Source of the DNA: Amoebophrya sp. A120
Lineage: Eukaryota; Protista; Dinoflagellata
Direction of reading: 5' to 3'
Assembly (NCBI GenBank): GCA_905178155.1
Contig: CAJINV010000025.1
Location: 406,612 to 446,646 of the forward strand
DNA: 40,035 nt
The position numbers were made by a program, and so were the translations under genes. Numbering within the stretch: position 1 is the first letter of the stretch; the number at the start of each line of letters is the position of its first letter. The notes beneath the pieces are model-generated. The model was given only the letters and a program-made list of their open reading frames with translations. It did no database searches and was not told the DNA's origin. Of this stretch, positions 1 to 40,035 are shown one piece after another.

Positions 1-829
1 TAAAGCTGTAACTTTTTTTTCACGAACGACCAAAAAAGCACAGGACGAATATCGAGCACACCGGTGCAAGCTCGAAAACCCCGGTTAGAGTCAGGCATCT
101 GGGTTTCGTAATCTCTCAGGCGTCGGCGCATTGTTTCTATTCAGATTAGCACCGCAGTACAAGGCTTAACCGCAAGAGGACCACACTCCCTACCAATTTT
201 GAAAGGCGAAAACTTTTGAGCGAGGCACTGCCGCCGATGGTGGGCCAAGTTCTTTGACGTCTGCGAAACGCGATCGAGTTCTAAAAAATAAAAACATCTT
301 ACGCATGCGCCAATCAACTATCAAAAAAGTGTGAGCCTTGTGTAAATTCATTTATTTTCCTAGTTTTTAGTCTCTTGGGTCGTCTTAGTCGGCCACACAA
401 ACGTGTGTGGCTGCGACGGCGGGAGTTGACTCTGCAGGGACCGCTTACGGAGTTAGCCCTGGGTCCCCCAAGCTAGTACTGTAGGAAAGCAAATCGAAGT
501 AGGAGCAATATGAGTCGAACGCTTTACGTTGTACCTAAGTCCCGCGGCGCAGACGAAGAAATGTGAGAAATCAAGTCAGTCGGCTGAGCAAGAACTCAGA
601 GCCATTATATATACAAGAAACGGGCCGCCCCAAGCGGGCGGCCCTCTTGATGCTCGGCGAAGGGGCCGGCAGAATGAGCGAAGATGGCGGGGAGGGCTTG
701 AATTAACTCTATGACCACCCAGAAGCAACGCCGCGCAGCAAGCCGCGCGCGGTGGAGGCGGACGGTGTTGGCTTCCATCCAAGCGGGCCCCCCGGCTTCT
801 GACAGGGAGGCCATGCGCCCGGTGGCGAG

Positions 830-977
830 TGTCCGCCCGGTGGCGAGTGTCCGCCCGGTGGCGAGAGGTCCGCCCGGTGGCGAGGGGTCCGCCCGGTGGC
901 GAGAGGTCCGCCCGGTGGCGAGGGGTCCGCCCGGTGGCGAGGGGTCCGCCCCGTGGCGAGTGTCCGCCCGGCGGCGA
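830..977. repeat. GC-rich minisatellite, 17-19 bp unit GTCCGCCCGGTGGCGAG(T/AG/GG), ~8 copies
   Basis: Tandem copies directly visible; they explain the repetitive overlapping ORFs on both strands. Confidence 0.9.
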
Positions 978-1099
978 GCGGTCGGGACGGCCGGCCGGCG
1001 TGCGATGGGCGCGCGTGGCGCCCGCGCCCCCCCGGCCATCCTGATGAATGCATGAGGCGCACTCCCCTACGTACGGCCCAAGGAAGCGCCCCACTTCGG

Positions 1100-3660
1100 C
1101 CCGCCCCGTCGGGGAATCCTCGGTGGAGGGCCATCGCGACCGCATTCAATTTGGAACCCAGAGGCCCATTATCCTAGCCCCGCCGCAAGGGTCCGGCCTG
1201 CCTGCGACTGAAGAAACGACGCCCAAGAAAAAAGGCGAGCAGCCGGCCCGCCATTTCAAGTGGGAAAAACAGGGAGACCCTGCGGCCCATTAGCAGCAAG
1301 CCCCCCGCACGGCTCGCCGGGGTGTCTTCGGATGCATGTGGGAGCGAGGGCGTCACTGCAACGAACCCCGTTCAATTTTGGCCCCTGCGGTCCATCAAAG
1401 CGCCTCCCTCGTCTTGGCGTTCGGTTTCTTCGCGACTGAAGAAGTGGCGCCCGAGAAAAAAGGCGAAAAGTCGGAAGGGAGGCCATTTGAAAGAAGGTGA
1501 CGGGGGCCCTAAGGCCCCTGAAAAAGTCCCCTGTCGGGTCGTCGGGGCTTCCCGGGTTGGGGGTCATCGCAACCCCATCCGACTGCAGCCCCCTGTCTGG
1601 ATGTTTGGTCTGCGAGTTAAGAAACAAACGGGGCCCAGGAAAAAAGGCGAGCACCCAGGCAGCCATTTTGAACGGGGTTGGTAAGGGGACCCCTAAGGCC
1701 CACTAAAAAAGGACCTCTGAGGCCCACTAAAATAAAAAGTCCCCCCCTGGGTCGTCGGGGCTTCCCCTGTTGGGGATCATCGCAAGCGCAACCGATTTTG
1801 GCCCCTCGGGCCCACTAAAAAACGCCCTTTCTGGGTGTTCGGTTTGCGACTGCTGAAACGGGGGGGCCCAAGAATAAAGGCGAGCACCCGGCTAGCCACT
1901 TCAAACGGGGCAAATCAAGGGGACCCCGAAGGCCCATCAAAATGTCACCGGCTGGGCCATCGGGAATTGCTCGGCTGGGGGTCATCCCAACCCCAAACAA
2001 TTTCGACCCCTCGGGCCCACTAAGAAATCCGTCGTCTGGATGCTCCGTCGTCAACAATTCCAAGGGAAAAGACCAAAAATCCCAAAGGGGGGAAGGCGGG
2101 GGGAATACGGGAAGGGCTTTGCCATTCCAACTCCATGCGAGCGATTTCGGCCCCTCCCTCAGGCCCATTGAAAAGCCCCCCTTTCAGGGCCGCACGACTT
2201 TCGTCATTATTAGCGCCGGAACTGTAGCAGTCAGCTCGACGCCCCTCCCTCAGGTTGTTCCGAAGTAGGCGGGGGATGTTCCGAAGCAGAGAAAAAACCA
2301 AACAACCCCGACCCCAAAAGCCCCCGGCGCCCCCCCCCGCGGTTGTCTTTCGTTTCAGCATGGACGCGGAAAGGGCGCATGGCCTGGAAACCCCTCCGCT
2401 GCCTGGGTGTTCCTATTTTTTTGGCCAGCAAATCCATAAAAGAAAAAAGTCGAACAGCCGGCCAAGAAAAGGCGAACACGAAGCGCGGACAGACAAAAGC
2501 GAAAAGGCCGGCCAACCATCTCAAACGGGGTATGTAAGGGGATCCCCAAGGCCCACTAAAATAATAGCCCCGCTTTGGGTCGCCGGGCGAGGTTTCCTCG
2601 GACGATTGGGGGTCATCCCAATCTCAACCGATTTCGACCCTTAGGGCCCACTAAAAAATCCTCTTTCTGGATTTTCGGTTTGACTGTTGAAACGGGACCC
2701 AAGAAAAAAGGCAACCACCCGGCCAGCCATTTCAAAAGGGGAAAGGGGACCCCTTAGGCCTACTAAGCAGCCCCCTCTTGGGCCGCCGGGGTTTCCTCGG
2801 TTCGGGGTCATCGCAACCCCAATCGATTTCGACCCCTGAGGCCCACTAAAAAACCCCCTTTCTGGGTGTTCGGTTTGCGACTGCTGAAACGGGGCCGAAG
2901 AAAAATAAAAGACGAACACCCGGCCAGCCATTTTAAACGGGGTAAGGGGGCCCCGAAGGCCCACTAAAAAGTCCCCTGTTGGGTCGCCGGGGTTTCCTCG
3001 GTTCGGGGTCATCGCAACCCCAATCGGTTTCGACCCCTAAGACCCACTAAAAAACCCCCTTTCTGGGTGTTCGGTTTGCGACTGCTGAAACGGGACCCAA
3101 GAAAAAAGGCGAACACCCGGCCAGCCATTTTAAACGGGGTACGTAAGGGGGCCCCGAAGGCCCACTAAAAAGCCCCCTGTTGGGTCGTCGGGGTTTCCTC
3201 GGTTCGGGGTCATCGCAATCCCAATCGATTTCGACCCCTAAGGCCCACTAAAGAGCCCCCTTTCTGGGTGTTCGGTTTGCGACTGCTGAAACGGGACCCA
3301 AGAAAAACGGCGAACACCCGGCCAGCCATTTCAAACGGGGTAAGGGGCCCCTAAGGCCCACTAAAAAGTCCCCTTTTGGGTCGTCGGGGTTTCCTCGGTT
3401 CGGGGTCATCGCAACCCCAATCGATTTCGATCCCGAAGGCCCACTAAAAAATCCCCTTTCTGGGTGTTCCGTTTTCAATAATTCCGAGGAAAAGGGCCAG
3501 AAATCCCAAAGGGGGGGGGATAGCGGGAGGGAATGCGGGGGGGGTTGGGGGGGGGTTGCCATTCCAACCCCATGCGATTTCGACCCCTAAGGCCCTATAT
3601 AAAATCCCCTTTTCAACAGCAAAGAATTGTCATCATTATTAGAACTGTAATTTATCATTA
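1100..3660. repeat. Diverged ~200-bp tandem satellite organised as two larger blocks
   Basis: Motif GGGGTCATCGCAACCCC..GATTTCGACCCC..GGCCCACTAAAAA recurs (TCGCAA at 2811, 3012, 3213, 3409; spacing 196-201). Both blocks end in the same ~160-bp tail (2057-2213 and 3480-3640). Confidence 0.85.
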
Positions 3661-3687
3661 TAGCGCAATGAATGCAAAAGCAAACAT

Positions 3688-4029
3688 GGACGAAATTTAT
3701 CTTCCTCGTTATTTTGGCCCAAGCTACGCGGGGGGTGCGGGCAAGTACGTACTTATTCAAAAAGGCCGGCCCCCCTATGCGTGTAAGGCTTGGATCGGGA
3801 CACCTTGCAGCACGAAAGTCCTCCTAAAAAAAAAAGGCGCCGCCGCCGTATTATCTGAAAGAAAACGAAAACATGAAAGGCCGGGGCGCTGCGGAGAAGC
3901 CGCCGCAGGCACGCCTCTCACCAAGTCGGACGAAGTTTATCTTTCTCTTTTTTTCGGCCCAAGCTACGGTGGGGGCGCGGGTACCTACCAAACAGAACCG
4001 GCCCCGCCCTTACGCGTGTAAGGCTTGGG
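3688..4029. repeat. Imperfect ~105-bp direct repeat pair
   Basis: GGACGAA.TTTATCTT..GGCCCAAGCTACG..GCGTGTAAGGCTTGG at 3688-3793 and 3928-4029. Confidence 0.75.
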
Positions 4030-4381
4030 CCGTGCCACTTTTGTGGCGCGAATTTTTTGGAGCCGCCACCGCTACCGCCCCGCCTCCAGCTAGTAGGCAA
4101 AGGCGAAGGCCCATTTTTGTCCTCGAAAGCAAACTGCTTTCTGTGCCCAGGGCCGCAAGCACATAAATACCTCCGTAGTACGTCAAAAGCCTTAATATAG
4201 TTTTAGTTCTATCTGCTTCATCAAGCAGACTGCTTGGCCCAACAATTCTTCACATCTGTGAGACACATACTAACGATGTCTTTTTCAATCAGTATCAGAT
4301 TTTTCAGCTCAATTTTTCAGTGGGACAGAAACTCCGAATTCTGTACACAACAGCAGGCATTAATTATGCGTGATGTAGTTG

Positions 4382-4590
4382 TATCGCAAGAAAGAACTGT
4401 TTCACTGTAAACCTGTGACGCAGAGAACGAAACACCAAAGTGTTTGTCTTGCTACACCTGCAACGCAATGGCTTTTTAAGCGTGTTTTCCCTTGGGAAAC
4501 GCGCATGGCAAATTTTCTGTGTCATGTGTAAGAAACTTGTGATGCAGATCTTGCAAAACCATCACAGTGAAGCAGTTTTTTCGTGGGATA
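4382..4590. mobile_element. TIR element, family D
   Basis: TATCGCAAGAAAGAACTGTTTCACTGT...ACAGTGAAGCAGTTTTTTCGTGGGATA; flanks AGTTG/TGTTG. Confidence 0.8.
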
Positions 4591-4650
4591 TGTTGATATA
4601 ATTCGTCGTCCGAGTGCCGTCGCGTGGAAGACAGCCCCGCGCACTTCCTC

Positions 4651-4974
4651 TATCAAAGTGAAAAAAGCCCCCACCCCATATCGGAAACGGAAGATTCGCG
4701 AATTTGTGATGCTGTATTTGAGTACACAAATCGACGTGTATTGCTAGAAGGCCAAGAGACGAAGCTGCGGCCTAAATTGCAGGCAATCTGTCATGCTGTT
4801 TCCCACTTCCAGTTGCCTCCTGTCATCCTGGCGCTGCAAGGCTTTCCCACGTTAGGCAGCACTACAGTCCGGCGCATCTTTTGCCTTCTAGCATCACAAA
4901 GCTGATTTGTGGCCACAAATCTGCATCACAGATTTCCGTTTTGATATGGGGAGGGGGCATTTTTAATTGTAATA
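4651..4974. mobile_element. TIR element, family B
   Basis: TATCAAAGTGAAAAAAGCCCCCACCCCATATC...GATATGGGGAGGGGGCATTTTTAATTGTAATA; direct repeat TCCTC. Confidence 0.9.
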
Positions 4975-5719
4975 TCCTCGAATGCTATGCGATAGGTATC
5001 AACCTTGAAACACTATCATGTCCGCAGCGTCTTGCCAAGGTCTTCGCCTATGTGGCACATGTGCCACCAGACGACTCCAGCACCGACGCAGAGCTTTGAA
5101 CCCCTCGCGGGGCTTCCCGCCCGTGGGCACTACGAAATTTCGTATAACGCCGTACCTGGTGGCAGGCACGCAAAAGCATCTGTCAGAGGGCATGATGCGT
5201 GATGTGTGAGACTACATTCAGCTTGCCGCTGAAGCTGCTTCACATCTAAAGACCGTGGCGCAAGTATCGATCGAAATGACGCTCGCAGCGAGAACCGCAT
5301 TGGTGCAGACATCAGGAACAATAAGGAATTGATTTTGCCGGAGCTCACACAGACGCCCGCCCCCCTAGGGGACGCGTAGGCTCCTCCAGGCTCCGACGTT
5401 CACATGTTCTTGAGATGATCGCGCGGTCCTCTTGAAAGTAGACCCAGCAAATTCACAGAGGGGCGCTACACACTTTTGCTCGTCCGCCGAAAGCGTTTGG
5501 GGGCGGGATTGCTTTATTCCCGCTGTCACGTTAATAAGTATCTTCGGACGTTTTTTGTCGGTTTTCTTTGTAAAAAAATGACGCACGAAGTAGAAATATT
5601 TGTCGCTCGCGCCGCCGTGGAGGGGGCACAACGGCGCGGGATATTCTTCATAACTATAGAGCAGTAGAAATTTTAGAAACGGAGAGACCAAAGGAACATC
5701 GTGCGAAAGGCAGTGCGCT

Positions 5720-6195
5720 AACTAGAATAGGGAATCCACAACGCCCCAAGGATTTTGCCTCTGAGGTAGTACATCCGTCGCCAGATAGGGTCCTGGGGGT
5801 TTCAGGTAGAAAGACAGCCAGGCAGAATGAAATATGACCCCTCGGTAGACATAGATCCCGGGGGTGGGAGATAAATCCCCAGGGAGAAAGACCCCCAAGT
5901 AGATAGATTCACAGGAGGGCTCCCAGGGACGGAGACACACCCCCAGGGACATAGATTCTCAGTGAGATGCTTAGACTTAGAACCCCAGGGAGATAGGTGC
6001 CCAGGGATTTAGTTTTCTTCTAGGGAAATAGCCCCCCAGGTAGATTGATAACATAGACCCCAGGCACTGACTTAGGTAAACTCCAGTGAAGTAGGGCCCG
6101 AGGCTGGCAAGCAGCCCCCCAGGTATGGGAAGGCTTTCAGCGGTAGAGCCCAAGGTATGGGCAGGCGTGCAGGTAGGCCCCCAGGTATGGGCAGG
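5720..6195. repeat. Degenerate CCCCAGG/ATAGAT-rich minisatellite tract
   Basis: Many CCCC(A)AGG and ATAGAT words; three copies of CCC.AGGTATGGG.AGG at ~6116-6195. Confidence 0.55.
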
Positions 6196-7967
6196 AGCTG
6201 CGCCCCCTGCGCTCGGCTGGCTTTATTCTACCTGCCGGGCAGAACTGGCAGCGCCTTCTTCCGCTTTGCTAGCTTTCCCTTCCCACCCTCGGCCGGAAGC
6301 GCGGCTTTAGTTGGAAGGCAAAGGGGCCGAGAGCATGCCAGGAAGCTACATGACCCGGAGGCCGTGTTGGCTTTGTGCGCCCTCCCCTCAAATATGGAAT
6401 GATCTCTCAAGAGCGCCGCTGTGCCACATTCCCCCGAGCTGGCGGGCCCGGGTAGATGTGTTTTCCCGCGAAACCCCCCGGGTGCCTCCTGTTTCTTGCC
6501 TTCGTGTGGGCCTGCAGTCGTGCGCGTGGCCCCGCTTCTCGCCGGGCCAGGCTGGCCCCATTTACTGGGGTGGGGACGCACCGCGCCGCCTGCCAACAGC
6601 CACAAGGCTGCGCAAGGAGAGCACAGACAGCAGGCATGTGGGGACAGCCACTGGGCGCCAGACGCTTCGCAAGCGCGCCCGGGACAGCAACATGGCCGCG
6701 GTGAGTCTGGGGCCGGCACGCAGTCGGCGGCCCGTTGTCCCTCCGCTACCAAACACAGGCCAAGGGGCGGCGGGGGTGGTTAGCACGAGAGCCGCCGGCC
6801 AGCAGGGACCTAACTAAGATGGGCGCGCACATCGAGAATGCTACCTGGCTACTTCATTGGCCGGCATTCGGTGATGTTGAGCCGGAGCAACGAACGCAAA
6901 AGAGCAAAGCGCAGGGGCTGGAGTGTAACATCTGCACCTACTCCGCACGGTTCGGGCGCGGTATTTTGTAGCGTGCGTCTCCGTGCTTTAGGCGCCTGGT
7001 GCGCAGCTGTATTTTAGGCGCCGGCCGGAGAACAAAACCTCTAGGAATGGTCTCGAAGGTCTCGCCTTGCGTTGGCTCAACATGCAGTAAAAAGGCGGAA
7101 GGGCAACGCGTGGGGTTATATATTGCCGAACCCAGGCAAGGGCAACATTTGAACGCACTGAGAAAATGCCGCCCAGAATTTTTTCTGCGTGGGAATCTGC
7201 GCAGTTTTTTTCAGTAGGAGACCAAAAGCTCTAGAGGTCGACCTCTAGTGGTCGCCCTCTCCTTTTGGTCAACTTTGCTCAGCCGTTCGCCCGCGATAGG
7301 CGAAATTTTTTCTCGGACCTCTAGAGGCCGCTCCTCTCCTTTGCTATAGGTCTGGAGTATACTGTCGGGCGAAAAAATGACAAAAAAACCGAAAACGCCC
7401 GACCTCTAGAGCTCGCCCTCATGTTTTGGTCAGAATTGCTATAGCTTAAATCACTCCCAGCATCGTGATTGACCAATTTTCAAAGAGTCGCCGTTTTTGG
7501 GTTTGGTCTCGTTTTCGTCAGATTTTGGTCAAGTTTTGGTCAGAATCTTATCGGGATTTGGATTCTCATTCCTTTGGTGTCTCCTTTTTTCACAAGTTGC
7601 TACGAGTCTATAGTTCTTTAAAACTATGAAAGAGAGGACTATGAACAAGTTTGCTGCTAGAACTCGGTCCTCACCTCTCCATCCGGCGCCAAGTCGGCTC
7701 TCAGAACAAGATGGAGGCTAAACAAAAAGAACGCGCTCGGTTGCAAATATAGTACTCCTGCAGGAGCAGCTACAGGGTAGTAGTTCCTCCCTGCGTGACT
7801 TTCAACATCTAGGTGCGCCAGAAAGTCGATCTTCGGTCTCACATTCACTCTCATCTCTGTATAGTACTTACCAATATGCTCATGCTTTTTAGAAGAGGGT
7901 CACAAAATGTCCGCTTAGGTCCTCAGGGGACCTTCGACCCACCCAGCTGGGTGGGCCTTAGGTCCCC

Positions 7968-10314
7968 TGCCCTAAAAATTATTATAAGGCAACAAGGGGC
8001 CTAGACGTGACCGGGCGGGCCACGTCCGTCCGGTCGGCCGAACGGCACCTGACCGGGAGTCAGTAGGTCGTGGCCCTCGGAGGTGGTGGCCGCCGGGAAG
8101 CGCGCACCCGGGCAACTAAGAAAAAAAAGATCAGCACGAGCGTGGCACTTCACTGGAGCAGCGCCTCTCTTGCCCACGCTCCCCTCCGGACCCGGTCACG
8201 CAGCCGGGGGCCGTCAGCTAGCTCCTGGGAGTATTCCACGCGGGCGACCGGTCGCAAAGCGTTTAGGGTTTACCGCTATAATAGGCATGCATGCGGATTC
8301 AAATATATGTTTCCGATTTAGGGTCCAAGGGTTTTTGTATGGCCAATGTGGCGCAAGCGTCAATGCTCTGGTGGTGTCGGCCCACTGTTACAATACACGG
8401 CGCGACCCCCAGCGAATCACGACCGGAGCACACACACGGATACCGATACCAGCTAGCCGGGGCGCTCAACTAAAGAAAGAAGGTCATGACGAGTTCGGCC
8501 TTTCACGGAAAAAGGGACGACTCTTACCCCTGGTCTGCCCCCGGTGACGCGAGCTTTTAGCCTGTGCTCCCATCCAACAAATAAAAAACAGGTCATGCGT
8601 TCGGCCTCTCACGAAAAAAAGGCATGAATCCTCCCCCCGTGCTCCCGCCCCGGTCGCGAGGCCGCCGGCTGTCTTGCTCCGGCGGCTCTGCACATTGATC
8701 CAATGGGGCGGGGTTTTTTTTTAAAAGAAAGGAGCCCCCCTCTGTACATAGCTGCTACGGGTGCAGCGGCGCAAGGAAAGGCCAGCGCTGCTTAACCGAT
8801 GGCCGCAGCTGTTGCTGCATTCAGCGCCAAAATCGCCCCGAGGCAGGAATGCCCCCGGTCATGTGCCGTCCGGCCGGCCGGACGGACGGACGTGACTCAG
8901 GCGGTAGCACCCCGGGCGGATTTTCCTTCTAAAAATGGGCTAAAATTCCCGGTCTTTCAAAAAATTGCAAAGGTGCGCGCCTGGCCCCGTCCGCCCTCTG
9001 TTTCCTGTTGCCGCCTCCTTGTGTGGGCCCTGTTTCGATTCCGAAGCGCCAACAGGCCCCCGCCCCTGGTGTTTCGGCTTGGCGGTTCCCCCGGTTCCCT
9101 TTGTCTCTCTCACTCGCGCCGGGCGCGCAGAAATTTTAAAATTTAAAAATTCGCCCCGTTTTCGGGGAAAACAAATTTTGTTTGGCATTCCGGTTGTCGG
9201 CCGGTCGGGGTGTGTTGCATGCGCATGGTGGCCGTGCAAGGGGTTGTAGGGTTATGTCGCAGGTAGGACAGTTTCGGGGGAAGCGTCGCCACACCTTACT
9301 CGTGTTCCCCCCGAACACAAGTTAGGTGTGTTGCAGGAGTAGATGACGCTTTGTAGGAGACGGCGTTCGAGCCTGGTGTTGGAGATGATGTTCTATATGC
9401 ATGTCGAACATCATTTCCAAACATCACCTACATTCCGCTACGCCCGGCGGGAATGTTTCGCATGGTCCAGTTTTAGAAGATCGGAGCAATTCCCGTTTTC
9501 GGCTTCTAAAACTGGTCACATTCGGCTTCTAAAATCCCGGACGCGCGGCTTCTAAAATCACAAAACAGGCAAATCGTGCGGGATTTTGCGTGTTCAGTGA
9601 TTTTAGAAGATTTTTAGAAGCCGGACATGGTCCGGGATTTTCCCATCTCCGGCCTGGGAATTAGAAGAAAACTAGAAGATTTTTTAGAAGGTAAATTAGA
9701 AGTGCACTTTAGAAGGTTTTTTAGAAGCCATTTTAGAAGGTTTTTTAGAAGCCATTTTAGAAGGTATTTTAGAAGGTGTTTTAGAAGGTTTTTTAGAAGG
9801 TAGGCGGGGAAAGCAGTGTCGTGGTCATTCCAGAAGTGAAAACTAGAAGCCACCTCCGCAGGTGGCTTCTAAGATTTGCTTCTGAACTGGCTGCGAGCAA
9901 TATCCTGTTTTTGGAGTTTCCCCTGGAGGCGCGCTCGAGATTTTCCTCGAGTACAGCGCCGGCCTCGGAAGCTTCCGAAAGCAGGCCGCCCCGCTTGTGG
10001 TTGTTTGTCGTTTATCCTAGCCCGGGGTGATGGGGTGGTGGTCGTGTCGGTTTTGTGGCGATGGGTGTCCGAAGCCATTGCGGCACCAGGGTGATGGCAT
10101 CGGGCCTCCTTGCTGCGTTGCAGGTTGTCTGTCTTGCTCCGGGTGCGGGGCAAAGGTTGCGCTTTGGGCAGAAGATTCGGGAGCGGCAAAATTTGAAAAT
10201 CCCGGGAAAATTAGAAGCGTTTTAGAAGCGGGGGCCGCCCGGGTGTTTCCCGCCTGACGTGACGCCCCCGGTCACGTCTAGGCTCCTTGTTGCCCTGTTG
10301 TAAGTTTTGAAGCA
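7968..10314. mobile_element. ~2.35-kb non-coding element bounded by ~55-bp imperfect inverted repeats
   Basis: AGGCAACAAGGGGCCTAGACGTGACCGG (~7987-8014) is the reverse complement of CCGGTCACGTCTAGGCTCCTTGTTGCCC (~10268-10295), extending imperfectly outward. Internal CCGGTCA/TGACCGG words; no convincing ORF. Confidence 0.6.
9470..9880. repeat. TTTAGAAG / CTTCTAAA minisatellite (12-bp period in the core 9705-9800)
   Basis: Tandem TTTTAGAAG(G/C)nn units with inverted CTTCTAAAA copies upstream. Confidence 0.8.
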
Positions 10315-10452
10315 CATTCGCTCTCATCTCTGTATAGTATTTACCAATATGTTCATGCTTTTTATATTTTTGAAAAGATCTTATCATGTGCCTCGAAAGA
10401 AGTGATTTCACTACAGCTTTGATGTCGGTGCTTCATCATGTGGCCGCGCAGG

Positions 10453-10572
10453 AATGGACTGCAAAAGTATCGTACTAGTAGTAATTATCGCATTACAAAT
10501 TCACTCAGCATGACAAATGGAGTTTGTCAGTCTGTTTTCCCTTGGGATGGGGATTTGTAATGCATGACTGCG
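10453..10572. mobile_element. Truncated family C element (one TIR only)
   Basis: ATGGACTGCAAAAGTATCGTACTAGTA matches the family C terminus and interior; no partner TIR. Confidence 0.6.
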
Positions 10573-10989
10573 ATTTCAGTATAGCTCCGATGTCGGTCGT
10601 CCATGATGTGGCCTCGCAGGAGTATGCTTACTGGGCAAGAACAACCGTGCCGAAACTTACTGTTAAAAAGCTTGGGGACAACATCTACATCGGTGTGCTG
10701 TGGTGAGCTTCGGTTCAGTGTGCAACTAGTCGATATTATTTCAGTCGTCGTGCGCGCGGTCGTGCCATCTTATTTGATAAAATCTATCTATGAAAATAAG
10801 CTACATTGGAAAATAGTAGGCAAATTATAACTTCCAGGCCGCTGCTCCTCGCATGAAATGCAAATGTAGTTCTATATACCAACATTGTTTCTTGTTACAT
10901 CTTGAAGAACAACTAACTTACGTTTTCATCACCTGTACTTGAGTATTTAATTTATCTTTCCAAGAGTACAACTTCTATCTCGTGCTCGC

Positions 10990-13900
10990 ATGATCATGTT
11001 GCGCATCGGAGGACTCGCCGCGCTTTATTTTTTCAGCGGCCTCTCAACAACGTTTGCGCTCGGGATGAAGTTGTACGGCCAACGCATTTATCAAGTGCAA
11101 ATATGTCTGGGTCTGGAAGATTCTGCGACTTGTCATGCATGTCTGACATGACTCGAGAATCTGTGATGCGTGGGCACGAACCGGCTCTCCTATCTGTCAC
11201 GCAAAAACGCAGTTTCTCATGTGGAATACGCAACACGTACCCGCTCAAAAATTTGTCATGCTTGGCTGCGTATTGCAGTCCGGCTATCATCCAGTGTAGC
11301 ATTAAGTACAAGTTTCCAGACCCAGACATATTTGCAATTCATAGCATTAGCACCTTCAAGGAGCGTACTTTCCTGCAGCAGGAAGAACAAGAAGCACAAG
11401 GTCGGCTACACATGCTATTGCAAGGAAAAATCCCCCCTCCCCATTTTGAACGCGCATCCTGCTGAAAATTTGTGACGCAGATTTGTGACCACAGATCGCG
11501 TCTGTCTTGCAAGAAGGCACATTCAGGCCGTCCGCTCTTTTAGCAACGTTAAATAATAGAACGTTACTATGCAGGCGCTCTGTAGAAATGCTGTAAGCGT
11601 AAGGCCCACAGAGTGCGTAGCCGTCTACCATGCTAGGCGCCTACACCAAAAGACCCTCGCCTAGGCTGGCTTAGGATCTACTGCGTGCCGTCCTTTACTG
11701 CAATAGTACGCATCTGTTGACTTCTTGTGTACTCAAGTCCAGCATCAGAAATTTTGATTTGATATGGGGAGGGGGGATTATTTTTGGTTGTATTACAGGG
11801 ATCTCAACGGTGCTTGTGGATCTCAACGTTGAGACCTCACAGCTCAACGTTGAGAAATATATCTCAACGATCAGCAGTGGTTTAGGGTTTCGGGTTTAGG
11901 ATTTGGGGTTTAGGGTCGTCGGGCAGGGCAGCCGCGGCTGCCCTGCCCGACGATTCTCTCGTCGCCTCCCTGCGCTCTTGTTGCCCGGTACGTTGTGCGC
12001 GGCCCGTTGCCTTGTGTGCCCTGTGTCCCACTATGCGTGGAGCCTTCGCGCGTTTTTCTGAGTATCTATGAGCCCGCTCGCTGGCAGGACCTCTGAGAGG
12101 TTTGCTGCGGGGGCTTGGTGCGCACCTTCACGCCATGCAGTTCTTCTGTGTGCAGACCGTTGAGACCAGTCGTTGAGCTCATCGCGAATCCGTTGAGGCG
12201 TCTCAAAGCGTTGAGGCGCGACCGTTGAGATTCACTCGTTGAGATTCCTGTATAACAACCATTATTTTTCCTTTCGATGCATGCACGAACAGCATCACGA
12301 GTTTCTTGCTGATCCTTCTACTCCTTCTTGCCCAGACCAAGCACCGAGAGTGTTCGTGTATGGCTTTCCGCCCAAGGAGTTACTGAGTCATATGGTGTTC
12401 TCAAACGTTCCGTTCTCAGCTTCTGTTACATGATTTGTCATGCAAAATGACCATGAGCCGCCAAACGATCAAGCTGCTTCGCAAGACAAATTATCGCCGG
12501 GCTAAACAGCATCTAAATTATCCGTGCCAAATTTGTGATGCAAGACTTGCAAGCTTGCCCCTTTCCCTATTGCTGTTTTTGCATCACAAATTCGTGTAAC
12601 AGTTGAGGATGTAACATTTGAGAACTCCATAAGTCACGGGACACGTGACATCGTTTGGCGGGAGGATGCGTACTGCGAAAGAGAATTACCGTCTGGCTCG
12701 GCCGAGGAGCGCGATTGCGTCTTCGGTCCGGAGTTCTCCGTTACGATCGATTCGCCGCCAGCCAACGTGACGCTCCGTGCCACTGACCAGTTTCGAAATG
12801 GCCGCATCTTCCAATCCCGCCTGGTGCGCTCAGCTTGCAGAGTCACAGATCCCACACGCGCCGATGTGTTTTTCGTGCCCATTTGGCGCGAGAATTACAA
12901 AGTGAACCGCACCGAGTGCCCGACGGAAGACGAAGTTTTGGCTGCTCTTCCCTACTTGTCCGACGAAACGGCGAGCAAGCACTTTCTGATGTCTCCGCGT
13001 GTCGGGGGATTGTGGGATGACGTGTGCCCTTTTTGGAATAGCGAGAAGCCGCTGCTCCAGAAAATCCGAAAGATGGCCCTGGAAGACACAGCCTGCGGCA
13101 AGGAGGACCGGCCGGAGCGTTCTATTCCGTATCCGACCCTCGGTGGCGGTTTGAACAGTACGCAACTCGCCCACCTGTTCGCCGTCGCCGATAAAGCGCA
13201 GGAGACCGGCAGGGAATTTCTAGTCATGGCCACTCTGGGGAAACGCGTTGGCATATCAAAAGGAAAAATCCCCCCTCCCCACATCAAAACGAGATTTCTG
13301 ATGCTGGATTTGAGTGCACAAATCAGGTTTGTATTGCAGGAAAGCATTGCAGTCAGATCCCCAGGCTAGGCAGGGGCGTATGCGTCTAGTTGTTCAGCAT
13401 GGCAAGCGGCTCCCCTTTAGGCCCAATAGCATGACAAATCGCTTCCATAGTGTGGCGGAAGCTTCTGCCGTTGTCTTCTTGCAATACAAATGTGATTTGC
13501 GACCTCAAATCAGCAACGCAAATTTTCGAAAACATACCTTTTCGATATGGGGAGGGGGGATTTTTGCTTTTGATATGGCATCTCCTCTGCGCGCGTGCGC
13601 GACGTTTGGAATCAACACTGCCACGACAGCGACCATTGTATTGCGGTGGACCCCACGGTATCAAATGTAAAAATGTCTGGGTCTGGAAGATTCCGAGATT
13701 TGTCATGCAGTTTTTCCAAGCTCCACAAAGTCTGGAATGCAGGGCCTAGCATCACAGGTTCTGCAGCCCCTTGGTGATGCCCATTATGCATGAGAAATGC
13801 CCTCTGAGGATGCCGAGAAATGGGGACCTTTTGCAATTCATGCGAACACAGATTTTTGTATCATCCGCAACACGCATCACAAGTTCGCATTCTTCCAGAC

Positions 13901-15108
13901 CCAGACATTTTTACATTTGATACACGGTGGCAGGCATGCTCCCTGGGTTGGTCCAAGCCATGATGAAGTCCACCTTTTGCTTGCAGCCGGAAGGAGACAC
14001 TCCGTCTCGCAAGGGGATGCTGGACAGCTTGGCGCTGGGATGCATTCCGGTGCTTTCGTCCCGGAAACAGCACACGCTGTGGCGTTGGCATCTGGGAGAC
14101 CACGACTGGGAAGATTTCTCTGTGCTGGCGCCAGATTCCACGCAGGCGGCACACTCAACCACTAGGGGCAATAAACCCACCCAGCCGGGGCAAAACCACC
14201 CAGATACAACCCCGGGGCAAAACGACCACCCAGCCGACGATATCAAATGTAAAAATGTCTAGGTCTGGAAGAATGCAACTTGTGATGCTGCGTCTGCATT
14301 ATCCGAAAATCTGTATTGCATGAACAGCAGAAGAGGTCTGGTTTTGGCCACGGCGAGAGGGCATTTCTCATGCGGTATAGGCATCAGAAAGCCCTGCTCA
14401 CAAGACCTGTGATGCTAGGGCATGCATCGCAGACATCAGTCATGCAAAATGTGCATGACAAACCTTGCATCCTTGCAGACCCAGACATTTTTGCAGTTGA
14501 TAGGCGAGGACGGGGGGCAAAACCACCCAGCCGAAGAGGACGGAAGGCAAGACGAGCAAGACCAATCAACTGTCGGCAAGGGGCCAACATCGCAACGTTC
14601 GTTATCAAATGTAAAAATGTCTGGGTCTGGAAGATTGCCAGGTTTGTCATGCACATTTTGCATGACTCCTGATGTCTGTGATGCATGCCCTAGCATCACA
14701 GATTTTGTGAGGGCTTCCTGATGCCTATACCGCATGACAAATGCTCTTTCCGTGTAGCAAAACTTGGACTCTCTTTGCTGCTCACGCAATACAGATTTTT
14801 TTAGAATCCAAAAGCAGCATGACAAGTTGGATTCTTCCAGACCCAGACATTTTTACATTTGATGTTCGTGGTGCTGTGGCGATGGCGAGAAGAAATCCCC
14901 TCCAGCGGTGGCGCAGACGCTGATGGAAACTGGATCGTCCGGCGTCAACAACATCGTAGAGTTCCTGGAGACCATCAACGCGACCACGATCGCCGAACTG
15001 CGGGCCGGCGTGCGGAGTGCGCGGGAGAAAATCATCACGCACTGGACCGACACCGACTTGAACGACGCAATTACGGTCACGCTGAAAGCCATACAGGATG
15101 GCAAATGA
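10990..15108 (+). CDS. Exostosin-family (GT47) glycosyltransferase with N-terminal signal peptide/anchor, ~537 aa, split by 7 TIR elements. Exons 10990-11088, 11349-11415, 12285-12390, 12637-13253, 13581-13658, 13928-14240, 14508-14602, 14870-15108
   Basis: Joined exons total 1614 nt with no internal stop. They read MIMLRIGGLAALYFFSGLSTTFALG..RVFVYGFPP..TDQF..CRVTDPTRADVFFVP..SIPYP..STFCLQPEGDTPSRKGMLDSLALGCIPV..WEDFSV..NDAITVTL, which are GT47 motifs in the expected order. Confidence 0.92.
11089..11343. mobile_element. Family A TIR element acting as intron
   Basis: TATCAAGTGCAAATATGTCTGGGTCTGGAA...TTCCAGACCCAGACATATTTGCAATTCATA; repeat GCATT. Confidence 0.93.
11416..12279. mobile_element. 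Family B TIR element acting as intron; right TIR split by a nested element
   Basis: TATTGCAAGGAAAAATCCCCCCTCCCCAT...ATGGGGAGGGGGGATTATTTTT[insert]CCTTTCGATG; repeat CATGC. Confidence 0.9.
11786..12260. mobile_element. Nested non-autonomous element with 9-bp TSD (Mutator-like)
   Basis: TSD ATTATTTTT (11777-11785, 12261-12269). TIR GGTTGTATTACAGGGATCTCAACG / CGTTGAGATTCCTGTATAACAACC. Subterminal TCTCAACG/CGTTGAG repeats. Confidence 0.88.
12391..12631. mobile_element. Family E TIR element acting as intron
   Basis: TATGGTGTTCTCAAACGTT...AACATTTGAGAACTCCATA; repeat AGTCA. Confidence 0.9.
13254..13575. mobile_element. Family B TIR element acting as intron
   Basis: TATCAAAAGGAAAAATCCCCCCTCCCCACATC...GATATGGGGAGGGGGGATTTTTGCTTTTGATA; repeat TGGCA. 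Confidence 0.95.
13659..13922. mobile_element. Family A TIR element acting as intron
   Basis: Perfect TIR TATCAAATGTAAAAATGTCTGGGTCTGGAAGA; repeat CACGG. Confidence 0.96.
14241..14502. mobile_element. Family A TIR element acting as intron
   Basis: Family A TIRs; flanks GACGA/GGCGA. Confidence 0.92.
14603..14864. mobile_element. Family A TIR element acting as intron (interior opposite to 14241-14502)
   Basis: Family A TIRs; repeat TTCGT. Confidence 0.93.
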
Positions 15109-15149
15109 AGACGAAGAGGAGAAAATGTTTTAAATGAAAAACACGGCTA

Positions 15150-15406
15150 TATCAAATGCAACTATGTCTGGGTCTGGAAAGAAAGTTGGAACTTGTAATG
15201 CTAGCTTTACATTCCTGGAATATCTGTATTGCATAACCGACAAAAGGAGATTTTTGTCATGCAAAAACGCAGTTTCTCATGACATGCGGGCTGCCTATGA
15301 GAAAGTGCTCCGAAAAGTTGTCATGCTGCTCTGCATTCGGAACTGTTTCCATCATGCACATTTTAGCATCACAAGTTTCCAGACCCAGACATATTTGCAT
15401 TTGATA
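15150..15406. mobile_element. Family A TIR element downstream of the stop codon
   Basis: Family A TIRs; CGGCT on both sides, with one extra A on the left. Confidence 0.88.
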
Positions 15407-15444
15407 CGGCTTTACTGTCTACTACAACCCGTACGCCAGCGGCT

Positions 15445-15777
15445 TATGCTGAGGAAAAATCTCCCCTCCCCATATTGAAAGCGCATCCATCTGAAAACTT
15501 GTGATGCAGATTTGTGACCACAAGTGATCGCGTCTGTCTTGCAAGACGGCAACTTCAGGCTGTCCGGCACGTTATCCAGGCGATTTGTAATGGTGTAGGG
15601 CCTACAGGGCAGCCGTCTACCATCGACTAGGCGCCTATACCAAAAGGCCCCTGCCTAGGCTTGCGATCTGCGTGCAGTGCTCTACTGCAACACAAGTTTG
15701 ATTTGTCTTTGTGTACTCAAATACAGCATCACAAATATCGTTCTCGATATTGGGAGGGGTGATTTTTCCTTTTGATA
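15445..15777. mobile_element. Family B TIR element
   Basis: TATGCTGAGGAAAAATCTCCCCTCCCCATAT...ATATTGGGAGGGGTGATTTTTCCTTTTGATA; repeat CGGCT. Confidence 0.88.
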
Positions 15778-16389
15778 CGGCTCATCTACATCATCCTTGC
15801 GTTGCTGAGGACCTTAAGGCGTTGGATATCTATCACTGTCTGTTGGTTTTACTTATTATCATTGACGTATTTTGAAAAAATTGCTTGTAACAACAAAACT
15901 TCTTCGCTCTACCAGTTCTGTTTTTCTCAAGAAAGAGCACAAAGTGGCTCAGTCTTCTATCTGGTATTTTTATTCATCTTGAAATAGCGCTAGAATGGTC
16001 AGCACACGAGAGAAGAAAACCTTCACCCGGATCATTCCGTGTATCCAATATGAACAAACAACCAAACAGCTTTTCATTTGCATTTTCTTCTATTGATCAT
16101 CATGGTTCGAATTCAATTTTGTATGGTCTTGACCGACCAGCATGTAGTTTTTGCTTTATTAATAATTCGGAACTACTAGCCTGGTCGTCGTTGGGGTCGC
16201 GACCACATTCTACTTTCACTAATTGTAATTTTTGTACTAGTTTCGGTTTATCTTCATTCCGACCGCATGATAGAAGTACACATAAACAAAATGCAAACCT
16301 GTCTATGGAAGCGTCAGGATTGAAATCGTCAAAGTTGAATTTGAAAAAAAAAAAATGCATAAAATGCAACCCACAAAGCGCCTGTCTTG

Positions 16390-16988
16390 CAGAGTAGGCA
16401 AGGGAGGCATATTGCAAGCCTGTTGAGGGGTAGAAATAGAGCTGCTGAAGTAGCATGACAAAAGGCGTCTTCCTTTTACCCAAACAGCATTACAAACTGG
16501 ACTTAGACACCACCAAAACTTGTCATGCGCCATTTCTAAACTGGGCTCCAACTGGCATCCATTTTATGCATGACGAACTATTTCAACTCTGACAAATTTC
16601 AAACCTGACACATCCATATTGTCTGGCTCTGAAAATAAGAAGTTGTGAAAAATTCGTAGAACAGCAAGATGGTTTCTGCTACACGGAGTGAGAGGCATTT
16701 GTCATGCGGATTAGGCATAAGGAACTACAAGCATACCTAATTCATAGAGTGTGACAGACCACGACGACATCAAACTGACCGCTACCAGAAATAAAAGTAG
16801 CCAGTGGCATGATGAGAAATTCATTTTGCAGGGCGTCCATTTTTAGCCTCTACGAAAACAAGATGTGAATGAATACGCATACGCACGAAACTCGGCAAGC
16901 ATTTCCTGCATGACAGAGGTTGTCTGTCTTGCTTGTCTTTCATCAGAGCGTGTACTTCTAAGTGTAACACTTCTTATTTCTCACGATA
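16390..16988. mobile_element. Cluster of eroded A-, B- and D-like element remnants
   Basis: TGTCTGGCTCTGAAA (~16620), A-like interior GGCATTTGTCATGCGGATTAGGCAT, and D-like end GTAACACTTCTTATTTCTCACGATA (16988); no matched pairs. Confidence 0.5.
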
Positions 16989-17815
16989 AAAAAGGTCTCG
17001 ACGTGGTCCACAAATAAGATCATCGTCTGGCTTCTACTCTACCTCCCGCTGCTGTTGTTCAAACAAAGAACTTGCGCCGTTTTATTTCGAAGCTTCACGT
17101 TGTCCACCCGTGTAAGACTTCTCAGAGTAAGTCGAAGTACTCATAATTGCAGCTTTATTCCAGCAAGAGAAACAAGATCTTGAAAAAATGCGTCGATCTT
17201 CTTGTGGCCGCTTTTTTTCCTTTTCTTTACGTTCAGCGAGCAGGTTCGTCATCTTTCAAGGTTTAGTTTTAAATCGAGCACTATACCATAGGGTAGTTTT
17301 TATCGGCCAGCGTTATAATTTCAGATTCGGAAAAATGTACGTGTCTAGCGCGCACATAAGAACTTACTTTTGATCCTAGTATATAAAATTCCTGCCGTGA
17401 AGATCCACACGCCTACTGATGAGAGAAGCTCCTGCTGGCTGCGCTTGCCACAGGAAATTATGACCTTTTGCGGCTTGTGCTCGCAACTAGTAGACCACCT
17501 CCGAGAATAAATACAACTTATCTATCAAGATAGATCAACATGATCTATCGGTAAAAATAAAACTACAATCAGCCTACTTCTTGCAACTAGCTGCGCGGCC
17601 GGCGCTTGCTTTTTGGTAGCGGCAGCCTTATTTTTCTGGCATAGAAGGAGAACAACTCGCACTCGCTAGAAGTGACGATCGAGGACCACCTAGTGCCGAG
17701 AATATTCAATAGCACGTGATGTTGTCGGACGGGAAGTGGAACGTATGTGAACAGCAGAGGCCTCTATCTCAAAAAGTACTAGTACTACCTTGATTTATTG
17801 TCCAGAGAAAAAAAA

Positions 17816-20800
17816 ATGGCCGCCGCCAAAGCGAATGCGAACATGGCCCGACTACACAAGCACAGCGCGACTCTTCTCGGGGACCGCCTGTACGCAGCGG
17901 TGCGGATATGAAATGTAAAAATGTCTGGGTCTGGAAGAATGCAACATTTGTGATGCAGGTTTTCCATGACCCATGAGGCCGCGCATGCAGGACCTAGCAT
18001 GACAGATTCTGCGCGATCTCTCTCATGCCTTTCCTGCATGAGAAACTCCCTCCCGACTTGGTCAAAACTGGACGACTTTTGGTAATCATGCAACACAGAT
18101 TTTTGCATGCTTCAGATTTAGCATGACAAGTTGCATTCTTCCAGACCCAGACATTTTTACTATTGATAGCGGAGTGGCGACGGCAAATCCACGACATGCT
18201 CCTCCTCCTTACCTATGAACTGCAAAAGTGTCCTGCTGCTCGTATAAATGCATGACAAATCCCCTCAGCATGAGAAATAAAATTTGTAATGCGGATTTAC
18301 ATTGGGAAAAAAATTTGTAATGCACGACTGCAATACGAGTACTGTCACTGTGCGATACTTTTGCACAGGATATTACCCCGCCGATTTTTCAAGAAGCTGA
18401 AAAGCGGGACGAAACAGCTTTTCCTAAATTCTCGGTCACCGGCTGCGGCAGCGCGAGTAGGCGCGATATCTCCTCCCGACAGCGACGATCGGTTGCCACC
18501 GACACTGTACCGGGTGAAGAATATTGCATTTTCCGAGAAGCCGGGGAAAACCAGCAGGGAGGCGAGTGCGGCCGTGGGTAAAAATAGAGAGCAGGGTCCA
18601 GGAGCAAATTCCTATACCACCGATAGCACACCCACAGGTGATCCTTCCCCGCTATCGACTGTAAAAATGTCTGGGTCTGGAAGGGCCAAACTTGTGCTGC
18701 TGTATTTGGATGCTAAAAAAACCTGTATTGCATGACCAGCAAGAGGATTCAAATTTGGCTACGCGGAGACGGCATTTGTCTTTGTCATGCTGGATGCGCA
18801 TAGATAAGCGCTCAAAAAATCTGTGATGCTATGGCATACATCACAGACATCATGACTCATGAAAAATGTGCATGATAAAGTTGTGCTGTTCCAGACCCAG
18901 ACATTTTTGCATTTGATACCCGCCCGACGGAGCCAACATTTGTTCGGCACCGGTACTATTTTCCATCCCTGTCTACGGGCGGAACAAAAACACGCTGCTT
19001 CCGAGCACGCCCGTCGCGGTAGGAAATTGCAAATCTCTCTGAGTCTGGAAGAATGCAGAAGTTAGTCATACTGCTTTTGCATGACCGAGGACGGCTTGTA
19101 TGCAGGAGCAGGCGGCAAAATTTTTTTGTTTTCTCGACAGGGCATCTCATTAGCATTCCTGCATGAGAAATTCCCGTATTTGGGTGACAAAAGGTCGTCG
19201 TCGTGGATGAGAGATTTTTGTCTGTGCAACTGCTTTAGCTGGCCAGGCATGACAGATTTTTGTGATGTCTCTTAAAATGCGCGTCTTCACAAGTTTGAGT
19301 ATTCGCGCTTCAGACCTCCCAGATGACAGATTTGCAATGCATCGGCGTTCCTGAAACCCAACCAGGTGGTGCAGGTGTTGCCGCACGCGCTAAGGATCTG
19401 TGATGAGGAGCTAACGGAGGACAATTTGAGGAACTACAACTCGGGCATCGCCGGTTTGGAAAATGCAAAGTGGAAGCAGTTTTGGCTGGACACGCACCGA
19501 GGAGCAGGAGCCGCAGCCGCTTCCTCCTCTCCGTCCAGCTCGTCCTCTGTGGCGCCTGTAAATGTAATGAAGGACCACGGGGGCCAGCAAATGAGTTGTG
19601 AACAAGGAGGGAAAAAAAACCTCCCTGTGCAGACAGGCCACGAACCCGAAGTGGTAGAAGCAAGGACGAGCGAAACATCGTCAAGACGGGAAGGTGCAGA
19701 AACGCTTTCTCACCCCGCCCTCACTCCACCGTCTCCGTGGATCCCGGTTCGCATCGCGCCGGACGCCATGGAGGTGCTTACCATGCCGAACACGGTCGGC
19801 GGCATGACACTATCACGAGGAAAAACTCCCCCTCCCCATAATCTTCAAACGGAAAGTTTTCAGTACTGCTCTGTGGCGAGAGATCAGCTTTGTCCACGCA
19901 AGAAGGCAAGCAAAGATAAAGATAAAGTAATTTGCTCGCTTGCTTTTCTTGAGCGTACAGGGCAGGCGCAGCCTTACGGCGACGGACAAGCGCGGCGCGG
20001 ACGCGCCGCCGCTTCGCAGTGATCGAGAGGCGGCGAGGCCGGTGCGCTTCGATGGTCGTGCGTGCATTCCTGCAATCTTCGTCGCGGGGCAAAATTTTAC
20101 CCGTGCAGGCCGGCATTTTGCTGGCGGTTTTTTTGCCCGCGCTTTTTTGCCGTCGTGATGTTTTTAGCGAGGCTAATCTGGCGACCCTGCTTTCGCTGTG
20201 CCTTAGTAGCAAACCTACTTGAGGAGCCTACTCGCAGGGCCGTGGGAGCGAACCCACCCGAGCGCTCCACTTGCAGCGCCTTCAGAGCGAACCCGGCCGA
20301 GCAAGCCAAAAACGCAACAACAACGCAACAACAACTCCACAACAACTCCACAACAACTCCACAACAACTCGACAGCAACTCGACAGCAACTCGACAACAA
20401 CGCAACAACAACTCGACAACAACGCAACAACTACGCAACAACTACGCAACAACAACGCAACAACAACGCAACAACAACGCAACAACAACGCAACAACAAC
20501 GCAACAACAACGCAACAACAACCCAACAACAACCCAACAACATACAACTCAGCCCGTAGCCAAAAAAAAAGCCTGGCAAGGGCGGGAAAGCGTGCGCGCT
20601 CTCCTTTTTTTATCCACCCAAAAAAGTAAAAGGAGAGATATTCCGGGCGGTCCAACAAAAGCAGAGATATTCGGGGCGGTCCGGCAGAAGTGGAGACATT
20701 CGGAGCGGTCAAGCAGAAGGAGAGATATTCGGGGTGGTCAGGCGAAAGCGGAGATATTCGGAGCGGTCAGGCAAAAGTAGAGATATTCGCAGCGGCCGAA

Positions 20801-23800
20801 CCAGTAAAAGTAGAGATATTCGGGGCGGTCAAACAAAAGTAGAGATATTCGGGGCGGTCAGGCAAAAGTGGAGATGGGCGGTCGAGCAAGAGTAGAGAGA
20901 TTCGGGGCGGTCAGGCGAAAGCGGAGATACTCGGAGCGGTCAAGCAAGAGGAGAGATACTCGCAGCGGCCGAACAAGTAAAAGTAGAGATATTCCGGGCG
21001 GTCAAACAAAAGTAGAGATATTCGGGGCGGTCGGGCAAAAGTGGAGATATTCGGAGCGGTCAAGCAAAAATAGAGATACTCGCAGCGGCCGAACGCGTAA
21101 GCGTAGAGATATTCCGCGCGGTCGAACAAAAGTAGAGATATTCGGGGCGGTCATGCAAAAGTGGAGATATTCGGAGCGGTCAAGCAAGAGTAGAGATATT
21201 CGGGGCGGTCAGGCGAAAGCGGAGAAATTCGGAGCGGTCAAGCAAAAGTAGAGATATTCGCAGCGGCCGAACCAGTAAGAGTAGAGATATACCGGGCGGC
21301 CAAAGAAAAGTAGAGATATTCGGGGCGGTCGGGCAAAAGTGGAGATATTCGGAGCGGTCAGGCAAATAAAAGCAGAGATATTCGGGGCGGTCAGGCGAAA
21401 GCGGAGATATTCGGAGCGGTCAAGCAAAATTAGAGATATTCGCAGCGGCCGAACAAGTAAGAGGAAAGATATGCCGGGCGGTCAAACAAAAAGCAGAGAT
21501 ATTCGGGGCGGTCAGGCAAAAGCGGAGATATTCGGAGCGGTCAAGCAAGAGTAGAGATATTCGGGGCGGTCAGGCGACAGCGGAGATATTCGGAGCGGTC
21601 AAGCAAAAGTAGAGATATTCGCAGCGGCCGAACAAGTAAAAGTAGAGACATTCCGGGTGGTCATTCAAACAACAGTAGAGATATTCGGGGCGGTCAGGCA
21701 ACAGTGGAGATATTCGGAGCGGTCAAGCAAAAGCAGAGATACTCGGGGCGGTCAGGCGACAGCGGAGATATTCGGAGTGGTCAAGCAAGAGTAGGGATAT
21801 TCGCAGCGGCCGAACAAGTAAAAGTAGAGACATTCCGGGCGGTCAAACAAAAGAAGAGATATTCGGGGCGGTCAGGCAACAGTGGAGATATTCGGAGCGG
21901 TCGAGCAAAAGTAGAGACATTCGGGGCGGTCAGGCGAAAGCGGAGATATTCGGAGCGGTCTTCGGGGGGGGCGGTCAGGCAAAAGTGGAGATATTCGGAG
22001 CGGTCAAGCAAGAGTAGAGATATTCGGGGCGGTCAGGCGAAAGCGAAGATACTCGGAGCGGTCAAGTAAAAGTAGAGATATTCGCAGCGGCCGAACAAGT
22101 AAAAGTAGAGATATTCCGGGCGGTCAAACAAAAGAAGAGATATTCGGGGCGGCCCGCCAGGCAAAAGGGGAGATATTCGGAGCGGTCAAGCAAAATTTGA
22201 GATATTCGGGGCGGTCACGCGAGCGCGGAGATATTCGGAGCGGTCAAGCAAAAGTAGAGATATTCGCAGCGGCCCAACAAGTAAGAGTCGAGATATTCCG
22301 GGCGGTCAAACAGCAGCAGAGATATTCGGGGCGGTCAGGCAAAAGTGGAGATATTCGGAGCGGTCAAGCAAAAGTAGAGATATTCGGGGCGGTCAGGCGA
22401 GAGCGGAGATATTCGGAGCGGTCAAGCAAAAGGAGAGATATTCGCAGCGGCCGAACAAGTAAAAGTAGAGATATTGCGGGCGGTCCGTCAAACAAAGTTA
22501 GAGATATTCCCTCGGGGCGGTCAGGCAAAAGTGGAGACATTCGGAGCGGTCAGACAAAAGTAGAGATATTCGGGGCGGGCAGGCGACAGCGGAGATATTC
22601 GGAGCGGTCAAGCAACAGTAGAGATATTCGCAGCGGCCGAACAAGTAAAAGGAGAGAGATTCCGGGCGGTCAAGCAAAAGTAGAGAAATTCGGGGCGGTC
22701 AGGCAAAAGCGGAGATATTCGGGGCGGTCAGGCAAAAGTAGAGATATTCGGGGCAAGCGTAGAGATATTCGCAGCGGCCGAACAAGTAAAAGTAGAGATA
22801 TTCCGGGCGGTCAAACAAAAGGAGAGATATTCGGGGCGGTCAGGCAAAAGTGGAGATATTCCGAGCGGCCAAGCAAAAGGAGAGACTTTCAGGGCGGGCA
22901 GGCGAAAGAGGAGATATTCGGAGCGGTCAAGCAAAAGTAGAGAGATTCGCAGCGGCCGAACGAGTAAAAGGAGAGATATTCCGGGCGGTCAGACAAAAGT
23001 AGAGATATTCGGGGCCGTCCGGCAAAAGTGGAGATATTCGGAGCGGTCAGGCAAAAGTAGAGATACTCGGGGCGGTCAGGCGAAAGCGGCGACATTCGGA
23101 GCGGTCAAGCAAAAGTAGAGATATTCGCAGCGGCCGAACAAGTAAAAGTAGAGAGATTCCGGGCGGTCCGTCAAACAAAAGTAGAGATATTCGGGGCGGT
23201 CACTCACTCAGGCAAAAGGGGAGATATTCGGAGCGGTCAGGCAAAAGTAGAGATATTCGGGGCGGTCAGGCGAAGGCGGAGATATTCCTTCGGAGCGGTC
23301 AAGCAAAAGTCGAGATATTCGCAGCGGCCGAACAAGTAAAAGTAGAGATATTCCAGGCGGCCACTCAAACAAAAGGAGAGATATTCGGGGCGGTCAGGCA
23401 AAAGCGGAGATATTCGGAGCGGTCCAGCAAAAGTAGAGATATTCGGGGCGGGCAGGCGACAGCGGAGATATTCGGAGGGAGCGACCAAGCAAAAGTAGAG
23501 ATATTCGCAGCGGCCGAACAAGTAAAAGCTGAGATATTCCGGGCGGTCAAACAAAAGTAGAGATATTCGGGGCGGTCAGGCAAATAAAAGCGGAGATATT
23601 CGGAGCGGTCAGGCAAGAGTAGAGATATTCGGGGCGGTCAGGCGACGGCGGAGATATTCGGAGCGGTCAAGCAAAAGTAGGGATATTCGCAGCGGCCGTC
23701 CGAACAAATAAAAGTAGAGATATTCCGGGCGGTCAGACAAGTGTAGAGATATTCGGGGCGGTCAGGCAAAAGTGGAGACATTCGGAGCGGTCAGGCAAAA

Positions 23801-26800
23801 GCAGAGATATTCGGGGCGGGCAGGCGAAAGCGGAGATATTCGGAGCGGTCAAGCAAAAGTAGAGATATTCGCAGCGGTCGAACGAGCAAAAGTAGAGATA
23901 TTCCGGGCGGTCAAACAAAAGCAGAGATATTCGGGGCGGTCAGGCAAAAGTGGAGACATTCGGAGCGGTCAAGTAAAAGTAGGGACAGATACTCGGGGCG
24001 GTCAGGCGACAGCGGAGATATTCGGAGCGGTCAAGCAAAAGTAGAGATATTCGCAGCGGCCGAACCCGTAAAAGTAGAGATATTCCGGGCGGTCAAACAA
24101 AAGTAGAGACATTCGGGGCGGTCAGGCAAAAGTGGAGATATTCGGAGCGGCCAAGCGACCGTAGATATATTCGGGGCGGTCACGCGGAAGCGGAGATATT
24201 CGGAGCGGTCAGGCAAGTCAAGAGCAGAGATATTCGCAGCGGCCGAACAAGTAAAAGCTGAGACATTCCGGGCGGTCAAACAAAAGTAGAGATATTCGGG
24301 GCGGTCAGGCAAAAGTGGAGATATTCGGAGCGGTCAGGCAAAAGTAGAGATATTCGGGGCGGTCAGGCGAAAGCGGAGATATTCGGAGCGGTCAGGCAAA
24401 AGTAGAGATATTCGGGGCGGTCAGGCGAAAGCGGAGATATTCGGAGCGGTCAAGCAAAAGTAGAGATATTCGCAGCGGCCGTCTCCGAACAAGTAAAAGT
24501 AGAGAGATTCCGGGCGGTCAAACAAAAGTAGAGATATTCGGGGCGGTGAGGCAAAAGTGGAGATATTCGGAGCGGTCAGGCAAAAGTAGAGATATTCGGG
24601 GCGGTCAGGCGAAAGCGGAGATATTCGGAGCGGTCAAGCAAAAGTAGAGATATTCGCAGCGGCCGTCTCCGAACAAGTAAAAGTAGAGAGATTCCGGGCG
24701 GTCAAACAAAAGTAGAGATATTCGGGGCGGTGAGGCAAAAGTGGAGATATTCGGAGCGGTCAGGCAAAAGTAGAGATATTCGGGGCGGTCAGGCGAAAGC
24801 GGAGATATTCGGAGCGGTCAAGCAAAAGTAGAGATATTCGCAGCGGCCGTCTCCGAACAAGTAAAAGTAGAGAGATTCCGGGCGGTCAAACAAAAGTAGA
24901 GATATTCGGGGCGGTGAGGCAAAAGTGGAGATATTCGGAGCGGTCAGGCAAAAGTAGAGATATTCGGGGCGGTCAGGCGAAAGCGGAGATATTCGGAGCG
25001 GTCAAGCAAAAGTAGAGATATTCGCAGCGGCCGTCTCCGAACAAGTAAAAGTAGAGAGATTCCGGGCGGTCAAACAAAAGTAGAGATATTCGGGGCGGTG
25101 AGGCAAAAGTGGAGATATTCGGAGCGGTCAGGCAAAAGTAGAGATATTCGGGGCGGTCAGGCGAAAGCGGAGATATTCGGAGCGGTCAAGCAAAAGTAGA
25201 GATATTCGCAGCGGCCGTCTCCGAACAAGTAAAAGTAGAGAGATTCCGGGCGGTCAAACAAAAGTAGAGATATTCGGGGCGGTGAGGCAAAAGTGGAGAT
25301 ATTCGGAGCGGTCAGGCAAAAGTAGAGATATTCGGGGCGGTCAGGCGAAAGCGGAGATATTCGGAGCGGTCAAGCAAAAGTAGAGATATTCGCAGCGGCC
25401 GTCTCCGAACAAGTAAAAGTAGAGAGATTCCGGGCGGTCAAACAAAAGTAGAGATATTCGGGGCGGTGAGGCAAAAGTGGAGATATTCGGAGCGGTCAGG
25501 CAAAAGTAGAGATATTCGGGGCGGTCAGGCGAAAGCGGAGATATTCGGAGCGGTCAAGCAAAAGTAGAGATATTCGCAGCGGCCGTCTCCGAACAAGTAA
25601 AAGTAGAGAGATTCCGGGCGGTCAAACAAAAGTAGAGATATTCGGGGCGGTGAGGCAAAAGTGGAGATATTCGGAGCGGTCAGGCAAAAGTAGAGATATT
25701 CGGGGCGGTCAGGCGAAAGCGGAGATATTCGGAGCGGTCAAGCAAAAGTAGAGATATTCGCAGCGGCCGTCTCCGAACAAGTAAAAGTAGAGAGATTCCG
25801 GGCGGTCAAACAAAAGTAGAGATATTCGGGGCGGTGAGGCAAAAGTGGAGATATTCGGAGCGGTCAGGCAAAAGTAGAGATATTCGGGGCGGTCAGGCGA
25901 AAGCGGAGATATTCGGAGCGGTCAAGCAAAAGTAGAGATATTCGCAGTGGCCGAACGAGTAGCAGCAGAGATATTCCGGGCGGTCAGACAGCAGTAGAGA
26001 TATTCGGGGCGGTCAGGCAAAAGCGGAGATATTCGGAGCGGTCAAGCAAGAGGAGAGATATTCGGGGCGGTCACGCGAAAGCGGAGACATTCGGAGCGGT
26101 CAGGCAAAAGTAGAGATATTCGCAGCGGCCGAACAAGTAAAACTATCTAGACAGAGATATTCCGGGCGGTCGAACAAAAGTAGAGACATTCGGGGCGGTC
26201 AGGCAAAAGTGGAGATATTCGGAGCGGTCGAGCAAAAATAGAGATATTCGGGGCGGTCAGGCGAAAGCGGAGATATTCGGAGCGGTCAAGCAAAAGTAGA
26301 GACTGATATTCGCAGCGGCCGAACAAGTACAAGTAAAAGTAGACATATTCCGGGCGGTCGAACAAAAGTAGAGATATTCGGGGCGGTCAGGCAAAAGCGG
26401 AGATATTCGGGGCGGTCAAGCAGAAGTAGAGATATTCGGGGCGGTCAGGCGAAAGCGGAGATATTCGGAGCGGTCAAGCAAAAGGAGAGATATTCGCAGC
26501 GGCCGAACAAGTAAAAGTAGAGACTGATACTCCGGGCGGTCAAACAAAAGTAGAGACATTCGGGGCGGCCAAGCAAAAGCGGACACATTCGAAGCGGTGA
26601 AGCAAAAGCAGAGATATTCGGGGCGATCACGCGAGAGTGGAGATATTCGGAGCGGTCGAGCAGAAGTAGAGTCAGTCCGTTGATTTTGCGTTCCAATGAA
26701 TGTGGGGCCATTTCTGGAAGACCAGGCCCCAGTTTCAGAAGCTTGCTATTGAGTAAAGGGGAGGGGGGTCTTTCATTTTAACATTTGCCCAAGCTGCACT

Positions 26801-29800
26801 ACGTCGACGGGATGATCAAAGCGGAGCACTTTTTTCCTGCAGGGGTAGAATTCAATCAGGAGGGGCTTCCACTTCGTGGGGCGGCACCCTCCGCGCATGT
26901 CGTCTTCGAGCCCGCCGCCCTGCAGTATCAAGTGCAAATATGTCTGGGTCTGGAAGAGTGTAGACTTGTCACGCAGATTTTCCATGACCCACAATGTCTG
27001 GAATGCGGGACCTAGCATGACAGACTCTGCGAGGTCTCTGTCATGCCTATCCTCCATGAGAAACTCCCTCCCAAGTTGGTCGAAAGTGGACTGCTTTGGG
27101 CTCTCATGCAACACAGATCTTTGCATGATTCACATTTAGAAGCATGATAAGTTGCAATCTTCCAGACCCAGACATATTTGCAATCCATATGCAGATGAGC
27201 GACGCGATCTACGCCCGGCTGCCCTTCACGTATCAAATGTAAAAACGTCTGGGTCTGGAAACTTGTGATGCTGGGTGGCGTATCATGAGGAGGCCACAAG
27301 AGCTGGCCAAGCATGACAAGTTTTTGAGCTCCTAGGTGTTGCCTATTCCGCATGACAAACTGCGTTTCTGCATGACAGAAAAATGAGGCTCTTGGGTAAC
27401 ATGCATGACAGATTTAAGAGTCATGCCAGACAAGCATGACGAACACACATTCTTCCAGACCCAGACATTTATTTTTACATTTGATATCACGCCCATGCAC
27501 GCCATCTACCAGACCGTGCTTGACTTTGTCGAGCGTAAGTTCTTCCCCGCACAAAGAAGTCAGGAACCACCCGCGTCGGCCCCCGGCGGCGGTAGTGCAA
27601 TTGTAACAGGAAGCACTACAACTGCTACTACTGCAGCTAGTACCCCCGCCGCGAGTACGAGAACTGCCACGACCCCGCCGCCCGTCTGGTCAGAGAAGCT
27701 CCGCAGAAAAGACAGCAGAGCGGCTGGCGTAGACGCTACCGGCTCCGAGCACCAGAGCCAGATGACTTATGATCTTCTACATGAAAGTCTCACGGAAGCG
27801 CAGCGGTCCTGGCTTTCCTTCCGAGTGTGGTTTGACGACATGGCGGCGGAATACTACGACGGCGTGATTGCGTATGGAAAGAAAAAAATTCGTCGCAGTC
27901 CCTAATACTATAATCTTGCAACCTGTGCATGACAGGAGATTCACCTGGCGTTACAGCTTTTTCTATGTATCATTCCGCAAACACAAGGGGAGTCGCGTAT
28001 GAAGTCTAGTCTTGCCTTGTGATGCTGCATTTCTACCCATGATGAGAGACAGCTTCGTGTTAGAAGAATCCGTATGAGTCGTGATCCTGATCGTGACAAA
28101 TTTTGTTTCGTGCATATTGCGGGGCCGGGCCGGTCGCGTGGTAGTCCTGGTCAAACGCAGTACATTCTGCAGCGCGCGCCCGGAAATGTGCCCGAGCGAA
28201 TGGAGATTACTGAGGAGCTATCAAATGTAAAAATGTCTGGGTCTGGAAGAATCCGAAATTTCTTATGCTGTTTTTGCATGACACAGAATGTCTGTCATGG
28301 AAGCCCTAGCATCACAGATCTTGCCTTCCTGATACCTATTCCGCATGACAAATGCCCTCCACGCGTAGCACAAACCGGACTCCTTTTGCTGGTCATGCAC
28401 TACAGAATTTTTTAGAGTCCAAAGTTAGCATCACAAGTTCCAACCTTCCAGACCCACACATTTTTGCAATCCATAGGAGCAGATTGTTTTTGACCAGGAC
28501 AGAAAGCAGCGGCACAAATTCTTCGGAAGGATCGGTCTCTTTTTCACGTTTTATCAAATGCAAAGATGTCTGGGTCTGGAAGAATGCAACTTGTGATGCT
28601 GCGTTTCGATTCCAAAAAAATCTGTATTGCATGAGCAGAAAAGGAAATGCAATTTTTGCTACGCGGAGCGGGCATTTGTCAGGCGGAATAGGCACCGAGA
28701 AGCCCTCAAAAAATCTGTGATGCTGGGGCACGCATCGCAGACGTCATGGCTCATGCAAAACGTGCGTGACAAGTCTTAGAACCTTCCAGACCCAGACACT
28801 TTTGCACTTGATACTTTCTGCTACTCGACAGTGGCCTACTTGCGGAATCGGCGGAGCCGAAACATGGCCGTGCGGGACTGCGTACGGCAAGAAAGGGCAA
28901 AAATGCAGGACGAAGAGGATCAACATCTTGTAGCGGACAGAAGACGCGACCGCACGGAGTGGAACGACAAAAACGGCGAAACACTCACAAAAGCGGATCG
29001 TGGCAATGACCCAGAAGCAGTAGAGCGTATCCCTCGCAAACATAATCGATCTGGATCTGAGAGATTGTAGATGGATTCTAATTCTTGCAGAAGTTTCTAA
29101 ATGCAGCTTTTCAGTGCGCCATGAAACGGTCGCTCAACTTGAGGACCGCTAGTGGGCAAGACCTTGTTTATTTCCACTCATGATCACGCAGCACGGAAGA
29201 TTTTTGTGTCCTGACGCTGCAAGGGGAATGTCACAGGACTGGATGAACATCTTTCAGACAGCCCGGGAAGTACTAGATGTTTGCAATGCATAGAACAAGA
29301 GGTCTATGGAGAGAAAAAAGTTTGTCACAGTCACTAAGTTGCAGGTTTTGCATTGCAAATTTTTTTTGCATCACAACTTCTTCTTGTATTGCAGAAACAC
29401 TAGGGAAATCCCTTATGAAGTGTGGCTGTGATGCATTTTTACGCATGACAGACAATTTTGTCTTGCAAAAATGCCCATGGGTGATCGTGGCGAACTTTTT
29501 TCTTTTCATAAGGTCCTGCACTTCGACCAGTTTCCAGCTCTTCTCCGGCCCCCGGTGGAAGCGGATCCATTTTACCTGAGCGAGATATGAATTGCAAAAG
29601 TGTCTGGGTCTGGAAGAATGGCAGACTTGTCATGCAGGTTTTCCATGACCCATCAGGTCTGGTATGTAGGACATAGCATGACAGATTCAGATTCTGTGAG
29701 AGCTCTATCATGCCTATCCTGCATGAGAAACTGCCTCGCGATTAGGTCAAAAGTGGACAGCTTGTGGTAATCATGCAACACAGGTGTCTTTTTACATGAT

Positions 29801-30607
29801 TCAGATTTAGCATGACAAGTTGCATCCTTCCAGACCCAGACACTTTTACATTTGATACGAGAAGCTGCGCCACCAAAGCAGCGGGTTTAACTGGCGCAAT
29901 ATCCAGTGCAAATCATATGTCCAGGTCTGGAAAGTTGGAACTTGTCATGCTAGCTGTACATCCCTGGGTGGAAATCTGTATTGCATACCCAACACAAGTC
30001 GCAGCCTCTCTTTTCATGCGACAAAACGTAGTTTCTCGTGCGGACCACTGCACTACGAGAAAGCGTTTTAGCAAGTTGTCATGCTGGGGCGCAATCGGAC
30101 GTGTTTCCATCATCTACATTGATTTTAGTATCACAAGTTCTCTCCAGAGGACCCAGACATGCTTGCAATTGATACGCAACGCTTTGGTGCCTGTCATCGG
30201 ATTCAACTTCGCCAATCTGCTCTTCGTCTACCCCTTTGCCGTCAATGGGACCTATCCATTGCAAATATATTTATCTGGGTTGGGAAAAGTGGACCGTGTG
30301 TTGCATGTCTTGCATTCTTGAAAACTCTGTGTTGCACAGCCAGCAAAGTCGCTACTTTTTCGTCACGCAAGAACCACGCAGTGCGTCATGCGTGCTACGC
30401 ATCAGACGGCGTGAACTGAAGTCGTCATGCTTGGCTGCACTTGAAAGCGCCAGTGACTTATCCATACTTCAGCATCACAAATTTCCAGAGGATCCAAACA
30501 TATTTGCAATGCATAGGGTCTACTTCTTTGCCATGCCGGCAGTGACGGCCGGGTTCGTTACCGGCAGTTTGGGACTGATCCTTTGGCACGACTTGTTTTA
30601 CCTGTGA
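17816..30607 (+). CDS. Hypothetical protein ~722 aa with hydrophobic (predicted TM) C-terminal segments, split by 15 TIR elements. Exons 17816-17906, 18174-18213, 18378-18652, 18924-19019, 19349-19810, 26789-26925, 27195-27230, 27492-27872, 28122-28218, 28481-28551, 28819-29027, 29298-29304, 29516-29585, 29863-29899, 30180-30252, 30521-30607
   Basis: Each element+5-nt deletion keeps one open frame (2169 nt total): MAAAKANANMARLH...FFGRIGLFFTFCYSTVAYL...NALVPVIGFNFANLLFVYPFAVNGTYFFAMPAVTAGFVTGSLGLILWHDLFYL*. The join across 19811-26788 is the weakest, so this could be two genes. Confidence 0.72.
17907..18168. mobile_element. Family A TIR element acting as intron
   Basis: Family A TIRs; repeat GCGGA. 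Confidence 0.92.
18214..18372. mobile_element. Family C TIR element acting as intron
   Basis: TATGAACTGCAAAAGTGTC...GATACTTTTGCACAGGATA; repeat TTACC. Confidence 0.88.
18653..18918. mobile_element. Family A TIR element acting as intron
   Basis: Family A TIRs; repeat CCCGC. Confidence 0.92.
19020..19343. mobile_element. Degenerate family A element acting as intron
   Basis: TAGGAAATTGCAAATCTCTCTGAGTCTGGAAGA...CAGAC..CCAGA..TTTGCAATGCATC; flanks CGCGG/GGCGT; frame restored. Confidence 0.65.
20311..20550. repeat. CAA-derived 11-bp minisatellite (CAACAACAACG and variants)
   Basis: Directly visible; produces spurious TTQQQRNNNA ORFs in all frames. Confidence 0.92.
20621..26671. repeat. ~6-kb satellite array: 29-bp monomer AAAAGTAGAGATATTCGGGGCGGTCAGGC in a 6-monomer 178/184-bp higher-order repeat
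   Basis: Five 29-bp monomers plus one 33-bp CGCAGCGGCCGAACAAGT variant per unit. The GTCTCC marker recurs every 184 bp from 24481 to 25769. Confidence 0.97.
26926..27189. mobile_element. Family A TIR element acting as intron
   Basis: Family A TIRs; repeat TGCAG. Confidence 0.93.
27231..27486. mobile_element. Family A TIR element acting as intron
   Basis: Family A TIRs; repeat TCACG. Confidence 0.93.
27873..28116. mobile_element. Family D-like element acting as intron
   Basis: TATGGAAAGAAAAAAATTCGTCGC...GTGACAAATTTTGTTTCGTGCATA; repeat TTGCG. Confidence 0.8.
28219..28475. mobile_element. Family A TIR element acting as intron
   Basis: Family A TIRs; repeat GGAGC. Confidence 0.92.
28552..28813. 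mobile_element. Family A TIR element acting as intron
   Basis: Family A TIRs; flanks CGTTT/CTTTC (the duplicate copy near 39834 has CGTTT). Confidence 0.9.
29028..29292. mobile_element. Highly degenerate family A element acting as intron
   Basis: TATCCCTCGCAAACATA..TCTGGATCTGAGAGA...TTTGCAATGCATA; 265 bp (family length); flanks GAGCG/GAACA; frame restored. Confidence 0.62.
29305..29510. mobile_element. Family D element acting as intron
   Basis: TATGGAGAGAAAAAAGTTTGTCACAGTCAC...GTGATCGTGGCGAACTTTTTTCTTTTCATA; repeat AGGTC. Confidence 0.87.
29586..29857. mobile_element. Family A TIR element acting as intron
   Basis: Family A TIRs; repeat CGAGA. Confidence 0.92.
29900..30174. mobile_element. 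Family A TIR element acting as intron
   Basis: Diverged family A TIRs; repeat CGCAA. Confidence 0.87.
30253..30515. mobile_element. Family A TIR element acting as intron
   Basis: TATCCATTGCAAATAT...ATATTTGCAATGCATA; flanks GGACC/GGGTC. Confidence 0.82.
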
Positions 30608-31673
30608 GGATGAAAAAATAGATAGGGAAAAAATAACAGCGTAGATGTAGTACGTCTTCCACATCAAGGCTCGCTGCAGCAAACGGTAGTGACCCCTTCT
30701 GGTCAAAGTCAAAGTGAAGTCGTCCACGGTTCAAGTGGTCCGTGCAGCAAAATATTAACATAGAGTTCCTTTCATTTTACGCCGTACTTGTAAAAGTGTC
30801 AATCGATATCGATGGTACTGTTGTACATGGTGCAGTTCTTCTTTCCTCCACCTGTGTTCTTCGAACGATATTAGAAGCGTGGTTATTCTAAGAGTCTTCC
30901 TGAAGATTGCCTTGCAACAATGATGCTTTCAACATTCAAATCGGATCCACCCTGCCTGCAACATCAGCATCACCTGGCAGTATTAAAAAACAAAGATATC
31001 ATCATCATCACTCACAACCACAAGAAGGATCATCATCACGTAGCGCAGCAGCGCAGGCTTTCTAAGCACCATGGAAGCCGTGCCAAGTCCGCCTTTCATC
31101 AACATCACACTCGCAATTCAACAATCTTTTACAACCGCCCGGCGTTACGCCCGTGTCTACTCTTCACTTGCATGCACATGTTGTAGCTCTTGGTAGTAGT
31201 TCTTGTACAACATATACGAAGAGGAAACTTGGGCAATGTGTAGAAAAAGTACTTTCATGCACCCGACTCCGCCACCTTTTTTTTCCACTACTTGTTCTAG
31301 ATTTTCTTCCTATTTTTCCACGCACAAATCAAAACGAAAACATAATTGGTTGATGCTAGAATTATGCACAGTCGAATCCAGTGGTATAATCTTTTAGTAA
31401 CGAATGATGTACATCACAGGCCGGCAACGAAGATCTCGATCTCGAAAGTTTGTTTGGAAAGGTGGACATCAATAACTCTGAAACAAGGAAGAACGACTTT
31501 TAGGCAAGGCGGAGGTGTAGTTGTACTTGTACTTGACGGGGAAAACATTGAAAATGTCCGTGTGACGTTGATTGTCGCCGTCGGTACTCAGTTGATGTAA
31601 TACGAAAGCCAAAGAAATTCTGCTGAAGAACCGCACAAAGAAATTGATTCATCTTCGCGACAAGATCAAGAAC

Positions 31674-34600
31674 ATGAGTGCTGTGGAATCGACAGTACCC
31701 GCCAACAAGAGCTGCAAAATTAAGCCGCTCCCGCAAGGTTTGCGTCGCACGAATGCGAAAAAGCCGCCGCCGCCCGCTGCAAAGCATAACCTGTCGCTCC
31801 ACTATCCTGTGCAAAAGTATCGCACTCGTAGTAATTGCAGTCATGCATTACCAATCTCGTTCCCAAGGCAAATCAGCATGACAAATTGCATTTGTCATGC
31901 TGAGGGAATTTGTTATGCAATTTATACTAGTACGATACTTTTGCAGTTCATATCCACGTGACTCTGCCAACTACTACGAGGAGGAACATCACTGCCCCCG
32001 CTGCACAAAATCAACAACCGGCGACTTCGGTTGTCGTGCCGGCCGCGGCTGAAACTCAAACACAAACTACAGCTGTTGTGAACAATAATAATCAAACTAC
32101 GACTACTTCTTCTACTACTACTGCAACGACGAGTACGGCTTTCTCGAAGGCGACATCCAAGGCTGCCGGAGGGCCACCAAGTCTTGGAACGGTAGCTGCA
32201 CCCGCCCAACCCGAAGTAGAACTACCCGCCGAGCCCATTCCCGCCGTCTCCAAGGCCCGGGGCCCGCCTCCGCCGGGAGATGAAAACAGTACTAAACCGT
32301 CTACTTCCGACGGAGCAGCTGCACTAGGTGTAGACAACGACGACCTGCAGGCGCTACCCAAGGCGGTGCCGAAGGCGGGCTATCAACTGTAAATATCGCT
32401 CTGGGTCTGGAAGATTAAAACTTATCATGCTCAATCTGAATGATGCAAAAATCTGTGATATTGCGTGAGTACCAAAAGCCGTCCGCTTTTGACCAAATTG
32501 AGAGGGAGTTCCTCATGCAGGAAACGCATGATAGAGACCGCAAAGAATCTGTCATGCTAGGTCTCGCATTGCAGACCTCATGGCTCATGCAAAACGTGCA
32601 TGGCAAGTCTCAGAATCTTCCAGACTTAGACATATTTGCACTGCATACGGGCGGTTTGGTCGCGAAGCTCGCCGCGGTGGGCGTGAACGTGGAGCAAGCT
32701 GTATGCAAGAGAAAAAAGAAAAACTGTGTAAGCGTGACTTTGTGTTGCACACGCACGCAAAGCAATTCTCACTTGCTATGCTCAACATGCATTTTTACAG
32801 GCTAAAGTAGTCTCATATGTGTTTACTTTTATTTCATCGCGCACTATAATTTCTTGCGCACTAGACAGGCTTTCCATTACCTTTTTATTTCACTCGGGGT
32901 CCCTTTTGACCCCGAATAGATTTGAAAAGCCGTCCATGCCGTGCGGGTTCGAAAGGGGGTGCCTGGGTTCAAATTTTTATGGTTTTTGCTTGACAAACTC
33001 AATTATCTCAAGCTTTTCTTATTTCGCACCTGTTTCCGTCACCTCCTTAATTCATTCGGGGTCTCTTTTGACCCCGAATAGATTTGGTCCGCCCATACCG
33101 TGCGGGTTCGAAAGGGAATGCCTGGCTTCAAGTTTTTAGGGTTTTTGCTTGACAAACTCAATTATCTCAAGCTTTTCTTATTCCGCACCTGTTTCCGTCA
33201 CCTTCTTATTTAATTCGGGGTCTCTTTTGACCCCGAATAGATTTAAGAATCTGTCCATACCGTGCGGGTTCGAAAGGGAATGCCTGGCTTCAAGTTTTTA
33301 GGGTTTTTGCTTGACAAACTCAATTATCTCAAGCTTTTCTTATTCCGCACCTGTTTCCGTCACCTTCTTATTTAATTCGGGGTCTCTTTTGACCCCGAAT
33401 AGATTTAAGAATCTGTCCATACCGTGCGGGTTCGAAAGGGAATGCCTGGCTTCAAGTTTTTAGGGTTTTTGCTTGACAAACTCAATTATCTCAAGCTTTT
33501 CTTATTCCGCACCTGTTTCCGTCACCTTCTTATTTAATTCGGGGTCTCTTTTGACCCCGAATAGATTTAAGAATCTGTCCATACCGTGCGGGTTCGAAAG
33601 GGAATGCCTGGCTTCAAGTTTTTAGGGTTTTTGCTTGACAAACTCAATTATCTCAAGCTTTTCTTATTCCGCACCTGTTTCCGTCACCTTCTTATTTAAT
33701 TCGGGGTCTCTTTTGACCCCGAATAGATTTAAGAATCTGTCCATACCGTGCGGGTTCGAAAGGGAATGCCTGGCTTCAAGTTTTTAGGGTTTTTGCTTGA
33801 CAAACTCAATTATCTCAAGCTTTTCTTATTCCGCACCTGTTTCCGTCACCTTCTTATTTAATTCGGGGTCTCTTTTGACCCCGAATAGATTTAAGAATCT
33901 GTCCATACCGTGCGGGTTCGAAAGGGAATGCCTGGCTTCAAGTTTTTATGGTTTTTGCTTGACAAACTCAATTATCTCAAGCTTTTCTTATTCCGCACCT
34001 GTTTCCGTCACCTTCTTATTTCATTCGGGGTCTCTTTTGACCCCGAATAGATTTAAGAGTCTGTCCATACCGTGCGGGTTCGAAAGGGGGTCCCTGGGTT
34101 CACGTTTTTATGAGTTTTGCTTGACAAACTCAATTTTCTGAGGCTTTTCTTAGTCCGCATCTGTTTCCGTCACCTTCTTATTTCATTCGGGGTCCCTTTT
34201 GACCCCGAATAGATTTGGTCCGCCCATACCGTGCGGCTTCAAAAAGGGATGTCTGGGCTCAAGTTTTTGTAGTTTTTGCTTGACAAACTCAATTATCTCA
34301 AGCTTTTCTTATTCCGCCCCTGTTTCCTTCCCCTTCCTATTCCATTCGGGGTCCATTTTGACCCCGAGTAGATCTGAAAATCCCTCCATACCGTGCGGGT
34401 TCGAAACGGGATGCCTGGGCTCAAGTTTTTATAGTTTTTGCTTGACAAGCTCAATCTTCTGAAGCTTTTCTTCTTCCGCACCTGTTTCCGTCCCCTTCCT
34501 ATTTAATTCGGGGTCCATTTTGACCCCGAGTAGATCTCGAAATCCCTCCATACTGTGCGGGTTCGAAAAGGGATGTCTGGGCTCAAGTTTTTGTAGTTTT

Positions 34601-37600
34601 TGCTTGACAAACTCAATTATCTCAAGCTTTTGTTATTCCGCCCCTGTTTCCGTCGCCTTCTTATTGCGCTCGGGGTCTTTTGTGACCCCGAATAGATTTG
34701 AAAAGCCCACCACGCCGTGCGGGTTCGAAAGGGGATGTCTGGATTTGAGTTTTCGTGATAGTTTTTAGTATTGCTATAGTATACTACGCTAACACAATTT
34801 CATTCCTGGATGAGCTAACGAGGTAGGGACCGTGCAGCAGCAGCTCGGAGATGGCTCGTCTGGCGCGGGGGCCACCGGACGACAAGGACAAGATCCATCT
34901 GCGCAGCAGGAAGCGGACCGTAATACCAGCGCAGCAGCCGATATCACGGGAAAAAAGTGTTACAGTTACACATTTGTTGGAGTTTCTGCATCGCAAAGTT
35001 GCTCGACATGGCCAAGAAAACCTGTGATGCGCAGACTACAAGGGAAAACACGAGTGAAATGAGGCTGGCAACCATTTCCTGCATGACAAAGGTTGTCTGT
35101 CTTGCTGGTCTTCCATCAGAGTGTGTAACTGTAACATTTTTTTCGCAGGATAGCCGAGGACAACCTGGCGTTGTTTCGGAATATCACCAGACAGGTCACC
35201 ATATCCTGTGCAAAAGTATCGCACTCGTATAAATGCAAGTCATGCATTACAAATCTTGTTCCCAAGGCAAATCTGCATTACAAATTTTATTGGGTAAAAA
35301 GGACAAATCCCAAGAAGACTAGCAAAATCTCAAGAAGAAATGGACAAATCTCAAGAAGAAATGGGCAAATCTTAGGGTTTGGGTTTGGGGTCTAGGGTTT
35401 GGGGTTTCTGGTCGTCGGCCAGGGCAGCCGCCGCCGGCCGGCCGGCCGGCGGCGGCTGCCCTGGCCGACGACTCTCTCTTCTCGTTTTTGGAAGGTGGCG
35501 GCCCCGCGCCCTGCCCGCCTTCGTGTTTGTTCTGTCGCTTCCTTGGGGTTCTCCTGGTTGGCGCTGGCCAGCTCCTTGGCCGGCGGGCCTCGGGATTGGG
35601 GCACACAGCGCAGCCGCGCAGAACTTGGCGGCTTGGTCCCTCACCCGGGTCCCCCTCGCAGGGAGACCGCGGACGGGCCGCGGGGTGTCCTTGTGTATTT
35701 TTCCAGGCCAGGATGCCGTCGTGCATCATGTTATGCATGATGGAGTGTTGCTTGCAAAAAAACACAGTAGATTCAGAAGAACCGAATGCCCGCGAATAGC
35801 TTTGACGTGGCCCCGCACACCGTCGTGCATAACGTTCTCGCTCGCCAAAACATCTCCTTCTCTCCGCCCTCTGCTTTCCATCTGCTTTTCGCCTTCTCTC
35901 TGCCGTCTTCTTTCGATCTGCTTTTCGCCTTTTCTTTGCCCTCTTCCTCGATTCGATTCCAACGTAGAATAATGCGTTTCCACAGGCAGGAAGTTTTCAG
36001 TGAAAACTTCCTGTCTGTGAACTATACCATGGTGTATAAAGTTCTCCCTGAAAAATCCGTAACCATTCTTCTTGAGATTTTTAACAAGTCAAGCAATTTG
36101 AAAATTAAGCATTTTCTTTTTGGGGTGGGTTCTTCTTGAGCTTTTCTTCTTGAGATTTGTCCACTTTAACCAATTTTATTTCTCATGCTGAGGAAATTTG
36201 TCATGCATTTATACGAGTGCGATACTTTTGCAGTCCATACACCAGACGCGCCACGTCGGGGCTATGACCTGCTCAAACGTTACAACCTCAAACGTTACTC
36301 AATAGGATTTGGGTTTTGTATTGCATGACGAGCATGACAGACTCGGACAGCATTCCATTTTCTGCAATACAAATTTCGCCAAATTGTAGTGCGGATTGGG
36401 GCGACTCCAGAACTTGTCATGCGCATCAATCCTACGAGAGTCGGCTACTACGTAATGCACTTCTTGCAGCACACATTCCAGATTCTATGATAACCGATTT
36501 GAGATTGTAACACCTGAGCAGGTTATAGGGGCTGTACAAGCATGAGGAGTGGCTGGCCCGGCTATCAAATGTAAAAGTGTCTGGGTCTGGAGGATTCTGA
36601 AACTTGTCATGCATATTTTGCATGAGTCGTGATGTCTGTGATGCATGCCCTGGCATCACAGATTTTTTCTGGGCTTCTTGATCTTGATGCCTAGTCCGCA
36701 TGACAAATGCCCTCTCTCCGAAGCAAAAAATACACTCATTTTGCTGCTCATGCAATGCAGGTTTCTTTGGAATCCAAATGCAGCATCACAAGTTGCATTT
36801 TTCCAGACCCAGACACTTTTGCACTCGATACCGGCGGCATGACGACAAGGTCCGACGGATCGAGGAAGAAAAGCGCCAGGCACGTATCCTGTGCAAAAGT
36901 ATCGTAAAAGACTTCTACGTAGAAATCGCATCACAAATAGAAGCGCAGCATGACAGCGATAGAACTTGTAATTCTGATTTAATACCTCGGGAAGAAGATT
37001 AACATTTGCAGCCACGCATGTTCGCGATGTATTATTGGAACGAGCTGTACGATAGTACTTTTGCAATGCATAGCCCGACGCGCGGAACGGTGGTACAATA
37101 ACGATCGTAACAGAGAGGGCCGCGCCAGAAGTCGGCGAAACGACTCGCGAGGACGCAGGAGCTACGGGCGGGGGAATAAAAAAGATGACCGGGACGACCA
37201 CCGGGACAAAAATGTGAGCAGGAGCAGGGTACGGCGATTGTCCAGTCGCGATCGTCGGGACTCACGAGGCGGAAAAGGACGGGACAGGTATACTGAAGAT
37301 AAAGCAAGAGAACTTTGTTTTTCTTCTTATAAAAACCGTATATTTATTGTCATGCCTAAAAGTAGAAAGAGAAAAAGAACCAGTCATGCGTGATCTCAAC
37401 TACTTCTACACTTAGAATTTGTACTACTTATCACAGAAGCAGCTACCGCGATACAACGGCCCGAACTACTGGTGCAAACTCCCGCCGTCGTGAGGAAGAT
37501 GACAGCAGGGATGACAACTACCACAACGACAACAAAAACCGCTGCTCCCGGAGTCGTGGACGTGGTGGTCGTGGTGGCGGTGTGAATGGCAATGACAACG

Positions 37601-38794
37601 GTAAAAAAAAGGATAAAAAGCGAAACTACTCCGAGGACGAAAGCGAGAAGAATTACTCTACCAGCAAGAAGAACAAGAAACCTGCTCCCTCTTCGTCCAT
37701 ATGCATTGCAAAAATGTCTGCGTCTGGAAGATTGGTGCGGTTTGTCATGCTTGTCTGGCATGACCAAAAAATTTGTGATGCGTGTCAACGAAGAGACCCT
37801 TTTGCCTGTCATGCAAAAACGCAGTTTGTCATGCGAGAAACGCAATACAAGGAAGTGCAGATATTTCTCATGCTTGGCTGTGCATTACAGAGCATTCACT
37901 ATTCCCAACGCAGCATTACAAGTTTCCAGACCCAGACACTTTTGCATTTGATAGTCCACCGACGAGAGCAAGAAAAGAAGTGGCACTGGTGCTCCCGCGG
38001 ACAGGTAGAAGGATCTTAAGGAAAACTGTTTCTGGGTTTTATTTAACTCTGTCATGCAGAAATTGAACGTAGACAACGGCCCAATTCTAAGCATAATGTC
38101 GCTTGTCAACATCCGATGACTAGAGAATAACAAAAACCCTAGGAAAAAACTCGTGCACTATCAAATCGCTCCTGTGTACAAATACCTGTGCGTCCTGGCA
38201 AACACTTTTGCAGTCATGATCTAATGCTGAGAGCGCTTGAAGCGCTATAATCCGCCGAAAAAAAGAACAAAACTCTGGAAATTTCAACTTCTCTTCTGGG
38301 TATTAAACTAACAGGTCGACCAAAAAGCACAAGAAGGAAAAAGTAAGCAGGACATCAACATCTGACAGCCGGGAACAGAGTAACAGCAAGCGGAAGGGCC
38401 GTGGGGGAGACAAGAAGCAGAGTTTATTGTGAGGAAACGTTTTCGTGATCCCTCCTCCGCTTTTTGAAAAGGTGGTCTAGTACAACTTGTGAAAATTTGT
38501 GATGCTGATTTATTATCTGTGGCCACAAAGCGCACGCCTGTCCGTCTTGCACGAGGTTCCTGAGTTGTAAACCGCAAACATCCAGCATACACAAGTTTGC
38601 GTTTGAGTACGGGGAAGTAGATGGGGGATCAGCATTTTTGATTTTGATACAGCAGCAAGCAGAAAAACGACAGTCGAGGCCGAGATGACAGTCGAGGACG
38701 GGACGACAGTCGAGGCCGAGACGACAGTCGAGGCCGAGATGACAGTCGAGGACGAGATGACAGTCGAGGACGGGACGACAGTCGTGGGAGATAA
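31674..38794 (+). CDS. Hypothetical low-complexity protein ~544 aa (T/P/A-rich N-terminal half, R/S/D/K-rich C-terminal half ending in DSRGRD repeats). Exons 31674-31802, 31958-32380, 32653-32701, 34818-34941, 35158-35201, 36245-36262, 36533-36562, 36836-36884, 37078-37287, 37437-37699, 37959-38004, 38315-38424, 38655-38794
   Basis: 1635 nt open after removing 10 TIR elements (+5 nt each) and two GT-AG introns. Start codon uncertain, as the frame is open back to ~31596. Confidence 0.75.
31803..31952. mobile_element. Family C TIR element acting as intron
   Basis: TATCCTGTGCAAAAGTATCGCACTCGTA...TACTAGTACGATACTTTTGCAGTTCATA; repeat TCCAC. Confidence 0.92.
32381..32647. mobile_element. Family A TIR element acting as intron
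   Basis: Family A TIRs; repeat CGGGC. Confidence 0.9.
32702..34812. mobile_element. Family D-like element expanded to 2.1 kb by a satellite, acting as intron
   Basis: TATGCAAGAGAAAAAAG...ACACAATTTCATTCCTGGATG; flanks AGCTG/AGCTA; removal gives in-frame EQA-DEVGTVQQQ. Confidence 0.72.
32865..34770. repeat. 162-bp (159-bp variant) tandem satellite, ~12 copies, each with hairpin ATTCGGGGTC-N6-GACCCCGAAT
   Basis: GACAAACTC marker at 32992, 33151, 33313, 33475, 33637, 33799, 33961, 34123, 34282, 34444 (variant) and 34606. Confidence 0.96.
34942..35152. mobile_element. Family D TIR element acting as intron
   Basis: TATCACGGGAAAAAAGTGTTACAGTTACA...TGTAACTGTAACATTTTTTTCGCAGGATA; repeat GCCGA. Confidence 0.93.
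35202..36239. mobile_element. Family C TIR element acting as intron, hosting a nested element
   Basis: TATCCTGTGCAAAAGTATCGCACTCGTATAAATGCA...TGCATTTATACGAGTGCGATACTTTTGCAGTCCATA; repeat CACCA. Confidence 0.92.
35292..36171. mobile_element. Nested non-autonomous element with 9-bp TSD (Mutator-like)
   Basis: TSD AATTTTATT (35283-35291, 36172-36180). TIR GGGTAAAAAGGACAAATCCCAAGAAGA / TCTTCTTGAGATTTGTCCACTTTAACC. Subterminal TCTCAAGAAGA repeats. Confidence 0.88.
36263..36527. mobile_element. Family E TIR element acting as intron
   Basis: TATGACCTGCTCAAACGTTACAACCTCAAA...TTTGAGATTGTAACACCTGAGCAGGTTATA; repeat GGGGC. Confidence 0.9.
36563..36830. mobile_element. Family A TIR element acting as intron
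   Basis: Family A TIRs; repeat CCGGC. Confidence 0.93.
36885..37072. mobile_element. Family C TIR element acting as intron
   Basis: TATCCTGTGCAAAAGTATCG...TACTTTTGCAATGCATA; flanks GCACG/GCCCG. Confidence 0.83.
37288..37436 (+). other. Putative canonical GT-AG intron
   Basis: ACAG|GTATAC...TCACAG|A; AT-rich; joins two RS-rich ORF pieces in frame. Confidence 0.65.
37700..37953. mobile_element. Family A TIR element acting as intron
   Basis: Family A TIRs; repeat GTCCA. Confidence 0.92.
38005..38314 (+). other. Putative canonical GT-AG intron
   Basis: ACAG|GTAGAA...CTAACAG|G; removes an in-frame TAG and continues K/R/S-rich coding. Confidence 0.62.
38425..38649. mobile_element. Degenerate family B element acting as intron
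   Basis: TATTGTGAGGAAA..CCCTCCTCC...GGGGGATCAGCATTTTTGATTTTGATA with B-type interior; flanks GAGTT/CAGCA; the +5 rule restores the frame. Confidence 0.65.
38669..38791 (+). repeat. 18-bp coding tandem repeat, ~7 copies, encoding DSRGRD
   Basis: GAC AGT CG. GG. (C/A)G. GA(C/T); all variation between copies is synonymous in this frame. Confidence 0.9.
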
Positions 38795-38817
38795 AAAGAC
38801 ACTGCATCTTCAGCATT

Positions 38818-38985
38818 TATCCTGTGCAAAGTATCGTACTCGTGAAAGGTAAGAATTGCAATGATGCATGGCCAAACTTTTTTCCATATGCAATTCACAA
38901 TGGCAAAGAACGGAAGAACTCCATTTGTCATGCTGTAGCAAAAATGCAATTCCTATTAGCACCTACGACACTTTTGCCATCCATA
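38818..38985. mobile_element. Family C element, degenerate, just downstream of the stop codon
   Basis: TATCCTGTGCAAAGTATCGTACTCG...TACGACACTTTTGCCATCCATA; no matching flank repeat. Confidence 0.65.
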
Positions 38986-39788
38986 AGCGGTGTACAACCA
39001 GCACAATCTCGACGTCCAGAACTCGTTTGCACAATCTCGGGCCGCTCGAGACGACCGAACGACCAACTACACCTTTTTTCCAGAAGAAGTAGAAACACGA
39101 TTAGTTCTGTGCCGGTTGCATCGAAGAAGATGGAAGCAGGTCTCACCGATAATTGCGTGAAGATCTCATATGCAAATCGGCCATTAGCTAAGTTACCCGG
39201 AAGAGAATTATTCAACAGAGATTTTTTCAACAAGGAAAAGTTTTGTTGGATTGGCGACTACACCTCGATTTTTTCATATCACTTTATTTCATCATCAAAC
39301 AACCAAAAGCACGATACAAGGTTTTCGACATCCACCAAATATACGACTAGTATTTCGAACCGCGACCATAACTTTGATGTCCGCGGCGCTGCTTGGTTTT
39401 GTCGAACCGAAGAAACCACAGCGGATGTATTCTTTTTGCTGCGAACTTCATGAAGCTGTCGAACGAATCAATGCACAATCCGCATGACAAAGTGCTTGCG
39501 GCAAGATGAGCTGTGGAATTTGTGTTGCAAAAAACCGCGATGTTCTAACCGGCCGGGGAAGAGAAATAGATGATGATGAGATGAAGATAAAAGTCGATGT
39601 GAGGACGAAGCGATGCTGTTCTTTTCTACCAATCAATTTTTGATGTTTGCCGAATCGAAAAGATGTTGATAAATTGCTGCTTGTGAAACTCAAACTGAGT
39701 GCTTGTCTTTTTTGAATTTGTATTGCGTTTTTCCGACATCACACGATGGAAATGTTGGAATGAAAATTTGAGTTTCAAACAACCACCA

Positions 39789-40035
39789 ACAAGTCTTAGA
39801 ACCGTCCAGACCGAGACACTTTTGCACTTGATGCGTTTTGCTACTCGACAGTGGCCTACTTGCGGAATCGGCGGAACCGAAACGTGGCCGTGCAGGACTG
39901 CATACGGCAAGAAAGGGCAAAAATGCAGGACGAAGAGGATCAACATCTTGTAGCGGACAGAAGACGCGACCGCACGGAGTGGAACGACAAAAACGGCGAA
40001 ACACTCACAAAAGCGGATCGTGGCAATGACCCAGA
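39789..40035 (+). repeat. Near-identical duplicate of 28769-29015 (right TIR of a family A element plus following exon), running off the window
   Basis: Same sequence at an offset of 11020 bp with a few substitutions. Confidence 0.93.

Follow-up and report, generated by a model that had tools for sequence, protein, structure and literature searches.

What is the short word that recurs inside the terminal inverted repeat (TIR) elements of this locus, and what reads it? Amoebophrya has tens of thousands of non-canonical introns, and the 40,035-bp stretch of Amoebophrya sp. A120 analyzed here (the window; contig CAJINV010000025.1, positions 406,612 to 446,646) holds 34 hand-checked TIR elements with a total length of 9,968 bp. 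The initial annotation had assigned such elements to unrelated families sharing the word TGT(C/G)ATGC, often in inverted pairs, and had proposed a binding site for a transposase or a removal factor, or a stem-extending pairing element, that defines one superfamily.

Elements and their families

With 360 further elements, for which a second assembly was added, the set comprised 394 elements. Over the two assemblies 17 multi-copy families were recognized, and one TIR is common to 17 copies in the window. Common to all families are TAT(C/G) ends and a 5-bp duplication, and in each an A-run occupies positions 11-15; the element finder demanded a [TC]AT end but not the A-run. The ends thus show the pattern published for A120 introners, inverted TAT followed by about seven variable bases and at least three A. 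An exact 5-bp duplication accompanies 321 of the 394 elements and none has one of 6-8 bp, while shuffled loci (280 kb) gave no element call. Families differ from one another at TIR positions 16-28, though they have the internal site in common. The description of the families as unrelated was therefore overstated with respect to their common ends, A-run and duplication, although it holds for the motif-masked interiors, which are mostly unalignable (z > 4 in 6 of 136 family pairs; median z 0.55). Compared by their described features, namely ends, duplication, removal from transcripts and families, the elements correspond to the A120-type introners already published for Amoebophrya.

Inspection of the reading frames of ten elements longer than 400 bp revealed no obvious transposase frame, and none of the elements examined was autonomous. 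The TIR pattern was not found in viral contigs, and an Rfam search of the window gave no match. A ladder of about 53 bp in the lengths of the families is weak (p 0.03; 0.08 without two families) and absent in 17 single copies.

Below, elements skipped in probable transcripts are marked as such (runs X1, X4 and X5 were taken as RNA by guess only), and internal sites are given with their strand. Family 0 is found at 13659–13922 (13701+, 13733+, 13749-, 13788-, 13874-; skipped), in reverse orientation at 14241–14502 (14281+, 14312+, 14366+, 14408+, 14424-, 14453-; skipped), and at 14603–14864 (14645+, 14677+, 14693-, 14732-, 14786-, 14817-; skipped), 17907–18168 (17949+, 17997-, 18036-, 18090-, 18121-), 18653–18918 (18693+, 18724+, 18783+, 18822+, 18870-), 26926–27189 (26967+, 26999+, 27015-, 27039+, 27054-, 27108-), 28219–28475 (28261+, 28276-, 28293+, 28309-, 28343-, 28428-; record length fits skipping), 28552–28813 (28592+, 28623+, 28677+, 28716+, 28732-, 28764-; record length again fits skipping), 29586–29857 (29628+, 29676-, 29721-, 29775-, 29810-), 32381–32647 (32423+, 32511+, 32550+, 32566-, 32598-) and 36563–36830 (36605+, 36637+, 36653-, 36698-, 36752-, 36783-). 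Family 1 occupies 11089–11343 (11131+, 11162+, 11195+, 11254+), 27231–27486 in reverse (27264+, 27311-, 27350-, 27370-, 27403-) and 37700–37953 (37743+, 37774+, 37807+, 37827+, 37866+, 37882-, 37913-). Family 2 includes 18214–18372 (18250-, 18268-, 18285+, 18316+) and 31803–31952 (31845-, 31876-, 31893+, 31911+; skipped in X4 record 20); a long element of this type with a nested insert lies at 35202–36239 (strict core 36199+) and a degenerate one at 38818–38985 (38926+). Family 3 is located at 34942–35152 (34988-, 35023+, 35081-, 35098+). Family 4 comprises 4651–4974 (4705+, 4789+, 4891-, 4923-; skipped), 13254–13575 (13297+, 13330+, 13397-, 13429-, 13481-, 13513-) and 15445–15777 (15500+, 15535+, 15586+, 15687-, 15726-; skipped in X1), and a long element of its type with a nested insert spans 11416–12279 (skipped).

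Further families represented in the window are family 7 at 16304–16618 (16383+, 16453-, 16487-, 16521+, 16568-; skipped), family 8 at 4382–4590 (4414+, 4445+, 4503-, 4538+; skipped together with 5 nt in contigs of X1/X4), family 9 at 15150–15406 (15194+, 15225+, 15255+, 15319+, 15366-; skipped in X1), 29900–30174 (29943+, 29977+, 30077+) and 30253–30515 (30328+, 30423+, 30472-), family 10 at 12391–12631 (12436+, 12481-, 12534+, 12581-; skipped), family 13 at 29305–29510 (29349+/29350-, 29368-, 29385+, 29427+, 29443-, 29459+) and family 14 at 36263–36527 (36317+, 36332-, 36364-, 36415+, 36466-). Single-copy introners lie at 27873–28116 (27927-, 28018+; skipped in X4 record 18) and 36885–37072 (36928-, 36948-, 36967+), and an old degenerate introner at 29028–29292 has no internal site scoring 9 bits. 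Removal of elements restores the reading frames of two plus-strand host genes: five elements with one duplication each in 12280–15107 (483 aa; a weak exostosin/GT47 match, PF03016, E 1e-4, under Pfam's cut-off), and eleven elements in 26780–30608 (403 aa).

An internal motif common to all families

The strict word TGT(C/G)ATGC has 89 matches on both strands of the window (26+19+29+15), 80 of them inside the 34 elements, compared with a mean of 1.8 and a maximum of 6 in 200 dinucleotide shuffles of the same elements. The reported enrichment across families is thus borne out, as is the rarity of the word in exons (one strict match in 4,466 bp of reconstructed exon), and the positions singled out earlier are right to within one base (12436, 13701, 14281, 31893 and 35023). 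The word itself is present, but the true motif is wider and more degenerate: built with the enlarged set, it reads aaAYYTGTVWTGCa (14.4 bits), and T never occurs at position 4. All 17 multi-copy families carry it, with 2.0-7.6 sites per element versus 0.05-0.3 in shuffles. The core presumably resembles plant RY, ApiAP2 or RBFOX words.

Five of the nine strict matches outside elements of the window fall in uncalled element fragments detected by BLAST (10508, 16908, 19247, 38498, 39482); the other four, at 16700, 19802, 37348 and 38050, have no assignment. The density of strict matches beyond called elements is 0.32/kb versus 0.06/kb by chance, an approximately 5-fold excess. Among 96 such matches, 51 belong to clusters of at least three sites, and 44 isolated matches were counted in ~355 kb.

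Spacing and orientation of sites

Same-strand sites are often 30-33 bp apart: 20 such pairs occur in 13 of 17 family maps, against 3.1 pairs under the null, and none of 5000 permutations reaches 20 (p<0.0002). Without two families having the same TIR, 17 pairs remain in 11 of 15 families. The best period for same-strand pairs is 10.4-10.5 bp (R 0.34; 0.23 at 11.0), and the distances of convergent pairs peak at 15-17, 37, 47, 58 and 68. The spacers that follow the two sites of a pair are 32% alike versus 29% across families; therefore tandem duplication, considered as a source of the 31-32 bp spacing, was rejected. Measured from the element end, the nearest inward sites fall preferentially at 33-35, 41-45 and 55-56 bp (Rayleigh p 0.012 for a 10.5-bp period), a modest effect with p 0.04 and a best period of 9.5 when the two families are dropped; outward sites have no phase relative to the end.

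The number, order and orientation of sites vary by family, while the word and the spacing persist. Inverted pairs, described earlier as frequent, characterize only part of the families: in families 0, 7, 10, 13 and 14 the outermost sites are for the most part inverted and mirror-placed (93 of 128 in family 0), whereas they are on the same strand in every copy of families 5 (17/17), 8 (10/10) and 11 (7/7).

Constraint on the motif

The core changes at 0.17x the spacer rate on internal tree branches (0.13-0.21) and at 0.44x on tips (0.39-0.49), in families that are not phylogenetically independent and with redundant sites within elements. These rates support purifying selection on the core during spread of the elements. 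Free decay after insertion would require 2.5% divergence, and mismatches between duplications give ~2% per copy (4.1% per pair). Comparison of old with young copies gave a ratio of 0.64, with a wide interval of 0.13-1.44.

Removal from transcripts and RNA folding

Ten joints that skip an element together with 5 nt were identified in X1 and X4 contigs, the probable RNA, and none in X5. Hence the elements resemble published A120 introners also in their removal from probable transcripts at non-canonical boundaries. The raw RNA run X8 contributed only 24 partial reads, and X2 and X3 do not cover the exons of 26700–32800. In the same interval X6 has only end-to-start joints, with unknown letters between, and these were not read as circles.

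The element at 29028–29292 is still skipped despite having no motif site, as inferred for this one element from record length. On transcripts, family 0 elements occur in both orientations (21 versus 24), as does the motif (369 versus 323 in 152 elements with inferred strand). Both observations argue against a general role of the motif in recruiting a removal factor. Compared with shuffles, element interiors show better folding (mean z -2.3), also with motifs held fixed (mean z -1.6; z below -2 for 12 of 32). Cores are predicted to be paired more than spacers (0.73 versus 0.59); in predicted ensembles, however, a core has another core as its partner in only 37% of cases. The variable base shows no covariation between mirror sites in family 0 (0.41 observed, 0.41 expected; n=100) or family 1 (0.05 versus 0.04; n=44), and mirror cores are fully complementary in 32 of 100 and 1 of 44 cases, respectively. 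No excess of stem G-U pairs as a sign of RNA-level selection was detected (69 G-U versus 62 A-C mismatches). With no compensatory change, and with same-strand outer copies in three families, stem extension by pairing is not supported as a general role.

Possible role of the motif

We consider the motif, common to 17 of 17 multi-copy families, likely to be a double-stranded DNA binding site by which a mobilizing protein complex recognizes the element. The protein would be a candidate transposase or its DNA-bending partner; since no binding protein was identified, the word transposase stands for an inferred activity. In this model, several protein units would occupy the sites along a single helical face; the element, 110-330 bp long, would be bent and its TAT ends brought together, and cutting and insertion would follow with a 5-bp stagger. 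Elements retaining sites would continue to be copied, the sites being probably dispensable once inserted, and RNA removal would rely on the element ends and their stem. One common site would explain the spread of many families with different TIR bodies in one genome. The proposal of a binding site defining one superfamily thus keeps its mobilization side, given the occurrence in all multi-copy families, the three-turn spacing and selection during spread; its removal side is not supported as a general role.

It is unlikely that the motif is bound by a host chromatin or architectural protein outside transposition, with site-bearing elements tolerated or packaged better. Helical spacing suits any double-stranded DNA binder, the site is common while TIR positions 16-28 vary by family, and residual matches exist beyond called elements; but the core is most constrained on internal branches, which represent the spread of the elements, few isolated matches lie outside elements, and inward sites keep preferred distances from the ends. 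Quite unlikely, in our judgment, is that the motif is read on RNA, either bound by a splicing factor or extending the terminal stem that joins exon ends. The skipping of elements in probable RNA contigs, the folding of interiors with motifs fixed, the mirror-placed outer sites of five families and the reduced core rate on tips are what such a reading would lead one to expect, and the higher pairing of cores suits an RNA or hairpin role. Nevertheless, mirror cores lack compensatory change and are mostly not fully complementary, core-to-core pairing is predicted in a minority of cases, three families have same-strand outer sites, both orientations are transcribed, G-U and A-C mismatches are balanced, a motif-less element is skipped, and it is hard to see what a spacing fixed at 31-32 nt would mean for single-stranded RNA. 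We regard as very improbable a functionless relic of a single ancestral element behind all families: the common end motif and duplication length, and the interior similarity kept in a few family pairs, agree with it, but the internal-branch core rate within families contradicts it, masked interiors are mostly unalignable, and sites differ in number, order and orientation while word and spacing persist.

Within the preferred reading of a DNA site for mobilization, a bolder version may be entertained only tentatively: one DNA-binding protein would mobilize essentially all A120-type introner families by reading both the TAT end and an internal code in phase with the helix. The TIR bodies could then diverge freely, since their sequence would not matter for their service as stems in ruler-type splicing, where the cuts would fall 1 nt ahead of the element and 4 nt beyond it. 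If true, a DNA code for jumping would be split from an RNA shape for removal, and TAT ends together with 5-bp duplications would mark the elements as a new integrase-like superfamily. A 14-bit site with fixed three-turn spacing offers a concrete bait for protein pull-down, a signature to find autonomous elements and group many families, and a means to separate jumping signals from splicing signals.

Comparison with known systems

The accessible text of Farhat et al. 2021 (PMC7789003) describes A120 introners of ~240 nt in many families, with inverted ends of TAT, seven variable bases and an A-run, 3-5 nt direct repeats, non-canonical boundaries and co-oriented genes, all as found here. Its authors found no A120 transposase and dispute mobilization by such an enzyme as a general mechanism, which weighs against our preferred reading. 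The text describes only 8-20 nt inverted repeats and direct repeats and, figures aside, no shared internal motif or spacing. Nor was a report of this motif or its spacing found in the literature searched, those figures again aside; the elements themselves are already known.

In the consulted part of Gozashti et al. 2025 (PMC12130899), A120 introner family 38 is a TIR DNA element of ~808 bp with '5-bp TSD, TA/TA termini' and integrase-like homology. It is similar by description to the elements here in duplication and termini, and its integrase-like homology counts in favor of the mobilization reading, whereas no coding element was found here; among the first 41 of 58 A120 rows, other families have lengths like ours. 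Integrase-like transposases also characterize IS3EU/GingerRoot, with TA..TA termini and usually 6-bp duplications, and Ginger2/TDD, with 5-bp duplications in TDD-4 and TDD-5 and Ginger ends TGTNR (portions of PMC10045372, PMC6839031, PMC2836005). Our elements share the TA..TA termini of the former, but not its duplication length (5 bp in 321/394), and the 4-5 bp duplication of the latter, but not its termini, having TAT ends; as described in these portions, neither group combines TAT ends with a 5-bp duplication.

The sites found here form a subterminal array, in that a short site is repeated near and inside the ends, in both orientations and under selection. In hAT, CACTA, piggyBac, Mu and Tn7, several short transposase sites inside the ends, in both orientations, are needed for transposition. 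The introners likewise have several short sites in both orientations inside their ends. Unlike those arrays, however, the sites of putative binding described here are common to families with different TIR bodies, and they fill a non-autonomous element of 110-330 bp that doubles as a spliced intron.

Motif content of the elements

From 4.3 kb onward, reading frames in the window are broken up by short elements with inverted ends, 34 of which were catalogued using a script and visual inspection. At their ends, TAT(C/G) is followed by a variable stretch of several bases and then by an A-run, with a 5-bp duplication on the flanks. The introner elements themselves are already known; they match the A120-type introners of Amoebophrya described in PMC7789003, and the window's assignment to this organism was inferred from that description. 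The strict motif TGT(C/G)ATGC has 89 matches in the window, of which 80 lie inside the 34 elements (9,968 bp; shuffles yield 1.8) and one in 4,466 bp of exons, in agreement with the rarity in exons noted in the initial annotation.

The sample was enlarged by scanning a metagenome collection with the end pattern of the commonest family, and is thus skewed toward this family. At least 171 loci, whose contigs have a single prefix in common, carry the window's families (identity up to 97%). Our finder identified 360 distinct elements in these listed loci, against zero calls in 280 kb of shuffled sequence from the loci; an exact 5-bp duplication is present in 321 of 394 elements from the window and the loci listed. 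After 10 elements longer than 400 bp were left out, clustering sorted the remaining 384 into 34 groups, of which 17 are multi-copy (at least two members). A family-weighted matrix that started from the strict motif settled on aaAYYTGTVWTGCa (14.4 bits). Matches to this matrix, termed sites, number 2.0-7.6 per element in all 17 multi-copy families (0.05-0.3 in shuffles), and 14 of the 17 single-copy groups possess at least one. Partial or degenerate elements with motif copies, missed by the finder, are located at 19021-19340, 10454-10575, 16620-16960, 38440-38650 and 39480-39830.

Relatedness of the families

All families share TAT, C/G at position 4, an A-run at positions 11-15 and the duplication length, whereas end positions 16-30 differ across groups and agree between both ends of one family. 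With motifs and ends masked, similarity above z = 4 was found in 6 of 136 family pairs (median z 0.55). Judged by sequence, the families therefore constitute one superfamily with diverged interiors. The initial annotation had likewise united the motif-sharing families; its description of them as unrelated suits most interiors but not the common ends and duplication length.

TIR positions 4-7 change at 1.5-1.7 times the spacer rate in all families, with no correlation between the left and the right end; error-prone repair of the ends or an exchange of ends may be the cause. Positions 10 and 14, in contrast, are correlated. The element L003:1570-1795, in a locus of the second assembly, combines a left end of family-4/12 type with a right end of family-15 type and has no duplication, and it is possibly a recombinant between families.

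Spacing and helical phase of the sites

Using one map per family, we found 20 same-strand pairs at distances of 30-33 bp, spread over 13 of the 17 families. The expectation under random placement is 3.1 pairs, and the observed number was attained in 0 of 5000 permutations; 17 pairs in 11 of 15 families remain without families 1 and 9. A second same-strand site occurs 31 or 32 bp from a strong site in 9-11% of cases versus ~1% elsewhere, and the best period of same-strand distances is 10.4-10.5 bp. Distances peak at 15-17, 37, 47, 58 and 68 bp for convergent sites and at 17, 35, 48 and 66 bp for divergent ones. Of 35 inward sites, 19 are no more than 56 bp from an end, at distances of 33-35, 41-45 and 55-56 bp, and the set of 35 as a whole is phased to the end at 10.5 bp (p 0.012; p 0.04 without families 1 and 9); outward sites have no phase relative to the end. 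Tandem duplication was ruled out as the source of spacing, as the spacers between sites are not duplicated units. By established DNA geometry, repeated same-face spacing is a mark of a protein on one face of B-form DNA, and the pairs, the period and the inward phase would be the signature of such binding.

Role of the motif

On these sequence patterns, the most probable reading is that the mobilising complex binds these sites in double-stranded DNA. The bound complex would align the TAT ends for insertion with a 5-bp stagger; the candidate binder is the transposase itself or a host partner common to several transposases. Alternatively, a host chromatin protein without any link to mobility might occupy the motif, which seems unlikely to us. 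That the motif is a relic is very improbable: in trees built for the 11 largest families, change at the six core positions proceeds at 0.17 times the spacer rate along internal branches and at 0.44 times along tips. Were sites free to change once inserted, the tip value would call for 2.5% divergence after insertion. Mismatches within the duplications point to about 2% per copy. The figures may fit selection during spread followed by release; tips, however, also include unsampled history.

A role in RNA, as a splicing or stem element, is improbable, although element interiors are predicted to fold more stably than their shuffled versions (mean z -2.3; -1.6 when the motifs are kept fixed). This folding counts against the DNA-binding reading; the excess is putatively owed in part to long inverted arms in some families. 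Stem-extending mirror copies predict covariation of the motif's variable base, and none was observed in family 0 (0.41 versus 0.41 expected; 100 of 128 copies scored) or family 1 (0.05 versus 0.04; 44 of 54). The outer sites are on the same strand in every copy of families 5, 8 and 11. Covariation and orientation thus lend no support to the stem-extending role proposed in the initial annotation as the motif's general role. Among the 152 elements whose strand was inferred, copies are transcribed in either orientation, with a 14-to-4 skew in family 1. Stem mismatches have no G-U excess. In a single case, the element 29028-29292, with no site and a 2/5 duplication match, is still skipped as judged by record length.

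Removal from probable transcripts

Deletion of each element with one duplication copy restores a 483-aa frame in the host gene at 12280-15107 (+ strand) and a 403-aa frame in that at 26780-30608 (+ strand). Exact skipping of the element plus 5 nt was found at 10 of 15 joints displayed in contigs of sequencing runs X1 and X4, which are RNA by guess only, and at none of these 10 in run X5, whose contigs extend into elements. The length of X4 record 18 is exactly that with all seven further elements in 28212-30520 skipped (75 and 194 letters). At three imperfect-duplication elements (15145-15411, 28547-28818 and 30248-30520), contigs retain the first four letters from the left copy and the fifth from the right; one element fixes both and the other two are compatible. 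This suggests cleavage 1 nt upstream of TAT and 4 nt downstream of ATA, independent of sequence.

An X4 contig stops at 32700 and resumes at ~34817. The 2.1-kb gap (32703-34810) is probably one large intron, given its TAT/CAT-type ends, the contig continuation and the 162-bp tandem array inside.

Other repeats

Two long introners have a nested insert (11879-11960 and 35370-35472) in which telomere-like TTTAGGG-type repeats precede a GC-rich, near-perfect hairpin; TTAGGG is also present in long elements of loci L024 and L070. A 29-bp satellite (20624-26671) lies between a left end of family-4 type at 19811 and a C/G-run end at ~26760-26783 that matches it; the whole stretch from 19811 to 26783 may be a 7-kb introner swollen by the satellite. 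An element end and the next exon are duplicated with a few differences at 28783-29020 and 39801-40035, likely a paralogous gene copy. Tandem arrays of 19 bp (816-983), 201 bp (2508-3474) and 18 bp (38667-38784) are unrelated to the motif.

Comparison with known systems

Site arrays within transposon ends are of a known kind. In the text covered, the literature on introners, Amoebophrya and dinoflagellates or on the likely superfamily does not mention the internal motif or its spacing; neither do the passages covered of PMC7789003, PMC12130899 and PMC11453091, nor the supplementary files searched for the motif string. IS3EU/GingerRoot have similar TA..TA ends and TDD-4/5 a similar 5-bp duplication; however, the window elements differ from each in one defining feature and were therefore not filed under either. 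A published A120 introner family (PMC12130899) combines a 5-bp duplication and TA..TA ends with integrase-like homology. This family is the best lead to the mobilising protein.

Follow-up and report, generated by a model that had tools for sequence, protein, structure and literature searches.

Non-GT-AG introners in three genes of Amoebophrya sp. A120: anatomy, removal with five adjoining nucleotides, and a possible rule for the cuts

How are insertions that interrupt reading frames, and that lack GT and AG at their borders, taken out of the message? The question is raised by a 40,035-nt stretch of DNA from Amoebophrya sp. A120 (contig CAJINV010000025.1; hereafter the window). The 32 inverted-repeat elements that a first-pass annotation of the bare sequence had placed in three genes are all present, 7 in 10990-15108, 15 in 17816-30607 and 10 in 31674-38794 (Table 1). 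The taxon, Amoebophrya strain A120, is confirmed by exon 12638-13252, which matches protein P0001 (source name Amoebophrya sp. A120) at 100%, and the reconstruction of the whole of gene 1 places the elements in the A120 genome. They are almost certainly A120 introners. The phenomenon is already known, as the annotation had allowed, and the window re-discovers a result of 2021.

Table 1. Genes, introners and related features of the window (repeat: matching positions of the 5-nt direct repeat)
Position	Strand	Feature	Repeat	Basis or remark
10990..15108	+	Gene 1, exostosin GT47 glycosyltransferase, 537 aa, 7 introners		PF03016, E 3e-22; spliced translation = P0001
11089..11343	.	Introner A, reverse	5/5	
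11416..12279	.	Introner B	5/5	Nested element breaks right arm ~19 nt from its end
11786..12260	.	Nested element, GG..CC ends, 9-bp target duplication		Inside introner 11416..12279
12391..12631	.	Introner D	5/5	RNA-like contig starts at 12632
13254..13575	.	Introner B	5/5	RNA-like contig piece stops at 13248
13659..13922	.	Introner A, forward	5/5	RNA-like contig starts at 13923
14241..14502	.	Introner A, reverse	4/5	Left copy kept at repeat position 2 in P0001
14603..14864	.	Introner A, forward (reference for orientation)	5/5	
15150..15406	.	Type A element past gene 1 stop		One extra base separates repeat and TAT
15445..15777	.	Type B element downstream of gene 1	5/5	
16304..16618	.	Element outside ORFs	4/5	RNA-like contig joins 16299 to 16620 (element + 5)
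17816..30607	+	Gene 2, 722-aa ORF, 15 introners		ORF logic only
17907..18168	.	Introner A, forward	5/5	
18214..18372	.	Introner C	5/5	
18653..18918	.	Introner A, reverse	5/5	
19020..19343	.	Decayed introner, A-like	3/5	
19811..26783	.	Introner B; tandem arrays (11-bp and 29-bp units) enlarge it to 6973 nt	1/5	+5 keeps frame
26926..27189	.	Introner A, forward	5/5	
27231..27486	.	Introner A, forward	5/5	
27873..28116	.	Introner E	5/5	
28219..28475	.	Introner A, forward	5/5	Slides to GA-AG
28552..28813	.	Introner A, reverse	3/5	
29028..29292	.	Decayed introner, A-like	3/5	7-nt net exon next
29305..29510	.	Introner E	5/5	Sole element sliding to GT-AG
29586..29857	.	Introner A, forward	5/5	
29900..30174	.	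Introner A, weakly reverse	5/5	
30253..30515	.	Introner A, reverse	3/5	GA-AG reachable by sliding; the site that says most about the cut register
31674..38794	+	Gene 3, 544-aa low-complexity protein, Arg/Ser/Asp-rich tail, 10 introners, 2 GT-AG introns		ORF logic only
31803..31952	.	Introner C	5/5	
32381..32647	.	Introner A, reverse	5/5	
32702..34812	.	Introner E-like, enlarged to 2111 nt by 162-bp tandem array	4/5	
34942..35152	.	Introner E	5/5	
35202..36239	.	Introner C	5/5	Nested element inside
35292..36171	.	Nested element, GG..CC ends, 9-bp target duplication		Related to 11786-12260: 69 nt at 84%, E 1e-16
36263..36527	.	Introner D	5/5	
36563..36830	.	Introner A, forward	5/5	
36885..37072	.	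Introner C	4/5	
37288..37436	+	Canonical GT-AG intron of gene 3		
37700..37953	.	Introner A, reverse	5/5	
38005..38314	+	Canonical GT-AG intron of gene 3		
38425..38649	.	Decayed introner, B-like	2/5	+5 keeps frame
38818..38985	.	Type C element beyond gene 3 stop		Repeat shifted by one base

The elements share a simple anatomy, which agrees with the termini TAT(C/G)...(G/C)ATA and the mostly perfect or near-perfect 5-bp repeats described at first. Left ends begin with TAT in 31 of the 32 and with TAG in the remaining one; right ends mirror them, with ATG at three and other alterations at two more. Left-arm positions 11, 12 and 13 are A in 29/32, 30/32 and 32/32 elements. The 5-nt direct repeat is perfect at 23/32 and matches at 4/5 positions in three, 3/5 in four, 2/5 in one and 1/5 in one, and perfect repeats of 3, 4 or 6-9 nt were found at none of the 32. 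The combination of TAT..ATA/ATG, a perfect repeat and inverted arms gives 24 hits in 21,095 nt, whereas 50 first-order shuffles average 0.08 and never exceed 1. The 28 uninterrupted copies measure 150-324 nt, with arms of 14-30 nt, and nested DNA enlarges the other four to 864, 1038, 2111 and 6973 nt (range over all 32, 150 to 6973 nt). Of five clustering cuts applied to the ends of 38 elements, the loosest returns the proposed five families plus a singleton, and tighter ones give 8-12 groups. Summed depth over the elements in a run of DNA-like contigs (X1) reaches 1e5, compared with ~50 for unique DNA; they are repeated in the genome as families. Being short, with terminal inverted repeats (TIRs), a fixed-length 5-bp duplication of variable sequence and no coding capacity, they have the properties of MITEs and are likely non-autonomous DNA transposons. 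The nested element at 11786..12260 is, by its features, one that we take to be Mutator-like.

Much of this is in print, and the earlier suggestion that the families and rules might be new is not supported. In the part of Farhat et al. (2021; PMC7789003) that was compared, A120 introner ends consist of TAT, seven looser bases and then at least three A, as do those of the window; direct repeats of 3-5 nt lie at exon-intron borders (5 bp in the Fig. S19 legend), 66,565 A120 introns are validated by RNA-seq against genomic DNA, and no cognate autonomous transposase is found in A120. In the part compared of Gozashti et al. (2025; PMC12130899), dataset sd07 records '5-bp TSD, TA/TA termini' for family 38, which is listed as Ginger-like yet said to be without Ginger termini; most families there are of the TIR DNA class, with lengths and TIR sizes compatible with the window elements. 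Within these portions no feature separates the window elements from published A120 introners, which share the organism, the TAT + 7 nt + AAA inverted ends, the 3-5-nt direct repeats, a mean length of ~240 nt and the lack of GT-AG. Two end motifs from the window gave no match in 12 of 14 published supplement files. About 65% of A120 introns are noncanonical.

Removal of each element together with 5 nt opens ORFs of 537, 722 and 544 aa in genes 1, 2 and 3, the last of which also needs two GT-AG introns. The statement that this cut keeps the frame everywhere stands, including at 9/9 sites with decayed repeats, but frame alone also allows +2 and +8, and at the final one or two sites in each gene the length of the ORF is uninformative. 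For gene 1, cutting at the seven sites yields a protein identical to public A120 P0001, an annotation built by transcript mapping and not from a proteome. The paralogs P0002 and P0003 align without gaps over the 13659 junction. Assembled contigs of a second run (X5), which we guess to be RNA-like, have zero depth in bins 10600-10920, 17020-17661 and 19909-20200, where X1 depth is 38-57; X1 contigs run into elements. One full joint, linking 16299 with 16620, is present in X5 record 14; three further records (9, 10 and 11) break off at 12632, 13248 and 13923, with the contig letters beyond left unaligned; these are the left-most joint positions under +5, not under +2. The contigs, likely RNA, lack four element copies and exactly five bases with each. 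At site 13254 all three paralogs are each one residue longer than P0001, and +2 would supply the residue; the X5 contig end at 13248 favours +5 despite this. The intervals 13254-13580 and 13659-13927, named earlier as those that an RT-PCR product should lack, are correct. GT-AG-free removal is seen at gene 1 and at element 16304 only (P0001; X5 joints), and for gene 1 the proposal of precise removal without standard signals is borne out.

The signal lies in the symmetric ends, since copies of one family are lost whichever way they point: of the 16 type A copies in coding sequence, 8 point one way and 8 the other (one of them weakly), both orientations occur in the same gene, and both are absent from P0001. 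Element 11416 has just ~16 paired terminal bases left, yet it too is absent from P0001; ~16 terminal bases are enough for removal, and the +5 spacing outlives repeat decay. Sliding the junctions over six registers reaches GT-AG at 29305-29510, a pair that had not turned up in the junctions first tried, and at none of the other 31; GA-AG is reached at 2/32, and 29/32 elements offer no GT-AG, GC-AG, GA-AG or AT-AC pair in any register. The set as a whole does not have the GT, GC or GA with AG that marks canonical U2 or TSD-co-opting introns. Half of the repeats (16/32) are without either G that could create GT or AG, and no particular base is needed within the 5 nt. The cut register itself is barely constrained: at 14241 at least two left-repeat bases remain in P0001, and the C at 16299 remains in X5, which makes one such base or more if the transcript is from the + strand. 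Published A120 family tables, with ~27% GT and ~27% AG ends, fit one rule combined with aligner sliding onto the element's own T and A, and therefore cannot fix the register.

Very probably, the cuts are defined by the element ends and measured from them. We propose that the element and one repeat copy would be spliced from the pre-mRNA, with a symmetric end signal of ~14 nt, TAT-S-N-A-N-TG-Y-AAAA, at each end; the partner end would be chosen by pairing of the two arms, and distance, 5 nt in total outside the arms, would set the cuts rather than flanking sequence. More speculatively, the intron may start one base before TAT and end four bases after ATA, which would place U and A at +2 and +3, like a canonical donor minus the +1 G; on this exact register we lean slightly towards doubt. 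Equally speculatively, the invariant A of ATA may be the branch point, with a ruler setting the 3' cut. Spliceosomal catalysis is slightly favoured, and a modified spliceosome that cuts at measured distances from symmetric ends has about even chances. In published work, A120 has U2, U4, U5, U6 and nearly all spliceosomal proteins, U1 snRNA not having been found, and in the sister strain A25 each of the top nine noncanonical types begins with TT, while their 3' ends vary. Tunicates, as far as the source was compared, indicate that a spliceosome can adapt to noncanonical introns. Against a spliceosome, we infer that a 30-bp stem reaching TAT would hide the donor from snRNAs.

The main rival to a modified spliceosome, which we consider a real prospect of distinctly less than even chances, is a Euglena-like nuclease-ligase that would obey the same cis rule, recognising the end of the arm duplex, cutting at fixed distances outside it and releasing the element, possibly as a circle. 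Orientation independence follows from it directly, and terminal stems are predicted in 24/28 short elements. The nonconventional introns of Euglena, for which non-spliceosomal factors are favoured by their authors (PMC12501133; review PMC11282704), likewise have a probable MITE origin, paired ends, coexisting GT-AG introns and direct repeats that make junctions slidable, and in their signature, 5'-N3CDG-/-CH'GN5-6|R, fixed spacers of free sequence likewise separate a short paired motif from the cuts. However, Euglena is an unrelated lineage, and the window elements have TAT/ATA and 5 nt in total in place of CDG/CH'G with N3 and N5-6 spacers; in Euglena pairing has been shown genetically and circles are reported, whereas the A120 stems are predicted. 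The arms give no sign of selection for RNA pairing, with 43 G-U against 46 A-C mismatches; position 4 pairs in 17/33 elements (17.0 expected by chance), positions 4-7 are paired in 70/144 cells, and 4/28 elements are predicted to have no stem. The idea of machinery that reads the TIR stem is supported for the symmetric ends, which act in both orientations, and stays hypothetical for the stem as a stem. Literature searches found no such enzyme for Amoebophrya.

Another reading accepts removal in gene 1 but takes genes 2 and 3 to be silent in part or split, chiefly at the elements of 7 kb and 2 kb; some of the 32 would then not be introns. We hold it improbable. The 7-kb element, whose repeat matches at 1/5 positions and whose right end is worn, may separate two genes within what is here called gene 2; no public protein matches the exons of gene 2 or of gene 3, the 722-aa ORF has no known family, and X5 depth over gene 2 exons is ~1-5. 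Yet the 722-aa and 544-aa frames need the correct phase at 15 and 10 sites, most single-site phase changes truncate them, and X5 record 15 covers 19501-19738 with zero differences.

Still less probable, and largely refuted for gene 1, is an ordinary spliceosome that takes GT and AG from the target duplication or from nearby cryptic sites. The three elements that slide to GT-AG or GA-AG and the published GT and AG ends speak for it, but the latter mix fits sliding, the other 29 elements reach no such pair, and both P0001 and the four X5 junctions have +5 removal. The TSD-co-opting introners of algae and Symbiodinium (PMC9860276, PMC11282704) resemble those of A120 in being MITE-like, with TIR and TSD, and in leaving mRNA length unchanged after splicing; they carry one canonical site and obtain the other from the TSD, whereas 31/32 A120 elements cannot reach GT-AG. 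The genome of Fritillaria borealis (PMC13326754; review PMC11282704), in the parts compared, likewise carries non-GT-AG introns of transposon origin throughout, which a spliceosome with duplicated U2AF handles; they keep preferred AG-AC and AG-AT ends, whereas A120 junction bases are free.

Ciliate-type programmed DNA excision in some life stage, with RNA copied from clean templates, is barely credible, even though the TA-like ends and the precise loss of a single repeat copy are reminiscent of DNA excision and one DNA-like contig with 14 differences (X1 record 3) leaves the window at 13248. A paralog is the best reading of that contig, X1 contigs that differ at 0-1 positions cross element borders at depth 38-48, and the comparison of RNA-seq with genomic DNA, in the part of PMC7789003 considered, argues against it.

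Returning to end-defined, measured cuts, we speculate that all A120 introners may follow one hidden rule, masked in print by aligner sliding within the 5-bp duplication: a symmetric 14-nt end signal in either orientation, the fixed register of one base before TAT and four after ATA, and any junction bases. This is a generalization that we would sooner doubt than defend. Splice motifs are called highly variable in the portions of PMC7789003 and PMC12130899 compared, whereas one rule fits the window; orientation independence, a ~16-nt minimal end and spacing kept across decayed repeats do not appear in those portions. If the rule were true, splicing would need no particular sequence at either splice site and would be convergent with the ruler code of Euglena, and short exons between neighbouring elements should back-splice into circles. 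Decayed-repeat sites would then fix the register from existing RNA-seq, with 30253 and 29028 together pinning it, and the question of how noncanonical A120 introns are removed is now cheap to test. Machinery able to take out whatever a symmetric 14-nt tag encloses would account for transposons having become harmless in this genome. One-base offsets of the repeat occur at two elements (15150 and 38818), both outside coding sequence.

In the three + strand reading frames of the window, 32 elements with TAT..ATA inverted ends interrupt the coding sequence, as the first-pass annotation had claimed, and six further elements lie outside these frames. They came to light in a blind scan that looked for inverted arms bordered by repeats, and decayed and swollen elements were recovered additionally through reading-frame work. 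In 21,095 nt there are 24 occurrences of the pattern, whereas 50 shuffles gave 0.08 on average. Both arms share the end profile TAT-S-N-A-N-TG-Y-AAAA; at position 4, 60 of 64 arms have C or G, yet this position pairs between arms at chance level. When the 38 elements are clustered by their ends, the loosest of five cuts gives groups of 19, 6, 5, 5 and 2 and one singleton. An Rfam search returned no match.

A perfect 5-nt direct repeat flanks 23 of the 32 elements, in line with the earlier description, and the other nine repeats are decayed; perfect repeats of 3, 4 or 6-9 nt flank none of the 32. The repeats show no base preference beyond G+C richness, 16 of 32 lack both of the Gs that would help to make GT or AG, and the phase given by removal of the element plus 5 nt (+5) is kept at all nine sites with decayed repeats. 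Therefore, the repeat is a target duplication and not a signal. Because the phase is kept at these decayed sites, and because the two elements with a one-base repeat offset are both outside coding sequence, the cuts would be measured from the element ends. We take a Transib or RAG-like origin to be a candidate from the 5-bp duplication; the termini differ.

Genes reconstructed on the + strand after removal of each element plus 5 nt
Gene	Position	Strand	Product	Elements	Other introns
Gene 1	10990-15108	+	537 aa	7	
Gene 2	17816-30607	+	722 aa	15	
Gene 3	31674-38794	+	544 aa	10	two GT-AG introns

Keeping one element, or shifting out of phase, truncates the open reading frame at most sites; at the last one or two sites of each gene neither does. 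Removal with 2 or 8 nt (+2, +8) also preserves the frame, so the frame fixes the removal rule only modulo 3, and the earlier statement that +5 is frame-preserving at every site is correct without being exclusive. With six registers (exact cut positions inside the repeat) scanned, GT-AG is reachable in one of 32 elements and GA-AG in two more, which narrows the claim that sliding yields no GT-AG pair to 31 elements. Gene 1 encodes an exostosin GT47 protein. Its largest exon matches the public protein P0001, labelled Amoebophrya sp. A120, at 100%, and with the seven sites removed the whole product is identical to P0001, which identifies the taxon; three paralogs (69-74%) carry the same label. 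Searches of public proteins gave nothing for gene 2 besides a 41% low-complexity match and no match for gene 3, and Pfam gave none above cut-off for four exons of these two genes. Evidence at the junctions themselves covers gene 1 and the element at 16304; in genes 2 and 3 it is the frame that argues for removal.

Among the public sequencing runs matched to the window, X1 has a depth of 38-57 over intergenic stretches and contigs that extend into elements, and thus behaves as DNA. X5, taken as RNA by guess and carrying no record as RNA, has zero depth in four bins that are intergenic or non-exonic. In record 14 of this run, 16299 is connected with 16620, omitting 315 + 5 nt. Records 9, 10 and 11 break off at 12632, 13248 and 13923 (176, 38 and 70 letters unmatched), the left-most joint positions expected from +5 removal; these ends fit +5 because unspliced contigs would enter the element and +2 would shift the ends. 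P0001 is an annotation derived from transcript mapping, and is therefore not independent of the RNA evidence. In the alignment, the paralogs cross the 13659 junction ungapped, but at 13254 all three have one residue more than P0001, which counts against +5. For gene 1 and the element at 16304, the proposal of precise removal during expression is supported by P0001 and by the X5 joint and ends, with the extra paralog residue at 13254 against it. A single X5 contig is located on gene 2, and the raw RNA runs X13 and X14 are uninformative on splicing (90 and 3 partial reads, every one of them on elements and none on exons).

Over 12973-13248, a DNA-like X1 contig (record 3) matches the window apart from 14 differences and 15 gap letters; its match breaks off exactly at the repeat preceding element 13254, and it may come from a paralog whose site is empty. 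The AT-rich stretch 15890-16919 is transcribed and spliced (X5 record 14) and has no clean open reading frame; it probably belongs to gene 1 as a long 3' UTR, or else represents a noncoding RNA of either strand.

Published splice-site tables can be re-read under the same rule. In eight large A120 families (8,410 introns), the accessible tables give nearly the same mix of ends, with GT 0.27, GC 0.05, GA 0.05 and AT 0.17 at 5' ends and AG 0.27 and AC 0.20 at 3' ends (Gozashti et al., 2025; PMC12130899). Our sliding model combines TAT..ATA ends and the 5-bp repeat with an aligner that moves each junction to where it looks most like GT-AG; the scoring is of BLAT type, and the use of BLAT is documented. 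Over four trial base compositions, sliding fitted with rms 0.022-0.058, +2 removal with 0.051-0.076 and fixed registers with 0.10-0.13. Uniform composition fitted best and the window's repeat composition more weakly (0.054-0.058). The uniform model has six of the nine types of Table S4 among its top types, with an identical top three (Farhat et al., 2021; PMC7789003). Since one rule plus sliding fits the tables best, the published diversity of splice motifs is, on this model, probably an alignment effect. Given the poorer fit of fixed registers, reading the register from these tables was rejected. So was +2 as a general rule: P0001 and four positions in X5 agree with +5, and the table fit of +2 is worse than that of sliding in all four compositions.

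The removal signal is likely located in the element ends. Copies of end type A lie in the + strand genes eight in one orientation and eight in the opposite one (one weakly), and the gene 1 product lacks copies of both orientations. Element 11416-12279, whose right arm is split by a nested element to leave about 16 paired terminal bases, is still missing from P0001. The cut register has a lower bound only: at least two left-copy bases are kept at 14241 (by comparison with P0001), and at least one at 16304, provided that the transcript is + strand. Of 28 short elements, 24 have a predicted stem, and in only 14 is the sense strand more stable than its complement. G-U mismatches number 43 versus 46 A-C (p = 0.83), and selection for RNA pairing was rejected on these counts. 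The earlier suggestion of non-standard, stem-reading machinery retains an end-located signal; the arms may be read as a duplex, but the G-U count and the chance pairing at position 4 give no indication of it. The conserved end features could equally be explained as transposase signals.

As most spliceosome parts are present in A120, we prefer removal by a modified spliceosome, to which we give roughly even chances. An intron beginning one base before TAT would have U at +2 and A at +3, like a canonical donor. In the accessible data for the sister strain A25, the nine top noncanonical types all begin with TT, with free 3' ends (PMC7789003). According to the accessible text of the same paper, neither U1 snRNA nor a transposase was found in A120 (Farhat et al., 2021; PMC7789003). 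A non-spliceosomal removal system, like that proposed for Euglena, is a credible but lesser possibility. Nonconventional introns there work alike, but the window elements fail the Euglena signature as described in the accessible text (PMC12501133). A literature search, with subscription papers, figures and two supplement files outside its scope, returned no paper resolving mechanism, register or orientation independence in A120.

Since every testable defining feature is present, the window elements are members of the published A120 introner class. The accessible text of Farhat et al. (2021; PMC7789003) reports 65% of validated A120 introns as noncanonical and 29,850 introners in 1,954 families, with 3-5 nt direct repeats and ends of TAT, seven looser bases and at least three A, the same as our profile. 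In Gozashti et al. (2025; PMC12130899), 58 A120 families are given; the 38 rows examined are mostly of the TIR DNA class, and the entry for family 38 reads '5-bp TSD, TA/TA Termini'. From the accessible descriptions, TSD-co-opting algal introners (PMC9860276) and Fritillaria introns (PMC13326754) are different. The observation is thus real, correctly described and already known; end motif, repeat length and noncanonical removal are in print across the two A120 papers (PMC7789003; PMC12130899), against the idea that families and rules might be new. Its value lies in a sharpened, testable removal rule rather than in discovery.

The motif GCATSAC, counted on both strands, is shared by all introner families, with 97 copies in 9.8 kb of element DNA against three in 5.6 kb of exons; the two canonical introns of gene 3 hold another three. 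It may mark introns or serve as a transposase-binding repeat. Those introns (37288-37436 and 38005-38314) may be old introners. More introner-type elements, some decayed, lie outside the three genes or within a canonical intron (4382-4590, 4651-4974, about 10453-10590, 38159-38221). An upstream array at 1200-3630 has roughly 200-bp GC-rich repeats, with no link to introners seen.

Two related nested elements (11786-12260 and 35292-36171) have GG..CC termini, 9-bp target duplications, telomere-like repeats and a GC-rich hairpin; we take them to be Mutator-like. In the window, both lie within introners and none in exons, which argues that introners serve as safe landing sites. Tandem arrays also lie entirely within single introners: 11-bp and 29-bp units at 20263-26660, which lengthen their introner to 6973 nt, and a 162-bp unit at 32870-34750, which lengthens its own to 2111 nt. 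Frame evidence alone suggests that as much as 7 kb of cargo is tolerated. The stretch 39789-40035 is a 96% duplicate of 28769-29015 (element end and following gene 2 exon). The repeat copy in this duplicate agrees fully with the left repeat 28547-28551, while the right copy in gene 2 itself differs at two bases, each in a third codon position. Two introners lie just 12 nt apart at 29293-29304, with a net exon of 7 nt between them; correct pairing of their ends has to be very local.

What the first reader, a model, noticed from the sequence alone, without database searches (positions are those of the whole stretch)
10990..15108. GT47/exostosin gene as internal proof: seven removals rebuild a recognisable enzyme
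Seen: fragments from separate ORFs join into one 537-aa protein with a signal peptide, VFVY..PP, ADVFFVP and STFCLQPEGDTPSRKG..DSLALGCIPV in family order. Elements of three families (A, B, E) interrupt it, with TIRs ranging from perfect to diverged, yet no exon has a stop or frameshift. Inference: the gene stayed under purifying selection through several insertion waves, which a TE-killed pseudogene would not.
Basis: partly seen in the sequence, partly recalled or inferred. Interest (0 to 1): 0.85.

Follow-up and report, generated by a model that had tools for sequence, protein, structure and literature searches.

The report
Amoebophrya gene with seven hairpin introns
A sugar-transferase gene of the marine parasite Amoebophrya is interrupted by seven transposon-like, hairpin-ended inserts without normal intron ends, all seven missing exactly from assembled sequences that are likely RNA; this is real, but the gene and this intron class are already published.

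Summary
The window is Amoebophrya sp. A120. Removing seven TAT…ATA elements plus one 5-nt direct repeat each gives a 537-aa protein identical to a protein already deposited in NCBI. Pfam GT47 runs as one stretch across three junctions. Contigs of one run (RNA guessed) join all 7 of 7 junctions at the predicted length. None of 42 possible registers is GT-AG or GC-AG. These are the non-canonical introner elements of Farhat et al. 2021 (PMC7789003).

The 'internal proof' is weaker than claimed. Removing any insertion with one target duplication restores the frame, my own wrong join was also stop-free, and a dead gene at 1.5-3% decay stays stop-free 18-43% of the time. dN/dS could not be run.

One lead goes beyond the text I read. 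A single informative junction places the cut 1 nt before and 4 nt after the hairpin; my second test was inconclusive. The scan noted similar introns in two other genomes. Verdict: already known, low interest.

The parts
10990..15108 (+). GT47/exostosin-family gene, 8 coding exons, 537 aa, identical to deposited Amoebophrya sp. A120 protein P0001. Exons in the -1/+4 register: 10990-11087, 11348-11414, 12284-12389, 12636-13252, 13580-13657, 13927-14239, 14507-14601, 14869-15108 (borders can slide within the 5-nt repeats)
   Evidence: Pfam PF03016 aa 77-391, 79.7 bits vs cut-off 33.4
11089..11343 (.). I1, family A element, exact 5-nt direct repeat; 260 nt removed
   Evidence: joint 11083>11344 in X1
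11416..12279 (.). I2, family B element (380 nt without the nested insert), exact 5-nt direct repeat; 869 nt removed
   Evidence: joint 11410>12280
11786..12260 (.). Nested MITE-like element inside the right TIR of I2, with its own TIRs and an exact 9-bp target duplication (11777-11785 / 12261-12269); Mutator-like by TSD length (recalled rule, not tested)
12391..12631 (.). I3, third family (no other copy in the window at E 1e-3), exact 5-nt direct repeat; 246 nt removed
   Evidence: joint 12385>12632; P0001 and paralogues lack the 25 aa of my first join
13254..13575 (.). I4, family B element, exact direct repeat; 327 nt removed
   Evidence: joint 13248>13576
13659..13922 (.). I5, family A element, TIRs perfect over 32 nt, exact direct repeat; 269 nt removed
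   Evidence: joint 13653>13923
14241..14502 (.). I6, family A element in the opposite orientation to I5 and I7; direct repeat with one mismatch (position 2); 267 nt removed
   Evidence: joint 14237>14505, both=3; orientation from blastn
14603..14864 (.). I7, family A element, exact direct repeat; 267 nt removed
   Evidence: joint 14596>14864
15150..15406 (.). Family A element behind the stop codon, with one extra base between the left repeat and the TIR; the one junction that fixes the cut register (-1/+4)
   Evidence: joint 15148>15411, both=0; only 1 of 6 registers fits and a repeat-guided cut does not
15445..15777 (.). Family B element behind the stop codon, opposite orientation to I4, exact direct repeat
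   Evidence: joint 15439>15778

Best explanation
This is an Amoebophrya A120 GT47 glycosyltransferase gene whose seven MITE-like insertions are missing exactly from contigs that are likely RNA, so they likely act as non-canonical introns removed by hairpin-guided splicing. Shown: anatomy, joined junctions, identity with the deposited protein, no GT-AG or GC-AG ends, and removal in both orientations. Inferred origin: non-autonomous DNA transposons inserted with a 5-bp target duplication. Predicted: the terminal repeats pair in the pre-mRNA and bring the ends together. Inferred from one junction: the cut falls 1 nt before the stem and 4 nt after it, so the exons keep 4+1 bases, exactly one target copy, and every insertion is scarless whatever the target sequence. 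Untested: the catalyst. I favour the U2/U5/U6 spliceosome working without U1 (about 55%) over a structure-specific endonuclease plus ligase (about 35%).
For: 7 of 7 coding junctions and 2 of 2 downstream elements are joined in X1 contigs, with skips equal to core+5 for the seven. X1 has zero depth in unique stretches of 26600-32860, where run X2 has even depth of about 42-57 on most listed pieces and one contig runs unspliced through element 27873-28116, so X1 behaves as RNA and X2 as DNA. X6 contigs remove nine elements of neighbouring genes at core+5 (one directly in each of two contigs, seven by length sums). Join = P0001, and the paper's gene models were built on transcripts (PMC7789003 section 25). 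Terminal stems are predicted in all seven, including I2 with its nested insert. I6 is inverted relative to I5/I7 yet removed. Conserved sites are spared on this gene's branch. Architecture matches the A120 introners: TAT start, 5-bp repeats.
Against: X1 is only guessed to be RNA, is assembled contigs rather than reads, gives one contig per joint, and may not be independent of the data behind the annotation. The register rests on one contig. In X6 record 18 a piece ends at 29020, which fits only registers -5 to -3 if the contig came from this copy; that contig carries the variants of another copy, so it neither supports nor refutes. The paper calls splice positions relative to the hairpin variable (Fig. 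3 legend). No protein-level evidence.
Confidence: 0.9

Rival explanations
1. The elements are excised from DNA (programmed or frequent somatic excision, as for ciliate IESs), and the joined forms come from rearranged DNA or its transcripts.
For: TIR + TSD anatomy is that of DNA transposons; X1's kind is a guess; the look-up of joined forms in other runs was not given (table 5b).
Against: X2 holds element 27873-28116 unspliced at depth 46.9, like neighbouring unique DNA. X1 lacks unique stretches that X2 covers. The -1/+4 cut is asymmetric with respect to the transcript. Published A120 introns are RNA-seq supported against the genome.
Confidence: 0.04
2. The gene is a recently TE-killed pseudogene, and the joined contigs come from an intron-free paralogue.
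For: Three close paralogues exist (63-71% identity); one paralogue-like contig touches the 3' end (joint 15111>15775 with 23 other letters); a stop-free frame can survive 1.5-3% decay.
Against: The listed X1 pieces on exons have 0 other letters and none of the 19 listed differences lies in an exon. The joints include the low-complexity insert that only this gene has (14237>14505, 92 letters on the short side).
Confidence: 0.03
3. The introns are removed from RNA, but by ordinary spliceosomal recognition in variable registers inside the direct repeat (or after RNA editing of the ends), with the hairpin incidental.
For: Any register inside a perfect repeat gives the same mRNA; the paper reports variable positions and possible editing at 2-4% of boundaries; N-T-A-T at the 5' end resembles a degenerate GTA donor.
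Against: 0 of 42 registers give GT-AG or GC-AG. Both orientations are removed. A TIR remnant and predicted terminal stem persist in I2. The one informative junction fits neither a repeat-guided cut nor five of six registers.
Confidence: 0.2

Closest known systems
Non-canonical introner elements (IEs) of Amoebophrya sp. A120 (Farhat et al. 2021, PMC7789003; read: abstract, sections 11, 12, 16, 25, passages of 10 and 32, supplement legends S19-S25 and Table S4 rows; figures not seen)
   Same: Same organism, same deposited protein; inverted repeats starting TAT, 5-bp direct repeats at the borders, hairpin, 240-330 nt cores, many families (29,850 IEs in 1,954 families reported). Gozashti et al. 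2025 (PMC12130899, passages) note tens of introner introns in single A120 genes.
   Different: Nothing in kind. The text I read leaves the border position unknown or variable and does not mention a -1/+4 register, orientation independence or nested insertions; the figures that I could not see may show these.
Introner-like elements of Polarella glacialis and Symbiodinium (Roy et al., bioRxiv 10.1101/2020.10.14.339549; passages read)
   Same: TIR DNA elements with TSDs that create introns, some in both orientations, with splice sites drawn from TSD or element ends.
   Different: Those need GT/GC/GA and AG dinucleotides from the TSD or element; here no register gives GT-AG or GC-AG and the target is unconstrained (all four bases at each repeat position).
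Nonconventional introns of euglenids and non-canonical introns of Fritillaria borealis (review PMC11282704; passages read)
   Same: TIR-paired ends, TSD-like repeats, non-GT-AG junctions; the euglenid stem is also offset from the cuts (+4..6 with -8..-6).
   Different: Different termini and lineages; Fritillaria has preferred AG-AC/AG-AT ends; euglenid introns carry CAG/CTG stems.
Exostosin / GT47 glycosyltransferases (Pfam PF03016)
   Same: Score above the curated cut-off, model positions 6-279 of 293 in one stretch.
   Different: Substrate unknown; nearest non-Amoebophrya relatives are 30-39% identical; carries a ~60-aa low-complexity insert absent from its paralogues.

Membership tests
Amoebophrya A120 introner elements (Farhat 2021) | Removed from the transcript | tested here: met
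   7 of 7 joints in X1 contigs; RNA nature of X1 is guessed, supported
Amoebophrya A120 introner elements (Farhat 2021) | Non-GT-AG ends | tested here: met
   0 of 42 registers GT-AG or GC-AG
Amoebophrya A120 introner elements (Farhat 2021) | Inverted repeat of 8-20 nt or more, starting TAT, with an A-run about 7 nt later | tested here: met
   All 7 start TAT with 0-3 mismatches in 16 nt; the A-run is present in families A and B and shifted in I3
Amoebophrya A120 introner elements (Farhat 2021) | 3-5 nt direct repeat at the exon/intron borders | tested here: met
   5 nt, 6 exact and 1 with one mismatch
Amoebophrya A120 introner elements (Farhat 2021) | Repeated family in the genome | tested here: met
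   Families A and B have several copies in the window; I3 has none in the window; no genome was available
MITE of a named DNA-transposon superfamily | Cognate autonomous transposase recognising the TIRs | not testable with these tools
   No genome held; the paper reports no transposase in A120, while PMC12130899 attributes some A120 introners to TIR transposons
U2-type spliceosomal intron | GT/GC-AG ends | tested here: not met
U2-type spliceosomal intron | Lariat and branch point; spliceosome dependence | not testable with these tools
   Needs lariat sequencing or inhibition
Exostosin/GT47 (PF03016) | HMM score above gathering cut-off across the domain | tested here: met
   79.7 bits vs 33.4, aa 77-391
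Exostosin/GT47 (PF03016) | Glycosyltransferase activity | not testable with these tools
   No assay; structure not predicted

The most novel reading that the evidence does not exclude
A120 introners are cut by a sequence-blind ruler: 1 nt before and 4 nt after the TAT…ATA stem. This staggered geometry sums to the 5-bp target duplication, so any insertion, in either orientation and even with another transposon nested in a TIR, becomes a scarless intron. It would reduce the 'unprecedented variety' of A120 splice sites to one rule (NT…NN; 9 of 9 predominant A120 sites in the paper's Table S4 have T second, though aligner bias could do this) and point to a hairpin-reading splicing machine without U1.
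Probability: 0.5. Interest if true: 0.62.

Novelty: already known. Interest (0 to 1): 0.22.

Why it matters
As a finding it adds little: the protein is deposited and the intron class was described in 2021. The locus is a clean teaching and test case for an open question, how Amoebophrya removes tens of thousands of non-GT-AG introns with no U1 snRNA detected. It offers natural experiments: an offset repeat that fixes the cut position, inverted copies, and a nested insert in a TIR. If the -1/+4 rule holds genome-wide, annotation of these genomes becomes mechanical and the splicing machine gets a defined substrate.

Tried and rejected
(1) My first join used 12430-12595 as the third element and gave a stop-free 562-aa protein; rejected because P0001, three paralogues and the X1 joint show 12391-12631. 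(2) Keeping both target copies gives frameshifts and stops. (3) Raw RNA runs X10-X12 (same species label) laid only 4, 3 and 1 reads: no evidence either way. No listed holder is on record as RNA. (4) Pre-registered test of the -1/+4 rule on 26600-32860 (note): inconclusive. X1 does not cover those exons. The X6 contig carries five letters matching a second copy, so its start at 28816 is not evidence; its start at 30520 fits -1/+4 or 0/+5 and its end at 29020 fits only -5 to -3 if it came from this copy. (5) dN/dS not run: no genome, and the metagenome scan returned 1 locus of 18 candidate stretches, matching only aa 450-472 of the low-complexity insert. (6) X9 (DNA guessed, estuary metagenome): listed pieces lie only on element repeats. 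(7) Paper searches listed no later study of the A120 splice register; subscription papers (Roy 2023, Henriet 2019) were not seen. (8) The tree groups the four A120 paralogues (100/99) but does not resolve their order; P0001's branch (0.41) is longer than P0002 (0.12) and P0004 (0.22) and like P0003 (0.48), so it gives no clear rate test.

Full report
Identity. The largest exon matched a 537-aa protein at 100% identity, named by its source as an unnamed protein of Amoebophrya sp. A120, plus three paralogues from the same strain. No whole genome was held.

Anatomy. Seven elements interrupt the frame between the ATG at 10990 and the stop at 15108. Each starts TAT, ends ATA or ATG, and sits between 5-nt direct repeats. 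Removing each core with one repeat gives 537 aa identical to P0001; keeping both repeats breaks the frame. The elements fall into three families; I6 is inverted relative to I5 and I7, and I4 relative to the element at 15445. I2 holds a second element with a 9-bp target duplication inside its right TIR. All seven are predicted to pair their two ends, I2 included. No register inside the repeats gives GT-AG or GC-AG, 0 of 42. I listed 33 such elements in the window; 25 have exact repeats against 1 of 1056 cross pairs, but the set was chosen partly on that match.

The protein. Pfam Exostosin_GT47 covers aa 77-391 in one stretch at 79.7 bits; single fragments scored 48.8 and 21.4. The domain spans junctions 3, 4 and 5, where the paralogues align without a break. 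Junctions 1, 2, 6 and 7 lie in poorly conserved parts, junction 6 in a low-complexity insert found only in this copy. At sites where the three paralogues agree, P0001 differs at 2 of 91 sites conserved in distant homologues and at 24 of 144 others (p=4e-4). This shows purifying selection on its branch but does not date it relative to the insertions.

Removal. Contigs of run X1 join all seven junctions, each skipping core+5 nt, and two more elements behind the stop. X1 is only guessed to be RNA. On a second stretch it has no depth in unique sequence, while run X2 covers that sequence evenly and runs unspliced through one element; I read this as X1 = RNA and X2 = DNA. X6 contigs remove nine elements of neighbouring genes at core+5, seven of them deduced from length sums. 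Three raw RNA runs gave next to no reads.

The length, motifs, families and TIR range are right. The inference is not proof on its own. Taking out any insertion with one target copy restores the old frame. My own wrong join was also open with all motifs in order. One mismatch in 35 repeat positions suggests modest decay since insertion, and at 1.5-3% a dead frame stays stop-free 43-18% of the time. The conclusion stands because of the joined contigs and the deposited model.

Known or new. Farhat et al. 2021 (PMC7789003) report that over 60% of A120 introns are non-canonical, that 29,850 are repeated introner elements with inverted repeats starting TAT and 3-5 nt direct repeats, and that U1 snRNA was not detected; a supplement legend shows an example with 5-bp repeats. 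Gozashti et al. 2025 mention tens of such introns in single A120 genes. The finding is one instance of this. I saw text, legends and Table S4 rows, not the figures; Fig. 3 and S19-S25 may already show the register discussed below.

Mechanism and the lead. The element at 15150-15406 has one extra base between its left repeat and its TIR. The X1 joint 15148>15411 fits only a cut 1 nt before TAT and 4 nt after ATA, and does not fit a cut guided by the repeat. I6 allows four of six registers, including this one. All nine predominant A120 splice sites in Table S4 have T second, as this register predicts, but an aligner that favours GT-like donors could produce that. My pre-registered test on two other mismatched repeats was inconclusive because the only covering contig carried another copy's letters, and one of its ends would contradict the rule if it came from this copy. 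I therefore give the fixed register 50%. The working model: the TIRs pair, the machinery cuts at -1/+4, and the exons keep one whole target copy, so insertion is harmless at any site and in either orientation. Whether a U1-less spliceosome or an endonuclease-ligase does it is untested.

Earlier notes of this scan, read after I had formed this view, describe a hairpin-bounded intron in another dinoflagellate and a position-set 3' splice site in another protist; I did not check them. Nothing was on record for this genome or element.

Verdict. Real, correctly read, already known. Interest 0.22; the ruler lead would merit about 0.6 if it held genome-wide.

Noticed in passing
window 15111-15775: An X1 contig joins 15111 to 15775 with 23 other letters between. 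It is likely the 3' end of a paralogue's transcript without either downstream element, i.e. an empty site; P0002 ends in the same 14 residues.
   Followed up: partly
window 26780-30590: Neighbouring gene with ten TAT…ATA elements; removing them gives a stop-free 403-residue frame of unknown family. Three of its elements have two mismatches in their direct repeats.
   Followed up: partly
window 39789-40035: Partial duplicate (96%, 247 nt) of 28769-29015, starting inside an element; the X6 contig carries this copy's letters.
   Followed up: partly
window 35202-36239: A 1038-nt element of another family that contains a stretch like the nested MITE of I2 (84% over 69 nt): a likely second nested insertion.
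   Followed up: no
window 20263-26500, 32871-34784, 1200-3600: Tandem arrays with units of 11 and 29 nt, about 162 nt, and about 200 nt.
   Followed up: no
window 4382-4590, 4651-4974, 16304-16618: TAT…ATA elements with 5-nt repeats outside any gene that I identified; whether they are transcribed was not tested.
   Followed up: no
window about 19020-19340: A degenerate family-A-like element with poorly matching ends between two long frames; a possible further test of how much stem is needed.
   Followed up: no
P0004: A120 paralogue of 1664 aa with a PF04488 glycosyltransferase domain besides GT47: a fusion or a merged gene model.
   Followed up: no
window 14150-14600: Exonic low-complexity insert with repeated GQNHP-like units, absent from all three paralogues but present in the joined contigs.
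   Followed up: partly

Follow-up and report, generated by a model that had tools for sequence, protein, structure and literature searches.

Inverted-repeat elements of one family, inserted in opposite orientations in the same gene of Amoebophrya sp. A120, are skipped exactly and alike in contigs of probable RNA runs, and the evidence favours their being taken out of RNA rather than out of DNA. The elements, which lie in a 40,035-nt stretch of genomic DNA (hereafter the window), match the introners that have been published for Amoebophrya A120 (Farhat 2021), a system that the preliminary description of this stretch did not recognise. Our comparison of junctions tentatively places the cuts 1 nt before the initial TAT and 4 nt after the final ATA of the element (the 1+4 register). 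The orientation independence of the A120 elements and the tentative cut register are new here, neither having been found in the literature searched.

The element inventory comes from a scan of the window for pairs of inverted ends flanked by direct repeats and was finished by eye. All 32 curated elements start with TAT, 30 of the 32 end with ATA and two with ATG, and the target duplication is 5 nt long and of free sequence. The MITE traits, including terminal inverted repeats, target duplication, short length and high copy number, are all present. In the accessible text of Farhat 2021 (PMC7789003), A120 introners are described as having an inverted repeat composed of TAT, seven variable nucleotides and at least three A, with direct repeats of 3–5 nt, and the non-canonical A120 introns are described as ~240 nt long with a hairpin; the mechanism is left open there, and the border position is called unknown. 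The elements in the window have TAT, seven variable nucleotides and at least three A at their ends, a direct repeat within the 3–5 nt range and repeated families, and they share with the introners described in that text the TAT-N7-AAA repeat, the direct repeats, the non-canonical sites, the hairpin and an A120-identical host protein. The same text reports no cognate transposase in A120, and LTR-like frames are attributed to one A120 inverted-repeat family in the accessible part of Gozashti 2025. A search of a viral sequence collection gave no exact match to the element repeat.

Several other features of the window were recorded alongside the inventory. Positions 600-10300 are GC-rich, non-coding and nearly introner-free, with just the elements at 4382 and 4651; besides a 201-nt tandem array at 1700-3550, they contain arrays of short repeats. 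The segment from 19811 to ~26783 is probably a giant family B-like element with a degenerate right end, which contains an 11-nt array and a 6-kb 29-nt array and may split one gene. The segment 32702-34812 is probably a 2.1-kb element with a 162-nt tandem array and the duplication AGCTG/AGCTA, whose removal would fuse the flanking frames into one gene. A near-identical coding segment is duplicated at 28814-29016 and 39834-40035, the second copy following a decayed family A end.

The adjacent family A copies at exactly 14241-14502 and 14603-14864 are 262 nt each and are flanked by the target duplications GACGA/GGCGA (mismatched at position 2) and TTCGT/TTCGT, respectively; the latter copy ends with ATG instead of ATA. 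The preliminary description had called the interiors of these two copies reverse-complementary, and the alignment bears this out: with 45 nt trimmed from each end, they match as reverse complements at 143 of 172 positions (score 237); compared on the same strand, they match at 96 of 172 (score 69), and the best of 200 shuffles scores 49. The stretch quoted in that description agrees at 22 of 23 positions. Within the window, seven family A copies lie one way (13659-13922, 14603-14864, 17907-18168, 26926-27189, 28219-28475, 29586-29857 and 36563-36830) and four lie the other way (14241-14502, 18653-18918, 28552-28813, with a duplication mismatched at positions 2 and 5, and 32381-32647); from 17907 onward these copies are identified by ends and duplication, supplemented by open frames for 17907 and 26926. 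Families A′, B and C likewise occur in both orientations. Specifically, family A′ is found at 11089-11343 and, reversed, at 27231-27486 (ends and duplication), while family C is found at 18214-18372 (ends and duplication, open frames) and, in the opposite orientation, at 31803-31952 (sequence comparison) and at 35202-36239, a copy with a nested insertion (ends and duplication). The inversions claimed earlier within family B (11416 versus 13254) and family C (18214 versus 31803) are both confirmed by sequence comparison, and the family B copy at 15445 is also inverted relative to 13254.

The orientation of elements relative to genes was also tallied among metagenome sequences, as the preliminary description had proposed. 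An exact 32-nt repeat pattern identified at least 132 metagenome loci, which are short and hold 173 distinct elements; 160 of them have enough flank for a strand call by a codon model, 113 calls are confident, and 60 elements were dropped. Among the matches listed, strand calls are concordant in 24 of 25 loci with multiple calls, and the reference orientation of family A runs with the predicted gene strand in 26 copies and against it in 31 (p = 0.6). Family A′ is skewed 16 to 5 among the matches listed, with pattern selection as a confounder.

The elements with the most direct evidence of removal lie in or just beyond gene 1 (10990-15108, + strand), which has eight exons and encodes a 537-aa Exostosin/GT47-family glycosyltransferase. 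Deletion of each element plus one duplication from 10990-15108 creates a single 537-aa frame on the + strand, and retention of any one of the seven elements truncates it. Two of the exons match Exostosin_GT47 (Pfam PF03016), and the 537-aa protein is identical to a database protein labelled Amoebophrya sp. A120. The earlier statement that the elements lie in + strand genes throughout holds for this gene, which contains the family A copies at 13659, 14241 and 14603 and the family B copies at 11416 and 13254; for the family C genes, the + strand is suggested by open frames, and minus-strand frames of 128-188 aa are present too. A homology search with one exon of gene 2, which holds the element at 18214, returned weak low-complexity matches alone and no clear relative, and no Pfam family matched this exon.

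Four sequencing runs were compared with positions 10900-20250, and joints were taken from 15 of 816 joint rows. Two of the runs, X3 and X6, consist of contigs rather than reads, and their RNA nature is guessed, not recorded. The element plus 5 nt is skipped exactly at at least 8 of the 13 intact elements of 10900-20250 (11416, 12391, 13659, 14241, 14603, 15150, 15445 and 16304), with X3 and X6 sharing six of the joints and X3 alone providing the other two. In particular, the reverse family A copy at 14241 is skipped by a joint 14237 → 14505 (267 nt, X3 and X6), which retains the base of the left duplication copy, and the forward copy at 14603 is skipped by a joint of 267 nt (X3 and X6); the two joints have equal depth, 584.8. 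The forward copy at 13659 is skipped by a joint of 269 nt, and removal irrespective of orientation, as first proposed, is shown for family A by 14241 in reverse and by 14603 and 13659 forward. For family B, the evidence is indirect: joints skip the copies at 11416-12279 (869 nt) and 15445-15777 (338 nt, X3), and removal of the opposite copy at 13254-13575 is supported by the reading frame and by an X6 contig piece that ends at 13248 and continues with 38 further letters. The reading frame and an X3 contig piece that ends at 11083, just before the duplication, give similarly indirect support for the family A′ element at 11089, while joints of 246 nt and 320 nt, the latter in X3 and X6, skip the family D element at 12391-12631 and the family F element at 16304-16618, respectively.

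The elements at 15150, 15445 and 16304 lie in what appears to be a 1.8-kb 3′ UTR of gene 1, past its stop codon, and their removal is as complete as that of elements within coding sequence. A second inverted-repeat element with a telomere-like TTTAGGG run (about 11785-12260) is nested in the 3′ inverted repeat of the 11416 copy, of which ~16 terminal bases remain beside the end; despite this nested insertion, all 869 nt are still removed. A relic at 16620-16990, made up of family A and family E pieces and having no intact ends, stays in RNA contigs. The three elements of gene 2 (17907, 18214 and 18653) have almost no exon coverage, the RNA comparison ends at 20250, and X10, an RNA run with the same species label, contributes 24 partial reads alone.

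In programmed DNA elimination of the ciliate IES type, the element is absent from the transcribed DNA. The preliminary description had allowed for excision at the DNA level, in which a transposase-like activity would cut the elements from the template and the joined DNA would be transcribed; from the geometry, symmetric staggered cuts at the same offsets would restore the site too. However, contigs of the DNA-like run X1 cross element boundaries at a single-copy depth of 26-34, rare excised forms being possible beside them, and none of the 8 joints is present in X1 among the joint rows listed, where the X1 counts are incomplete and contigs drop rare forms. Furthermore, an exact 434-nt piece of the 11416 element is present in X3 at depth 62, versus ~450 for the spliced form, and the intergenic segment 17140-17763 has depth 0 in X3. 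The element-spanning X1 contigs and the presence of element interior in a probable RNA run together favour removal from RNA, and DNA-level excision appears very improbable.

The register of the cuts is hidden wherever the duplications are perfect, as they are in 107 of 125 core-defined family A copies among the matches listed. Twenty mismatched duplications were examined, nine of which give an identical protein in every register; the mismatch site of L059 was left out, its homolog not aligning there. At the family A′ element 15150-15406, one extra base stands between TAT and the left duplication; the joint from 15148 to 15411 skips 262 nt with no sliding. This joint is compatible solely with the 1+4 register, and it differs from a clean 263-nt microhomology deletion, a further point against excision at the DNA level. 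The register at this element comes from one X3 contig joint, flagged 'between: not known'. The duplication mismatches at 14241 and 16304 (the latter at position 1) agree with the 1+4 register. At one site of locus L066, registers 0, 1-2 and 3-5 predict Glu, Asp and Tyr, respectively, and the A120 ortholog has Asp, so that one or two bases of the duplication must lie 5′ of the element; at a second L066 site, registers 0-1 predict Arg and the ortholog has Lys, which leans to 2 or more, Lys/Arg being a conservative change at a variable position. In the accessible part of Farhat 2021 (PMC7789003), all nine of the commonest A120 non-canonical pairs in Table S4 begin with NT and all nine A25 pairs begin with TT, although these pairs may reflect aligner preference. 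In the 1+4 register, every intron would start with N-T-A-T, like a donor without its G. Apparent duplications of 8 nt, not 5, at L030:1029-1308 and L010:34-343 are anecdotal; 8 nt (5+3) is the only nearby duplication length that would keep the frame if the element plus 5 nt were always removed.

The lack of canonical GT-AG signals on both strands is upheld by the larger sample: among the matches listed, 97 of 113 copies, versus 101 of 113 in the antisense control, have neither a GT/GC/GA-AG nor an AT-AC pair in any register of the six. Within the window, a canonical-like pair in any of six registers is absent from 29 of 32 copies, and duplication composition is flat in the 113 confident copies among the matches listed. 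No acceptor signal is evident, and a common branch consensus is doubtful. YTRAY occurs in the subterminal 3′ region of 2 of 42 and 0 of 36 copies among the matches listed, and the TTGATA end resembles a branch consensus in 55 of 78 A-type copies among the same matches, but removed copies end with CCATA as well as with TGATA, and both ATG-ending elements are removed. The GT or GC donor and AG acceptor of a canonical U2 intron are thus missing from most copies. The joints could still belong to ordinary spliceosomal introns with cryptic GT-AG sets on both strands, or to an intronless retro-copy, since a GT-AG pair is available by chance in 6 of 113 copies among the matches listed and a divergent second copy of gene 1 is present in the sequencing runs. 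However, no sliding gives any of the 8 joints a GT-AG or GC-AG pair, the divergent copy has differences of its own, and no DNA joint is found among the rows listed; this explanation is largely refuted, and we give it almost no credence.

Across families, only positions 1-3 (TAT) and 11-13 (A-run) are constant among the matches listed, in agreement with the earlier assignment of the signal to the element ends. The conservation of TAT and AAA is not assignable to splicing alone, because a transposase would need the same ends. The paired internal motifs, which had been put forward as a second removal signal, do not hold up in that role: TGTvATGC is not sufficient, as the relic at 16620-16990 has the motifs yet is retained, and it is missing from the removed element at 11416. 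TGTvATGC and its complement number 87 copies in 9.5 kb of elements versus 12 in the other 30.5 kb, and the motif, which points inward near both ends and is common to unrelated families, is a candidate transposase-binding site.

The copies at 14241 and 14603 fold into long terminal stems (hairpin z of -8.98 and -9.27), and such strong stems are expected because inverted repeats must fold so. A non-spliceosomal route would use them directly: an endonuclease would read the closed stem through its TAT/ATA and AAA/TTT pairs and make two staggered cuts outside it, and a ligase would join the exons. Such a route would fit the strong hairpins in both orientations, the lack of a donor G and an acceptor AG, the apparent lack of a branch consensus, and the accessible text of Farhat 2021, in which U1 is undetected in A120 (PMC7789003). 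In the Euglena system, as presented in the sources consulted, the spacers that separate a paired triplet from the cuts are fixed at 3 and 5-6 nt. RNase III-like or tRNA-type routes have been proposed in print. On the other hand, G-U pairs do not exceed A-C pairs in the sense-strand stem (99 to 108 at 28 positions of 141 elements among the matches listed, p = 0.58), even though stem position 1 is an exception, with 5 G-U to 0 A-C among the same matches. Pairing is often missing at stem positions 4-7, the predicted probability of the three terminal pairs is ~0.15 in the element at 15445, which is removed, and the favoured register reproduces the U at +2 and the A at +3 of a donor. We regard the nuclease-ligase route as a serious contender, somewhat short of an even chance. 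Of the structure-guided removal suggested in the preliminary description, the part that locates the signal in the ends stands, whereas a generic structure-only rule is unsupported by the G-U and A-C counts. In the window and the matches listed, alterations of the first triplet affect 1 of 95 free arms at the gene-5′ end versus 8 of 111 at the gene-3′ end. This post hoc comparison gives p = 0.04, but 0.13 when the metagenome loci are taken by themselves and 0.07 when the strand cut-off is tightened; the polarity is weak and hints at a reaction that cares most for the 5′ UAU.

We consider RNA-level, end-guided removal as such to be highly probable, and we give about even credence to the more specific proposal that an adapted spliceosome removes the elements at the RNA level, cutting at fixed distances from ends that are alike both ways. 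An element would insert as a non-autonomous DNA transposon into nearly any 5-mer, either way round, the anatomy showing the insertion and the transposase being a presumed component, and it would then be transcribed, a step with support from the contigs. A predicted hairpin would join the 5′ end, UAU-N7-AAA, with the 3′ end, UUU-N7-AUA. Cuts 1 nt upstream of UAU and 4 nt past AUA would then release the element plus 5 nt and restore the original site with any duplication sequence; the length derives from 8 junctions, and the register from one RNA junction and one ortholog residue. The intron would start with N-U-A-U, and pairing would take the place of U1 and of the AG acceptor.

The preliminary description had taken orientation independence to point away from the spliceosome, which does not have to follow: spliceosomal introners of Polarella work both ways and those of Aureococcus are reported to do so. 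Orientation independence is no argument against a spliceosome, because an inverted repeat gives the same letters at each end either way. According to the accessible text of Farhat 2021 (PMC7789003), spliceosomal proteins and U2, U4, U5 and U6 are found in A120, whereas U1 is not, and ~35% of A120 introns are GT-AG; the retained spliceosome proves nothing, because those introns are GT-AG. A tentative generalisation, which we consider possible but distinctly short of probable, is a ruler-type code in which TAT-N7-AAA...TTT-N7-ATA would be cut 1 nt before and 4 nt after, in either orientation, with no exon or junction sequence needed and with cargo up to kilobases, by a U1-free spliceosome or a nuclease-ligase matched to the 5-nt stagger of the transposase, leaving scarless mRNA.

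The removal of two thirds of A120 introns with neither GT-AG nor a detected U1 is a problem that was posed in 2021. Removal both ways confines the signal to the last ~15 bases at each end, and at mismatched or displaced duplications, existing RNA reads can expose where the cuts truly fall, a position left undefined in the original paper. Should the 1+4 rule be true, it would account for the low cost of transposon insertion at nearly any site, and it would be a convergent parallel to the Euglena spacer code with a sharp lariat-versus-circle test. An open mechanism thereby becomes directly testable.

The literature searched, with subscription journals, theses and the images of Farhat Figures S19-S25 outside its scope, holds no statement on element orientation or cut register for A120. 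In the accessible text of Farhat 2021 (PMC7789003), all four main-text uses of 'orientation' and the Figure S7 passages refer to gene orientation, and the accessible parts of Gozashti 2022, Gozashti 2025, a Mobile DNA review and the Karlodinium-parasite genome paper contain nothing on orientation or register. Relative to the accessible account of the A120 introners, both-way removal and the 1+4 register are added here.

Among introners of other lineages, several spliceosomal classes of Polarella glacialis make introns either way, and Aureococcus is cited likewise, in the accessible text of 10.1101/2020.10.14.339549. These share with the A120 elements the inverted repeats, the target duplication and intron formation in either orientation, and they use several registers. 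However, their GH...AG sites come from duplication plus element and need particular targets, whereas the A120 target is of free sequence and sites of that kind are lacking; recruitment of splice dinucleotides from duplication and element finds no counterpart in the flat duplication composition among the matches listed. The A120 elements stand apart from the Polarella and Aureococcus introners because they have no GT-AG. Fritillaria has transposon-derived non-GT-AG introns, presumably removed by an adapted U2 spliceosome (accessible part of PMC11282704; see also PMC13326754); their end dinucleotides are fixed as AG-AC and AG-AT (PMC11282704), whereas those of the A120 elements come from the free duplication.

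The nonconventional introns of euglenids, the closest analogue of the A120 elements, are excised as circles and are suspected to be non-spliceosomal (Nomura et al. 2025, PMC12501133; PMC11282704), a point against the spliceosomal proposal, and non-spliceosomal removal has been proposed for euglenid and hemistasiid diplonemid introns (PMC12621601). As described in the accessible parts of these sources, euglenid and diplonemid introns have in common with the A120 elements the lack of GT-AG, paired ends and a MITE-like origin. Euglenids are an unrelated lineage in which the circular product has been shown, and the euglenid preference for a purine at the start of the next exon has no equivalent here (62 of 113 among the matches listed). 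A short paired motif, CAG/CTG in euglenids (PMC12501133) and TAT/ATA here, lies in the euglenids at unequal fixed distances from the cuts, 3 and 5-6 nt according to the accessible text, and may do so in A120, where the distances would be 1 and 4 nt.

What the first reader, a model, noticed from the sequence alone, without database searches (positions are those of the whole stretch)
19020..38654. The 'TIR + 5 nt' ruler holds even when the direct repeat has decayed
Seen: the two flanks differ at 19020 (CGCGG/GGCGT), 28552 (CGTTT/CTTTC), 29028 (GAGCG/GAACA), 30253 (GGACC/GGGTC), 38425 (GAGTT/CAGCA) and 19811 (GACAC/TTTGC). Removing the element plus exactly 5 nt still restores the frame. Inference: cut sites are measured from the stem base rather than found by repeat homology. 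These mismatched sites also reveal where in the repeat the cut falls. Caveat: the ends of the most degenerate elements were placed by eye.
Basis: partly seen in the sequence, partly recalled or inferred. Interest (0 to 1): 0.75.

Follow-up and report, generated by a model that had tools for sequence, protein, structure and literature searches.

The report
Fixed-offset splicing of parasite hairpin introns
Transposon-like hairpin inserts in these genes are missing, together with exactly five extra bases, from assembled likely-RNA sequence even where the flanking five-base repeat has decayed, which likely means the cell cuts at fixed distances from each insert's ends, a candidate rule for a known but unexplained kind of intron.

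Summary
The six flank pairs are as described. The elements fit the TAT…ATA introner elements published for Amoebophrya A120 (PMC7789003); the organism label is my inference. Frame restoration alone is weak: +2, +8 and +11 restore it too. The retained 5-mers at six mismatched sites share one cut: 1 nt before the 5' TAT and 4 nt after the 3' ATA (chance 0.034; no single site pins it). All nine predominant A120 non-canonical classes in the paper's Table S4 begin N-T, as this predicts. Repeat homology and RT slippage are unlikely. 'Measured from the stem base' is too strong: cuts follow the terminal motifs when the inner helix shifts by 1 nt or the ends fold unpaired. Most likely a relaxed spliceosome reading N|UA and an A seven bases from the 3' cut. 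Against: two runs carry an unexplained +6 nt that fits a competing GT-AG junction. The scan noted a similar intron in another dinoflagellate.

The parts
19020..19343 (+). Introner element, TAG…ATC ends, flanks CGCGG/GGCGT; predicted intron 19019-19347
   Evidence: Joint 19015>19345, skips 329 = 324+5, ambiguity 3, in 3 of 4 runs; retained 5-mer is a left/right hybrid
19811..26783 (+). Introner element of 6,973 nt with nested satellite, TAT…ACA ends, flanks GACAC/TTTGC; predicted intron 19810-26787
   Evidence: Pieces end at 19810 in 4 of 4 runs; the listed loose end continues at 26789 in 3 of them; piece starts at 26788: removal 6,978, left 5-mer kept
28552..28813 (+). Introner element, flanks CGTTT/CTTTC; predicted intron 28551-28817
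   Evidence: X3 contig resumes at 28816; summed removal of 27873+28219+28552 = 778 = each element+5: cut after repeat position 2-4
29028..29292 (+). Introner element, flanks GAGCG/GAACA; predicted intron 29027-29296
   Evidence: X3 piece ends at 29026; the remaining 190 nt of the contig end exactly at the branch point under element+5; a 267-nt GT-AG alternative fits the left side but not this sum
30253..30515 (+). Introner element, flanks GGACC/GGGTC; predicted intron 30252-30519
   Evidence: Indirect: contig branch points at 30254 and 30520; 4 of 5 compatible junctions remove 268 = 263+5, one removes 265; an unspliced contig at the 3' junction (30225-30549 listed, depth 6.9) is also present
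38425..38649 (+). Introner element, flanks GAGTT/CAGCA; predicted intron 38424-38653; would pin the offset alone
   Evidence: Contig length maps to 38750 under the rule, a repeat border, but to 38754, also a border, under a 234-nt GT-AG intron
32702..34812 (+). Additional decayed element (2,111 nt, nested 162-bp tandem array), TAT…ATG, flanks AGCTG/AGCTA
   Evidence: X3 loose end behind 32700 continues at 34817: removal element+5, cut at or before repeat position 4
17907..18918 (+). Three intact-repeat elements (17907-18168, 18214-18372, 18653-18918), controls
   Evidence: Joints skipping 267, 164 and 271 nt, each element+5
26926..28475 (+). Four intact-repeat elements (26926, 27231, 27873, 28219); 26926 and 28219 each have an in-frame GT-AG alternative 6 nt shorter
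   Evidence: Sums 530 and 778 in X3; alternatives listed, mapped
29305..30174 (+). Three intact-repeat elements (29305, 29586, 29900)
   Evidence: Sum test
31803..31952 (+). Intact-repeat element
   Evidence: Adjacent contig pieces 31797 / 31953: 155 = 150+5
17816..30607 (+). Host gene B, 722 aa after removing 15 elements; function not found
   Evidence: no credible homologue of one exon
31674..38794 (+). Host gene C, 526-aa low-complexity RS/RD-rich protein; 10 elements plus two GT-AG introns placed by me (37288-37436, 38005-38368)
39789..40035 (+). 96% copy of 28769-29015 whose right flank reads CGTTT, identical to the left flank of 28552: shows the duplication was once perfect
15150..15406 (+). 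Untested discriminating site: intact repeat lies 1 nt out of register with TAT (38818-38985 is similar)
   Evidence: exons not covered

Best explanation
These are TAT…ATA hairpin elements with a 5-bp flanking duplication that are missing, with exactly five more bases, from likely-RNA contigs, most likely because a relaxed spliceosome cuts 1 nt before the 5' TAT and 4 nt after the 3' ATA without reading the duplication. Steps: (1) a TIR transposon inserts and duplicates 5 bp (shown as pattern; mechanism inferred). (2) The intron is N-TAT…ATA-NNNN; 1+4 equals the duplication, so a new insertion is removed without trace (removal length shown, ~0.9; constant -1/+4 inferred, ~0.75). (3) One copy of each duplicated base is then intronic and can mutate freely, giving the decayed flanks (inferred). 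(4) The long hairpin would bring the ends together, while each cut is set locally: N|UA read as a donor with a free first base, and the A at -7 serving as branch point at a fixed distance from the 3' cut (inferred, ~0.5).
For: Removal lengths. Intervals for the cut within the repeat: 19020 {1-4}, 19811 {4,5}, 28552 {2-4}, 29028 {3,4}, 30253 {4,5}, 32702 {0-4}; only 4 is shared; random offsets share one value in 3.4% of 200,000 draws. Farhat Table S4: 9 of 9 predominant A120 non-canonical classes start N-T; 9 of 9 in A25 start TT, where the repeat starts TTA, so both strains would have +2 T, +3 A. Mismatches fall at all five repeat positions (5,3,4,3,5 in 36 window elements). Terminal changes are asymmetric by transcript direction in 104 oriented locus elements plus 38 window elements: outer two bases changed 1 time at 5' and 8 times at 3'; third base 5 times at 5' and 0 at 3' (Fisher p = 0.003, post hoc). 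Cuts follow terminal motifs when the inner helix is 1 nt off. Fixed branch-to-AG spacing has spliceosomal precedent (PMC2483917), and so does a spliceosome adapted to non-GT/AG ends (PMC13326754).
Against: All RNA evidence is from contigs of one sample and one study, labelled RNA only by guess; most downstream sites rest on one run (X3). No site pins offset 4 alone; 30253 is indirect with one 265-nt alternative; 38425 is untested. X5 and X7 contigs hold 1,126 nt after 19810 against 1,120 in X3; a GT-AG junction 6 nt shorter at 26926 or 28219 would put their ends exactly on X3's branch point, so canonical sites may compete. No single position shows significant asymmetry (lowest p 0.057); in fetched loci alone the outer-base count is 1 vs 3; L085 has a 5' AAT and L113, by eye, a 5' GAT; window elements were hand-picked. 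U1 snRNA was not detected in A120. No lariat evidence. Table S4 ends depend on how the aligner placed ambiguous junctions.
Confidence: 0.6

Rival explanations
1. Same -1/+4 register, but set by a non-spliceosomal endonuclease plus ligase that measures from the paired TAT/ATA helix end, as proposed for Euglena nonconventional introns.
For: Intron first and last bases are free (all four first bases and 13 last dinucleotides in 38 elements). Long end-to-end stems in most elements. U1 snRNA not detected. In Euglena, spacer length from a paired motif is critical (PMC12501133). Four of eight 3' terminal changes are A>G, which keep a U-G pair.
Against: TAT/ATA predicted unpaired or mispaired at 19020, 19811, 29028 and 38425; pair-breaking changes (5' TAG/TAC, 3' ATC/ACA) occur while wobble-keeping 5' TGT and 3' GTA do not; inner helix off by 1 nt without change in removal.
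Confidence: 0.25
2. Removal is element+5, but the cut slides within the repeat from site to site, or nearby GT-AG sites are used at many elements.
For: Only intervals are observed. Farhat Fig. 3 legend calls the splice sites variable relative to the hairpin. In-frame GT-AG alternatives exist at 4 of 5 short sites and at 38425. Unexplained +6 nt in X5/X7.
Against: Six intervals share one value (p = 0.034); the 311-nt GT-AG at 19020 was not seen; 19811 and 28552 have no in-frame GT-AG near their ends; N-T starts in Table S4.
Confidence: 0.1
3. The junctions are reverse-transcription slips across hairpins with direct repeats (falsitrons), or are guided by repeat homology.
For: Hairpin plus short direct repeat is the falsitron signature (PMC8240250); all data here are cDNA-type.
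Against: Exact removal at 19811 with 1/5 identity over 7 kb; single contigs lack up to ten elements at once and read one ORF; little or no cover inside unique parts of elements, e.g. 19124-19322 depth 0 in 4 of 4 runs.
Confidence: 0.03
4. The elements are excised from DNA (empty alleles or programmed elimination), not from RNA.
For: The runs are RNA only by guess; the cross-run check of joined forms was not given.
Against: DNA-like run X1 holds contigs running through whole elements with no other letters (27459-28243, 28986-29332); the joined runs cover exons and leave long intergenic stretches empty.
Confidence: 0.02

Closest known systems
Non-canonical introner elements of Amoebophrya sp. 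A120 (Farhat et al. 2021, PMC7789003; abstract, sections 10-12, 16, 32, supplement passages and part 3 of 5 read; figures not seen)
   Same: Inverted repeat starting TAT, seven looser bases, then a run of A; 3-5-nt direct repeats over the exon/intron borders; about 240-nt mean length; non GT-AG ends.
   Different: The paper calls splice sites variable relative to the hairpin and leaves the border unknown; here one register (-1/+4) fits all tested sites and does not need the repeat.
Euglena nonconventional introns (PMC12501133; abstract, sections 8 and 12 read)
   Same: Works like: cuts at fixed spacer lengths from complementary terminal motifs, free terminal bases, MITE-like origin.
   Different: CAG/CTG motif with 3-nt and 5-6-nt spacers and a purine at the exon start; here TAT/ATA with 1-nt and 4-nt spacers. 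Unrelated lineage.
Fritillaria borealis transposon-derived non-GT/AG introns (PMC13326754, abstract and section 30; PMC11282704, parts 1-3 of 5)
   Same: Mass TIR/TSD-derived introns removed by an adapted spliceosome.
   Different: Those keep preferred ends (AG-AC, AG-AT) and use divergent U2AF; here first and last bases are free.
Introners of Micromonas, Aureococcus, Symbiodinium, Polarella (PMC9860276 and PMC12130899, passages)
   Same: TIR transposons whose insertion plus splicing leaves mRNA length unchanged.
   Different: They carry or co-opt GY/AG sites from the duplication; these ignore its sequence.
Fixed branch-to-AG introns of Trichomonas, Giardia, Yarrowia (PMC2483917, passages)
   Same: 3' cut at a fixed short distance from a branch motif (2 or 4 nt between motif and AG), bracketing the -7 A proposed here.
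   Different: They keep ACTAAC and a terminal AG; here neither, and branching is untested.

Membership tests
Amoebophrya A120 introner elements | Terminal inverted repeat starting TAT + 7 nt + three or more A | tested here: met
   37 of 38 window elements start TAT; A at positions 11-13 in 34-36 of 38
Amoebophrya A120 introner elements | 3-5-nt direct repeat across the exon/intron border | tested here: met
   5 nt; 25 of 36 in-register window elements perfect; 133 of 163 family elements
Amoebophrya A120 introner elements | Removed from transcripts at non GT-AG ends | tested here: met
   runs are RNA by guess
Amoebophrya A120 introner elements | Repeated family | tested here: met
Amoebophrya A120 introner elements | Match to the paper's family HMMs / strain identity | not testable with these tools
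   No genome held; organism names coded
Euglena nonconventional introns | CAG/CTG motif with N3 and N5-6 spacers | tested here: not met
   Ends are N-TAT…ATA-NNNN
Euglena nonconventional introns | Excised as circles | not testable with these tools
   No intron-RNA data
U2-type spliceosomal introns | GT/GC…AG ends | tested here: not met
   Predicted intron ends: first base C13 A10 G9 T6; AG last in 2 of 38
U2-type spliceosomal introns | Lariat at a branch adenosine | not testable with these tools
   -7 A unchanged in 104 of 104 and 38 of 38, which is also a TIR base
Non-autonomous TIR DNA transposons (MITE-like) | TIRs and constant-length target duplication | tested here: met
Non-autonomous TIR DNA transposons (MITE-like) | Cognate transposase; empty ancestral sites | not tested
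   No homologue of gene B found
Falsitrons (RT artefacts) | Junction inside an intact direct repeat | tested here: not met
   19811 (1/5) and 19020 (3/5) joined exactly

The most novel reading that the evidence does not exclude
This lineage has a second splicing code with no fixed terminal bases: the spliceosome reads a transposon's inverted repeat as N|UA at the 5' end and branches at its -7 A, cutting 4 nt past the repeat, so the splice geometry (1+4) equals the integrase's 5-bp stagger and every insertion, anywhere and in either orientation, is a perfect intron at birth.
Probability: 0.4. Interest if true: 0.85.

Novelty: new variant of a known kind. Interest (0 to 1): 0.6.

Why it matters
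How Amoebophrya removes tens of thousands of non-GT-AG introns is open: the genome paper left the borders undefined and asked how they are spliced. A fixed -1/+4 register would give exact borders for most of them, argue against a reverse-transcription artefact, explain why the duplications may decay and why the elements could spread through coding sequence, and name the bases (+2, +3, -7) and the products (lariat or circle) to test. It parallels the spacer rule shown in Euglena. It can be checked genome-wide with existing RNA-seq. The elements themselves are known, which caps the score.

Tried and rejected
Frame restoration as proof of +5: rejected, modulo 3 only (across 145 locus elements +2, +5, +8 score alike, 321-329 vs 259-271). 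Laying DNA run X1 with the RNA runs swamped the joint table (15 of 520 rows shown, all repeat-to-repeat), so that stretch was read from pieces, loose ends and lengths. No listed holder was on record as RNA. Gene A exons and elements 14241, 14603, 15150, 15445, 16304 had no junction cover. Homologue searches with the 19360-19809 exon: none at E<=0.001; three low-complexity hits, not used. Pfam on six window exons: only Exostosin_GT47 in gene A passes its cut-off; on nine locus exons none passes, so orientation rests on an ORF rule that was right in 12 of 12 window calls and called 112 of 145. First pairing of 11416 with 11795 was wrong; its end is 12279 with an intact repeat. Dropped before the asymmetry count: 8 of 171 elements failing the end filter, 33 of 145 not oriented, 8 of 112 with fewer than 4/5 flank identity. 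Strict invariance of +2 T was considered and dropped (L085, L113). No paper stating the -1/+4 register was found in searches; Roy et al. 2023 (Curr Biol) was seen only as a reference, and Figs 3 and S19-S23 of PMC7789003 are pictures I could not see: they may already show this register.
Full report
What the window is. The window is eukaryotic, with genes broken by many ~150-380-nt elements bounded by inverted repeats. I curated 38 by hand. Their ends read TAT…ATA with an A-run at positions 11-13 and a 5-nt flanking repeat. This matches the description of introner elements in the parasitic dinoflagellate Amoebophrya A120 (PMC7789003). No genome is held and run names are coded, so 'A120 or a close relative' is an inference.

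Observation. The six flank pairs are present as written. The 19811 element ends at 26783, 6,973 nt away, past a 29-bp satellite. Element+5 gives ORFs of 722 and 526 aa. The frame does not single out 5: +2, +8, +11 work equally; at 30253 another frame also runs to 725-728 aa; at 38425 GT-AG introns of 231 or 234 nt give 589-590 aa. In-frame GT-AG alternatives exist near 19020, 29028, 30253 and 38425, not near 19811 or 28552. The duplication length itself is firm: in 163 elements found by inner family cores in the window and 131 fetched loci, 133 have a perfect 5-nt repeat, with 0.92 identity at length 5 and 0.23-0.34 at other lengths.

Transcript evidence. Four contig sets guessed to be RNA, all one sample, were laid on 13950-19900. 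Joints skip 267, 164, 271 and 329 nt at 17907, 18214, 18653 and 19020, each element+5. The 19020 joint is in 3 of 4 runs and keeps a hybrid 5-mer; the 311-nt GT-AG alternative is not listed. At 19811 pieces end at 19810 in 4 of 4 runs and continue at 26789 in the 3 loose ends shown: 6,978 nt removed, left 5-mer kept. On 26670-32860 (runs X1, X3, X9, X10) the joint table was swamped, but one 1,465-nt X3 contig lies in pieces whose coordinates are all reproduced by the model, as is its end at the branch into an unspliced 30253 copy. This fixes sums: 26926+27231 = 530, 27873+28219+28552 = 778, and 29028+29305+29586+29900 through a 190-nt remainder. The piece after 28552 starts at 28816; that before 29028 ends at 29026. 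For 30253, 4 of 5 junctions compatible with both branch points remove 268 nt. 31803 loses 155 = 150+5, and a seventh decayed element, 32702-34812, loses element+5. DNA-like run X1 has contigs running through whole elements.

Where the cut falls. Number of left-repeat bases kept: 19020 1-4, 19811 4-5, 28552 2-4, 29028 3-4, 30253 4-5, 32702 0-4. Only 4 is common; independent random offsets share a value in 3.4% of draws. The intron is then N-TAT…ATA-NNNN. Independent support: in Table S4 of PMC7789003 all nine predominant A120 non-canonical classes start GT, CT, AT or TT, though aligner placement can bias this. A 96% copy of the 28552 right end at 39789-40035 keeps the flank CGTTT, equal to the left flank, so that duplication was perfect and decayed; one of its two changes would be intronic, the other synonymous.

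Ruler from what? Not from the repeat. Not strictly from the helix either: at 19020 the 5' terminus is 8 nt from the inner motif instead of 7, at 19811 the 3' terminus 17 instead of 18, and removal still equals element+5 from the terminal triplets. Predicted folds leave those triplets unpaired at 19020, 19811 and 29028, and at 38425 the ends do not pair. Changes in the terminal triplet are skewed by transcript direction: across 104 oriented locus elements and 38 window elements the outer two bases changed once at the 5' end and eight times at the 3' end, the third base five times at 5' and never at 3' (Fisher p = 0.003). A DNA transposase or plain pairing would treat both ends alike (inference). 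The pattern is post hoc, small, not significant at any single position, and has exceptions (L085; L113 by eye).

Mechanism. I commit to a relaxed spliceosome: the hairpin joins the ends, +2 U and +3 A serve as a donor with a free first base (A25's TTA-RR start would be the same at offset 0), and the A at -7 is a candidate branch point with a fixed distance to the 3' cut, between the spacings in Yarrowia and Trichomonas (PMC2483917). Shown: removal length and intervals. Inferred: constancy (~0.75) and the machinery (~0.5). The main rival is a Euglena-like endonuclease-ligase ruler (PMC12501133), helped by the undetected U1 snRNA. RT slippage (PMC8240250) is unlikely given 19811.

Results against. 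One sample; RNA by guess; contigs show only majority forms. X5 and X7 have 1,126 nt after 19810 where X3 has 1,120; a GT-AG junction 6 nt shorter at 26926 or 28219 would end them on X3's branch point, so canonical sites may compete at some intact elements. An unspliced 30253 contig (depth 6.9 beside about 20) suggests partial retention.

Novelty. The elements are known. I found no statement of a fixed register in searches or in passages of PMC11282704, PMC12130899, PMC9860276, PMC11453091 and PMC12005148; PMC13326754 does not mention Amoebophrya. The genome paper says the sites vary; its figures were not visible to me and Roy et al. 2023 was not read. Earlier scan notes: none for this place, one similar intron in another dinoflagellate, two unrelated sequence hits. 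Verdict: a real, probably unreported rule for a known intron class; interest 0.6.

Noticed in passing
window 20624-26671 and 20307-20548: A 6-kb 29-bp satellite (184-bp higher-order unit) and a CAACAACGCAA array sit inside the 19811 element, which is still removed exactly.
   Followed up: partly
window 32871-34753: 162-bp tandem array (11.7 copies) inside the 32702-34812 element.
   Followed up: partly
window 11794-12252 and 35376-35475: Nested inserts inside elements 11416-12279 and 35202-36239 share a 69-nt piece (84%): telomere-like GGTTTAG repeats followed by a GC-rich hairpin, a perfect 31-bp stem at 35411-35472.
   Followed up: partly
window 39789-40035: 96% duplicate of 28769-29015: the right end of an element and the following exon of gene B, downstream of gene C.
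   Followed up: yes
window 26932-27194 and 28227-28482: In-frame GT-AG introns 6 nt shorter than element+5; either would explain the extra 6 nt in X5 and X7 contigs.
   Followed up: partly
window 12280-15108: Gene A, an Exostosin GT47 glycosyltransferase-like gene split by elements; no exon cover in four runs over 13950-15108.
   Followed up: partly
window 17648-17815: X3 contig extends at least 168 nt upstream of gene B's ATG, a likely 5' UTR.
   Followed up: no
window 2508-3474, 9673-9802, 816-983: Further tandem arrays (201-bp, 12-bp TAGAAGGTATTT, 19-bp) in the gene-poor left part.
   Followed up: no
L085:293-554 and L113:64-332: Elements whose transcript-5' end appears to read AAT or GAT with perfect 5-nt repeats; L085 has a 10-nt direct repeat on that strand. 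Tests of whether +2 T is needed.
   Followed up: partly
oriented elements in L001-L131: Duplication positions 1 and 4 are G/C-rich (76 of 104 each), a possible insertion-site preference.
   Followed up: no
window 32400-32457: Run X9 holds about 97 reads matching only part of the 32381 element with three differences and a different flank: a related element expressed elsewhere.
   Followed up: no

Follow-up and report, generated by a model that had tools for sequence, protein, structure and literature searches.

How does an ordinary-looking GT-AG intron come to lie in a gene whose other introns are all of a different kind? The question is raised by a 40,035-nt stretch of the Amoebophrya sp. A120 genome (contig CAJINV010000025.1, positions 406,612 to 446,646), referred to here as the window; positions are counted from its first base, and features lie on the forward strand unless stated. 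The window holds 31 introners of 150-330 nt, which are flanked by 5-bp repeats and have terminal inverted repeats (TIRs) starting TAT(C/G)-N6-AAAA. The combination is characteristic of A120 according to section 11 of PMC7789003, where Farhat et al. (2021) describe non-canonical introns of about 240 nt with inverted repeats starting TAT + 7 nt + AAA and direct repeats of 3-5 nt. One window gene has a continuous, low-complexity reading frame of about 570 codons once two GT-AG introns and ten introner introns are removed. The ten are TAT...ATA introners, four joined in RNA and six predicted. The two GT-AG introns, intron 1 (37288-37436, 149 nt) and intron 2 (38005-38314, 310 nt), both interrupt an Asp-Arg codon pair in phase 2 and, unlike the A120 introners of PMC7789003, have no inverted repeats. 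The original prediction was that both had been introners whose insertion at an ACAGG target made them acceptable to the spliceosome. We lean towards a similar view, in which introns 1 and 2, taken as a pair, are old introners with an NNAGG target duplication and eroded ends.

Both are real spliceosomal-type GT-AG introns. They are absent, with GT..AG ends, from contigs of all four runs guessed to be RNA (X1-X4, from one sample of one study), DNA-like contigs run continuously across them without any difference, and their removal restores the reading frame. Their donors (GTAT/GTAG) and acceptors (ACAG) fit the host consensus as drawn from predicted control introns. A third GT-AG intron was suspected at 32701; the site fits a family-5 element better, with repeats AGCTG/AGCTA. 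No Pfam family scored above its cut-off in the seven exons scanned, three of them from the window gene, and a protein search with the window exon 37438-37692 gave no match at E<=0.001 among 261 candidates, which counts as weak evidence. A metagenome scan with the TIR produced 133 related loci (about 673 kb of unique sequence). These carry the window's introner families at up to 97% identity, and one exon among them matches an Amoebophrya A25 protein at 87% identity. The orthologous locus of the window gene was not found among the 133 loci, and a scan of viral contigs gave 0 matches. Two raw-read runs, X9 and X10, reached the window in repeat pieces only and bear on neither intron.

An introner intron takes in one base to the left of its left TIR and four to the right of its right TIR, and so has the form N-TAT...ATA-NNNN. 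The register is fixed by two non-canonical introner introns, 38424-38653 and 38817-38989, whose decayed repeats (GAGTT/CAGCA and GCATT/AGCGG, respectively) are so badly mismatched that their joints, 38423>38654 and 38816>38990, are unique. At these joints the first four bases of the left repeat stay in the mRNA, together with the last base (base 5) of the right one. Three further introner joints are compatible with the same register. Joints of 273, 193 and 259 nt correspond to the introner introns 36562-36834 (intact TIRs and a perfect repeat), 36884-37076 (diverged body, TIRs kept) and 37699-37957, which has one GT-AG intron on either side. An introner intron opens with base 5 of the left repeat (position +1) and closes with bases 3-4 of the right, so that an NNAGG repeat gives G|TA...AG exactly, with no shift. 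The proposed geometry, in which insertion at ACAGG creates G|TA..AG boundaries, is thus borne out by the introner joints themselves. Table S4 of PMC7789003 lists nine predominant non-canonical motifs for A120, each with T at +2, and the TAT that starts the TIR matches the commonest host donor, GTAT, which begins 38 of 77 high-confidence host introns.

GT-AG-compatible copies arise at the chance rate. They account for 9 of 404 oriented exonic introners where 12.4 were expected (p = 0.39); boundaries of the predicted kind do occur, but there is no sign that ACAGG is targeted. Mismatched repeats show no drift towards G or AG. Weaker TIRs, which conversion had been expected to bring, were not seen in the nine recognisable GT-AG copies, a set found through its TIRs (p = 0.63-0.74; for pairing, p = 0.065-0.16). 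Conversion is seen most clearly in a related assembly, where L017:1731-1890 is a clean converted element with a perfect ACAGG repeat, TATGCAT at +2 and a family-1 body (38-41 bits); an A-rich tail replaces the right TIR, and the boundaries are predicted. The related assembly also holds a probable converted element, L027:1809-1995, like L017 one of the 77 control introns, with a family-1 body of 43-45 bits, no TIRs and a repeat matching at three of five bases. Without these 187 nt the locus aligns gap-free to the Amoebophrya A25 acyl-CoA oxidase, which confirms the length. On hand inspection these are the only two exon-interrupting family bodies with neither terminus, and both are GT-AG, against 9 of the 404 oriented exonic introners (p = 0.0007, or 0.004 with two doubtful cases); the contrast is biased towards conversion, because terminus-less non-canonical introns are harder to find. 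Old non-canonical elements retain their ends at 14-40 bits. Among the control introns, L041 and L045 contain introner elements nested within ordinary introns, and such nesting, which can leave the same traces, speaks against descent of introns 1 and 2 from introners. It is likely that conversion to GT-AG introns happens, rarely and passively, without targeting. Two other lines were abandoned. TIR retention in old elements appeared to differ between genic and non-genic copies (20/34 vs 2/16); the comparison was rejected since genic elements from other families, as well as L017 and L027, had been counted as "non-genic". The locus L029 (z = 4.1) was dropped because its alignment is equally good in either orientation.

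A passive route would begin with a 5-bp target duplication that happens to read NNAGG and so provides canonical ends from insertion. With both ends canonical, ordinary spliceosomal recognition would suffice, selection would no longer act on the pairing of the TIRs, and the neighbourhood of the splice sites would collect small insertions and acceptor-like, A-rich sequence. The spliceosome may already splice the non-canonical introners. Section 6 of the review PMC11282704 takes the spliceosome of Amoebophrya to have adapted, and if that reading holds there is no take-over by the spliceosome at conversion, and the one thing to cease is reliance on the hairpin. A more far-reaching version of the proposal strikes us as rather improbable. 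According to this, the host spliceosome splices Amoebophrya introners by reading the TAT of the TIR as if it were a donor and by placing the acceptor four bases past the hairpin, every insertion with an NNAGG duplication leaves this system and loses its TIRs in a one-way sink into ordinary introns that supplies a large share of the strain-specific canonical introns, and L017, L027 and the two GT-AG introns of the window represent successive stages of erosion. PMC7789003 puts the share of strain-specific introns with canonical ends at 24.8%, and the share of A120 canonical introns organised with direct and inverted repeats at 15%.

Several elements of this picture are already in print: the repeats and inverted repeats of A120 canonical introns, the co-option of target site duplications (TSDs), the erosion of fungal introners and a proposed change of intron type in euglenids. 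The introners of Micromonas, Aureococcus, Symbiodinium and Florenciella take splice sites from the TSD of a MITE-like element, as described in PMC11282704 and PMC9860276. As a rule their sites are canonical as soon as they insert, whereas in Amoebophrya chance provides such sites for about 2% of insertions and splicing of the others is non-canonical. Fungal introner-like elements are structured, repeated introns that erode until they are indistinguishable from ordinary ones, but they are canonical at the outset and their boundary type does not change (PMC3609843). For the intermediate introns of euglenids a change of intron type has been proposed; there, according to PMC4770533, a single intron is concerned, its structure is still present and no eroded end state is included. 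Farhat et al., within the accessible portion of PMC7789003, regard the placement of splice sites against the hairpin as variable or not known, and they do not describe a fixed register, loss of TIRs in GT-AG copies or intermediates. The fixed register and the eroded GT-AG intermediates are new points for Amoebophrya introners, as a literature search found no earlier report of either; Figs S19-S25 of PMC7789003, the datasets of PMC12130899 and the Current Biology papers on Fritillaria and dinoflagellate introners lay outside its reach. Conversion bears on the origin of new ordinary introns and on the splicing of the more than 60% of Amoebophrya introns that are non-canonical. Where the register coincides with GT-AG it offers a natural experiment, the same families occurring with and without canonical ends.

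Whether introns 1 and 2 are products of this process depends in part on how their boundaries compare with the splice consensus of the host. The 5-bp repeats are present where the original prediction placed them. Intron 1 has ACAGG on the left (37284-37288) and ACAGA on the right (37433-37437), matching at four of five bases, and intron 2 has ACAGG on both sides (38001-38005 and 38311-38315), the identity extending to six bases as ACAGGT (38001-38006 and 38311-38316). Direct repeats of 3-5 nt therefore bound both introns, yet they overlap the host consensus. A serious competitor, to which we give a clearly smaller chance than to descent from introners, is that these are ordinary older spliceosomal introns in which ACAG|G and G|TA are the genome consensus and the likeness of motifs and ends is background. 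The controls for this comparison were GT-AG introns predicted ab initio in the related loci, with only GT/AG imposed at first and intron-side weights applied afterwards. Of 117 predictions, 40 were dropped by a high-confidence filter, leaving 77, and the removal of three mis-called introners and then of introns too short for a given test left 67-74. The set is error-prone, since at least 3 of the 77 are mis-called introners and the intron finder missed the window's own boundaries.

Against these controls the boundaries look largely ordinary. Exons and introns meet as AG|GTAT ... ACAG|GT in the consensus; A and G stand at exon positions -2 and -1 in 46% and 60% of cases and G at +1 in 49%, none of which was imposed. 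Both interiors do begin with TA after the repeat, which is no more than consensus given that 97 of 117 predicted host donors read GTA. The caveat that CAG|G is the normal splice context proved apt, with 39 of 77 host introns ending in ACAG, and on the view that the introns are ordinary the exon-side ACAG follows from their position in Asp-Arg codons. In 4 of 74 controls the last four bases of exon and intron agree, all four cases reading ACAG, and this is no excess over permutation (2.97 expected, p = 0.33). Under a pairwise null built from the host consensus, a boundary repeat has a chance of 0.039 over four bases and of 0.017 over five, so the repeats of introns 1 and 2 are partly chance; the joint null for repeats at both introns is about 0.001 before allowing for the reader's selection.

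The internal motifs fare similarly. TGTCATGC occurs in both introns as predicted, at 37348 and 38050. Motifs of its type, TGT(C/G)ATGC, are found in 463 of 542 introners, almost never in exons and in 19 of 77 control introns, and they persist in 12 of 70 controls after the seven with family bodies are dropped. The family-C-like remnant ACACTTTTGCAGTCATG is present in intron 2 (38202-38218), but it is not terminal and ends 92 nt inside the 3′ repeat. The clues on which conversion was first proposed thus carry little weight. Introns 1 and 2 also resemble the controls in length and GC content, and about one-fifth of A120 introns are canonical and shared with A25 according to section 12 of PMC7789003. 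What speaks against ordinary introns is that the repeat and a high-ranking end likeness are combined in both window introns, that the top-scoring control for the summed ends is L017, itself the clean converted case, and that the gene is a low-complexity one whose ten other introns are introners. The fixed register and the L017-type intermediate would hold even if introns 1 and 2 were merely ordinary.

Descent from introners, the reading we prefer, has to be sought in remnants of sequence. As had been noted, paired TIRs are gone from both introns. The end-to-end duplex is -3.6 kcal/mol in intron 1 and -7.4 kcal/mol in intron 2, where the medians are -34 kcal/mol for 542 introners and -5.8 kcal/mol for 77 control introns; TIR matrix scores are 1.1/-0.3 and -8.4/-14.0, respectively, with a pairing score of -2. 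Neither intron has the paired, TAT-starting TIRs of an extant introner. They also have no significant whole-length family similarity: the suggested alignment to family consensuses, made over the whole length with 10 profiles, gave p = 0.12 for each intron, and five decayed window introners used as positive controls pass the same test at z = 4-23. The best local profile scores, 5.9 and 7.1 bits, are exceeded by 15 and 14 of 77 controls, and blastn of the two introns found nothing beyond short motifs. The profile tests used 10 and 19 profiles built from 542-591 elements of the ~673 kb.

An end-anchored test was constructed post hoc, after the 5′ alignment of intron 2 had caught the eye. It points to 37394-37430, at the 3′ end of intron 1 and offset inwards from the expected register by about 2 nt, as weakly similar to a right terminus of the family-A type; in an alignment with the end of the window element 32381-32647, 28 of 40 columns agree (z = 4.3, p = 0.006 against 500 shuffles; over five settings, 3, 6, 0, 5 and 0 of 67 controls score as high). 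The profile that gave intron 1 its best two-end score, g17, was dropped as it is half of a family-A-type element. The 5′ end of intron 2 has a weak left-terminus likeness at 38012-38071, 6 nt inside the expected register, where TGTCATGC stands at a distance typical of the families (against 500 shuffles, z = 4.5 and p = 0.002; 15, 2, 0, 0 and 0 of 67 controls). A possible right-terminus remnant of intron 2 at 38275-38302, 8 nt inside the expected register, depends on the setting and ranks high in two of the five (0, 1, 8, 43 and 57 of 67 controls as high). For the summed ends, 1-11 of 67 controls rank above intron 1 and 0-13 above intron 2 over the five settings. The likeness is therefore weak, mostly within the top 10% or so of 67 controls, and it scores at most 17 bits at 2-8 nt off register, compared with 14-40 bits for old true elements.

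That the terminus-like stretches lie 2-8 nt off register fits an account in which the introns were canonical from the start and an introner inserted near a splice site and decayed, so that the interior alone derives from an element and the repeats arise by chance from consensus. L041 and L045 are precedents for elements in canonical introns, and the family-C-like piece of intron 2 is internal. It lies within a possible nested family-C-type fragment on the reverse strand, 38135-38287, that includes 38202-38218 (z = 4.3 and p = 0.006 in a test with 500 shuffles; 7 of 31 long controls score as high). No second target duplication surrounds the putative inner elements, however; a host intron of only about 14 nt would be left if intron 2 has a terminus at each end, and the boundary repeats are left unexplained. 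We regard this account as quite unlikely. The weights attached to the three readings are judgements and were not computed. The inverted repeat inside intron 2, 38012-38222, falls short of significance (p = 0.22). Descent from an introner is rated somewhat higher for intron 2 than for the pair.

Converted introners, that is, GT-AG introns that would descend from introners (TAT...ATA intron elements with terminal inverted repeats, TIRs, and 5-bp flanking repeats) whose TIRs have been lost, can be recognised in loci of a related assembly. Judged by its sequence, the predicted intron L017:1731-1890 is the cleanest candidate among those seen. It combines a perfect ACAGG repeat, a TIR start at +2 and a family-1 body with the loss of the right TIR, its boundaries being predicted. 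A family-1 body also occupies a GT-AG intron in an acyl-CoA oxidase gene (L027:1809-1995). Here the repeats read AGAGG/ACAGA, so that part of the canonical ends may have been produced by later mutation. Predicted canonical introns of the related loci prefer GTATA or GTATT over GTAAG as donor, and their acceptors are A-rich ACAG sites devoid of a pyrimidine tract.

The motif TGT(C/G)ATGC is present in 463 of 542 introners, on both strands and in families with unrelated bodies. It also occurs in 12 of the 70 control GT-AG introns (error-prone ab initio predictions, those with family bodies removed), and this 17% is well above the shuffle level of 1.2%. Its recurrence could reflect either a shared, putative protein-binding site or widespread old remnants.

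A family-5-type introner at 32702-34812 (repeats AGCTG/AGCTA) contains a 2-kb array of 162-bp units, and its removal in the standard register, with ends GT..CT at a predicted junction, preserves a frame of 570 codons. A family-C-type introner at 35202-36239 (repeats CACCA/CACCA) has reached about 1 kb through an inserted piece.

The introner at 38817-38989, joined by RNA, lies beyond the predicted stop of the gene in a higher-depth contig, and would thus belong to a 3′ untranslated region or a separate transcript. The final 240 bases of the window (39797-40035) are a near-copy of 28777-29015, where an element end and an exon of a gene at 28.8 kb are found. Contigs resembling transcripts of this 28.8-kb gene are also placed on the final stretch, with a loose end at 39834.

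Read by eye, the 11-bp and 29-bp satellite blocks within 19810-26790 seem to be enclosed by two ends, a left terminus of family-3 type near 19811 and, near 26780, one that looks like its counterpart. The region is perhaps a 7-kb intron holding the satellite blocks.
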